This document shows positions 1 to 64,000 of a DNA stretch of 64,000 bases, piece by piece. The notes under the pieces were generated by a model. The model searched no databases and had not been told where the DNA came from. It worked only from the letters and a program-made list of their open reading frames with translations. Source of the stretch: Cyanobacteria bacterium HKST-UBA04 (GTDB taxonomy: Bacteria > Cyanobacteriota > Vampirovibrionia > Vampirovibrionales > JAGQHJ01); contig JAGQHJ010000001.1 in NCBI GenBank assembly GCA_020431915.1, forward strand, positions 23,044 to 87,043, given 5' to 3'. A program made the translations under genes and the position numbers. Every line of letters begins with the position of its first letter. The stretch's first letter is position 1.

Positions 1-203
1 ATAAAAATATAGCCGTTTTCCACCTCGATCATCGTCATCAGGCTGGCCCAGATGCCCACAAAACACATCCCAATCAGGATGGTCGCGTCCGGCCAGCCGG
101 TTGCCGAGCTAATCATGGCCACCACATTAAACACAGCGCTGAAAATGTTGAGGGAAACAAACAAGACCAGCAGCAAAATCAGGTTAAGAAAAAACCAGAA
201 CAT
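1..203 (-). CDS. Hypothetical membrane protein, partial (runs off the window start)
   Basis: Manual translation from ATG at 203 gives MFWFFLNLILLLVLFVSLNIFSAVFNVVAMISSATGWPDATILIGMCFVGIWASLMTMIEVENGYIF, with two hydrophobic segments and no stop before position 1. The true start may be further upstream. Confidence 0.45.
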   Translation of the reverse strand, partial: MFWFFLNLILLLVLFVSLNIFSAVFNVVAMISSATGWPDATILIGMCFVGIWASLMTMIEVENGYIF

Positions 204-427
204 AACGCGGATAACCTTTTTAACTCTAACGTCATCAAGGGGCAGGCGGTCGGCACGGCCGGAGGTTCTTATATTATTGTAACCTGCCTTTCCTATATCA
301 AACCGGCCTGCCAAATTCTGTGAACCCCTCCCAAGCCGCCCCGGCCTGCGGTAAACTAGTCCATTCAAGGCTTATAACCGCATATAACGTTTTTTAAACC
401 CCAACCCAACCCTCCAAGAATACCCCC

Positions 428-1570
428 ATGTTTGAATTTGAATGCCAAACCCGCCAAGGACAAGCCCGTGCCGGACGGCTGACCACCCCACACGGGGTGG
501 TTGAAACCCCCGTGTTTATGCCCGTCGGTACCCACTCCACCCTGAAGTCGATGACCATGGGCCACGTGGCGGAAGCCGGGGCCCAGATTATTTTGGGCAA
601 TGCCTACCACCTCTTTCTGCGGCCCGGCACCGACCTGATTGAGGCTGCCGGTGGCCTGCACGGGTGGTGCGGCTGGCAAAAACCCATCCTGACCGATTCG
701 GGGGGCTTCCAAATATTCAGCCTGGGCGAATTTCGGCAGATTACCGAGAACGGCGTCCAGTTCAAGGATCCAATAACCGGGGCCAAACACACCATCACAC
801 CGGAACGCTCCATGGCCATCCAGCGGGCGCTGGGGGCCGACATCATCATGGCTTTTGACGAGTGCCCGCCCTACCCCACCACCCATCAGTACGCCGAGCA
901 GTCGATGCACCTGACCCACCGATGGCTGGAGCGGTGCGTAGCCGCCCATACCAACACGGCCAAGCAGGCCCTGTTCAGTATCGTGCAGGGATCCGTCTAC
1001 GAGGATCTGCGCCAGCAATCCATCGCGTTTTGTCTTGAGATGGACACCCCCGGCTACGCCATTGGCGGCGTGAGTGTGGGGGAACCCAAACACCTGATTA
1101 ACCAGATTGTGGACCAGGTGGCCCCGCAGCTGCCCGAAGGCAAGCCGCGCTACCTGATGGGCATGGGCGAACCCATTGACGTGCTCGAAGGCATCCATCG
1201 CGGCGTGGACATGTTCGACTGCGTACACCCGACCCGCGTGGCCCGGCACGGATCGTTCTTTACCTTTGACGGGCGGCGCAACATCAAGAACGGCGAATTC
1301 CGCGACCGGTTCGAACCGTTGATGGAAGACTGCGATTGCTACACGTGCCAGCACCACCACACCGCCTACCTGCGGCACCTGATGCGCATCAAGGAGGCTA
1401 CGGGCGGCACCCTCTTGAGCATTCATAACGTGCGGTTCATGATCCGGCTGGCGGCCATGGCCCGAACGGCCATTCTGGAGAATCGCTGGACTTCGTTTTA
1501 TGATGAAATGAGCCAACGCCTGCAGGCTACCCCATTGGACCGTGAAGGGGAAGTGGTGGGGACACCCTAG
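428..1570 (+). CDS. tgt: Queuine tRNA-ribosyltransferase
   Basis: Motifs TPVFMPVGT, ILGNAYHL, LTDSGGFQIFSL, DIIMAFDECP, DMFDCVHPTR and the Zn site CDCYTC...H. Confidence 0.97.
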   Translation: MFEFECQTRQGQARAGRLTTPHGVVETPVFMPVGTHSTLKSMTMGHVAEAGAQIILGNAYHLFLRPGTDLIEAAGGLHGWCGWQKPILTDSGGFQIFSLGEFRQITENGVQFKDPITGAKHTITPERSMAIQRALGADIIMAFDECPPYPTTHQYAEQSMHLTHRWLERCVAAHTNTAKQALFSIVQGSVYEDLRQQSIAFCLEMDTPGYAIGGVSVGEPKHLINQIVDQVAPQLPEGKPRYLMGMGEPIDVLEGIHRGVDMFDCVHPTRVARHGSFFTFDGRRNIKNGEFRDRFEPLMEDCDCYTCQHHHTAYLRHLMRIKEATGGTLLSIHNVRFMIRLAAMARTAILENRWTSFYDEMSQRLQATPLDREGEVVGTP

Positions 1571-1610
1571 CACCACCACCTCAAACAGGAAACAATCGAA
1601 GCAAGAACAC

Positions 1611-1880
1611 ATGTCAAAATACCAGGGCCCCGAACGCCGCAGCAGCCAGAATGACCGCCGGAGCAAGACCCGCTCGGGCAAATTCGACCGGCGCAAAAAC
1701 CGTTGTGACCAGTGCCAGTTCTACAAGGCACAGACGGCCCTGAGCGGCACATGCCAGAAACACCAAACCATGATCCGTGCCGACGACTTTGCCTGTACCT
1801 TTTTTGCCCACCTCGGCGGCTTGAAACCATCGGGCAGTCGGCCCGAATCGTCTGCGGACGATTCGGCAGACACGCCCTAA
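1611..1880 (+). CDS. Small 4-Cys protein with N-terminal ERR/DRR repeats
   Basis: ATG at 1611, 40 nt after tgt. Sequence MSKYQGPERRSSQNDRRSKTRSGKFDRRKNRCDQCQFY...GTCQKH...FACTFF gives CxxC-x12-C-x13-C. Confidence 0.6.
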   Translation: MSKYQGPERRSSQNDRRSKTRSGKFDRRKNRCDQCQFYKAQTALSGTCQKHQTMIRADDFACTFFAHLGGLKPSGSRPESSADDSADTP

Positions 1881-1897
1881 CAAGCGGCTTACCTGAT

Positions 1898-1923
1898 CGA
1901 CATTAGCTTACCGACATTAGCTT
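1898..1923. repeat. Direct repeat CGACATTAGCTT x2 (14-nt period) overlapping the birA stop codon
   Basis: Copies at 1898-1909 and 1912-1923. Confidence 0.8.
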
Positions 1924-2612
1924 TTGGGCATTAGCCGCTGAGCATAAGCCCGCTCGACCTGGCCCAACTGCCCGGCCTTGACCAGGCTCTGCCAGAAACA
2001 GAGTTTGGCAATCAGGGTCTCGATTACCGTGTCCTTGTTGAGCCGGGCAAAGGCTGCAGGGGACAGCACCGATTCAAGCCCCACCGGTGTGTTGCCGTCG
2101 GGCACCTCGAAGTCGGGGTGCCGCCAATTGAGGCCTACCCCGGTAATGACCCACTGGAACTGGCCGGCCTTCACATCGGCTTCTACCAGGATGCCCCCCA
2201 GTTTTTTAACCCCCTGTGGGGTGTGCAGCATCACATCGTTAATGGGCTTGAGCACCGGCTGTACACCCGTAGCCAACTGCAGCGCCTCCACGCAGGCCAC
2301 TCCCGCCGCCTGGGTGTAGGCCGAGGTGAGCGCCAGCGGGTCGTCCACCGTGGCCTGCAAAACCAGCGACAAGAAAAGGCCTTCGGCCGGACTGACCCAA
2401 ACACGGCCACGGGTCCCCCGGCCAGCGGTCTGATGATCCGCCACCACAAAACCGGTGCCTTCAAACGCCCCTTGGGCCAACCGCCGTTTGGCTTCGTCCA
2501 TAGTGGAATCAACGGTATCAAGCCAGACACCCGGCGGCAGGGTTAATGCGGATTCACCATCCATGCGCCTCTTTAATCCTACTGGGTAATTGAATGAAGA
2601 CGTGTTGAACAA
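1917..2612 (-). CDS. birA: Biotin-[acetyl-CoA-carboxylase] ligase, monofunctional (no HTH)
   Basis: VDSTMD, ADHQTAGRGTRGRVWVSP, LKPIND, KKLGGILVE, GVGLN. Last gene of a biotin-carboxylase operon. Alternative start at ATG 2564. Confidence 0.9.
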   Translation of the reverse strand: MFNTSSFNYPVGLKRRMDGESALTLPPGVWLDTVDSTMDEAKRRLAQGAFEGTGFVVADHQTAGRGTRGRVWVSPAEGLFLSLVLQATVDDPLALTSAYTQAAGVACVEALQLATGVQPVLKPINDVMLHTPQGVKKLGGILVEADVKAGQFQWVITGVGLNWRHPDFEVPDGNTPVGLESVLSPAAFARLNKDTVIETLIAKLCFWQSLVKAGQLGQVERAYAQRLMPKS

Positions 2613-2636
2613 AAAAGATGCCGGTCATGGCGCCCT

Positions 2637-3593
2637 CTAGTTGGCGGCTTTGGCTTTTGTGGCCAGTATACGCTGCAAGCCTTTGCCCGGTAACGGCCGG
2701 CCCAGCGTGCGTTGGATAAAGTACGAGGCTTCGGCCAGCTTGTCCAAATCCACACCGGTTTCAATCCCCATGCGGCCCAGCATATACACTAGATCTTCCG
2801 TGGCCAGGTTGCCACTGGCTCCCGGTGCATAAGGGCATCCGCCCAAACCACCGGCCGAAGCGTCAAACGTGGTCACCCCCATTTCCAGGCCAGCCAGCAC
2901 GTTGGCCAGGGCCGTGCCATAGGTGTCGTGAAAGTGCAGGGACAATTGATCCAGGCCCACGCAACTCATCAGCACCCCAACCAGTTCGTACACGTCCACC
3001 GGGGCAGCCGCCCCCACCGTGTCGCCGACACTCAACTCCTCAACCCCCAACTCCACCAGGCGGGTGGTTACATCCAGCACGGCCTGCCGGGAAATTTCGC
3101 CCTCATAGGGGCACACGAAGCATGTGGAAATGTAGCCGCGCACGGAAATGTTTTCCTGCAACGCGGCCGCAATGATGGGCTTGAAGTTTTCCAGCGACGC
3201 CCCGATGGACATGTTCATGTTGTGCTGCACAAAGGTTTCCGAAGCAGCGGTAAACACGGCAATATGACGAACCCCACTGGCCACGGCCCGTTCAAACCCC
3301 TTCATGTTGGGCACCAGTGCCGAATAGGCCACGCCGGCCTGTTGGGGCAGGTTGGCAAAAATCTCTTCGGCATCGCCCAGCTGCGGCACCCATTTGGGTG
3401 ACACAAAAGAAGACGCCTCAATATGCTTCAGGCCCGCCTCGGCCAGTTTTTGAATAAACAGCAGCTTATGCGGCGTGGATACCGGTTCGGGTTCGTTCTG
3501 CAACCCGTCGCGCGGCCCCACCTCGACGACCCTGACCGTTTTGGGCAGCGTGGTTTCGACCAGCGATTCGCGCGGTTGGGAGTGACTCATCAT
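2637..3593 (-). CDS. hmgL: Hydroxymethylglutaryl-CoA lyase (LiuE-like)
   Basis: EVGPRDGLQNE, SFVSPKWVPQ, LHFHDTYG, GLGGCPYAPGASGNLATED. Confidence 0.95.
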   Translation of the reverse strand: MMSHSQPRESLVETTLPKTVRVVEVGPRDGLQNEPEPVSTPHKLLFIQKLAEAGLKHIEASSFVSPKWVPQLGDAEEIFANLPQQAGVAYSALVPNMKGFERAVASGVRHIAVFTAASETFVQHNMNMSIGASLENFKPIIAAALQENISVRGYISTCFVCPYEGEISRQAVLDVTTRLVELGVEELSVGDTVGAAAPVDVYELVGVLMSCVGLDQLSLHFHDTYGTALANVLAGLEMGVTTFDASAGGLGGCPYAPGASGNLATEDLVYMLGRMGIETGVDLDKLAEASYFIQRTLGRPLPGKGLQRILATKAKAAN

Positions 3594-3598
3594 CAGGT

Positions 3599-4180
3599 TC
3601 AGTCTGCCTCCACGGCATCAACAGCATCAACCGGGCTTAGTTTTACGAGCACCGCATTCATGTCCACCAGTTGTCCGGCCTGGCACAACACCGTCTCAAC
3701 AACAGCGTCGGCCGGGGCACTGAGGGTCAGCTCCATCTTCATGGATTCCATCACCACCAGCGCATCACCTTGGTTGACCGATTGGCCCGGCTTGCAGTGA
3801 CATTGTAACACCGTGCCGGGCATCGGCGCCACGACCTGCCCGGTATGGCTGGCCCCTGCCCCACTGGCGGTCGACCGCTTGGGGCCGGTTGACGAAAGCT
3901 CGTACACCCGCACCTGACCAGCGACAAACAAAAACAACTTGTCCTGACCATGGGGCAACGATTGCCGTGCCCACCAAAAAGGGTGTTGCTGGCCATCAAC
4001 CACCAGCAGGCCTTCGGCAGACTGACCGGGCAGGCAAACCTCAAACACCTCTTCTTGCCCGTATTCCACCCGCAACCGGTTGCCGTCAAGCTCGGTCTGC
4101 TGCCACTGAACCTCAATAACCTCAGCAACCTCGACAGCCGGGCCAGTGACCTGCAAGCGTTGGCTTAGTTGTTGCGCCAT
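3599..4180 (-). CDS. Methylcrotonyl-CoA carboxylase alpha C-terminal part (BT-like plus biotinyl carrier domain) as a separate gene
   Basis: APMPGTV...VVMESMKME biotinylation motif. ATG at 4180 is preceded by a strong SD (AGGAGGT) and overlaps the upstream stop. Confidence 0.85.
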   Translation of the reverse strand: MAQQLSQRLQVTGPAVEVAEVIEVQWQQTELDGNRLRVEYGQEEVFEVCLPGQSAEGLLVVDGQQHPFWWARQSLPHGQDKLFLFVAGQVRVYELSSTGPKRSTASGAGASHTGQVVAPMPGTVLQCHCKPGQSVNQGDALVVMESMKMELTLSAPADAVVETVLCQAGQLVDMNAVLVKLSPVDAVDAVEAD

Positions 4181-5706
4181 GGGCCCACCTCCTGCCAAAC
4201 CGTTGAAGCACCTGCCGAGGCGGGGCCTGCAACAGCCCCTATTCTGCTAGCTGAACTGGTCGCAAACTGCCGGCTCAGCACACCGGCCAGAACCGTTTCC
4301 CATGGCAGTCCATCACTTGCCGTCTGGTCGGCCAGCAGGTCGGTGGGTGGGTGCGTCGACAAGAAGCCAGTGTCAAACGTTCCGGCCACAAACTCGGGGT
4401 GACGCAAAATGGCCAGCAGCAAGGCATGGTTGGTTACCACCCCCAGCACGGGATACGTCTTGAGGGCTTCGGCCATGGCGTCAAGGGCCGCCTGCCGGGT
4501 CGCCCCGTAGGTAATAAGCTTGGCCAGCATCGGATCGTAATGCACCGTCACTTCATCACCGGCTTCCACCCCACTGTCGAGCCGGACATTGGGACCGGTT
4601 GGGGCCTGGTACACCAGCAACGGCCCTGTCGAGGGCATAAAGTTCTGGGCAGGATCTTCGGCATAAACCCGGCACTCAAGGGCATGACCGCGCTGGGTTA
4701 TCGCGTCCTGACTCAGGGGAAGCGCCTCGCCGCGCGCCACCCGAACCTGCCATTCAACCAGATCTTGCCCCGTGACCAGCTCGGTAACCGGGTGCTCCAC
4801 CTGCAGGCGGGTGTTCATTTCCAGAAAATAAAACCCGCCATCCTGGCCCACAATAAACTCGACGGTTCCGGCGTTGGTATACCCCACGGCCGAAGCTGCC
4901 GCCACAGCCGCCTGAGCCATGGCCTGGCGCAGGGTCGCATCGAGTTTGGGCGAAGGCGATTCCTCGATAATTTTTTGGTGCCGGCGCTGGATAGAACAAT
5001 CGCGCTCGAACAGGTGCACCACGTTGCCATGCGTATCACCAAACACCTGGAACTCGATGTGCCGTGGGCCAACAATAAATTTTTCGACAAAGACCCGTGC
5101 ATCACCAAAGGCTTTTTGGGCCTCGCGACTGGCGGCAGCCAGTCCGGCTGCCAAATCGTCGATGGATTCAATCAGGCGCATACCCTTGCCCCCACCGCCT
5201 GCTGCCGCCTTGACGAGGACCGGCAACCCCAGATCTACCACGGCCTTTTGGGCCGCCTTTAAATCCGACACGTCTCCCTGCCAACTGGGAACCACCGGCA
5301 CCCCGGCCGCTTGCATCAGCTGCTTGCTTAGCAGCTTGTCGCCCATCTGTTCGATAACCGTGGGCGTGGGGCCAATAAAGGTAACCCCTGCCGATTGACA
5401 GGCCCGGGCAAAAGCGGCATTCTCCGACAAAAAGCCATAACCGGGGTGGATGGCATCGCACCCACTGGCTTGGGCAATGGCCAAAAGCTTGTCGATGTTC
5501 AGGTACGTGTCGGCCGGTGCCTGGCCACCAAGAGCGTGTGCCTCGTCGGCATGGCGCACATGGCATGCCTGGGCATCGGCATCGCTGTATACCGCCACCG
5601 TGGCAATGCCCATGGCCCGCAGGGTTTTAATCACGCGCACGGCAATTTCGCCGCGGTTGGCCATCAGTACTTTTTGTATCGGCGAGGTGGTTTTTTTCTT
5701 GCCCAT
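4165..5706 (-). CDS. Biotin carboxylase subunit (methylcrotonyl-CoA carboxylase alpha, N-terminal part; LiuD-like)
   Basis: KVLMANRGEIAVR, HPGYGFLSEN, KAAAGGGGKGMR, ERDCSIQRRHQK, EMNTRLQVEHPVTE, YDPMLAKL. No biotinyl domain in this ORF. Confidence 0.93.
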   Translation of the reverse strand: MGKKKTTSPIQKVLMANRGEIAVRVIKTLRAMGIATVAVYSDADAQACHVRHADEAHALGGQAPADTYLNIDKLLAIAQASGCDAIHPGYGFLSENAAFARACQSAGVTFIGPTPTVIEQMGDKLLSKQLMQAAGVPVVPSWQGDVSDLKAAQKAVVDLGLPVLVKAAAGGGGKGMRLIESIDDLAAGLAAASREAQKAFGDARVFVEKFIVGPRHIEFQVFGDTHGNVVHLFERDCSIQRRHQKIIEESPSPKLDATLRQAMAQAAVAAASAVGYTNAGTVEFIVGQDGGFYFLEMNTRLQVEHPVTELVTGQDLVEWQVRVARGEALPLSQDAITQRGHALECRVYAEDPAQNFMPSTGPLLVYQAPTGPNVRLDSGVEAGDEVTVHYDPMLAKLITYGATRQAALDAMAEALKTYPVLGVVTNHALLLAILRHPEFVAGTFDTGFLSTHPPTDLLADQTASDGLPWETVLAGVLSRQFATSSASRIGAVAGPASAGASTVWQEVGPWRNN

Positions 5707-5707
5707 A

Positions 5708-6490
5708 TCATTTCATCCACGCCGGTGTTCGCTTGCCAAGAAAGGCTTGCATGCCCTCCTGCCCCTCTTCGCTGACCCGCCGCTCGGCAATGCGGCGGGT
5801 GGTCAGGTATAGGGCCGAATCAAAATCGAGGCCGTCCACATCGGCAATAAGCTGCTTGCACTCGCGCAGGGCCACAGGGGCATTGGCCACCAACAGGTCA
5901 ACCCACGCCTGCACCTGCGCGTCAAGCGCCGGTTCGTCTTGCACCACGGCATGGATTAACCCAAGCTCAAGGGCCTCGGGAGCCTTAAAACGCTCGGCCG
6001 TCAAGAAATAGCGCCGGGCCGCCGAAGCCGTCATGCGGCGCATGACAAAGGGAGAAATAACCGCCGGCAACAACCCCAGCTTAACCTCGCTCAGGCAAAA
6101 CGATGCCCGTTCGACGGCCACAACCATGTCGCACACACTGATCAGCCCCACGCCACCACCGAAGGCGGCCCCATGCACCCGGCCAATAATAGGCTTGGGA
6201 CATGTGTTAATGGTGCGCAGCATGGCAAACAGGCGCTTGGCGTCTTCCACGTTTTCGTCAAAGGTGTAGTCGAGCATCGACGACATCCAGTGCAGGTCGG
6301 CCCCGGCACAAAACGACTGGCCTTCGCTGCGCAACACAATAACGCGCGTGGCCGGGTCTTGCCCCAGCTGGTAAAAGGTATTGTCGAGCTGATCGATCAT
6401 CGAATCGTTAAAGGCATTGTGTACGTCGGGCCGGTTTAACGACACGGTGGCCACGGGGCCGTCGGTCATGGTTTCAATAAAAGCGGTCAT
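5708..6490 (-). CDS. Enoyl-CoA hydratase family, probably methylglutaconyl-CoA hydratase (LiuC-like)
   Basis: LNRPDVHNAF, FCAGADL, AFGGGVGL, LSEVKLGLLPAVISP, plus operon context. Confidence 0.9.
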   Translation of the reverse strand: MTAFIETMTDGPVATVSLNRPDVHNAFNDSMIDQLDNTFYQLGQDPATRVIVLRSEGQSFCAGADLHWMSSMLDYTFDENVEDAKRLFAMLRTINTCPKPIIGRVHGAAFGGGVGLISVCDMVVAVERASFCLSEVKLGLLPAVISPFVMRRMTASAARRYFLTAERFKAPEALELGLIHAVVQDEPALDAQVQAWVDLLVANAPVALRECKQLIADVDGLDFDSALYLTTRRIAERRVSEEGQEGMQAFLGKRTPAWMK

Positions 6491-6502
6491 AAGCAGGCCA
6501 TC

Positions 6503-8125
6503 CTACATTCTGAAAACGCCATGCGTTTTTTCAAGTATGGGCGCGTTAAAAGACACGGCAATAGCCAGGCCCAACACGGTACGGGTATCGGCAGGGTCAA
6601 TAACACCGTCGTCCCAAAGGCGGGCCGTGCTGTAGTAGGCACTACCCTCGGTTTCGTACTTGTCGAGAATAGGCTGCTTGAAGGCGGCCGCCTCCTTGTC
6701 GCCCATCGGCTTTTCGCCCTTGGCCGTCCGCTGGTCCTGCTTGACGGTGAGCAGCACATTGGCCGCTTGTTCGCCGCCCATCACCGAAATCTTGGCATTG
6801 GGCCACATCCATAAAAACCGAGGATCATAGGCCCGGCCGCACATGCCGTAGTTGCCCGCCCCAAAGCTGCCGCCAATAATAACGGTAAACTTGGGCACGT
6901 TAGCGTTGCTAACGGCCTGCACCAGTTTGGCGCCATCCTTGGCAATACCGCCGGCCTCATAGTCGCGGCCCACCATAAACCCGGTAATGTTTTGTAGAAA
7001 CACCAACGGAATGGATCGCTGGCTGCACAGCTCAACAAAGTGGGCACCCTTCAGCGCGCTTTGGCTGAACAACACCCCGTTGTTGCCAATAATACCCACC
7101 AGTTGCCCATGGATTCGGGCAAAACCGCAAACAAGGGTTTGGCCGTACAGCGCCTTAAACTCCTGAAAACGGCTGCCGTCGACCACACGGGCAATCACCT
7201 CGCGCACATCGTAGGGAATACGGGTGTCGCTGGAGACCACGCCGTAAATTTCGCTGGGGTCGTAGGCGGGGGCTTCCGACGCAATGGTATCGTGCGTCGC
7301 CAGAGGTTTGGGATTGATGGTTTCCAGTATGTTTCGGGTAATGGCCAAGGCATCCTCGTCATGGTCGGCATAGTGATCGGTGACACCGGAGGTACGGCAA
7401 TGGGTGTCGGCCCCGCCCAGCTCCTCGGCACTGACTTCCTCGCCGGTAGCGGCCTTAACCAAGGGCGGACCACCCAGAAAAATGGTGCCCTGGTTTCGCA
7501 CAATAACCGATTCGTCGCTCATGGCCGGCACATACGCACCACCCGCCGTACAGCTCCCCAGTACCACGGCAATCTGCGGAATGCCTTCGGCCGACATCCG
7601 CGCCTGATTAAAAAAGATACGGCCAAAGTGGTCGCGATCCGGGAAAACTTCGTCCTGCATGGGCAAAAACGCCCCGCCGCTGTCAACAAGGTACACGCAG
7701 GGCAGGTGGTTCTGCCGGGCAATCTCCTGGGCCCGCAAGTGCTTTTTAACGGTAAGCGGAAAATACGTGCCACCCTTGACCGTGGCATCATTGGCCACCA
7801 CCATCACGTGGCGCCCATGCACACACCCAATACCGGCCACTACCCCGGCACTGGGCACCCCGGCAGGCGATTCGCTATCGTACATGCCCCAGGCCGCCAA
7901 CGGACTCAGCTCAAGAAACGGTGAGCCGGGATCGAGCAGCATGTCGATGCGATCACGGGCCATTAGTTTGCCGCGCTCGGTGTGTTTCTGGACGTACTTT
8001 TCACCACCCCCCTGCCTCACCAGGGCATGGCGATCCTTGAGCACGTCGACCAAAGCGGTCATGGCCGCTGCGTTGTCTTTAAAAGCCTGGCTCGTGGGAT
8101 CAATCGTACTCGACAGCACATCCAT
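6503..8125 (-). CDS. Methylcrotonyl-CoA carboxylase beta (carboxyltransferase) subunit (LiuB-like)
   Basis: [70 protein letters not shown]. Confidence 0.95.
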
Positions 8126-8407
8126 TGGCAGGTGGGTCTCACTCTCTCGTCAAGACTCAAGACAAGGGCTAGTATAACAGGAACCGACCCCACCTTCCCT
8201 ACGGCAGTACACCGGCCAGTCAGGCCTCGGGAGCCTCTCTCTCTCCTTCCATAAACACCAAACCACCCGGCGCAGCGTCCCCTGTGTTTGTGGGTCGGGG
8301 AGCAAAGGCAAGGTGGTTTTGGTAATAAGGAGGGGTTTAGAAAGGAGAGGGGATCAAAGAAGAAACAAAAAGCATAGTCGCTATACTTTTAGCGGCTTCC
8401 TATCCCA

Positions 8408-10540
8408 TTAAACTAAAAACGGAATCAATAATAAAGCCACAATATTGAGGATTTTAATAACGGGGTTAATGGCAGGCCCAGCGGTGTCCTTGTAGGGATC
8501 GCCGACGGTATCGCCCGTCACTGCCGCTTGGTGGGCAAAGCTACCCTTGCCGCCAAAGTGGCCATCCTCGATGTATTTTTTGGCGTTGTCCCAGGCCCCG
8601 CCGCCGCTGGTCATCGAGACCGCCACGAAGATACCCGTAACGATACTGCCCACCAGCAGGCCGCCAATCAGCTTAACTGAAGCGAAGTCGTTGCCGCCAA
8701 GCAGTTTGCCGATAAGCAGCAACACAATCGGGGTAGCCACAGGCAACAGGGCCGGTACCATCATTTGACGCAGGGCGTTGACGGTAACGATATCCACGCA
8801 CGAGGCATAGTCGGGTTTTTCGGTCCCTTCCATAATACCGGGCTTTTCCTTGAACTGGCGGCGGACTTCCTCGACCACGCTGCCACCGGTATCGCCGACG
8901 GCCTGCATGGCCAGGGCGCCGAAGATGTAGGGAATCAGGCCCCCGATAAAGAGACCCACCAGGATAAACGGATCGGCCAAGGAAAACAGGCCGTTGATGT
9001 TGCCGAGGTTCTCGGTCATGAAATCAAACAGCTTGCCGCTACCGGTTTCAATAACGGCCGCCTTGAGGTCCTGGATGTAGGAAGCAAAGAGCACAATGGC
9101 AGCCAACGCAGCCGAACCAATGGCATAGCCCTTGGTGGTGGCTTTCGTGGTGTTTCCCACGGCATCCAGGTTATCGGTAATGGCGCGGATCTCGTCGCCC
9201 ATACCCGACATTTCGGCAATACCGCCGGCGTTGTCGGTAATAGGGCCAAAGCTGTCGAGGGCCACCACGATACCGGCCATACTCAACATGGCCACGGCGG
9301 CCATGGCCACGCCATACAGGCCACCAATCAGATACGACAACAGGATGCCGGCACTGATAACCACAACCGGGGCGGCACAGGCTTCCATCCCTACAGCCAG
9401 CCCCGCAATAATATTGGTGGCATGGCCGGTCTGCGATTGCTTGGCAATGCGCTTAACCGGTTCGAAGGCCGTGGACGTGTAGAAGTCGGTAATGACAAAC
9501 AACAGGGTGGTTACGGCCAAGCCAACCAGCGACGTGATGAACAGTTGCAGGGCACTGATGGACAGGCCGCCTTCGACGGCAAAGCCGGTTTTGTAAAAAC
9601 CGAAAATAACCAGGGCAATCAACACGGCCCCAATACCCATGGAGGCATAGAAGCCTTTGTACAGGGCTTTCATCGGTTTCATTTCGCCGCTGTCTTTTAC
9701 AAACAAGCCGCCAATGAGGGAGGCAATGATGGACACAGCCCCCAGGGCCAGCGGCAGGGTAACGGCAGCCGAATTGTCGGGAAAGAGCAGATGCCCGAGC
9801 AGCATGCCGGCAATAATGGTAACCAGGTAGGTTTCAAACAGGTCGGCAGCCATACCGGCACAGTCACCGACGTTATCGCCCACGTTGTCGGCAATAACGG
9901 CCGGGTTGCGCGGGTCGTCTTCGGGGATACCGGCTTCGACCTTCCCGACCAAATCCGCACCCACGTCGGCAGCCTTGGTATAAATACCACCGCCAAGACG
10001 GGCAAATACGCTAATGAGACTGGCGCCAAAAGCCAGGGCCACCATGGCCCCAAAGGCATCGTAATGCTCCACCAGCTTGTAGAACCCGGTAATACCCAGC
10101 AGGCCCAGGCCTACCACCAGCATGCCGGTAACCGACCCACCTTTAAAGGACACGTCGAGGGCTTTGTTCATGTTTTCCGTAGCCGCTTGGGCGGTACGCA
10201 CGTTGGCCTTGACCGACACAAACATGCCCACATAACCCGTCAAAGCGCTTAAGGACGCACCCAGTACGAAGCCGGTTGCCGTCAGCACCGCGTAGGTCAG
10301 GCTCGATGTAATGGCGTAAAACACACCAAACAACACCAGGGTAACCACCACTGCCGTAATGGCCACGGTGGTGTACTGGCGGTTCATGTACGCACGGGCG
10401 CCCTCTTCGATGGCCGCCGCGATTTCTTTCATCTTGTCGTTACCGGCATCCAGAGACAAAATCCACTGCCGGGTAAAAAAACCATAACCAATGGCCAAAA
10501 ATGCAGCCACCAAAGAAAATCCAATAATTGCCATATCCAT
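8408..10540 (-). CDS. hppA: Membrane-integral H+-translocating pyrophosphatase, K+-independent type
   Basis: [39 protein letters not shown] (Lys at the K+-dependence position), [14 protein letters not shown], and many TM segments. Confidence 0.96.
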
Positions 10541-10971
10541 CGTGCGTGCAGAACCTTTCTCTAGTGCATCATCAATCTTGTATAACTGCGGCAGGGCTCA
10601 TACCTGCGCGCCGGGTAAAAACCTGTCCACGAACCGCCAGAAACAGTGTGAGGGGATAATTCGGGCCGAATGGGGCAACCATTTGGCTGAAGCCCTGCTG
10701 GTTTCTGACCGTTTCTCTCTCTCTTTGGGTATATCCGGGCTCAAACAGAAAGCGTGGTCCTCCTCAGCGGTGAGAAGGAGTATGTACTGTACCCGAAAGG
10801 CAGGGCGGATAAAAGCGGGTTTCCTAAAGAAGTCCCCCAAACCGCCCCAAATCCAAGCCTTTCGGCAGTCCCCACCCAATAAACCCGAAGAATGCCGCAA
10901 GCTTAAGGTTTCGGGGTAAGGGCCTTGGCCCACCCCAGCCTTAAAACTTCTTTACAAACCGGTACAAGTTT

Positions 10972-10998
10972 ACTAAATTGTTTTTTTATACTTATAAG
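10972..10998 (+). promoter_or_regulatory. AT-rich motif upstream of the 11187 gene, shared with 33517-33543
   Basis: ACTAAATTGTTTTTTTATACTTATAAG matches the minus-strand motif upstream of the 32146-33462 gene at 22 of 27 positions. Confidence 0.35.
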
Positions 10999-11186
10999 CA
11001 ATTAGAGCCCCCCATATATCCACGTATACCCACGCCTACTATTTTGCCGTAACCCAACAGACGGGTTTGGCAGTTAAAAAATCGCGTGTTGTTGAACCCA
11101 CCGCATTGAGTCGCCCACCCCTTACATTCGTCTAGACCACAGAATTCCCCCACCAGAACCCCTTTACCCGGAGTTTACCCGAAGCA

Positions 11187-12326
11187 ATGGTACAACCCAT
11201 TTCTGCATCACCCACCGTTACGACCGGATTCGGCAATGTGCCCAACCCCGCTGGTTTCTCCAATACCAGCTTTGGGACCCCCGGCCTGCCTACTGGCTTT
11301 GCCTATCCGTCGCCGGGTATCGACCCGCTGTTTCTGCAACAGCCGGCTACCAGCAGCAATGGCTTGAACCGTTTATTAGGCTATGCCGGCGGCATCAACG
11401 TCAACGTCAACTTTGGCCCGCCCACCGATCCGTTGCTGCCCTTCGGCTTCCTGCGGGGCACCCCCTACTTTGGCGGCTCCCTGCCACAATCCGACTCGTT
11501 GTCGCCGTTTATTGGCGGCTTGATGAATGCCGGTATCATTGCCCCTACCTCGTTCTCACCCGGCTCGCAACCTTTCCAGCTGGCCAACGGCGCCGGCCAA
11601 TTCCCTGGTGTTGGCCAATACAACGCCGGTAACCCCTATGCCGCCAACCAGCCGTCTGCTGCCCAACTGCAAGGCCAGGCCAGCGGCAGCCCCTACCCGC
11701 AACAAGCCCAAGCTCCGTACGCAGCCCCGCAGCAAGCGTCGCCCTACGGTGATCCCTACGGTGGCCAGTTGGCAGCCAATCCGTATGGCAACCCCTATGG
11801 CCAAGCCGCAGCCTTGGTCCCCACCTATGCTGCCCGCCCCGATGAAATTCAATCCTACAACCCGCTAGGTGCCACGGCCGCCACCGGCAGCCTGTACAAC
11901 CTCGGTGGCCTGGGTAACCTGCAAGGCCTGGGTAGCCCCATCGGCGCCATTCCAAACGGCTTACCGACGGTTCCATCGCAACTGGGCCTGACCCCACAGG
12001 GCCTGCAAAGTTTACAAGGCCTGCAAGGCCTTGCCGGATTCGGTGGTTTCCCCACCGCCACCGGTTTCCAAGGTGCCCTGCCTGCGCAGCTCGGCGGCCA
12101 AGCCAGCATCCAGAGTTTACTTTCCACGGCCGGTGGCGCCCTGGCAGGCTTGGGCTTGAACGGCCTGAGTTCGCCCTTCGGCAACGGCAGCACAGCCTCA
12201 TCGCAAGGCACAGCGCAACAAGCCACGGCTTCGGGTTCAAGCGGCGGTATCAGCAGCCTCTTCAGCCAGATTTTTCCGATGTTTATGCAGATGTTCAGCG
12301 CCCTAATGCAACAGCTTGACGGCTAA
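11187..12326 (+). CDS. Hypothetical Gly/Pro/Gln/Ala-rich low-complexity protein
   Basis: 379-aa ORF following a promoter-like AT-rich region. No Cys, Lys, Trp or His seen; repeated xPY motifs; amphipathic C-terminal helix. Confidence 0.75.
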   Translation: MVQPISASPTVTTGFGNVPNPAGFSNTSFGTPGLPTGFAYPSPGIDPLFLQQPATSSNGLNRLLGYAGGINVNVNFGPPTDPLLPFGFLRGTPYFGGSLPQSDSLSPFIGGLMNAGIIAPTSFSPGSQPFQLANGAGQFPGVGQYNAGNPYAANQPSAAQLQGQASGSPYPQQAQAPYAAPQQASPYGDPYGGQLAANPYGNPYGQAAALVPTYAARPDEIQSYNPLGATAATGSLYNLGGLGNLQGLGSPIGAIPNGLPTVPSQLGLTPQGLQSLQGLQGLAGFGGFPTATGFQGALPAQLGGQASIQSLLSTAGGALAGLGLNGLSSPFGNGSTASSQGTAQQATASGSSGGISSLFSQIFPMFMQMFSALMQQLDG

Positions 12327-12352
12327 CCCCCCCTCTCTCCTGTCACAAGCCT

Positions 12353-14806
12353 TCAAAGCCGTTCCAGCCGAGCCACCTGCGGATCCAGAAGCTTTTTGCC
12401 CTGGATACCATCGAACTGCACGCTATAAATGGCCTTAGCCCCTTCACCCAGCACCTGCTCGATGGTACCCTGGCCAAACTTGGCATGGCCGACACGGGTA
12501 CCCACCGGCAAGAGCCTGGCGCCTGACGACGCAGTCGTTGACGAGGCCCTTGACGATGACGCCCGGCTGCTGCCCCCCACACGGGCAGCGGAATTTTTAC
12601 GCAACTGGGGTTGACGGCCCTCGTAGTCCAGCGAGCGATCGCTATAGCTCCCGCCCCCGCCATACCCACTACCATAGCGGGCTCCCTCCGAAGAACGACC
12701 ACCGGCATAAAACCGATCACCGCCGCCTTCGGATCGGCTGTCCTGATCCAAACTGTACAGGCCCGTGAGCAGATCCTGCGGTACTTCCTTCAGAAAGCGG
12801 CTGGGCACGGCGTACCGAAGCTCGCCAAACACCAGGCGACGCCGGGCATAGGTTAACAGCAGGCGATCCTCGGCGCGGGTAATCCCCACGTACATCAACC
12901 GGCGTTCTTCTTCCATCTGGCTGTTGTCGGTTTGCGACCGGCTATGGGGGAAGAGCCCTTCCTCAAGGCCGGCAATGGCCACAACGGGAAACTCCAGGCC
13001 CTTGGCCGCATGCATCGTCATCAACGTAAACCGATCTTCAGCCGAGGCGGCTGTATCGGTGTCGCTAAGCAGCGACATCTGGGTCAAGAAACTCGCCAAA
13101 TCGCCGTCGGGCACATCAAACAGGTACTGCTTGGCCACGCTGACAAATTCCTCGACGTTTTGCACGCGCCCTTCCATGTCCATCGGGTCGGCGGCCTTCA
13201 GGGCCTCGAGCATGCCGGTTTTTTCGCAGATGTACACAATCCAGTCATCCAAGCTCATGTGCGCTTGCTGGGCCTTCAGTTGTTCAATCAGGCCCACAAA
13301 TTCCTGAATGCTTTTGGTGGCCTTTGCCTTGACGGCCTCGATAGCGTGCACGTTGAGCAAGGCCTCCCACAGGGTGGTGCCTTGGGCAGCGGCGTAGGCT
13401 TCGAGGTTGTCGAGGGTGGTTTTGCCAATACTGCGCTTGGGTACGTTGATAATGCGTTTAATGCTCACACTGTCGGCCGGGTTGAACACCACGGTCAGGT
13501 AGGCCAAGACGTCCTTGATTTCGCGGCGCTCGTAAAAGCGGGTGCCGCCGACCATCGTATAGCTGAGGCCCTTGCTCATAAACACGTCTTCAAAGCTGCG
13601 GCTTTGCGCGTTGGTGCGGTACAAGATACAGCAATCGCCAGGTTTCACCTGGTCGGCATGAACCCAATCGAGAAACTTGTTGATGATAAACAGCGCCTCG
13701 TCGCGATCATCCTGGGCTTCGTAGCAATGGATGGGATCGCCGCCGCCCTTGACGGAGCGCAACACCTTGGGCAGGCGCTCGTCGTTGTGCTCGATAATGG
13801 CATTGGCCATCTGCAAAATATTCTGGGTACTGCGGTAGTTGTCTTCCAGCTTGATGAGCTGCGTGTCGGGAAAATCCTTCTGGAAGTTCAACAGGATTTT
13901 AAAATTGGCTCCCCGCCAACTGTAGATGGATTGGTCCACATCGCCGACCACCGTAAAGCTTCGGTGCTGCCACAACTGGCCATGGCCGGCCACATTTCGG
14001 TTGGCCAGGGTGGTGTTCTCGGCTATCAACCGAACCAGCTCGTACTGGGTGTTGTTCGTATCCTGGAACTCGTCGACCAGAATATGCTGAAACTGCCGGT
14101 GGTAGCGATCCAAAACATCCGGGTGCTGCTGCAGCAACTCGACGGACTTCAGCAGCAGATCATCAAAGTCCAAGGCGTTGTTTTGGCACAGCAGGGTTTC
14201 GTAGACATCGTAAATGCGCGACACCTGCTCCGTGCGAAAATCCCTGGCCTCGCTGGCGTAATCGTAGGCCGACACCATGTCGTTCTTCAAATTGCTGATC
14301 TGGTAGCGAAGGGTTTTGGGGTTATACAGCTTCTCGTCAAGGTTCAGGGCCCTAATGGCTTCCTTGACGACCCCCAGCGAACTGGTTTCATCGTAAATTA
14401 CAAAGTTGCTGGCCCATTGCCGACCGGCCTTGTCTTGGTATTTGCCAATTTCACGCCGCAACAAACGGCCACAGATACTGTGGAACGTGCCTATCCATAA
14501 ACCCAGCTGGTGCTGCGGGGCCCCCAGCAATTGCTCGACACGGGCCGTCATTTCGCGAGCCGCCTTGTTGGTAAAGGTCACGGCCAGAATACTGGACGGA
14601 TAAGCCCCGGACTCAATAAGGTGAGAAATCTTGTGGGTCAGCACCCTGGTTTTTCCGCTACCGGCACCGGCCAATACCAGCACGGGGCCACGCAAGGCTT
14701 CGACCGCCTGGCGTTGGTGTGTATTGAGACTCGATAAATCCAGCCTGGCGGGCGACGGATCTGACGGGTGGGGGTGATCCTGAGTCATTGTCGGTGCAAT
14801 ACCCAT
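12353..14806 (-). CDS. pcrA: ATP-dependent DNA helicase PcrA/UvrD
   Basis: LAGAGSGKTRVLT, VTFTNKAAREM, LVDEFQDTN, VGDVDQSIYSWRGA, NYRST, TMHAAKGLEF, EERRLMYVGITRA, and a C-terminal Tudor-like domain (RVGHAKFGQG). Confidence 0.96.
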   Translation of the reverse strand: MGIAPTMTQDHPHPSDPSPARLDLSSLNTHQRQAVEALRGPVLVLAGAGSGKTRVLTHKISHLIESGAYPSSILAVTFTNKAAREMTARVEQLLGAPQHQLGLWIGTFHSICGRLLRREIGKYQDKAGRQWASNFVIYDETSSLGVVKEAIRALNLDEKLYNPKTLRYQISNLKNDMVSAYDYASEARDFRTEQVSRIYDVYETLLCQNNALDFDDLLLKSVELLQQHPDVLDRYHRQFQHILVDEFQDTNNTQYELVRLIAENTTLANRNVAGHGQLWQHRSFTVVGDVDQSIYSWRGANFKILLNFQKDFPDTQLIKLEDNYRSTQNILQMANAIIEHNDERLPKVLRSVKGGGDPIHCYEAQDDRDEALFIINKFLDWVHADQVKPGDCCILYRTNAQSRSFEDVFMSKGLSYTMVGGTRFYERREIKDVLAYLTVVFNPADSVSIKRIINVPKRSIGKTTLDNLEAYAAAQGTTLWEALLNVHAIEAVKAKATKSIQEFVGLIEQLKAQQAHMSLDDWIVYICEKTGMLEALKAADPMDMEGRVQNVEEFVSVAKQYLFDVPDGDLASFLTQMSLLSDTDTAASAEDRFTLMTMHAAKGLEFPVVAIAGLEEGLFPHSRSQTDNSQMEEERRLMYVGITRAEDRLLLTYARRRLVFGELRYAVPSRFLKEVPQDLLTGLYSLDQDSRSEGGGDRFYAGGRSSEGARYGSGYGGGGSYSDRSLDYEGRQPQLRKNSAARVGGSSRASSSRASSTTASSGARLLPVGTRVGHAKFGQGTIEQVLGEGAKAIYSVQFDGIQGKKLLDPQVARLERL

Positions 14807-15110
14807 TCGCTACGGTGTATCCCTCTTAAGCGGCTCGGCCACTCTCTATCAACTCACCCCAGTGTGCCATTTTCCCGCACACAATACAAGCACCCCACCC
14901 CGCCACCGAAGGCGGCCCCATGCTTGGGGAACTATGATATGCTGTTGAGTTATCTGCTTTCGTGTTACAACCTAGAACGGTGCAACCTGCTTTCACATTA
15001 TGTGTTTGGGCAAACCAACCCCGGCGAAACACACGCCAAATTTTAGTTTCCGGCCGAGCCGACCGGGCCACCGCCATCCGCACCGACAGCGATATAGGAC
15101 GTCCTTATAA

Positions 15111-15725
15111 ATGGTGTTGCAGATTCAATCCGATACATTACCGGCGCTAGACCGGATCGCGTTGTTCTCGGGCGAAGGCGATGCCACGCCCACTGTTGAG
15201 GTCCCGACGGAAGGCACCGCCACCGTTGACGACGATACCCCAGACCCCCATGATCAGCTGTCGGCAGAGTTTAATGCCCTGCAGCAGCCGGCCAAGCACA
15301 TTGCCCTGATTGGCAGCCGAAACATCAGCCTGCCCCACCAGCAATTGATTGAGGCGATGGCCTATATGCTGGTCAAGGAAGGCAACACCATCATTACCAG
15401 TGGGGGTTCAAGCGGCACGAACGCGGCAGCCATTCGTGGGGCCATGCGGGCCAACCCCAAGAAACTCCAGGTGATTTTGCCCCAAACCATTGGCCACCAA
15501 CCGTCCGACGTACAAGACCAGCTGATCGGCATCCCCAATATCCATGAACACGCCGAATGGAACATGCTGACCCTGGCCGACGCCAGCCGCCTGTGCAACC
15601 GCGAGATCATCGACGAAGCCCAGCAGCTGCTAATCTTTTTGACCCACAGCAGCAACACGCTGATTAAAGCCATTGAGTATGCCGAAGAACGGCATAAAAT
15701 CGTCACGGCTTTCTTCCTCGACTAG
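15111..15725 (+). CDS. DprA/SMF-like Rossmann-fold protein (cyanobacterial DNA recombination-mediator A type)
   Basis: HIALIGSRN...LIEAMAYMLV.EGN.IITSGG.SGTNAAAIRGAMRA...LQVILPQ...ASRLCNREII...K.VTAFFLD resembles a family I recall as conserved in cyanobacteria. Confidence 0.75.
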   Translation: MVLQIQSDTLPALDRIALFSGEGDATPTVEVPTEGTATVDDDTPDPHDQLSAEFNALQQPAKHIALIGSRNISLPHQQLIEAMAYMLVKEGNTIITSGGSSGTNAAAIRGAMRANPKKLQVILPQTIGHQPSDVQDQLIGIPNIHEHAEWNMLTLADASRLCNREIIDEAQQLLIFLTHSSNTLIKAIEYAEERHKIVTAFFLD

Positions 15726-15859
15726 CCTGCTCGACTAATTTGCTCAACTAAGCGTGCCATGCACACCCGGAACCCACCGGGTTTATAGCCGTTCTTCCTT
15801 AAAACAGCAACGGCATAAAATCGTCACGGCTTTCTTCCTCGACTAGCCTGCTCGACTAA
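15688..15859. repeat. Perfect 51-bp direct repeat separated by 70 bp, duplicating the gene 3' end
   Basis: AACGGCATAAAATCGTCACGGCTTTCTTCCTCGACTAGCCTGCTCGACTAA at 15688-15738 and 15809-15859. Confidence 0.92.
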
Positions 15860-15875
15860 ACGTGCATGCCCGCCC

Positions 15876-17498
15876 CTAGCTTAAGCCCTCGGGCTGATAC
15901 CCCTGCGGGTACTGCTTGGCCTGGAAGAACGGCGTGGTGTAGGGCGACGAGGCATAACCGCTTCCCGGTGACATCCAGGATGCATAGGTCATCGGTACCG
16001 GGCCGGCACTTACCAGGGGCGAATACGGCGAAGCGGCGGGCATCGGCTCAGCCACTTGATACGTGGGGGTATACACCGGCCGGGAGGGTTCTACCACGGG
16101 CCGGGCCGTCTGCAACTGGTACTCGGGCAGCGGCAGTACCGTATAGCTACCGGGCTGGAAGTTCCGAAACGCCACGGCCCGCTCAACAGCCTTGGACTCC
16201 TGGGAGCCAGCCGGGTCGGAAAAATGTTTGGCCACCGTGTCCTGCAACGTATGCAAGTGTCTTGGCGCGTTGGGCAGGGTCGCGGAATCAACCTGCGGTG
16301 ACACCGCTTGCAGCTTCTTGTTGTGCAGGCGCCGGGTCAACCAGATATTCAACAGCTGGGGGGTAATGGCCAACATCCCAATGGAGATGGCCATGCCGGT
16401 CAGGAACTTGGCGTTCTTAACCCCAATCAGCCGCTTGCGCAGCGCACCGCTGTACTTCGAGATAACCTTGTCGTAAGCGGGAATATCCTGACTGCCGGAC
16501 TTGGCCATCGTGTTGAACTGGTTCTTGAAGGCCGGATCGACCAGAAACCGGTTAAACACCGAGAACCACAACACACTGTTGGCGGCCTTGATAAATTGTT
16601 CCCGAAACTCGTTTTCACCGCGCGACGCATGCATCCAGCCCCCATAGGCCGGTGTCAGCCAAAAAATCAAAATCGGCCAGAACCCGCGAACCTGGTTGCC
16701 GGAGTCCCCGCCCAAATGGAAGGTCTTGTAGGTTCGCTCCAGCAATTGGGACAACGGCTTTCGGGCAGCTCCGTTCAAGCGCCCCCGGGCCATCATGCCA
16801 AACCCCAGCAAGGCGGCAGCGCCCACGGCGGTACCCAGACCCATAATTTTTTGGGCCATGCCTTTCTGGAAAGCCTTTTCCTCTTCCAGGCTGCGGTGGG
16901 GGGCAGGGGAATGGCTGACCGAGGCCGCAGCCTCCGCCCCCTTGCTCAAGCCGATAATCTGGTCAAAGTTGGCGGTCTTCTCCCGACGCAGGGTCATCCA
17001 GTTGCGAAAAAATGCCGCACCCCAAAACGCGGCGGCAAAGGGCACCAGAAAACCAAACGCCGTACCCAGCCGGGCCAGTTTCACGGCGGGTGTCAGCTGC
17101 TCGGGCTTGAGGGTGCCCTTGAGCAGGTGCCTGGGCACGCCGCTAATTTGGCTGCTGACCCACTGCAGAATGGGGGGCAACACCAGCGAACTGCCCAAGG
17201 TTACAGACGTGTTGCTCAACTCAAGCGTGGCCACATCCAGCATTTCCTTGTGGGTGCGGGTGGTGGCCATTTTAGGCAGGTTGAAGCATGTAATGTCCTT
17301 GAACACCAACTCGGCCAAGGGATTACTCTCAAACCACGCAATGCCACGGGTGAGCAACGTGGGGGAAAACCCAAACTGGGGTTGTTTCCCTGCTGGCGGG
17401 CCTTGGCCCAACAACGATATGTCCGCGGCTTGCTCAGGGGGCAGAACCCTTAGGTCAGCCCTGGCCCGGGGCGGTTTGCTCTTTACTAAAGGAATCAA
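15876..17498 (-). CDS. Hypothetical multi-pass membrane protein with Tyr/Pro/Ser-rich C-terminal tail
   Basis: Long ORF with about 5 hydrophobic segments. Probable TTG start at 17498 after AAGGA; the ORF is open to 17660. Confidence 0.7.
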   Translation of the reverse strand: MIPLVKSKPPRARADLRVLPPEQAADISLLGQGPPAGKQPQFGFSPTLLTRGIAWFESNPLAELVFKDITCFNLPKMATTRTHKEMLDVATLELSNTSVTLGSSLVLPPILQWVSSQISGVPRHLLKGTLKPEQLTPAVKLARLGTAFGFLVPFAAAFWGAAFFRNWMTLRREKTANFDQIIGLSKGAEAAASVSHSPAPHRSLEEEKAFQKGMAQKIMGLGTAVGAAALLGFGMMARGRLNGAARKPLSQLLERTYKTFHLGGDSGNQVRGFWPILIFWLTPAYGGWMHASRGENEFREQFIKAANSVLWFSVFNRFLVDPAFKNQFNTMAKSGSQDIPAYDKVISKYSGALRKRLIGVKNAKFLTGMAISIGMLAITPQLLNIWLTRRLHNKKLQAVSPQVDSATLPNAPRHLHTLQDTVAKHFSDPAGSQESKAVERAVAFRNFQPGSYTVLPLPEYQLQTARPVVEPSRPVYTPTYQVAEPMPAASPYSPLVSAGPVPMTYASWMSPGSGYASSPYTTPFFQAKQYPQGYQPEGLS

Positions 17499-17695
17499 AA
17501 CCGGTTCCTTTGAGATGTTTTTTGGAGTGTTGTATCGCTGATTTAGTATGCCAAAAACCAGCCTATAAGTAAACGAGCCATGCCAGCTTGTGGCTGGAAT
17601 CTGTAACGATTTCGTGGTCTTTTGCCACACATCCGGCACCAGGCACCATGGGAGAATCAAACCCCGACCACCCCACCAATTGCCCCCGTAATCGC

Positions 17696-18718
17696 TTAAA
17701 TCAAGCCCACGCTACGCAGGACCACGCCAGTCTGCTCGATGGGATGCTGGCTGTCGGCCTCTACCCGGCTTTTAGTTTCGGGATATCCCGCCCCGGCTTC
17801 GGCTTTCAGGGCCGTCATAAACGAACCCGACCGGATGCGTTCGAGCACCGCCTGCATGGAGGCCTTTACATGGGCATCAATCACCCGGGACCCCTGGGAT
17901 ACATCGCCATAACAAGCCGTGGGACTGATGGCGCGACGCATGCCCGTAATACCGCCTTCGTGCAGCAGGTTGGCCAGCAGCCGGATTTCATGGAGGCACT
18001 CGAAGTAGGCAATTTCGGGGCTATAGCCGGCCTCCGTCAACACCTCAAACGCGGCCTTGGCCAGGTGGCTTAGGCCGCCACACAACACCGCCTGTTCGGC
18101 AAAGAGATTGGTTACCGCCTCTTCCTCGACGGTGGTTTGCAATATGCCGGCCCAATGGCAGCCCAGTGCCCGACCGTAGGCCAGCGCCACGTCCAGGGTA
18201 TCGCCCGTGGCATCGCGGTGCACGGCCACCAGCCCCGGCACGCCCGACTGGCTGAGAAAATGGGCCCGCACCCCCTTGCCCTGGGCCTTGGGGGCCATCA
18301 GAAAAACATTGACCGACTCGGGCGGATCAATCCACCCGGCCAGCAGGGCCAGCCCATGACAAAACCCCAAGTATTGGCCCGGCCTCAAGTTCGGCCTGAC
18401 GTAGGTGTCGTACACCGAGGCAATCGCCGCATCGGGTAACAGCAGCATCACCACGTCACTTTGGGCAACGGCCTCCTCGATGCCGCACACCGTCAACCCG
18501 TCGGCTTGGGCAAGCGCCCTGTTGGCCGAAGCCGATCGCAGTCCCACAACCATCTCCAAACCGGTATCGTGAAGGTTTAGGCTTTGGGGACGGCCCTGGT
18601 TACCATAGCCAATAATGGCCACACGCTTGTTCAGCAGTGGCTCAAGGCTTACGGCATCGTCCCGGTAAAGGGTACGACTAAGGCCTGTTTGCTTCGAAGG
18701 CAGGGAACACGTTGTCAT
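17696..18718 (-). CDS. ilvC: Ketol-acid reductoisomerase (short class I)
   Basis: RVAIIGYGNQG, LLPDA, FCHGL, MAPKAQG, LFAEQAVLCGG, PEIAYFECLHE, ISPTACYG. Confidence 0.93.
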   Translation of the reverse strand: MTTCSLPSKQTGLSRTLYRDDAVSLEPLLNKRVAIIGYGNQGRPQSLNLHDTGLEMVVGLRSASANRALAQADGLTVCGIEEAVAQSDVVMLLLPDAAIASVYDTYVRPNLRPGQYLGFCHGLALLAGWIDPPESVNVFLMAPKAQGKGVRAHFLSQSGVPGLVAVHRDATGDTLDVALAYGRALGCHWAGILQTTVEEEAVTNLFAEQAVLCGGLSHLAKAAFEVLTEAGYSPEIAYFECLHEIRLLANLLHEGGITGMRRAISPTACYGDVSQGSRVIDAHVKASMQAVLERIRSGSFMTALKAEAGAGYPETKSRVEADSQHPIEQTGVVLRSVGLI

Positions 18719-18905
18719 GAAAGGGGTTTCGCAGGTTACCACCGTGTGGCCTTAACTTATCATAAGCACCAAACTTACGGTACAATCTTGCGGTACAATG
18801 CTCAAGCCGTTTTCTGGCACCCTTGTTTAACACCTTAATTGTTCGACATCAGGCACGGCCGTCGTTAATGGAACACTCCCCTGCTAGATAGGATTAACCC
18901 GACCC

Positions 18906-20432
18906 GTGGATACCCCCAACCCCACCTCCCCCGTTAAAACCAGCGATACCCTCGACGAAAAAACCGGCATCGACCGGATTCGAGAAACCCGGCTGGAAAA
19001 AGCACAGCAGTTGCAGGCACAGGGTATTAATCCCTACCCCTACACTTTTGACAAAACCCATACCAACCAGGGCCTTCAGGATCACTATGCCGAACTGCCG
19101 GACGGAACCGAGCTGGAAGACACGGTACAGGTAGCCGGCCGTATTATGGCCCTGCGCAACAGCGGCATGTTTATTGATTTAATGGACGACACGGGCAAGC
19201 TGCAACTGTTTTGCCACAAGGAAAACCTCAGCCCGGAACAGATGGGGATCGTCAAGCTGCTGGACGTTGGCGACATGGTGGGGGCCACAGGAACCATTCG
19301 CCGCACCCCCCGTGGCGAACTGTCAATCAAGGCCAAGAACCTGACCGTGTTGTGCAAGTCGCTGCGGCCGCTGCCCGAAAAGTACCATGGCCTGACGGAT
19401 GTGGAAACGCGCTACCGGCAGCGCTACCTGGATTTGATCATGAACCAGGACAGCCGCCAAACCTTGCGCAAACGAAGCGAAATTGTCACCGCCATCCGAC
19501 AGTTTTTCGTGTCCCAGGGCTTTATGGAAGTAGAAACCCCAATTCTACAAGCCATTGCCGGAGGGGCTGCGGCACGGCCTTTCATTACCCACCACAACAC
19601 GCTGGACATGGACATGTACCTGCGCATTGCCCCCGAGCTGTTTTTGAAACGCCTGGTTGTCGGGGGACTCAGCGAAAAGGTATTTGAGCTGAACCGTAAC
19701 TTCCGAAACGAAGGCATTTCGCCCAAGCACAACCCGGAATTTACGATGCTCGAAGCCTACCAGGCCTACGCCGATTACCACGACATGATGGATCTGACCG
19801 AGACCATGGTCACGACCGTCGCCGAGCAGGTTTTTGGCACACTTACCTTCACCTTCGGCGAAAACGAACTGGACTTGCGCCGCCCCTGGAAACGGCTCAC
19901 CATGATTGAAGGGGTACGCGAAGCCACCGGCCTCGATTTTGATCAGATTGGCACCGTGGAAGCGGCCCGTCAGGCAGCCAAACAGGTACACGTAGCCGTT
20001 GAAGACTATTTTGGCTGGGGAAAAATCCTGGAGGCCATTTTCGAAGAAAAAGTAGAGCATACCCTGATTCAGCCGGTCCATGTGATTGACTACCCCAAGG
20101 AAACCTCGCCGCTGGCCAAGGTACACCGTAGCGATGCCCGCCTTGTGGAGCGCTTTGAAACCCGTATTAACGGCTGGGAAATTGCCAACGCCTTCTCCGA
20201 GCTCAGCGACCCCGTGGATCAGCTGGCCCGCTTCGAGGCCCAGCTAAAAGACCGCGAAGGTGGTGACGACGAGGCCCATGGCATGGACGAGGATTACGTG
20301 ACGGCACTCGAATACGGCCTGCCACCCACCGGTGGGCTGGGCATCGGTATTGATCGCCTGATTATGCTGTTAACCAATTCACCTAATATTCGCGATGTCA
20401 TTGCGTTTCCAACCATGCGTCCACGCGACTGA
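18906..20432 (+). CDS. lysS: Lysine-tRNA ligase, class II
   Basis: RQRYLDL, EVETPILQ, YLRIAPELFLKRL, FRNEGISPKHNPEFTMLE, GLGIGIDRL. GTG start. Confidence 0.98.
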   Translation: MDTPNPTSPVKTSDTLDEKTGIDRIRETRLEKAQQLQAQGINPYPYTFDKTHTNQGLQDHYAELPDGTELEDTVQVAGRIMALRNSGMFIDLMDDTGKLQLFCHKENLSPEQMGIVKLLDVGDMVGATGTIRRTPRGELSIKAKNLTVLCKSLRPLPEKYHGLTDVETRYRQRYLDLIMNQDSRQTLRKRSEIVTAIRQFFVSQGFMEVETPILQAIAGGAAARPFITHHNTLDMDMYLRIAPELFLKRLVVGGLSEKVFELNRNFRNEGISPKHNPEFTMLEAYQAYADYHDMMDLTETMVTTVAEQVFGTLTFTFGENELDLRRPWKRLTMIEGVREATGLDFDQIGTVEAARQAAKQVHVAVEDYFGWGKILEAIFEEKVEHTLIQPVHVIDYPKETSPLAKVHRSDARLVERFETRINGWEIANAFSELSDPVDQLARFEAQLKDREGGDDEAHGMDEDYVTALEYGLPPTGGLGIGIDRLIMLLTNSPNIRDVIAFPTMRPRD

Positions 20433-20644
20433 TCGACCCGAATAGCCCACCCTACCGGCTACAAGCCGCCCGCGTTTCCTTCTGCCCTACCAAAGCGCGG
20501 GGCAAATCGCATGCCGGTTATTTATATAACTTAACAAAGGGTCGGTTTTAGGCAATCGACGCATGGATATATTTTTTATATATATAGCTTCGTATGGTTT
20601 GAACGCCACTTTGACACGCAACTTAGGGATGATGGACGACACCT

Positions 20645-21343
20645 ATGGCATTAAATGTAAGCACCCCCCAACTGGCCAACCTGTTTAGCTCGGTACCGGT
20701 TAACCGCCAGACCTCGGCCATTGCCGCCCTGACGCTGCAGGACATGGCCAAGAACAACCTCGTTAAGGCCCAAGGTGCCCGAAATGTAAGCTTTTACGGC
20801 AATGCCTTCGAATTTCAGGCTAATGCCAACGTGCTTAACGACACCGCAAACCTGTTTGCCACACTGGCGGTTCGTCCCCAGCTTTTCAACCGGATGGCCG
20901 GAGCCGACGGCTTTTTGTCCTTCCAGGAACTCAACACCGCCGCCTCCATTGACGGCCAGGAAGGCTTATCCAGCTTTGACTTACAACGAATTAGCCCGGA
21001 AACGTACAACCCCAACCAGCCGGTAAGCCGTTACCAGCTTGAAACCATCGCCTATGGCGGCCCTGTCGGCGGCTATGGCAGTGGTTATAGCAGTGGTTTT
21101 GGCGGTGTCGGCAGTGTCGGTAGTTTCAACGGCGGCTTTGCCAACAGTTTTATCAACCCCTATCAGGGTTTAGGTCAAGGTTTAAGCCAGGGGTTTCAGA
21201 GCGTTCAGGGTCAGAGCCCCTACGGCCTGATGCAACCCCCCGTATTTTCGGCTCAAATCAACCCCTATCAGAACCTTGCAGCCCAGCCGTCCCTCGGCTA
21301 TGGCGGCTTTCCCCCCGGCATGACAGCCGGTTTCGGGTTTTAA
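20645..21343 (+). CDS. Hypothetical protein with EF-hand-like motifs and Gly/Tyr/Gln-rich C-terminus
   Basis: AGADGFLSFQEL and SIDGQEGLSSFDL loops, then a GGYGSGYSSGFGG low-complexity tail. Followed by a terminator. Confidence 0.7.
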   Translation: MALNVSTPQLANLFSSVPVNRQTSAIAALTLQDMAKNNLVKAQGARNVSFYGNAFEFQANANVLNDTANLFATLAVRPQLFNRMAGADGFLSFQELNTAASIDGQEGLSSFDLQRISPETYNPNQPVSRYQLETIAYGGPVGGYGSGYSSGFGGVGSVGSFNGGFANSFINPYQGLGQGLSQGFQSVQGQSPYGLMQPPVFSAQINPYQNLAAQPSLGYGGFPPGMTAGFGF

Positions 21344-21401
21344 GATCCCCCCAGTTCGCTTAATTCGGTTATCATAACAGCCGTTTTAGTGCGTTTCACC
21401 T

Positions 21402-21441
21402 AAAACACCGGTCGTGCCTCATTTGGGCGGCCGGTGTTTTT
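21402..21441 (+). terminator. Intrinsic terminator
   Basis: AAAACACCGGTCG...CGGCCGGTGTTTTT inverted repeat ending in a T-tract, downstream of the 20645 gene. Confidence 0.75.
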
Positions 21442-21626
21442 CTACCACCTCGCTTTCCTGCAAAACGGCTTGGGTAATGGGTTTAGGCCGGTCGACACAA
21501 CGGGTCGACCCAAGGGGGCACTTCGTCGTATGATGATAGACCGTTTTTGGCGCGTCGTTGTCATTGTCTCGCATTGCCCGGCTACGCCTGGCCTGGCCAA
21601 AACACCCCAGCCGCTTTAGCTTTGTC

Positions 21627-23171
21627 ATGGATAGACCCGTCCCCCCCCTACATTTTCCGGCCGGCCGGCCTGCAGCCAGGCCGTGGCATGCGGCCCTACT
21701 GGCCGGATGTGTTCTGTTGTCTTGCACGACACCAGTCACTTTCGCCGAGACACCGCCCTCTGCACGCCCGTCAACGCAGCTGCTTAAGGTGCACGAAACC
21801 GTTGAGGAATTAAGCCTGGAGGCCGATGAACCCCAGGCGGCCATTGCCGACGACACCACGCTGGGGGCCGTGTCGGTTGAGGTGCTGAAGTCCGGCCTGT
21901 CCAAGACCGTCACCTCCGAGTTTACCCTGGAAGAAGCGTTGGCCATGGCCCTGGAGGCCAACCTGGCCATTAAGCGCCAAGAAGCGGTTACCCGGCAGGC
22001 CAAGGCCCAGTACTATACCAAAATGGCCGCCCTGCTGCCGGACATCGAGACCTCCTTCAGCCGCGATTACTTCCACGGACCCATCCAGATATTTGGCAAC
22101 CGCAACATCGACATCAGCCGTCAAATCGAGCAACCCGCCCTGCTGTTCCGCTTCCCGGTCTTTCGCGGCGGTCGGGACTTCTTCCAGATGCGCGCAGCCA
22201 AGCACAGCCTGAATGCGCAACAAGCCGTCGAAGCCGGGCAACAGCAGGCCGTGCTGCAGCAAACCGCCGCCCAGTTCTACGAACTGAAGCGCCAGCTGGC
22301 ACAGGTTAAAATTGCCCAGAAACAGCGCGACGAAGTCGAAGAAACCCTGCGCATCAACGAGGCCCGTATGGAAGCCGGCCTCGGCACCCGCCTGGAAGTA
22401 GCCCAAACCAAGGCACAATTGGCCACAGCCAAAGCCGCCGTGCTAACCGCCATCCAGGCCGCCCAGTTTGCGGCACTGGCCCTAAACGAAACCCTGAATC
22501 TGCCGGCCATCGTCGACGTGGTGCCCGCCAACGAAACCGACCTGACTCTGAAGCGACTGATAACCACCGACAAAAACGTACCCGAACTGGTGGCCGTGGC
22601 CACCGAGAACCGGCAAGAGATACAGGCACTGGACAAAGAGATTGCCGCCCTCAAGCAGTTGCGCAGAATCGCCCTATCGGCGATTCTGCCAGAGGTGACG
22701 GTCGAGGTAGGTGTCGGCTTAAGCGGGCCCACCGTAAGCCGAGCCCAGCCCTATGATTCGCAAAGCTACGGGGCCACCATGAAATTTACCGATCTGGGCT
22801 TGCCCGTATTGACCGGCCTGAAGCAGAACTCGGCCCAAATTGACGAAAAGCTGGCCCTGCTCGAAGCCCAACACAAGGCCATTGAAAAAGAAATTGCCCA
22901 GGCCTGGCTGGACACCCAAAACAAGGAAGCCCTGGTCGAGCAGGCCCATGCACAGATTGAAGCGGCCGCCCTGGCACAGGGCGATGCGCTGGCCCGGCTG
23001 AAACTGGGGGTTGGCCGAAACATCGACGTACTGGATGCCGAAACCCGCCTGAACGAAGCCCGTCAAAATTATGTGGCCGCCGTAATGCAGTACAACCAAG
23101 CCCATGTTAACTTGGTATTTGCCTTGGGCTTGGCCTCGGTTGATGCCCTAACCCATGGAGTAGCCCTGTAA
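21627..23171 (+). CDS. TolC-family outer membrane efflux protein
   Basis: FTLEEALAMALEAN, AALLPDI, repeated helical halves, GLGTRLEV and GVGRNIDVLDAE. Signal-like N-terminus; start uncertain (ORF open from 21558). Confidence 0.88.
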   Translation: MDRPVPPLHFPAGRPAARPWHAALLAGCVLLSCTTPVTFAETPPSARPSTQLLKVHETVEELSLEADEPQAAIADDTTLGAVSVEVLKSGLSKTVTSEFTLEEALAMALEANLAIKRQEAVTRQAKAQYYTKMAALLPDIETSFSRDYFHGPIQIFGNRNIDISRQIEQPALLFRFPVFRGGRDFFQMRAAKHSLNAQQAVEAGQQQAVLQQTAAQFYELKRQLAQVKIAQKQRDEVEETLRINEARMEAGLGTRLEVAQTKAQLATAKAAVLTAIQAAQFAALALNETLNLPAIVDVVPANETDLTLKRLITTDKNVPELVAVATENRQEIQALDKEIAALKQLRRIALSAILPEVTVEVGVGLSGPTVSRAQPYDSQSYGATMKFTDLGLPVLTGLKQNSAQIDEKLALLEAQHKAIEKEIAQAWLDTQNKEALVEQAHAQIEAAALAQGDALARLKLGVGRNIDVLDAETRLNEARQNYVAAVMQYNQAHVNLVFALGLASVDALTHGVAL

Positions 23172-23173
23172 GT

Positions 23174-24433
23174 ATGAGTGGATCCTATTCGGGCGGCGGT
23201 GCGCCCATTAAAAAGAAAACCCTGATTCGGCTGCTCATTGGCCTGGCGGTGCTAATGGCCGTCATTTTCGTCTGGAATTTTGTGCAAGAGGAAATGGCCA
23301 AACACACCATTGCCGCCTCGGGCACCATTGAAACCTACCCGGTGGAAGTCGGCTCGCGCCTCGGCGGCCGTATCCAAAAGCTTGACGTCAAGGAAGGGGC
23401 CAGCGTCAAGAAGGGCGACGTCCTTGTGACCCTCGATGCCTACGTGCTGCCGGCCCAGCGAATCCAGCTCGAAAGCCAACTTCATGCCGCCCAGGCCACT
23501 CTGGCCATGTTGCTCAATGGGGCGCGCCCGCAGGAAATAGCCGCTGCCAGGGCCCAATACCAGGCCTCGTTGGCACAGGCCAGCCTGGTGAGGGAAGGCG
23601 CCCGCTCGGAAGACATTGAACAGGCTGAAGCGGCTCGACGCCAGGCCGAAGCTGATTTTACCAACGTGTCTAAACGACAAAGCCGGTTTCAGGAACTGCT
23701 TAATCAACATGTGATTGCCCAGCAGGAATACGATGACGTTTGGCGAACCTTCGTGGCCGCCCGCGAGCAACTAACCAGTGCCCAGCAGCGCGAAAAGGAA
23801 TTGAAGGCCGGTAGCCGACCCCAGGAAATAACGGCGGCACAACAAGCTGCTGCGGCCAACCGAGCACAGTTTGAGTTGCTACAGGCAGGGACACGGACCG
23901 AACAAATTGACACCCAGCGGGCCCTCATTGCCCAAATTGAAGGGCAGTTGGAGGAGTTGCAAACCAACCAGGCCGAGTTGACCATTAATGCCCCGTGCAA
24001 CTGCGAAGTAAACGCCTTGCCGGTCAAGGCCGGTCAGCTGATTCTGCCCAACCAGACCATCGGAACCCTGCTGGACTTGAATGATCTGTGGGTCCAGGTC
24101 TATATCCCCGAGTCGCGCTTCGGGCTGGTGCACCCCGGCGATGAAGCCGAGGTAAGGGTAGATGCCTACCCGGACAAAGTGTTCCGGGGCCGGGTCACCC
24201 ACGTATCCAACCAGGCCGAGTTTACCCCGCGCAACGTGCAAACCGAGGAAAACCGAAGAATCCTGGTCTACGGCGTCAAGCTGGCTCTCGATAACAGCGA
24301 AGGCCTGTTGCGGCCCGGCATGCCCAGCGACGTGGTATTCCACGTCGATGCCTCAAAAAGCCACCGTCGCAGCAACGCTGACAATACAGGCACACCGCCC
24401 CTACAAACGCGGCAAGCCCCAAACGCCCCCTGA
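23174..24433 (+). CDS. HlyD-family efflux periplasmic adaptor (YbhG-like)
   Basis: N-terminal TM, ASGTIE...GGRIQKLDVKEG.SVKKGD, long coiled coil, and AEFTPRNVQTEENR...YGVK. Confidence 0.9.
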   Translation: MSGSYSGGGAPIKKKTLIRLLIGLAVLMAVIFVWNFVQEEMAKHTIAASGTIETYPVEVGSRLGGRIQKLDVKEGASVKKGDVLVTLDAYVLPAQRIQLESQLHAAQATLAMLLNGARPQEIAAARAQYQASLAQASLVREGARSEDIEQAEAARRQAEADFTNVSKRQSRFQELLNQHVIAQQEYDDVWRTFVAAREQLTSAQQREKELKAGSRPQEITAAQQAAAANRAQFELLQAGTRTEQIDTQRALIAQIEGQLEELQTNQAELTINAPCNCEVNALPVKAGQLILPNQTIGTLLDLNDLWVQVYIPESRFGLVHPGDEAEVRVDAYPDKVFRGRVTHVSNQAEFTPRNVQTEENRRILVYGVKLALDNSEGLLRPGMPSDVVFHVDASKSHRRSNADNTGTPPLQTRQAPNAP

Positions 24434-24481
24434 TCTTCCGCCCACCCAATAAACCGGGCATGCCAAAAATCCCCCCTCCCT

Positions 24482-25540
24482 ATGACTACATCACACACCA
24501 CAACCCTAACCCTGCCGTCCACCCACCAGGCCATTCCCCCTGAGGCGGTACCGGAAAAAACCATCGAGCTGCTTAACCTGAACAAGCGCTTTGGCAATAA
24601 GCAGGCTGTTTTCAACCTGTCCTTCAACGTGGAGCGGGGCAGCATTTTCGGCTTCCTCGGCCCCAACGGCTCGGGCAAATCGACCACCATCAAAATGATG
24701 TGCGGCCTGCTGCAACCCTCGGCCGGCGAGATAAAACTGTTGGGGCGCAACATCAAGACCGACATCCACCTCATCCGCCAGCACATCGGTTATATGTCGC
24801 AGCAGTTCGGCCTGTATCCCGACCTGACCGTCATGCAGAACCTGAGGTTCTACGCCGGGTTGTACGGGGTACGGGGCAAACTCTTCGACGAACGCCTGGC
24901 CGAGGTCATGGCCCTGACCAACATTGAACCCTACCTGAAATTTCGTGCCGGCCACCTGTCCGGCGGCTGGAAGCAACGGCTGGCCCTGGGCTGCGCCATT
25001 ATCCACAAGCCCTACGTCATTTTCCTCGACGAGCCCACGGCCGGTATCGACCCGGTTGCCCGGCGCGACTTGTGGGATTTGCTGTTCGATCTCTCCAGCC
25101 AAGGAGTCACGCTGTTTGTAACCACACACTACATGGACGAAGCCGAACGCTGCCACAAGGTGGGCTACATCTACGAAGGGCAGCTCATTGCCTTTGGCAC
25201 CAGCGACGAACTGCGCAAGCTCGACAGCGTTAACCCCGACAACTCACGGCGCCTGATGCTGCTGTGTGATCCGTTGATGAAAGCCTACCGCGACCTGAAT
25301 CATGTGGCACACATTCTGGACGTCACCATTTTCGGCAACGAACTGCACCTGCTGCTGGACAACAGCTGGGACGAGACCCAACTGGCCAGCTGGTTAACCG
25401 AGCGCGGTTTCGAAATACACCAGCTCAAGCCCATCGAACCCTCCCTTGAAGACGTGTTTGTCGCCCTGACCCAGGCAGCCCAGCGCCGCCAACTGACTGG
25501 CGAACCACGGGGCGAAGGAGCGTCAATTCCCCATGATTAA
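24482..25540 (+). CDS. ABC transporter ATP-binding protein (YbhF/CcmA-like)
   Basis: GPNGSGKSTT, LSGGWKQRLALG, FLDEPTAGIDP, TTHYMDEAE. Confidence 0.94.
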   Translation: MTTSHTTTLTLPSTHQAIPPEAVPEKTIELLNLNKRFGNKQAVFNLSFNVERGSIFGFLGPNGSGKSTTIKMMCGLLQPSAGEIKLLGRNIKTDIHLIRQHIGYMSQQFGLYPDLTVMQNLRFYAGLYGVRGKLFDERLAEVMALTNIEPYLKFRAGHLSGGWKQRLALGCAIIHKPYVIFLDEPTAGIDPVARRDLWDLLFDLSSQGVTLFVTTHYMDEAERCHKVGYIYEGQLIAFGTSDELRKLDSVNPDNSRRLMLLCDPLMKAYRDLNHVAHILDVTIFGNELHLLLDNSWDETQLASWLTERGFEIHQLKPIEPSLEDVFVALTQAAQRRQLTGEPRGEGASIPHD

Positions 25541-26693
25541 CTTTTTTGAGCGCTTGAAAGAGTGGACGGTTAACCAGGTTTGGCCTGTGGCCTACAAAGA
25601 ATTCGTGCACATGATCAACGATGCCAGCACCCTGCGCATCGCCTTGCTGCTGCCAACCTTTCAGCTCATCTTTTTTGGCTATGCCATTAACCTCGACGTA
25701 ACCAACATCGCCACGGTCATCTACAACCAAGACCGCCGCCCGGCATCGTACGAACTGGTGCACAAGCTCGTGGCCACCTCCTACTTCAACATCAAGGAAG
25801 AGGTGTTTTCCAAGGACGACGCGCTGGCCGCCATTCGCCGGGGCAAAGCACAGGTAGCCGTTATCATTCCGCCCGACTATGCCACCAACATCGATTTCGG
25901 CCGCCAGGCCACGTTCCAGGTGTTGGTTGACGGTAGCCAATCGAGCATTGCCACACAGGTGATGGCCGCTGCCGTGCAACTGGGTGGAAAGATTTCGCAG
26001 GACGTGGCCAGCAAACGCCAACTGGGGGCCTCTTCCGTAAGCCGGAAAAACCCCGTGGAAGCCAAGCCCCACGTGTTATACAACCCCGACCTGATCACCG
26101 CCCGCTTTACCATTCCAGGCCTGCTGGCCATTGTATTGCTCAATGTGACCCTCTTCCTCACCACGTTCTCGCTGGTCAAGGAACGGGAACAAGGCACCAT
26201 GGACCAGTTGCTGGTTACCCCGCTACAGCCCTCCGGGCTGCTGGTCGGCAAAATGGTACCCTACGTAGGCCTGGGGCTTTTTGATTTCAACCTCGTGGTC
26301 GTCGCAATGATTGTCATCTTCAAAGTGCCCATCCATGGCAGTTTTTTCCTCATGCAGGTCTTTGCCCTGCTCTTCCTGATTTCGGTACTGGGCACAGGGC
26401 TGCTGATTTCCACCCGAAGCCAGACCCAGATGGGGGCGGCCCAAACGGCCGGTCTGGTAGTACTGCCGTCCATCCTGTTGTCGGGCTTTGTTTTCTCCAT
26501 TGATGCGATGCCCCCCATCATGCAGTTCTTCAGCTACCTGATCCCCACCACCTATTTCATCTCCTCCCTTCGCGCCATTATTCTACGCGGGGCCAGCTTC
26601 TTCGAACTGCTACCGGCCACCGGCATGCTGCTGCTGCTCGGGTTCATCCTGGTGTCGGCCGCCATCAAATCCTTCAAGCGCAAGCTCGGCTAA
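25533..26693 (+). CDS. ABC-2 type permease (YbhS/R-like)
   Basis: VKEREQGTMDQLLVTPL, LSGFVFSIDAMP and six TM segments. 8-nt overlap with the ATPase gene. Confidence 0.92.
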   Translation: MINFFERLKEWTVNQVWPVAYKEFVHMINDASTLRIALLLPTFQLIFFGYAINLDVTNIATVIYNQDRRPASYELVHKLVATSYFNIKEEVFSKDDALAAIRRGKAQVAVIIPPDYATNIDFGRQATFQVLVDGSQSSIATQVMAAAVQLGGKISQDVASKRQLGASSVSRKNPVEAKPHVLYNPDLITARFTIPGLLAIVLLNVTLFLTTFSLVKEREQGTMDQLLVTPLQPSGLLVGKMVPYVGLGLFDFNLVVVAMIVIFKVPIHGSFFLMQVFALLFLISVLGTGLLISTRSQTQMGAAQTAGLVVLPSILLSGFVFSIDAMPPIMQFFSYLIPTTYFISSLRAIILRGASFFELLPATGMLLLLGFILVSAAIKSFKRKLG

Positions 26694-26726
26694 CCCCACA
26701 CACGCCGATCACCGCCGTTTTTCGAC

Positions 26727-29351
26727 TTACAACAGGTTTAACGCATCCACGTCGAGCAGACAGCGCACCCCGTCGGAAGGGGTGATGGTGCGGTAGTAGT
26801 CGGTCATCAGGTCGTGGCCTGGCTGGCCCAGCATATTTTTTACCAGCAGATGCAGCCGGTAATACCCCCGCACCCGACCCACCGCGCAAGGGCTGGGTCC
26901 CAGCAACCGCACCGCCTGTGGATCAATCCCTTCGCGCTCCAGCCTGTGGCGAAGCCCCAGCGCCAGGGTTTGCATAAAGGCATGGGCCTGGGCTTCCTCT
27001 TGCGAGCTGACCACCCACCGGAACAACTGGCTGAACGGCGGAAAAGCAAAGAGCTTGCGGCGGGCCAGTTCATCCTCGTAGAACCCCAGAAAGTCCTGCC
27101 CGGCTGCCCGCCTAATAACCGGATGCTCGGGCTGGGTGGTCTGGATGATGACCAGACCCGGCAAGTCACCCCGGCCAGCCCGGCCGGCTACTTGTGTCAG
27201 CATCTGGAACGTTCGCTCCTCGCTGACGTAATCGGGTAGCCCCAGCATGCGATCAATCCCAATGACCCCGACCAGGGTGGTATTGGGAATGTCGAGGCCC
27301 TTGGCAATCATTTGCGTACCTACCAAAATATCGGCCTCGCCCCGTTCAAAGGCACCAATAATGCGCTGGTGGGCATCGCGGTGCTGCATGGCATCACCAT
27401 CCAGCCGCAAAATACGCGCCGACGGGTAAAGCTTGCCCAGCTCGTTCTCCAACCGCTGTGTACCCAGACCGCCAAAGGAGAGGTTGTCGCTGGCACAGTC
27501 GCGGCAGTTTGTCGGGGCCTTGGCCTGCCAGCCGCAGTAGTGGCAGCGCACCACATCCAGGGCCTTGTGCACCGTCACGGCCACATCGCACTGGGGACAC
27601 TGGGCCAGATGCCCGCAGGTCTGGCATTCAACCAGGGTATAAAATCCGCGCCGGTTCAGGCACAACATGGTTTGCTGGCGATTGGCCAGATTAGCCAAAA
27701 TGGCTTCGTGCAACGGGGGCCGAATCACCCCGCCCGGCAACAGCGGCCGGTGCAACTGGTTGGGCACGACATGCACCTGGGCCAGGGCACGCTGGCCAAA
27801 GCGTTGAGACAGGGTGACCACATGGCCTTCGGCCAGGCCACGATGGTATTGAGTCACGGCAGGCGTGGCGCTCCCCAGAACCACCAAGGCACCGCGTTGC
27901 CGGGCCCGTTGTTCCGCCAGCACCCGCGCATCGTAGCGCGGATCGGGCTGATCCTGCTTGAAGCTGCTTTCATGGGCCTCATCGATAACCACCAGGCCCA
28001 GACGTTGCATGGGCAAAAACACGGCCGAGCGGGCCCCGATGGCCACGGTGGCCTGGCCACTCTGGAGACGATGCCAGGCATCCACCCGTTCGCCTTCGCT
28101 CATTTGGCTGTGCCAAATACAGACCGACGACAGGCCAAACCGGTTGATGACGCGGCGGGCCAAGTGGGCGGTCAGGGAAATTTCGGGGACCAGAATCAAC
28201 ACCGACTCGCCACGGGCCAGGCTGGCTTGGGCCAGGGCCATGTAGACCTCGGTTTTGCCGGATCCGGTCACCCCGTAGCACACCTGTACAGAGGCCTGTC
28301 CGGCCTGTACAGAGGCCTGTCCGGCTTGTATCGGGTCCGGTTTTGCTTGCAAAAGCCGGGTAACGGCAGCCTGCTGACTTTCAGACAGGGTTACCGGCGA
28401 ACGATCCGAGTCGGGAGGCCGGTTGACAGGGGCATCGGGGAACTGCCTGCTCAGCCAGGCCATGTCGCGCCAGGCCGGGCATTCCTTGAGGGTAATGGCG
28501 CCCGTGCCTGCCAGCTTGCGCAGCGTGGCCGGCGTGGTACCAACGGTCTTGGCGGCCTGGGCGGCATCGATCAGCCCCATGGCCAACCCCTCTGGTAATG
28601 CGGCCAATTGATCAAACACCGCCCGTTGCCGCTTGCTCAGCCCGTCGGCCTGTTGGGCATCAAGCGCCGTAATAACCGTCCGGGTGGGGACGGCCATGGC
28701 CTGGGTGGTTTCATAGTGAAGCCTAACCCAGCCCAGCCGGGCCAGGCGCTGCACCAGTTGTTTGCACCGACCCAGTTTTAATGTCAGCTTTCTGGCCAAC
28801 CCACGAAGCGAGACCACCTGCGAGGCCGTGGCGTCGATATACTCCCAGCACCGGGCCAAGTCGCCGGTCAGCACCACATTGTCCAGCTTGGGGTTGACCA
28901 CCAGTTGCTCCACCATCCAGCGGCCCTGGCTGACCATACGAGCCGGCAAGGCCGTTTCGAGCACCACCAGAGGTGCTACGCCATAGTACTGGCTAACCTC
29001 GAAAATCCAGTCCCTATAATTGGCATCAAACAACGGGGTATTCGTATCAGACAATGAGGCCGCCACGGATTTGAGGGGCGGATCATCGGGGCTTGGGCCG
29101 CGAAGCGCCGTAACATACCCTACCTGCTGACCCTTGCCAAAGGGCACCAGCACCGGCAGGCCCACGACCAGTACCTGTTCCAGAAAACCGGGGACACGGT
29201 AAGAGAAGACCCCGTTACCTTGCTGGCTGCCATGAACCGTCACCAGCACCTCGGCCACCTGCCCAACCGGCTCAGCCTGAGCCAGGTCTGGACTAGAGTC
29301 AGGCCCTGATGGGTTCAATAAATCAAGCTGCGTCGTCATCTGGCAGTGCAT
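26727..29351 (-). CDS. priA: Primosomal protein N' (replication restart helicase)
   Basis: GVTGSGKTEVY, LVPEISLT, IDEAHESSFKQ, GSATP, LNRRGF, CxxC zinc motifs, GTQMIAKGLD, QVAGRAGR. Confidence 0.95.
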   Translation of the reverse strand: MHCQMTTQLDLLNPSGPDSSPDLAQAEPVGQVAEVLVTVHGSQQGNGVFSYRVPGFLEQVLVVGLPVLVPFGKGQQVGYVTALRGPSPDDPPLKSVAASLSDTNTPLFDANYRDWIFEVSQYYGVAPLVVLETALPARMVSQGRWMVEQLVVNPKLDNVVLTGDLARCWEYIDATASQVVSLRGLARKLTLKLGRCKQLVQRLARLGWVRLHYETTQAMAVPTRTVITALDAQQADGLSKRQRAVFDQLAALPEGLAMGLIDAAQAAKTVGTTPATLRKLAGTGAITLKECPAWRDMAWLSRQFPDAPVNRPPDSDRSPVTLSESQQAAVTRLLQAKPDPIQAGQASVQAGQASVQVCYGVTGSGKTEVYMALAQASLARGESVLILVPEISLTAHLARRVINRFGLSSVCIWHSQMSEGERVDAWHRLQSGQATVAIGARSAVFLPMQRLGLVVIDEAHESSFKQDQPDPRYDARVLAEQRARQRGALVVLGSATPAVTQYHRGLAEGHVVTLSQRFGQRALAQVHVVPNQLHRPLLPGGVIRPPLHEAILANLANRQQTMLCLNRRGFYTLVECQTCGHLAQCPQCDVAVTVHKALDVVRCHYCGWQAKAPTNCRDCASDNLSFGGLGTQRLENELGKLYPSARILRLDGDAMQHRDAHQRIIGAFERGEADILVGTQMIAKGLDIPNTTLVGVIGIDRMLGLPDYVSEERTFQMLTQVAGRAGRGDLPGLVIIQTTQPEHPVIRRAAGQDFLGFYEDELARRKLFAFPPFSQLFRWVVSSQEEAQAHAFMQTLALGLRHRLEREGIDPQAVRLLGPSPCAVGRVRGYYRLHLLVKNMLGQPGHDLMTDYYRTITPSDGVRCLLDVDALNLL
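28283..28324. repeat. In-frame 21-bp tandem duplication in priA
   Basis: CCTGTACAGAGGCCTGTCCGG x2, encoding QAGQASV twice just before Walker A. Confidence 0.9.
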
Positions 29352-29500
29352 CCACCCTCTCTAGGGCCTGGTGTGTGCAGAGGTTACCTGCTCTCAACCC
29401 CTTGTGCACTCGGGTTCATAAAGCCCGTGTTACCTGGCTGGCCGGTAAAGAAAAGGCTTTTGTTATCTAAACCCAGAGCACGCGCCAAGCCGCACAACAC

Positions 29501-31045
29501 TTAGCACGTCGACAAAAAGTCGGTATGAACGGCCGACGTAACCCCTTGCACATGACGACCGGGACGAATGACCTGGTCGAAGCGGTGGATTTTGAGCACA
29601 TTCGTCAACCCAAGCAACTGGGTTTGGCCGGCACAAAAAACCACCGTGTCATGGTTGCTCAGGAAACCGGCGCGGCTGACCTCGTTTTCGGCCTGGGCAA
29701 TCACTTCGTCCGAGGATTCGCCTTCGAAGCGCACCTTGATGGGAAACGTACCCCAAAACAGGTTGGTGCGGTAATACGTATGCTGGCTATTGGTCAGCAC
29801 CACCACCGGGCACCGGGGTTTGCGCTTGGACACCCGACCGGCCATGCTCCCGCTGTTGCTCATCACCATGATGGCCCGGGCATCGGAACGGCGAGCCGCA
29901 ATAACCGCCGTCTGGGCAATGGCCTCGTGAAACTCCATCCCGTCGCGGTAGGCGACCATGCGCGGATCGCGGAAAACCCGCTCCACATCGTCCGGTCGAT
30001 GCCAGAAGGGCAGGTTGCGTTCGGCTTCGAGCATGATTCGGCTCATGGTTTTTACCGTCTCAATAGGAAACTGGCCGGCTGCGGTTTCGGCAGACAGCAT
30101 CAACGCATCACTGCCATCGCAAATGGCGTTGGCAATGTCAGACACCTCGGCCCGGGTCGGGGTGGCCGACGTAATCATGGACTCGAGCATCTGCGTGGCC
30201 GTAATAACCGGTTTTTCCGCCAGGTTGGCCATGTCGATCAACTGTTTTTGTACAAACGGCACCCGTTCCAGGTCCATTTCCACGCCCATATCCCCGCGGG
30301 CCACCATAATCCCGTCAGCTTCCTCAACAATGGCCTCAATGCAGGTCAAGGACTGGGGGTTCTCGATTTTGGCAATAATGGCCGGCAACAGCCTATCTTC
30401 GGGGTTGTGCTCGGCCAGGTAGCAGCGCAGGTAACGAATATCCTCGTCACTTTGCACAAACGAGAGGGCCAAGAAGTCGAAGCACTGGGTCATCACGAAC
30501 CGGCAATCTTCCTTGTCCTTCTCGGTCAAGGGTTCAATGTCGATTTTAAGGCCGGGCACGTTAATGCCCTTTTTCTCCTTAAGCAGCCCCCCCTGCAGCA
30601 CCTTGCATTCCACCTCGGCCGGGCCCAGGCGCTTGGTTACTTCCAGCTGCATAGCCCCGTCGTCAAGCAGGACGGCCTGCCCCACATTGAGGGCACTGAC
30701 CAATTCGATAAACTTGGTTGTTAACAGTCCCGCATGACCGGGCCCTTCGCCCACCACCAACTTGAGCGTCGCCCCTTTTTGCAGGTGCACCGGCTCGCCG
30801 CCCTCAAACGTGCCCACCCGGAACTTGGGCCCCTGGATGTCGCCGAGGATGGCCACAGGCACATCCAGCTCTTTTCGGATGGTGTCAATGCAATCGACCA
30901 GCACCTTGAATTTTTCGGGGTTGCCATGGGAGAAATTCAGCCGAAAGACGTTCACCCCGGCGTTAATCAGGGCCTTAATGGTGTCGGGGTTGTCGGAAAC
31001 CGGGCCAAGGGTCGCCACAATCTTGGAAAGGCGCATTGACGGCAT
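29501..31045 (-). CDS. pyk: Pyruvate kinase
   Basis: SKIVATLGP, RLNFSHG, DIQGPKFR, IAKIEN, MVARGDMGVE, ATQMLESM, PTRAEVSD, MLSAETA. Confidence 0.97.
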   Translation of the reverse strand: MPSMRLSKIVATLGPVSDNPDTIKALINAGVNVFRLNFSHGNPEKFKVLVDCIDTIRKELDVPVAILGDIQGPKFRVGTFEGGEPVHLQKGATLKLVVGEGPGHAGLLTTKFIELVSALNVGQAVLLDDGAMQLEVTKRLGPAEVECKVLQGGLLKEKKGINVPGLKIDIEPLTEKDKEDCRFVMTQCFDFLALSFVQSDEDIRYLRCYLAEHNPEDRLLPAIIAKIENPQSLTCIEAIVEEADGIMVARGDMGVEMDLERVPFVQKQLIDMANLAEKPVITATQMLESMITSATPTRAEVSDIANAICDGSDALMLSAETAAGQFPIETVKTMSRIMLEAERNLPFWHRPDDVERVFRDPRMVAYRDGMEFHEAIAQTAVIAARRSDARAIMVMSNSGSMAGRVSKRKPRCPVVVLTNSQHTYYRTNLFWGTFPIKVRFEGESSDEVIAQAENEVSRAGFLSNHDTVVFCAGQTQLLGLTNVLKIHRFDQVIRPGRHVQGVTSAVHTDFLSTC

Positions 31046-31112
31046 AAGGGCTAAAGGCTTTCTTTATTTGCAGGGTCGTAAACGTAAAAAAAGTGGGTCT
31101 CAAGGTCTATGC

Positions 31113-31140
31113 GACGGACCATGCGAGACGGGCCATGCGA
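31113..31140. repeat. 14-bp tandem repeat upstream of pyk
   Basis: GACGGACCATGCGA then GACGGGCCATGCGA (1 mismatch). Confidence 0.7.
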
Positions 31141-31422
31141 CCCCAGGCATGCATGTAAATAGTCGCAATGTAATAGTATAGTCAGCACATGGCTTCAATA
31201 AAAGGGTTTTGGGCAAGTCGCCTGCCGGTGCAGCGGCAAGCCATTGTGCTTGAACTTCGAGCACGGCCAACATCAAGCCCCCCTGCCATGATTGCCAAGC
31301 CGCCTTGGTCTTGTTATAGTGTTATGCCTTGAAATTCGAGCAAACGCCCGCCTACCCGCTCAAAGGCCCGGTAAGCCGGATTTCAGGCCAAAACAAGCTT
31401 ATTTCAGGAGTGTCCCGCCCCC

Positions 31423-31593
31423 ATGGCTAAGAAAAAAGGTCAAGGCAACCAGCCCACCATTTTAAAAAGCACGGAAAGCACCTCCGTGTACCACACCCGG
31501 AAAAACAAAACCAAGCTCAAGGAACGCCTGGAGCTGAAAAAGTTTGACCCGAAACTGAACCGAGTCGTCCTCTTCCGCGAAGAGAAGAAATAA
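31423..31593 (+). CDS. rpmG: 50S ribosomal protein L33 (Cys-free type); missing from the ORF track
   Basis: Manual translation gives [56 protein letters not shown] (56 aa), with the typical Y.T.KN...RLELKKFDP motif. Confidence 0.92.
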
Positions 31594-31622
31594 CCCCTAA
31601 TCGAGAAGGATTTGCGCCCCCC

Positions 31623-32039
31623 ATGGCAGAAAAGAACCGCCCCAAAAAACACTGCTATTTTAAAAGCAACCAAATCCCGTACGTGGATTACAAAGATGTT
31701 GGCCTGCTGACCCGGTTTTTAACCGACCAAGGCAAGATTTTGCCCCGCCGGATTACCGGTGTAAGCGCTTTTTACCAGCGCCAGCTTAGCCGAGCCGTTA
31801 AAACCGCCCGCCAAATGGGCTTGATTGCCGCCACCCTCTCCGGCGACAACCGCAAGCGCACACCTGGTGGTCGTGGCGGCCCTCGCGGCCCCCGTAGTGG
31901 TCCTGGCGGTCCTGGCGGCCCCCGCAGTGGTCCTGGTGGCCCCGGTGGTCCTGGTGGTTATGGCGGCCCTCGCGGTCCGCGTGGCGGCTTCCAAGACCGC
32001 AACGACAGCCCTGCCGAAGCAACTGCCGCTGACAGCTAG
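31623..32039 (+). CDS. rpsR: 30S ribosomal protein S18 with Gly/Arg/Pro-rich C-terminal extension
   Basis: [48 protein letters not shown]. Confidence 0.95.
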
Positions 32040-32070
32040 GCGATTAACCCCCTGCCCATAATCCTTTAAT

Positions 32071-32106
32071 AAAAACCGCCTGAGGCTTTGGCCCCAGGCG
32101 GTTTTT
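32071..32106. terminator. Bidirectional intrinsic terminator
   Basis: AAAAACCGCCTG...CAGGCGGTTTTT between convergent rpsR and the 32146 gene. Confidence 0.85.
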
Positions 32107-32145
32107 AAATGTAAAACGGAAAGGCGCGCGTGCACCGTCTCCTTG

Positions 32146-33462
32146 CTAGAAGGTGGCAAACTCGTTGGAACCGGCGTCGACATTGGCGGTTTCGTTGAAC
32201 AGGATGTCAATGACGTCACGGGTTTGACCGTTCTTAAGGGTAACTTGGCTGGCATACGGGGCTTCGTTGAAGTTAAGCACCTTCTCCTGCACGTTGAAGC
32301 CCAGGTTGATGCTGGCCACGTCCTGGTCGGCCAACGAGGTCAGCTCGCCGGCATCCATCACGGCATCACCGTTCTTGTCGTGCCAAGCCATGACGGTACC
32401 ATCGCTGTAGGCAGCATCCTTGCTGTCCAGCTTGCCGTCACCGTTGACGTCGGCCACGGCGGCCACTTCGGTAAAGGCGTTGTCGTCGTCGGCACCGCTG
32501 GTGGCTTCTCCGGCCAGGCGATAGGTACCATCGTCGTTCTTCAGGACCACGAAGAAGTCGTCACTACCGGCTTCCACCCAGCTGGTCTGGCGGCCATTGT
32601 AGTTGACGTTCTGATCCTTGGTCACGGCAAACCCGTCACCGTTTTTGTCAATCAACATGGGGGTATAGCTGAAGAGGGAGGCAACCACTCGAACGATCTT
32701 GTCATAGAGATTACCGGACCAGCTCGACGAATCCTTGTCGGACGGCACGCGGTACTCGATGGCGGCACCTGGGTTAAAGGCCATGAAGGCATTGACCAGT
32801 TCTCGAATATTGCGCGCCGCAATATTCTGGTGGGTTTTGCTGTGGATAATGGATTTGGTGTGAGCCTTAAGATTGGCCATGGTCGCCGGTTCGCGCGTTC
32901 CGTCAGGCAGCACGATGGTACCGTAGTTGGCCAAATCCTTTTCGGTAAAGGTAATTTTCTCGCCGTCGGCCGTCACGATGTTCAGGGTTTGGCCATTAAA
33001 GCGCATGTTCTTGTTGACGTCTTTGAGGATCTCCTGCGCTTCGGCTTTTTCCCGGTCAAAACCGGCACGCGAACCATTATAGTCGTAGCGGGTGTTGTTT
33101 TTGATGACCCAGTTCAGGGTACCATCGTTTTTCGCAGCGTTGCGGGCCACAAACACGCCTTCGACCATCGGAGGTTCGGAAGAAGGCAGCGGGGAGCCGG
33201 AAGAGGGTAAGGTCGAATAATCGCTGCCAAAAATATCGTCCAACGAAGGTGTGGGGGCATCGTCACCCACCACCAGCACGTTGTTTTGGCCGGAAATCTG
33301 GGTAATGTTCAGGTCGGCATTGCCGGTAGCCCGGAAGAAGTTAAGCAGGTCGGCAATCTGGGTACCTTGAATACTACGGCCGGCCGGCAGGGAGACATCG
33401 GCAAAATTCACCTTTCCTCGTTGCTCAAACAGATCTGTAAAACGTTGGCCAATACTGGTCAT
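32146..33462 (-). CDS. Hypothetical Ca-binding exoprotein-like protein (DxNGDG repeats)
   Basis: C-terminal PMLIDKNGDG...DVNGDGKLDSKD...WHDKNGDAVMDAGELTSLA...SINL resembles the module in hemolysin/RTX-associated exoproteins. SD AAGGAG before ATG 33462. Confidence 0.75.
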   Translation of the reverse strand: MTSIGQRFTDLFEQRGKVNFADVSLPAGRSIQGTQIADLLNFFRATGNADLNITQISGQNNVLVVGDDAPTPSLDDIFGSDYSTLPSSGSPLPSSEPPMVEGVFVARNAAKNDGTLNWVIKNNTRYDYNGSRAGFDREKAEAQEILKDVNKNMRFNGQTLNIVTADGEKITFTEKDLANYGTIVLPDGTREPATMANLKAHTKSIIHSKTHQNIAARNIRELVNAFMAFNPGAAIEYRVPSDKDSSSWSGNLYDKIVRVVASLFSYTPMLIDKNGDGFAVTKDQNVNYNGRQTSWVEAGSDDFFVVLKNDDGTYRLAGEATSGADDDNAFTEVAAVADVNGDGKLDSKDAAYSDGTVMAWHDKNGDAVMDAGELTSLADQDVASINLGFNVQEKVLNFNEAPYASQVTLKNGQTRDVIDILFNETANVDAGSNEFATF

Positions 33463-33516
33463 AGCGAGACTCTCCTTTAATTTGCAGGTCAAAAAAGCTC
33501 TTCTCTTAAAGCGATA

Positions 33517-33543
33517 CTTAAAAATATAAAAACAAAATTAAGT
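33517..33543 (-). promoter_or_regulatory. AT-rich motif upstream of the 32146-33462 gene, shared with 10972-10998
   Basis: Minus strand reads ACTTAATTTTGTTTTTATATTTTTAAG. Confidence 0.35.
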
Positions 33544-33614
33544 TTTTTTTGAACCCCACCCACCCCCCTTGCTTAACATATCCCCCAAACGCCCGTCTCG
33601 AAGGGACTAAGTGC

Positions 33615-34553
33615 TCATTCTTTTACCCACAGCCTGCCTACGGCTTCCGGGTGGGCTAAAACTCGGTTTCGCCCGGCCTCAAGCGGTCTAAAGCCGTGGG
33701 ACTGCAGGGCCTGGCGCACAGGTACGGCATGGGGAGAGGTCATTTCGCCATGGCCGAGTACCACCAGCGACCCTGCCGCCATGGCCTTCTTTAAATTAGC
33801 AGCCAGGGTATCCCAGTCCTGTCGGGGCAGTTGATACCACACATTGTTTAAAAACAGCACCACCGGCTGACACAACGGCCCTTTGGCCAGCTCCCGCACA
33901 TCAACCGAATCCTCGTCCACCATCAGATGGTCCATCAAGGATCGGTCCACCTCAACCGGCAAAAACGCCGCGTTGTTCACCTCGTCAATGTCCCATTTCA
34001 CCCCATCCCCGTGAAAAACCGGGGCATCCCCCTCCATGCGGCGAAACGCCAAGGAGGCATGGTCGGTTACCGGCGAAAAAACGTGACCCACCGAGGTTTC
34101 CAATGCCCGCTGCAAGGTGTCTACATCTTGCTGGCCAGGCCGAAGTCGAAGCAGCCGCTGCTTCGACAGCATTTTGAGCCGGCTCGGCAGCAAGTCCGAC
34201 ACGTACACCACAAACGACTCCAAACGACGCCCCAGGGCACGGCTTAACAAGGTGGCCGACTGGCCCACGGCCACCGACCCATCGGAGGCACCGGGCATAT
34301 ACAACGACCAGCACACCGGCTCTTGCGACGCATCGCTCGGCCGGCTGGCCTCATAATTAAGCATGGCCTGCTTAACGGCCAAATACGTGGGTATCGCCTC
34401 GGTAATATCGCACGAACAATCCAGCAATTGGTCGCCCCAATGGTGCTGCACCGCCACATTGGCAAACCGCGGCCGGCTGGCCCCAGCTACCCTATTTTTC
34501 AGAGCCACAACGGGACGATCAGCGTCCTTTAAGGCCGTTACCTGTAATACCAT
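33615..34553 (-). CDS. Divergent CheR-like SAM-dependent methyltransferase-fold protein (paralog 1)
   Basis: MPGASDGS, YVSDLLPSRL, VLFLNNVWYQL, MAAGSLVVLGHGE and C-terminal GRLWVKE. Most degenerate of the three. Confidence 0.55.
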   Translation of the reverse strand: MVLQVTALKDADRPVVALKNRVAGASRPRFANVAVQHHWGDQLLDCSCDITEAIPTYLAVKQAMLNYEASRPSDASQEPVCWSLYMPGASDGSVAVGQSATLLSRALGRRLESFVVYVSDLLPSRLKMLSKQRLLRLRPGQQDVDTLQRALETSVGHVFSPVTDHASLAFRRMEGDAPVFHGDGVKWDIDEVNNAAFLPVEVDRSLMDHLMVDEDSVDVRELAKGPLCQPVVLFLNNVWYQLPRQDWDTLAANLKKAMAAGSLVVLGHGEMTSPHAVPVRQALQSHGFRPLEAGRNRVLAHPEAVGRLWVKE

Positions 34554-34777
34554 CTCAACCAAACCCGATTCCCAACCACCACGCACGACCACACCGAACT
34601 TATGGCAAATTCATACCTTATTTCATGTGGGCGCACCGTAATTTTCGTTATACCTTAGTCCAACATAAAAAACAACCATTCATGGATTTGCTCAGCACAG
34701 CCTCAACCCGACCCACTGCTTGGGCCGAATATGAGCAACTTCAGCGGTTCAATACCGTATTCCAAAAGGAATACGCG

Positions 34778-35017
34778 TTACACGAATTCCTGTAATTCGC
34801 GGCCATAGCGCTTCAGCGCCGACATGAACCCGTAGGTTGTAATGGTTTTAAGCACTTTGGTCGACACGCGAAGGCTGACCATGCGGTTCAACTCAGGCAC
34901 CCACAGGCGTTTAACCTGGGTATTGGGGTGCTGGGGGTGGCGGTGCTTCTTGTTCGAGAAACAAAGCTTGTTGGCGCGGTTGTAGCGCTTTCTGGACACT
35001 TGGCATTTGCGGGACAT
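34778..35017 (-). CDS. rpmB: 50S ribosomal protein L28
   Basis: MSRKCQVS.K...N...FSNKK.R..Q.PN.Q.KRLWVPEL...VSLRVSTKVLKTI. Confidence 0.93.
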   Translation of the reverse strand: MSRKCQVSRKRYNRANKLCFSNKKHRHPQHPNTQVKRLWVPELNRMVSLRVSTKVLKTITTYGFMSALKRYGRELQEFV

Positions 35018-35181
35018 CGGAATCTATTTCCTACTTGTAAACACCTGAGCGCACCAGTCTAGCACGGGGGCCCCTCTAAACTCAAGTCGAGGGCTTGACG
35101 GAGGTTTTTATTTATTACTACAGGTATAAATTCAAGGCCTCCAGGGGAATCCCAAAGCCAAACGACCCCCGTAGAGGGAAA

Positions 35182-35255
35182 GCCGGGTAACCTGCCTGAA
35201 ACCGGCCCGCGCTGTCGACTTCCACCATATCGAGGAGGTTGCCCGGTAGGCAACC
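35182..35255 (+). ncRNA. Candidate structured 5' leader with mutually exclusive stems
   Basis: 35182-35193 pairs with 35236-35247 (12 bp, 2 G-U). Alternatively 35237-35243 pairs with 35249-35255, and 35182-35186 with 35202-35206. No Rfam family recognised. Confidence 0.25.
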
Positions 35256-35300
35256 CGTCATACTGAGAGCACCCCTCCAATCCACAGTCATGTGAGCCCT

Positions 35301-36671
35301 ATGAAGCTATTTCGCCACAAAGCACACCAACAGGCCGAAACAACCGAGTCTGAAACCATAAAGACCAACGCAACGGTTCTTCCCAGCCGGTTTGATTATT
35401 TTTCGCGCCGAAACACCATGCAGCGCCGCCATGGGTTGTCTGCCCCCGGTGCAGGGTTAGCCAGCATGGTGGCCACGGCCCTGGGTGTTTGCCTAGCCAT
35501 GCTGATCATCTTGATGGGGCTTGATTCTGCCCACGCCCTGGATTTATCGGTAAAAGACACCGGGTTCACGGCAGCCGAAGCCATCAGCACCGGCGAAATC
35601 GATGACATGCCCAACGAAGTGATGGTTCGTTACCTGCCACCGGCCCCACCCACACCAGCCCCAGCCGTTACCGTCATGCTGCCCCCCGACAATTCTCTCA
35701 AGAAGAGCCCCGTCGATGATGGCCAGGCTGATCCCACCCTGAGACAACCGGCCAACCTCTCCAAAAAAGCCCTTAACCCGGTTGCCCCACTGGAAACCGC
35801 TCAAAATCATCCGGTCGCCGCTCGCTCCACAGCTGCGCCTGTTGCCCCGATTGCCCTACGCCAACCCACCACCCCGGCCCCCGCCAGTGTGCCGGACCCA
35901 ACCCGAACAACCAGCGCCACCCCCAACGTCACGCAGATACTTAACCAGCTTAGCGACGAGATGGCCGAGCTGCGCCAACAAACCGGTTCGGATACCTACA
36001 CGCCCCCGACCAAGCCCAGCTACGCCATCTTCCCGGTACTCGACCCGCAGGCCTTCAACAAGGCCTACAGCGATTTGCCCGTCATGCAGGCCGCCAAGTT
36101 CGCGACCAACATGACCAAGGCCCTGGTAGCCAAGAACATTGACGCCACAATCCTCAACCCCATCTACAGCTACGACATGCTGCGCGAAAAAGGACTGGAA
36201 CGCATTTACCAACGCCTGGTGCACGACTACACGATGGCCGGCGTGCCGCGCGAACGCGATTTATATGTGCTGACCGACGCACTGAACACGAACCTGCGCA
36301 CGGTTCAGTGGGTGGCCTTTGTCGAAACCCGCCTCGACATGGAAAACCCCACCCACGGCAACGGCCTGAGCAAAATCACGAACCGTATTTACGAGGTCAT
36401 GCAGACCGAGTCGAACTATTTTGCCAACAGCAACCTAAAAGTATACGAAATCACGCCCAAGGGTATTCAACTGGTGTGGGAAGGCACCTCCCGAGCCGTG
36501 ATCAAGGCCAACAAGGCAGGGCCCATTACCAGCTCGATTTTTGACAGCGGCAATGCCCACGACGCCTTTGGCGACGCCACTGATGTAATGGCCCAAACCC
36601 TGCTCAACAGCATGCCGGCCCACCTTAACCCCAGCAAAACCGTAACCGCCAAAATTGCCGGCCAGCCCTAG
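35301..36671 (+). CDS. Hypothetical exported protein with Pro/Thr-rich linker
   Basis: Hydrophobic segment ending ...GLDSAHA|LD (AxA-like cleavage site), P/T/A-rich region, then a globular C-terminal domain. Start uncertain. Confidence 0.7.
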   Translation: MKLFRHKAHQQAETTESETIKTNATVLPSRFDYFSRRNTMQRRHGLSAPGAGLASMVATALGVCLAMLIILMGLDSAHALDLSVKDTGFTAAEAISTGEIDDMPNEVMVRYLPPAPPTPAPAVTVMLPPDNSLKKSPVDDGQADPTLRQPANLSKKALNPVAPLETAQNHPVAARSTAAPVAPIALRQPTTPAPASVPDPTRTTSATPNVTQILNQLSDEMAELRQQTGSDTYTPPTKPSYAIFPVLDPQAFNKAYSDLPVMQAAKFATNMTKALVAKNIDATILNPIYSYDMLREKGLERIYQRLVHDYTMAGVPRERDLYVLTDALNTNLRTVQWVAFVETRLDMENPTHGNGLSKITNRIYEVMQTESNYFANSNLKVYEITPKGIQLVWEGTSRAVIKANKAGPITSSIFDSGNAHDAFGDATDVMAQTLLNSMPAHLNPSKTVTAKIAGQP

Positions 36672-36700
36672 GCACCCTGCCCTCCTCTTCCGCACTATCC

Positions 36701-37774
36701 CTACTGCTTGATCCAAAGCTGGCCTTCATAATCGTGCCCCGTTACCGAACGCCGCGGCACCTCAAACACGGGCTCGAAACCTTCCTGGCGCAGCAAGGCC
36801 GGCACATCCAACCGGTGTTTGGGCAGATCGCCGGGCGAGAATTCACCCAAAGCCGCTTCCATCTGCGCTTGCGAAACCCCCGGAAATAACCGTTGTGCCG
36901 CCAAAAAGGCCAACTGCTTTGCCATGCGGCTGGCGGCCAACGCCACCTCGGACGGCAGGGGGGCCTCCAGTTTTCCGGTCACCAGCAGGCTGCCAGGGGC
37001 CATTTGCTGGCCAAGCAGCCGGGCCACGCGCTGGCATTTCTGCGGGTCCTCCTTGTCCATATACCCCCACACATTGCGAAACAGCACCACACTGGGGCCA
37101 TCCTGGGGCAGGGGATTGGCTTGAAGGTCGGCTTCAATATCGGCCTCGCGAAACGTAACCGGCTCCCGAAGCGCATCACTAACCCGGTACCACTGGTGCT
37201 CGGGCTGACGAAACGGCAACCCGTAGGCATTCAATATCCCGGCCAGGGGAATGGGGATCGACACGGCCTGGCTAAACACCGCACGGTTGTGCCAGGCCTT
37301 AGGATCCGGCGCGTCATTTTGCTGGGCAAACGCTTGGACGGCCTGGTCGGCCAACTCAAGCTCCCGGTCAAAAACCTCGACGTACCCTTCCTGGGCCACG
37401 GCCACCCGGCCCGGATGCAGATCGGAAGCATCAATGGGGTAGGCGGTCATCGGCTTCGAGTCCGGGTGAAGCAGGCCGGTCAATCTCAGGGCATGGGCCA
37501 GGCTCCAGGCATCGCTGCCGTCACTTGCCGCATACACCCGAATGGGGTTGTCGGCAGGCATCCCTTCCGGGAATGTTTCCCGGATACGCATGGCCGCAGG
37601 CAACAGCACGGTCGGCTCGCGCAGCCACGAGGTGGTTTGCCCGGCCACCCCCCGGGGTGTAAGAAACTGACGGGTATACGCGTCGCTGATACCGGCAAAA
37701 CGACTGGCGGACGATGGCCGACGTATACCACACACCACCGCAGGACGAGGCCACAATGAAACGGGCAATGGCAT
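36701..37774 (-). CDS. Divergent CheR-like SAM-dependent methyltransferase (paralog 2)
   Basis: IRVYAASDGSDAWSLA, IDASDLHPGRVAVAQEGY, VTFREADI, VVLFRNVWGYM, MAPGSLLVTG and C-terminal GQLWIKQ. Confidence 0.7.
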   Translation of the reverse strand: MPLPVSLWPRPAVVCGIRRPSSASRFAGISDAYTRQFLTPRGVAGQTTSWLREPTVLLPAAMRIRETFPEGMPADNPIRVYAASDGSDAWSLAHALRLTGLLHPDSKPMTAYPIDASDLHPGRVAVAQEGYVEVFDRELELADQAVQAFAQQNDAPDPKAWHNRAVFSQAVSIPIPLAGILNAYGLPFRQPEHQWYRVSDALREPVTFREADIEADLQANPLPQDGPSVVLFRNVWGYMDKEDPQKCQRVARLLGQQMAPGSLLVTGKLEAPLPSEVALAASRMAKQLAFLAAQRLFPGVSQAQMEAALGEFSPGDLPKHRLDVPALLRQEGFEPVFEVPRRSVTGHDYEGQLWIKQ

Positions 37775-37780
37775 TCGGCG

Positions 37781-57033: not shown

Positions 57034-58335
57034 CTAGGGGTCGTTTGCCTGCTTGTCGAGGTAGGCTTGGATTTCATCTGCCAACTGCGGCAGGGGGGGT
57101 ATCTCCCCTATACTACCAAAAAACGCCGAACCCGCCCAGTAATTGACTAAAGACGGATACATTTGGTCCATCAAGCCCTTAAATTCGGGATCCATCGGAT
57201 CGGGAGCCTGGCCAAGCGTATTGCTGCAATAGCGCTTCCATTGTTGCGGAGAGGCCGATTTGGCCTCTTTGACGGCAGCCAGCCATGGCGAAGACCCGTA
57301 GTATTGGCGAATAATTTCCTTGGACATGTGCACGCCATTGTAAAGCAGGCGCAGCTCATCGGGGCCAATACTGTCTACCAGCACGGGCTCGTTGCGCTCG
57401 GTATGCCAGGCAAACTCCACCTTGCCATCCCATAGCGCCAGGGCGCGCTGGCCAAAAGAGGCATACAGAAACAGGGCCACAAGCAGGGCCGTCCGTTCCA
57501 AAGTACCGAAAGCCGCCAGGGACAAACCGCTGATGTGGGCAGCCTCCTTGGTCGACAGCCACCGGTCGGACGGTTCGAGCTTGCTGAAATATTCGACAAC
57601 AGGCCGCTCAAACCACTGGTTGGCCATCGGTTCCCGGCTCAAGCCCAGGGTCTTGTAGTAGTCGGGCTGCTGGATCAACCGGCTAGCCAGCGAACTGCCC
57701 ACAGGCATGCCAAAGCGGAACACGACTTCGAGGGGAATAAACAACAGCTGCCGACGCTGGGTTTGCAGGGCCACGGCCATGCGCTGGGTATGACCCGTAT
57801 AGTCGTATTGCCCGTCAACCGTAACCGTCGGCGGGGTCACCTCGGCACGGGTAACTTTCATCAGGGGCTTGATGCCGGCATGGGTGGCCACGTCCAGTGT
57901 CAAATCGCCGCCGTCGGGCCCCACCCAACCCCGGCCATGGTGGGCCAGACCCTGTTGGCAAAGCTGCCTGAACAACGCCGTATTCCACAAGGCATCGAGC
58001 CACAACGGATCGAAGGGACTGTTTTTAAGACGATCCGGCAACTGGCGCCACTGGGCAGCATTGCCCAACTGCTCGAAGAACAGCCCGCCCATAATCGACA
58101 GGCTGTGCCCCTTGTTGGCCAGCTCATCAGGCATGTGGCCCCAATCGAAGACACTGTACTGGTCGGAAAACTCAAAAACCAGGGCATCGGGATCATGGGC
58201 CAGGGTGTAAATCCGCTTGACCGACCCCTCGTACACCAAGGCGCCCAGCGAGGGCTTGGGCCGGATGGCCGGAAACGGGCTTGGGCTGGGGTTTAAAAAC
58301 GGTGAGGGTTGGTCCGGGTGCCGGGTGGACGTCAT
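57034..58335 (-). CDS. purC: SAICAR synthase, long variant
   Basis: YEGSVK, FSDQYSVFDWGHMPD, IPLEVVFR, DGKVEF, VDSIGPDELR, SKEIIRQYY, plus operon position. Confidence 0.88.
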   Translation of the reverse strand: MTSTRHPDQPSPFLNPSPSPFPAIRPKPSLGALVYEGSVKRIYTLAHDPDALVFEFSDQYSVFDWGHMPDELANKGHSLSIMGGLFFEQLGNAAQWRQLPDRLKNSPFDPLWLDALWNTALFRQLCQQGLAHHGRGWVGPDGGDLTLDVATHAGIKPLMKVTRAEVTPPTVTVDGQYDYTGHTQRMAVALQTQRRQLLFIPLEVVFRFGMPVGSSLASRLIQQPDYYKTLGLSREPMANQWFERPVVEYFSKLEPSDRWLSTKEAAHISGLSLAAFGTLERTALLVALFLYASFGQRALALWDGKVEFAWHTERNEPVLVDSIGPDELRLLYNGVHMSKEIIRQYYGSSPWLAAVKEAKSASPQQWKRYCSNTLGQAPDPMDPEFKGLMDQMYPSLVNYWAGSAFFGSIGEIPPLPQLADEIQAYLDKQANDP

Positions 58336-58355
58336 CTCCGCACGGGCTCCTTCGC

Positions 58356-59876
58356 TCAGGTGGCCACCCCGGTCAGGTGGGTACTTAAATCGTCGTTACG
58401 CTGCTTGCTGCGGTAGGCCGACATCAACTGGCCATCGGAAATATCGGTGGGGTAGTTTCCATCCAGGCAAGCCGTGCAAAGCGGCTTGTTGCCCAAAGCT
58501 TCCCGAAGGCCCTCCATGCTCTGGTAAATCACCTGATCCACCCCCAGCGCCTCGGTAATTTCGGCCAGGTCGCGATGACCCGCCACCAGCTCGTCCTTGA
58601 GCGGGAAATCGATACCGTAGTAGCACGGGAACCTGATGGGGGGACAAGTCGACGCCAGATACAAAGCCTTGGCGCCACAGGCACGGATCATATCGGCAAT
58701 GCGGTGGGCCGTATTGCCGCGCACAATGCTGTCGTCAACCAGCAGGACCCGCTTGCCCTTGATGGCATCGGCCACGGGATACAGCTTTCGGCCAATGGCT
58801 TTGAGCCGGGCCGCCTGGTTTTCCAGAATAAACGTCCGGTTGACGTAGCGGTTCTTAATTAGCACCTCGCGGTAGGGAATCCCCAGGGATTCGGCCATGG
58901 CAATGGCGGCAATGCGACTGGTCTCGGGAATGGGCACGATGACGTCGGGCGGCTCGTCCATGGCGGCCTTGACCGTTTTACCCAGGGCCACGCCGAGGTT
59001 AAAACGGGCTTGGTACACCGATAAATCCTCAAGCTGCGACTCGACCCGCGCAAAATACACCCACTCAAACATGCAATGCTGCGGGTGGGCTTCAGCAAAA
59101 CGGCGGCGAGCCTGCTGCCCGTCGTTGGTAACCACCACCAGCTCGCCGGGAGCCACCGAGTCGCACACGTCAAAGTTCAGGTAGGTTAGGGCCGTGCTTT
59201 CACTGGCAAAGGCCGTGGCCATTTCACCGGTAGTCTCGTCCTTGCGCACACCCAACTTAAGGGGGCGCAGACCCCATGGGTCACGGAAGGCAAACAACCC
59301 CAGGCCCTTAATAAACCCCACCACCGAGTAGCTACCGGCCACCGTCTGGGACAATTCCGTCAAGGCGGCCTGCAACCCATCAACCGTTACCTGCCCGGCC
59401 TGCTTGAAATACCGGGCCAGATACCACCGAAAAAACTCGGAGTCGCAACTGGTCTCAAGCGAGCTAACGCCATTGCTTCCCTGTTCGTCGGTCTGCTCAT
59501 TGGTCCGCTCATTGGCCTGCTCATCAACCTGCTCATCAACCTGCCGGGCCAGGGAGTGGTAGTTAACCAGGTTGCCGTTGTGTGCCAACGCCATTTGCAG
59601 ACCTTCGTCGGCAAAGGGCTGCAGATGATCCAGGCTCTGGCCCCCCGACGTGCCGTACCGGGTATGGCCGACGCCGAGGTTACCCGTCAATTCCAGAAAC
59701 TGGGCCTCGGGAAAGGCAATGTCGAGCAGGCCCAGTCCATAGTGCTTGTGCAAGCCCGTCTCATCGGCAATAACAATCCCTGCGCCGTCTTCACCACGAT
59801 GCTGCAGGTTTTGCAGGGCCAGAAAAATTTCGCTGGCTGCCTGGTTGGTACCAATGACACCGAAGATACCGCACAT
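58356..59876 (-). CDS. purF: Amidophosphoribosyltransferase
   Basis: N-terminal MCGIFG, LQHRG, GHTRYGT, AHNGNL, CMFEWVYFAR, VDDSIVRGNT, CYYGID, CTACLDG. Confidence 0.97.
   Translation of the reverse strand: MCGIFGVIGTNQAASEIFLALQNLQHRGEDGAGIVIADETGLHKHYGLGLLDIAFPEAQFLELTGNLGVGHTRYGTSGGQSLDHLQPFADEGLQMALAHNGNLVNYHSLARQVDEQVDEQANERTNEQTDEQGSNGVSSLETSCDSEFFRWYLARYFKQAGQVTVDGLQAALTELSQTVAGSYSVVGFIKGLGLFAFRDPWGLRPLKLGVRKDETTGEMATAFASESTALTYLNFDVCDSVAPGELVVVTNDGQQARRRFAEAHPQHCMFEWVYFARVESQLEDLSVYQARFNLGVALGKTVKAAMDEPPDVIVPIPETSRIAAIAMAESLGIPYREVLIKNRYVNRTFILENQAARLKAIGRKLYPVADAIKGKRVLLVDDSIVRGNTAHRIADMIRACGAKALYLASTCPPIRFPCYYGIDFPLKDELVAGHRDLAEITEALGVDQVIYQSMEGLREALGNKPLCTACLDGNYPTDISDGQLMSAYRSKQRNDDLSTHLTGVAT
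59480..59545. repeat. Degenerate 12-bp tandem repeat (about 5.5 copies) inside purF
   Basis: CCTGTTCGTCGG, TCTGCTCATTGG, TCCGCTCATTGG, CCTGCTCATCAA, CCTGCTCATCAA, CCTGCC; encodes QVDEQVDEQANERTNEQTDEQG. Confidence 0.88.
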
Positions 59877-60058
59877 AGGCCTGGGGCTGGTCTCCTTTTG
59901 GGCTGGGCTCAAGAGGCCTTCAGTGTAGTACAGACCGACAGCGATTGCACCTGTTGCCCTGAAACAAGATTTAGACGACACCCCGCCCAAATACTGATTT
60001 ACGCGGGGTTTTTGGGTATAATCAGGGCTTCCGTAGCAGCACACCCCACAAGGACGCG

Positions 60059-61999
60059 ATGATGGCCCAACGCAGCACCACCCTGAACAAACCCGTTGCC
60101 CCCACCCAGCAGCTTGCCCAATTGCGGGCCAACGGCGTGGCCATCCTGGACTTCGGCGCCCAGTACACCAAGGTTATCGACCGCCGGGTACGGGCCCTAA
60201 ACATCTATTGCGAAATCCTGCCGCTGTCGACCCCCGTCAGCGAGCTGGATCAGTTCGGCGCGCTCGTTTTGTCCGGCGGTCCGCACAGTGTTTTTGAGGC
60301 CGACGCCCCCCACTTCGACCCGGAGGTACTGACGCTGAACAAGCCCCTGCTTGGTATCTGCTACGGCATGCAATGGCTGGTGCACCACAGTGGCGGCAAG
60401 GTTGAAGCGGCCCAGAGCAAGGAATACGGACAAACCACCATCACGGTTGACCCCGCTACCCCACTTTTTGACGGGCTTTCGGCCCAGCAGGCGGTGCTGA
60501 TGAGCCACGGCGATCATGTTCTGGAGTTGCCCGACGGGTTCGAGCAAATCGGCCAGTCGCCCAGTGCCGTGGCCGCCGTTCGACACGCAGCCAAACGACA
60601 TTACGGGGTGCAGTTCCACCCCGAAGTGGACTTGACCGAGCATGGGCAGACGATGATCAACAACTTCCTGACGAAAGTGGCCGGGCTTAAGCCCGACTTT
60701 ACCCTGCCCCACCGGCTGGACGACATTGTGGGTGATATCCGCCGACAGGTAGGCCACCAGAACGTTATTGTGCTAGTCAGTGGCGGGGTGGATTCGGCCG
60801 TGACGGCAGCCCTGCTGCTCAAGGCCCTGGATCCCAAACAGGTGTATGCCGTGCATATGAACACCGGTTTTATGCGCCACGAGGAAAGCGAGTCGGTTTG
60901 TACCGCCCTGCGAAACCTGGGGCTCACCCACCTGCTTGAACTGGATTGCGCCGACGACTTTTTTAACGCCACGACCACCATCGACGAAAAACCCGTGGGA
61001 CCGCTAAGCCAAACCCTTGACCCAGAAGAAAAACGCCGGCTGATGGGCGACATGTTTTTCAGCCTGACCCAAAGCACCATGAACACGCTGAACCTGGACA
61101 TGGACCATACCTTTATTGCCCAGGGCACCCTCCGCCCCGATCTGATTGAAAGCGGCAGCGTGGAGGTCAGCGCCGTGGCCCACAAAATAAAGACCCACCA
61201 CAACGACGTCCCCATTATCCAGGCGCAACGCGAAAAGGGCTTGATAGTGGAACCCAACCGCGACCTGCACAAGGACGAGGTGCGGCAAATCGGATCGCTG
61301 TTGGGCCTGCCCGACGAACTGGTACACCGCCAACCCTTCCCCGGCCCCGGCCTGGCCATTCGAACCATCTGCACCGATGCTCCCTACGGCCTCGACCAAG
61401 CCAAGGCCCTGATGCAAACCATCACCCCCCTCTGCAGTGGCTTATCCGTTTCGCCCAGCCTGCTACCCATTCGCAGCGTGGGGGTACAGGGCGACTTCAG
61501 AAGTTACCGGCAACCCCTGGCATTGTGCGGCCCGTTCAAAACCATCGGTTGGGAAGCCCTTTCATCGCTGGCACAACGCCTAACCAACGACTGCCATGGG
61601 CTGAACCGCGTAACGCTGGTGCTAAACCCCGACGCCGTTTTACCGCCCATTATCGAAACCATTACCCCCACCACACTGACTCCGGCAACCGTCGCGTTGC
61701 TGCGGGCCATCGATCACCATGTCACCACCACCCTGCAACAGGCTGGCCGCCTCGACGGTATCAGCCAGTTGCTGTCGGTGCTGCTGCCCATCGACACCAT
61801 GCAACAGGGCCGACATAGCGTGGTGATTCGCGGCGTGGTGACCAATGACTACATGACAGCCCGCCCGGTCCGACCCGGTGATGAGCTGCCCTGGCCACTG
61901 CTGCAGGATCTCGATGCCCAGCTGCGGGCCCGGTTCGATCTCGACCTGGTGCTGCTCGACATTACCGCCAAGCCTCCGGCCACGGTGGAATGGGAATAG
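60059..61999 (+). CDS. guaA: GMP synthase (glutamine-hydrolysing), long eukaryote-type form
   Basis: LDFGAQY, GICYGMQ, QFHPEV, SGGVDSAV, QGTLRPDLIES, KTHHND, PFPGPGLAIR and C-terminal KPPATVEWE. Confidence 0.96.
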   Translation: MMAQRSTTLNKPVAPTQQLAQLRANGVAILDFGAQYTKVIDRRVRALNIYCEILPLSTPVSELDQFGALVLSGGPHSVFEADAPHFDPEVLTLNKPLLGICYGMQWLVHHSGGKVEAAQSKEYGQTTITVDPATPLFDGLSAQQAVLMSHGDHVLELPDGFEQIGQSPSAVAAVRHAAKRHYGVQFHPEVDLTEHGQTMINNFLTKVAGLKPDFTLPHRLDDIVGDIRRQVGHQNVIVLVSGGVDSAVTAALLLKALDPKQVYAVHMNTGFMRHEESESVCTALRNLGLTHLLELDCADDFFNATTTIDEKPVGPLSQTLDPEEKRRLMGDMFFSLTQSTMNTLNLDMDHTFIAQGTLRPDLIESGSVEVSAVAHKIKTHHNDVPIIQAQREKGLIVEPNRDLHKDEVRQIGSLLGLPDELVHRQPFPGPGLAIRTICTDAPYGLDQAKALMQTITPLCSGLSVSPSLLPIRSVGVQGDFRSYRQPLALCGPFKTIGWEALSSLAQRLTNDCHGLNRVTLVLNPDAVLPPIIETITPTTLTPATVALLRAIDHHVTTTLQQAGRLDGISQLLSVLLPIDTMQQGRHSVVIRGVVTNDYMTARPVRPGDELPWPLLQDLDAQLRARFDLDLVLLDITAKPPATVEWE

Positions 62000-62039
62000 G
62001 TATCCCCCGCTGCCCGTGTACGTCTCTTATACGAGACTA

Positions 62040-62744
62040 CTATTTTAGGGCCTGAATGGCAGCTACTTCCTCACGCCCAAGCCACTGTGGCTTGAGGTCT
62101 TCCATGTCGAAGCCATGTTGCTGCTCGAGCAACCGCGCCTTGTAGACCATTTCGGCAATGGTCTCAAGCAGCTCCAGCCGGTAAAAGGCCTCGCGAAGAT
62201 CCTCGCCCAGCACCAGCACCCCATGGTTGGCCAGCAGCAGGCAGTTTGCATCGGTGGCGGCATGGGCCACCTCGTTGGCCAGGGCGTGCGAGCCCGGCAT
62301 GGTGTAGGGCACCAGCGGTACCGTACCCAGATGGTAAGCCGACTCGGCAATGATATGACGGTTGATTGGCTGGTGGCAGGCCGCCAGCAACGTGGCATGC
62401 ACACTGTGGGCATGGATGACGGCATGGCAATCGGGCCGGGCATGGTACAGGGCCTGGTGAATAACCCACTCGCTGCTGGGCTTGAAAGGCAGCCGGGTTT
62501 GCCATCCGTCAATCGTCTGGCCTTGGGCATCGACGTGACACACGTTGTTTTCAGCCACCTCGTCCAACGCCAGGCCGGACGGGGTAATCAGCATCCCCTC
62601 GGCGGTACGTACACTAATGTTGCCCGACGTGCCCCGGCTCAAGCCGCTGCGGTACACCCGCGCCGACACCCGGCACAACTCGGCCAGCAGACCACGGTAA
62701 GGCAGGGTGGGCTGGACGGCGACAAGGATATCAGGCAGGGTCAT
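62040..62744 (-). CDS. Class II aldolase/adducin family protein
   Basis: SGNISVR, ITPSG, PSSEWVIH, VIHAHS, LLANHGVLVLG. Substrate not determinable from sequence. Confidence 0.9.
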   Translation of the reverse strand: MTLPDILVAVQPTLPYRGLLAELCRVSARVYRSGLSRGTSGNISVRTAEGMLITPSGLALDEVAENNVCHVDAQGQTIDGWQTRLPFKPSSEWVIHQALYHARPDCHAVIHAHSVHATLLAACHQPINRHIIAESAYHLGTVPLVPYTMPGSHALANEVAHAATDANCLLLANHGVLVLGEDLREAFYRLELLETIAEMVYKARLLEQQHGFDMEDLKPQWLGREEVAAIQALK

Positions 62745-62873
62745 AACGGCGGCGCTCGATAACAATTAAACTGGGGCCATTCTACCAGAGTCCCGGCTAA
62801 AACCGTACCCACCCGCCACCAGGGTTGCCTCATGCGCGCCGGCAGGTATCGTGGCACGCCCACAGATCAAGGC

Positions 62874-62903
62874 AAAAAAAAGCCGATGGGGTTTCCCATC
62901 GGC
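62874..62903 (-). terminator. Intrinsic terminator
   Basis: Perfect 9-bp stem GCCGATGGG/CCCATCGGC followed on the minus strand by T8. Confidence 0.85.
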
Positions 62904-63000
62904 GATAGCATTGTGTGTGTGTCGTGTGCTAAGTCTGTCTGTTTATCATGCCTGTGTCTTAACCAAATGCTGTGTTTATGCGGGTGTTGGCCCTGGGCCC

Positions 63001-63987
63001 CTACGTCATCCGCTCGCCTGCAAACTGCGGCAGGGAGAGCAGGTAGTTGTAATCCTCAACCATGGACAGCACGTCCGGATCGGCATCCACCATATGATCA
63101 TCGTGGTTGCTGTTGGCCATTAACTGGTTGGCCCGGGTGTTGCCCAGGTTGCGCAGCCCGTCACCCAACCGGTCGCCACTGCGGGCCAGCATGGGCACCT
63201 TGGCTTTCGGTTCGATGAGGGATTTAAGCGATTCTTTTTCGTCCTCGGTAAAGAAGGAGCTGTCGGCCTTGGGCCCCAGCGAGTAGGGTAGCTCGGACTT
63301 CTTGCCGAATTTCGGTATCAGCGAGGTTACCGTGTCCTTAAGCTCTTGCCACAGCGTCGGCTCTTCCTCGCCCTCGGGGGCGGGGTTCCAAAGGCGGGCA
63401 TACTGGTGATCGTAAAACTTGACCATCCGCTGCTTCTGCAGCTGCTGGTAGCCGTGTTGTGCAAATTGGCCGCGAACCGATCGATCGTTGACCGGGCCAT
63501 AGGCGGTACGTTCCTCGCTGGGTTGGGCCTGCTGCGTGGCGGGACCAACCGGCACCAAGCCCGCCGTCCCTGCATCAACCGGCCCCAGATCACCAACCGG
63601 TGCCTGGGTCGAAACCATGGCAACGTCACTGCCGGAATACTGTCCACCCTGGCCGTAACCGCCACCTGAGCGGCCACCGCTTTCCCGATCACCAATACCC
63701 CCGACCCGTTGATACCCGGCACCGGTAATGTCACCCAGTTGGGCCCGCGCCCCTTGGGCACCCTCACGGCTGACGGTTTCCTTGTCGTTACGTTCCTGGC
63801 GAAGCGGGGTGGGTAAAGCCGATTGCAAAGGAGCTGGCATACTGGCACCAATGGCACCCGTTGTATGCAGCGCTGTCAAACGTTGACCTTCAGTAGCTTG
63901 TAGCTGGGTCATAGCTTCCTGTTGTAGGGCGGCGGTATATAACGCGTCGGCGTGAACCGGCCCCGAACCTCCAAATTGTGTTGACAT
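63001..63987 (-). CDS. Hypothetical protein with Gly-rich middle region
   Basis: 328-aa ORF followed by a clear terminator. No family recognised. Confidence 0.7.
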   Translation of the reverse strand: MSTQFGGSGPVHADALYTAALQQEAMTQLQATEGQRLTALHTTGAIGASMPAPLQSALPTPLRQERNDKETVSREGAQGARAQLGDITGAGYQRVGGIGDRESGGRSGGGYGQGGQYSGSDVAMVSTQAPVGDLGPVDAGTAGLVPVGPATQQAQPSEERTAYGPVNDRSVRGQFAQHGYQQLQKQRMVKFYDHQYARLWNPAPEGEEEPTLWQELKDTVTSLIPKFGKKSELPYSLGPKADSSFFTEDEKESLKSLIEPKAKVPMLARSGDRLGDGLRNLGNTRANQLMANSNHDDHMVDADPDVLSMVEDYNYLLSLPQFAGERMT

Positions 63988-64000
63988 TGCGCTTACTTAG

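Follow-up and report, generated by a model that had tools for sequence, protein, structure and literature searches.

Sequence analysis of Cyanobacteria bacterium HKST-UBA04, which is uncultured and related to the algal predator Vampirovibrio, found that about 110 unrelated predicted proteins, approximately 5% of the proteome (about one in twenty), bear a common N-terminal tag. As read from the translations, the tag is composed of a start tending to M-x-[L/I/V/P]-x-[A/P]-[L/I/V], a hypervariable leader with few acidic residues and much Pro, Ser, Thr, Ala and Gln, and a box conserved as P-[R/Q/(K)]-F-[G/S/A]-x-hydrophobic that lies directly ahead of the folded part. The tag is almost certainly real and selected, and it is lineage-specific at the level of the GTDB family. 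The evidence leans slightly towards an export or targeting tag of some kind; a lineage-specific two-part tag for Sec-independent export, with a flagellar-type type III secretion system (T3SS) as the leading candidate reader, is our tentative interpretation, and that such a T3SS specifically reads the tag appears doubtful at present. HKST-UBA04 belongs to the Vampirovibrio order, a group of non-photosynthetic cyanobacterial relatives with an algal predator among its members (PMC4451040).

The window, that is, the whole stretch of 64,000 nt analyzed here (assembly GCA_020431915.1, contig JAGQHJ010000001.1, positions 23,044 to 87,043, forward strand), contains seven proteins in which a preliminary description had noticed unstructured leaders ending in a Phe-Gly-like motif (Table 1). 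All seven strings were located by translations and residue counts, with the DNA also being read, and each was confirmed at its residue. Five of the seven fit the supported core, P-[R/Q]-F-[G/S/A]-x-hydrophobic placed 6-60 residues behind the start, while the AFG of the 47190 protein and the GFG of the 11187 protein lack the R/Q. Thus, among the five cases put forward as the strongest, four fit and that at 47190 does not, and three are paralogues; among the two put forward as weaker, the QFGG of the 63001 protein fits and the GFGN is off consensus, the latter being probably a chance match because FG dipeptides recur throughout that protein. The 47190 protein was left out of the carrier count; homologues of a different carrier family do show AFG and AFQG variants. 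As its leader holds three acidic residues, the 15876 protein was regarded as a weaker carrier, and its start at TTG 17498 is uncertain; a Shine-Dalgarno-like purine box (AAAGGAA) lies 9-16 nt upstream of this TTG, which fits the start-site profile of the genome. The ATG 34553 start of the 33615 protein is backed by alignment with the Met of its paralogues. Two housekeeping matches in the window were false positives: LNKRFGN lies in the ABC ATPase at 24482, and RFSF at the TolC-like gene 21558 is upstream of the likely true start.

Table 1. Tag carriers and near-matches in the window. Positions are those of the window; F numbers give the residue of the motif Phe.
Feature	Coordinates	Strand	Leader and motif
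CheR-like paralogue 37781-38872, leader and motif	38774..38872	-	MRLSAILPEVSPAFPVLARQSAPNASGAL-RFSG, F31 from ATG 38872
CheR-like paralogue 36701-37774, leader and motif	37691..37774	-	MPLPVSLWPRPAVVCGIRRPSSAS-RFAG, F26
Divergent CheR-like paralogue 33615-34553, leader and motif	34458..34553	-	MVLQVTALKDADRPVVALKNRVAGASRP-RFAN, F30 from ATG 34553
Multi-pass membrane orphan 15876-17498	17367..17498	-	(TTG)IPLVKSKPP...GKQP-QFGF, F42
Orphan 63001-63987	63967..63987	-	MST-QFGG (F5) at extreme N-terminus, no leader
Orphan 47190-48095	47190..47321	+	42-residue Pro/Ala-rich leader, then AFG (F43); no consensus R/Q
Gly/Pro/Gln-rich low-complexity protein 11187-12326	11187..11237	+	MVQPISASPTVTT-GFGN (F15); off consensus
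Three CheR-like methyltransferase paralogues, all tagged	33615..38872	-	33615-34553, 36701-37774, 37781-38872

To evaluate the motif at the genome-wide level, its occurrence was counted by position, with gene calls and start choices that were crude in these scans. The Phe-Gly-like definition proved too loose: F[GAS] was found in 40% of the first-50-residue windows versus 38% and 34% of the next two, that is, at chance level, an outcome that the preliminary description had itself named as speaking against the pattern. A marked N-terminal enrichment was observed for the stricter forms, with RF[GAS][GN] occurring 20 times in residues 1-50 versus 2 and 5 times in the next two windows, and RFG occurring 126 times in residues 1-100 versus 38 in 101-200. 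Similarly, RFG, RFS, RFA and QFG were all enriched by position at N-termini, while the controls RLG, RYG, RFD and RF[^GSA] were flat in the same positional count. In an unbiased scan, RFG ranked within the top three N-terminal tripeptides (93 observed versus 37 expected, p=1.6e-14), and P-[RK]-F-[AGS] was the top reduced-alphabet 4-mer after the hydrophobic words of signal peptides (36 versus 6.1, p=1e-16). When leader and motif were considered together, 145 of 2067 proteins (7.0%) matched versus 48 of 3044 interior windows (1.6%; OR 4.7, p=2e-23). The 150 listed carriers, about a quarter of which are expected to be false positives, fell into 135 BLAST clusters of unrelated sequence, which argues that the enrichment does not derive from paralogy. 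Further, the enrichment was confined to the coding frame (RFG, 83 versus 34; PRF[GSA], 23 versus 4; other frames, about 1), and the motif codons vary synonymously, with all six Arg codons as well as the Gly, Ala and Ser codons in use, indicating that the tag acts at the protein level. The TTT bias at the motif equals the context bias of the genome, and in-frame leaders outscored out-of-frame ones in 67% of cases.

The leaders span about 6-60 residues, with the median at 25 (quartiles 15, 25 and 36); a quarter are 15 residues or shorter and 10% no longer than 10, and very short-leader or leaderless forms also exist elsewhere in the genome, such as MRLSAV-QFGQ at C99:442. They are composed of 12.6% Pro, 10.9% Ala, 9.5% Ser, 7.9% Thr and 7.3% Arg with few acidic residues, a property that the carrier filter itself partly imposed. 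A modest hydrophobic bias was found at positions 3, 5 and 6 (fraction 0.35-0.39 in carriers versus 0.27-0.29 in all proteins), and a hydrophobic residue occupies F+3 in 44% of carriers. As had been noticed initially for Sec, the carriers possess no hydrophobic core of the Sec type, nor one of the Tat type: 117 of 150 have no 13-residue window of mean hydropathy ≥1.0 in the 35 residues past the box, and a core like that of ordinary signal peptides occurs in only 12-16 of 150. No Pfam model covers any leader, and an NCBIfam search at E≤1 returned nothing relevant to the leader.

The three CheR-like paralogues of the window, together with two others elsewhere in the genome (C161:8244 and C169:5773), show the motif Phe as one of 23 invariant columns. 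PF01739 matched the 36701 protein above the cut-off (E=6e-9), the 37781 protein below it (E=1.4e-3) and the 33615 protein not at all. In the AlphaFold2 model of the 37781 protein, leader and box (residues 1-52) have no confident structure (pLDDT <50), and the fold that begins thereafter gave CheR structures as top Foldseek matches (1af7, 5y4r and 1bc5; E about 1e-7, TM 0.38-0.53). The N-termini of the three window paralogues consist of the leader, predicted to be without structure in the 37781 protein; no CheR N-domain family was found at E≤0.01 in the three and no che genes occur among their neighbours, so we regard them as CheR-like and not as bona fide CheR. Being paralogous, these three of the five initial core cases would not by themselves demonstrate convergence.

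Most carriers are genus- or family-restricted orphans: a Pfam domain was absent in 45 of 60 carriers tested versus 2 of 20 neighbouring window genes. The enrichment among orphans was thus strong, and the tag also occurs on a few effector-like domains. The domains found comprise a CheR-like methyltransferase, EF-hand, J-domain (DnaJ), NUDIX, S8, M16 and GH77, with sigma region 4 and a GntR HTH also among the carrier folds. Carrier turnover is fast, and the tag may mark a fast-evolving, effector-like repertoire.

Conservation was then examined between orthologues. In pairs from G000 and G001 or G003, [RQ]F[GSA] is retained while the leaders have diverged, which argues that the tag is under selection. 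Of 88 metagenomic homologues of one carrier family, taken as representatives at ≤50% identity, 38 had [RQ]F[GSA] in residues 3-70 versus 3 in a control window, and many of the remaining homologues bear KFG, RFQG or RFRG. All four genomes sampled from the GTDB family (GC 43-57%) have the motif: G000, and also G001, G003 and G004 (GC 43-53%), in which it is likewise enriched; the enrichment is flat in four genomes of two sister families, G005 and G013 (f2) and G006 and G024 (f3). The initial proposal of a lineage-specific N-terminal signal therefore stands, as a linear motif specific to a GTDB family.

Type III, flagellar and type IV export had been proposed as readers of the signal. Type IV export is unlikely, because none of the five genomes of the family has VirB4 (PF03135), which does occur in G024 and G026, members of a sister family. 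A type VI system (TssC) and a contractile or phage sheath were likewise not found in the family. Among known machines that recognize unstructured N-terminal signals, only type III export gates of the flagellar type were found, in two complete sets: two FlhA are encoded in each of the 31 genomes of the order, and G000 has two full gate sets (FlhA, FlhB, FliPQR) plus a second FliI, with the second basal-body cluster located on C135. Each of the two FlhA-family genes either lies with or matches parts of the flagellar type (rod, FliE, FliF), and only flagellar-type T3SS clusters, with rod proteins, were seen, no injectisome-specific part being identified among them. Carriers lie inside the second basal-body cluster and immediately upstream of the second FliI, and flank the second FlhA in G004, an adjacency of 3-6 genes that could be due to chance given the 7% carrier density. 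Both gates are also present in sister families without the motif, and no family-specific receptor was found, the second-cluster neighbours tested (a TPR protein and orf639) being conserved order-wide. RFG is absent from the canonical rod proteins of both flagellar-type systems. By analogy with the two-part signal known from early flagellar subunits, the tag would serve as an address label that directs its carriers to an export route independent of Sec. The substrate would first be docked at the gate through its RFG box, on the cytoplasmic domains of FlhB or FlhA or on an accessory protein, after which the hydrophobic residues at the extreme N-terminus would engage the gate and open it.

The tag could instead be a cytoplasmic short linear motif at which a partner inside the cell docks, for instance a protease adaptor or degron reader, a chaperone or a modifying enzyme; this partner would control the stability or activity of lineage-specific proteins, with no export involved. 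Its place directly before the fold, in a region without confident predicted structure, is as expected of a linear motif; some cargo folds (CheR-like methyltransferase, NUDIX, J-domain, sigma region 4, GntR HTH) are typically cytoplasmic; and a check of VirB4, TssC, sheath, FlhA and second-cluster neighbours found no family-specific secretion machine. However, the strict extreme N-terminal location, the hydrophobic/Pro N-terminal bias, the strong orphan bias and the fast carrier turnover are more typical of sorting signals, and no candidate partner was found, which makes this reading unlikely.

A propeptide or processing site, at or near whose R-F-[G/S/A] a dedicated protease would cut to activate the protein or mature an export substrate, is quite improbable, and may hold together with the export tag. 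The box always lies at the border of hypervariable leader and conserved mature part (for example, three paralogues read RFGL|ITVLNPT and the five CheR-like ones RF[AS]G|I), a basic residue before F and a small one after it resemble protease sites, and the carriers include M16 and S8 peptidases. Nevertheless, neither synteny nor phyletic pattern points to a protease, M16 orthologues occur across the order and most of them lack the box, and leaderless carriers (MST-QFGG, MRLSAV-QFGQ) leave almost nothing to remove.

It is highly improbable that the leaders mimic transit peptides or presequences and steer delivered proteins inside an algal or protist host, as could be suggested by their uncharged, hydroxylated, Pro-rich composition with Arg near an aromatic residue, by the algal predator in the order (PMC4451040) and by a GH77 starch/glucan enzyme among the carriers. 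The bacterium would still have to export such proteins first, and many leaders are too short (<15 residues). Moreover, R-F-[GSA], which has no spacer, is off the R-2/R-3 processing motifs. A variant Sec/Tat signal, with R-F as the junction of n-region and h-region or as a degenerate twin-arginine motif, is scarcely credible: TatC is encoded and a minority of matches clearly are such signals, e.g. MIQPPPTIGKRFGALAIAVLMALAPLGG, but the 117 carriers with no hydrophobic window past the box largely refute it, and the single Arg in place of a pair and the lack of enrichment in sister families that have TatC and signal peptides also speak against it. Chance and paralogy, a loose four-residue pattern on a few proteins of which three are paralogous, have negligible probability: loose F[GAS] is indeed at chance level and the CheR-like paralogues account for three of the five core cases, but for the strict motif the positional, frame-specific and cross-genome enrichment (p 1e-14 to 1e-23), the 135 unrelated clusters and the box kept in orthologues and among the 88 metagenomic homologues refute them.

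Among known systems, mitochondrial and chloroplast targeting peptides are acid-poor, rich in hydroxylated residues, Pro and Ala, variable in length, and end near an Arg-aromatic-small junction before the mature protein. The tag resembles them in leader composition, variable length and junction, but it is borne by bacterial proteins, its spacing is off the R-2/R-3 sites and many of its leaders are very short. The Tat signal (S/T-R-R-x-F-L-K) likewise defines its substrates by an N-terminal Arg-Phe consensus box, and TatC is encoded in the genome; the tag differs in having a single Arg with Phe directly next to it, in most carriers having no h-region, and in that sister families possess TatC yet no motif. 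With injectisome effectors the tag shares an N-terminal, disordered, acid-poor signal and a large, fast-evolving, orphan-rich repertoire, although their signals are compositional without a conserved sequence box. By the rules for P. syringae effectors (Schechter et al., 2012, PMC3338616), Ser exceeds 10% over the first 50 residues, position 3 or 4 is aliphatic or Pro, and the first 12 residues are free of acidic ones. Carriers versus all proteins scored 21% versus 13% for Ser, a weak enrichment, 71% versus 54% for I/L/V/P at position 3 or 4, and 81% versus 47% for the absence of acidic residues, the last partly imposed by the filter; all three held for 17% versus 5%.

[quoted passage not shown] At least 26-30 residues are required between the two in Salmonella FlgD. 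Like these, the tag is a two-part unstructured N-terminus, with small hydrophobic residues after Met, a spacer and a short Phe-containing hydrophobic motif; it has no cleavable hydrophobic core, and the matching machines are encoded here in two copies. Unlike these, its second box follows a set consensus, P-R/Q-F-G/S/A, that includes a basic residue, and the RFG-x-hydrophobic box is off the published gate motif in position and pattern; its spacing of about 6-60 residues often falls below the 26-30 of Salmonella; and it occurs on about 100 unrelated orphans, not on flagellar parts, the genome's own rod proteins being without the box. The leader with its Arg-Phe-Gly-like box looks like an address tag that has not been described before.

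The window lies at C93:23044-87043 in an assembly of 2.7 Mb (180 contigs, GC 57%) and is occupied mostly by housekeeping genes (TGT, biotin carboxylase, H+-PPase, UvrD, KARI, LysRS, PriA, and pyruvate kinase), among which the LysRS was nearest to those of Melainabacteria/Gastranaerophilales MAGs (61-66% identity), with Cyanobacteria next. The GTDB family of this genome, f1, holds four further genera (G001-G004), and f2 and f3 are its sister families. The preliminary description had listed seven N-terminal strings ending in a Phe-Gly-like motif, five as core cases (QPQFG, RPRFAN, SRFAG, LRFSG, and DAVAFG) and two as weaker ones (TTGFGN and STQFGG), and each was found at the residue assigned to it. 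The pattern behind them proved to be real, though only a small part of it had been seen, under too loose a definition: the supposed N-terminal excess of F[GAS] disappeared on counting, with equal frequencies of 40%, 38%, and 34% in residues 1-50, 51-100, and 101-150, which placed the loose motif at chance level. Three of the five core cases, the proteins starting at 33615, 36701, and 37781, were found to be paralogous CheR-like SAM methyltransferases (PF01739), with R-F invariant when aligned from their common Met. Together with two further copies elsewhere in the genome, they kept the F among just 23 invariant columns, while their leader lengths differed by >12 residues. An AlphaFold2 model of the 37781 protein (pTM 0.71) had CheR structures as its top Foldseek matches and no confident structure in residues 1-52, which include the box. 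Because three core cases are paralogous, the window alone could not tell shared ancestry from shared signal.

Genome-wide, a much stricter core was enriched. Among approximately 2,300 ORFs, called crudely by codon log-odds and greedy non-overlap with likewise crude start sites, RF[GAS][GN] was counted 20, 2, and 5 times in residues 1-50, 51-100, and 101-150, respectively, and RFG 126 times in residues 1-100 vs 38 times in residues 101-200, with similar behavior of RFS, RFA, and QFG and no N-terminal excess of the control words RLG, RYG, RIG, RFD, RFN, and RF[^GSA]. A prior-free tripeptide scan likewise placed RFG (93 vs 37.4 expected, p=1.6e-14) and PRF near the top for N-terminal enrichment. 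With the alphabet reduced, P-[RK]-F-[AGS] (36 vs 6.1, p=1e-16) ranked first among 4-mers once the all-hydrophobic word typical of ordinary signal peptides was set aside.

The resulting tag consists of a hypervariable, acid-poor N-terminal leader and a box, P-[R/Q/(K)]-F-[G/S/A]-x-hydrophobic, a layout recurring in the listed matches, such as MRLSAIPPLPTNRSPGQPPSQPVGTPVPECT-RFAG-I, MISALSQPTATAP-RFGR-V, MTVNTVQP-RFGL-ITVL, and MRPYSVQPALITPSFRPMAQPNT-RFGL-V. In the box logo (n=117), numbered relative to F, Pro occupied position −2 in 33/117; position −1 was R in 87, Q in 24, and K in 6; position +1 was G in 61, A in 30, and S in 26; and position +3 was hydrophobic in 44%. A weaker pattern was observed at the start (R/K/T at position 2, L/I/V/P at 3, P at 4, A/L at 5, and V/L/I/T at 6). 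Leaders had length quartiles of 15, 25, and 36 residues and were rich in P (12.6%), A (10.9%), S (9.5%), T (7.9%), and R (7.3%); in the 25 residues before all RFG matches, unfiltered, Pro was in 1.7-fold excess and Asp/Glu fell to 0.65 of background.

Carriers were defined by a box 6-60 residues past a codon capable of starting translation and by a polar leader with few acidic residues and no membrane-like character; the starts of the start-codon predictor, which is prone to trimming leaders, were set aside. In total, 145 of 2067 proteins (7.0%) qualified vs 1.6% of control windows taken from interior positions (OR 4.7, p=2e-23), which implies about 110 true carriers; about one in four of those listed is probably a false positive, with ETF-alpha, an aminotransferase, an ABC ATPase, and a TolC-like protein as obvious examples. 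Most carriers are soluble; their median length is 260 residues, and 117/150 have no hydrophobic stretch after the box. They are mildly clustered in the genome (17 adjacent pairs vs 9 expected). The proposed concentration of the motif in orphans was borne out, since 45 of 60 carriers were domain-free in a Pfam scan vs 2 of 20 non-carrier window neighbors (Fisher p=7e-8 for the first 40 carriers). The domains found were GH77, peptidase M16, subtilase, HATPase_c, NUDIX, EF-hand, C-terminal J-domain, beta-lactamase-like, FtsH-like, and CheR-like, with sigma region 4 or GntR HTH within large proteins, and none of the NCBIfam models covered the leader region. Paralogy, which links the CheR-like cases, does not account for the whole, because the carriers fall into 135 BLAST clusters, the biggest being those five proteins. 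Loci of individual proteins and gene sets are collected in the table.

Loci in the HKST-UBA04 genome (C-numbers, contigs; set 1 and set 2, the two flagellar-type export gates)
Locus	Position	Feature	Remark
Window	11187-12326 (+)	379-residue protein	Gly/Pro/Gln/Ala-rich, nearly uncharged, many FG and PY repeats
Window	15876-16150	Low-complexity tract	C-terminus of the 15876 protein
Window	20645-21343 (+)	Pfam-less protein	Tag-like start, MALNVSTPQLANLFSSVP…
Window	32146-33462 (-)	Pfam-less protein	Tag-like start, MTSIGQRFTD…
C169	48732-50930	GH77 4-alpha-glucanotransferase	PF02446, E=2e-58; 35-residue leader ending in RFGR
C146	3544-5121	M16 peptidase	Orthologues L209-L224
C124; C136	2415-3269; 652-1524	Pfam-less family, ~250-290 residues	Orthologue pair with a G001 gene
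C102	20545 and 22728	Orthologue pairs	With two adjacent G001 genes; low-complexity tract at 20545
C92	36625	Orthologue pair	With a G003 gene
C104; C95; C158	102790; 1301; 58543	Low-complexity tracts	
C55; C120; C44; C71; C95	727; 16319 and 17564; 7343;; 	Flagellin/FlgL-like paralogues	~280-300 residues
C126		FliPQR-FlhB-FlhA	Set 1
C118		FlgBC-FliEFGHI	Set 1
C119		FlgFG, P and L rings, FlgKL	Set 1
C135	3366-15046	Two FlgF/G-like rod genes, SLT lytic transglycosylase, FliE, FliF2, FlhA2	Set 2
C135		FlgB- and FlgC-like genes	Set 2; from N-terminal sequence, FlgC also by BLAST
C104	52175-53587 and 111849-113923 (both features)	FliPQR2 and FliI2, apart from each other	Set 2
C158	52053-53159	FlhB2	Set 2

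Several proteins touch on this picture. The GH77 carrier is a starch/glycogen-active enzyme. The repeat-rich 11187 protein ends in a Met-rich helix (…SSLFSQIFPMFMQMFSALMQQLDG), has no Pfam match, and carries an N-terminal GFGN outside the tag consensus, and two window proteins with tag-like starts and no canonical box may be degenerate or variant carriers. Long low-complexity Pro/Tyr/Gln/Ser/Gly tracts (…YSPLVSAGPVPMTYASWMSPGSGYASSPYTTPFFQAKQYPQGYQPEGLS) at the ends or starts of several orphans, carriers or not, form a second recurrent feature of the orphans of this lineage.

A DNA-level motif or an untranslated 5′ extension was ruled out by frame, codon, and context controls. Between the first and second 100 codons, the coding frame held a 2.4-fold excess of RFG and a 5.8-fold excess of PRF[GSA], with the other five frames at about 1; all six Arg codons and many Gly/Ala/Ser codons are used in the box; and its Phe is TTT in 87%, close to the 83% of Phe before GG/GC codons genome-wide. 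For 67% of leaders, the coding frame outscored shifted frames; leader scores were still below those of gene interiors. Further, in every clear orthologue pair between carriers of this genome and the sampled f1 genomes, the box was kept and the leader was unalignable. A word-based homologue search for one carrier returned only that carrier itself; an exhaustive HMMER search with C124:2415 retrieved 119 homologues (P0009-P0126) from 1.84 billion 50%-identity representatives, and among the 88 short ones [RQ]F[GSA] fell within residues 3-70 in 38 vs 3 in the control window. Most of the other leader-bearing homologues had KFG[F/G/R/S], RFQG, RFRG, or AFG directly ahead of the conserved domain, and two long ones begin MKIQDSAASLQP-RFTG and MQPPSSYQPA-RFSG. 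The core of this family, which directly follows the tag, reads …LDF…G.S.V.QN..IY..VI.SR….R..NER.E..RRD..GW..WF; the family is widespread in metagenomes and in some cases forms the C-terminal domain of a larger protein of 540-670 residues.

To place the tag phylogenetically, 0.2-0.4 Mb of each relative was sampled. Within f1, carriers made up 9.0% vs 2.8% of control in G001 (GC 50%, p=0.002), and RF[GSA] was counted in the first 60 vs the next 140 residues 18 vs 13 times in G003 (GC 43%, p=0.001) and 25 vs 18 times in G004 (GC 53%, p=0.0001). The sampled genomes of f2 (G005 and G013, GC 46% and 43%) and f3 (G006 and G024, GC 50% and 52.5%) were flat. This indicates that the tag is a family-level character independent of base composition, and a GC artefact was ruled out, as family members have the motif across GC 43-57% and non-members at GC 43-53% lack it. 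A generic measure of leader-like N-termini did not separate the families. The M16 peptidase has, order-wide, a disordered N-terminal extension of 50-110 residues with no Sec signal, often beginning MISP… in the f2 and f3 copies; its QFAS box, confined to the G000 (HKST-UBA04) copy, is probably a chance match. From these orthologues, long acid-poor N-terminal extensions may be older than the RFG box. Taken together, the data show a two-part linear motif at the N-terminus, under selection and shared across the family, that ~5% of the proteome bears. Most of the tagged proteins are orphans, and orphans and proteins with effector-like domains together make up nearly all of them.

[quoted passage not shown] Two FlhA-family genes occur in each of the order's 31 genomes, and HKST-UBA04 encodes two full export gates: set 1 sits with classical flagellar genes, and set 2 is scattered over contigs, divergent from set 1, and complete. 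Two carriers lie in the C135 cluster of set 2, another, an orphan, precedes FliI2 by 78 nt, and three carriers flank FlhA2 in G004. However, both systems also occur in lineages without the motif, no family-specific part of the second cluster was found (the tested TPR protein and orf639 are conserved order-wide), and the carriers within or beside it are genus-specific orphans, so that the association goes no further than suggestion. At least six flagellin/FlgL-like paralogues were also noted in this 2.7-Mb genome. A Tat or Sec signal variant was ruled out by the hydropathy of the carriers, which have no h-regions, although TatC was present in all genomes checked. The f1 genomes lack T4SS, T6SS, and contractile-sheath machines: searches for VirB4, TssC, and a phage-type sheath found none of them there. 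Several VirB4 genes were present in two (G024 and G026) of three sampled genomes of the f3 genus g20 (3.0 Mb; GC ~52% in G024), and Vampirovibrio chlorellavorus (3.03 Mb, 51.4% GC) has three T4SS operons (PMC4451040).

As judged from sequence, an export signal is the best inference for the tag and somewhat favored. That one of the two flagellar-type gates reads it is plausible but doubtful. A bolder proposal, that the RFG leader marks substrates for the order's second, divergent T3SS, converted in f1 into a general effector exporter or injector, appears unlikely; in that case f1, without the T4SS proposed for Vampirovibrio, would have turned this T3SS to effector delivery with its own sequence-defined signal. 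Were this true, it would be an independent second conversion of the flagellar machine into an effector-delivery device. An export signal of any kind would list ~100 candidate effectors per genome, offer a mutational handle (RFG to AAA), and sharpen the question of what the order's second gate is for, all in an uncultured lineage akin to the one cyanobacterial relative known to be a predator. Even if cytoplasmic, the tag would be a proteome-scale linear motif with an undescribed reader.

A non-exhaustive literature search found no description of such a tag. Early flagellar subunits offer an analogous layout, in which residues 2-5 are hydrophobic and a gate recognition motif docks on FlhB-C, the two signals needing a separation of at least 26-30 residues (PMC8983047), but the tag misses this spacing rule and its box differs. 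In P. syringae effectors (PMC3338616), Ser exceeds 10%, position 3/4 holds Pro or an aliphatic residue, and the first 12 residues are free of acidic ones; carriers follow the position 3/4 rule in 71% vs 54% and the acid rule in 81% vs 47% (partly via the carrier filter), and only rarely the Ser rule (21% vs 13%). The readable consensus of Tat, lipobox, and prepilin signals made their substrates predictable, and each opened a whole secretion field. Injectisome effector signals have no consensus box, whereas the tag has one; if the bolder proposal is true, it would be the first signal of T3SS type whose consensus can be read, and the whole effector sets of uncultured predators could be read from their genomes.
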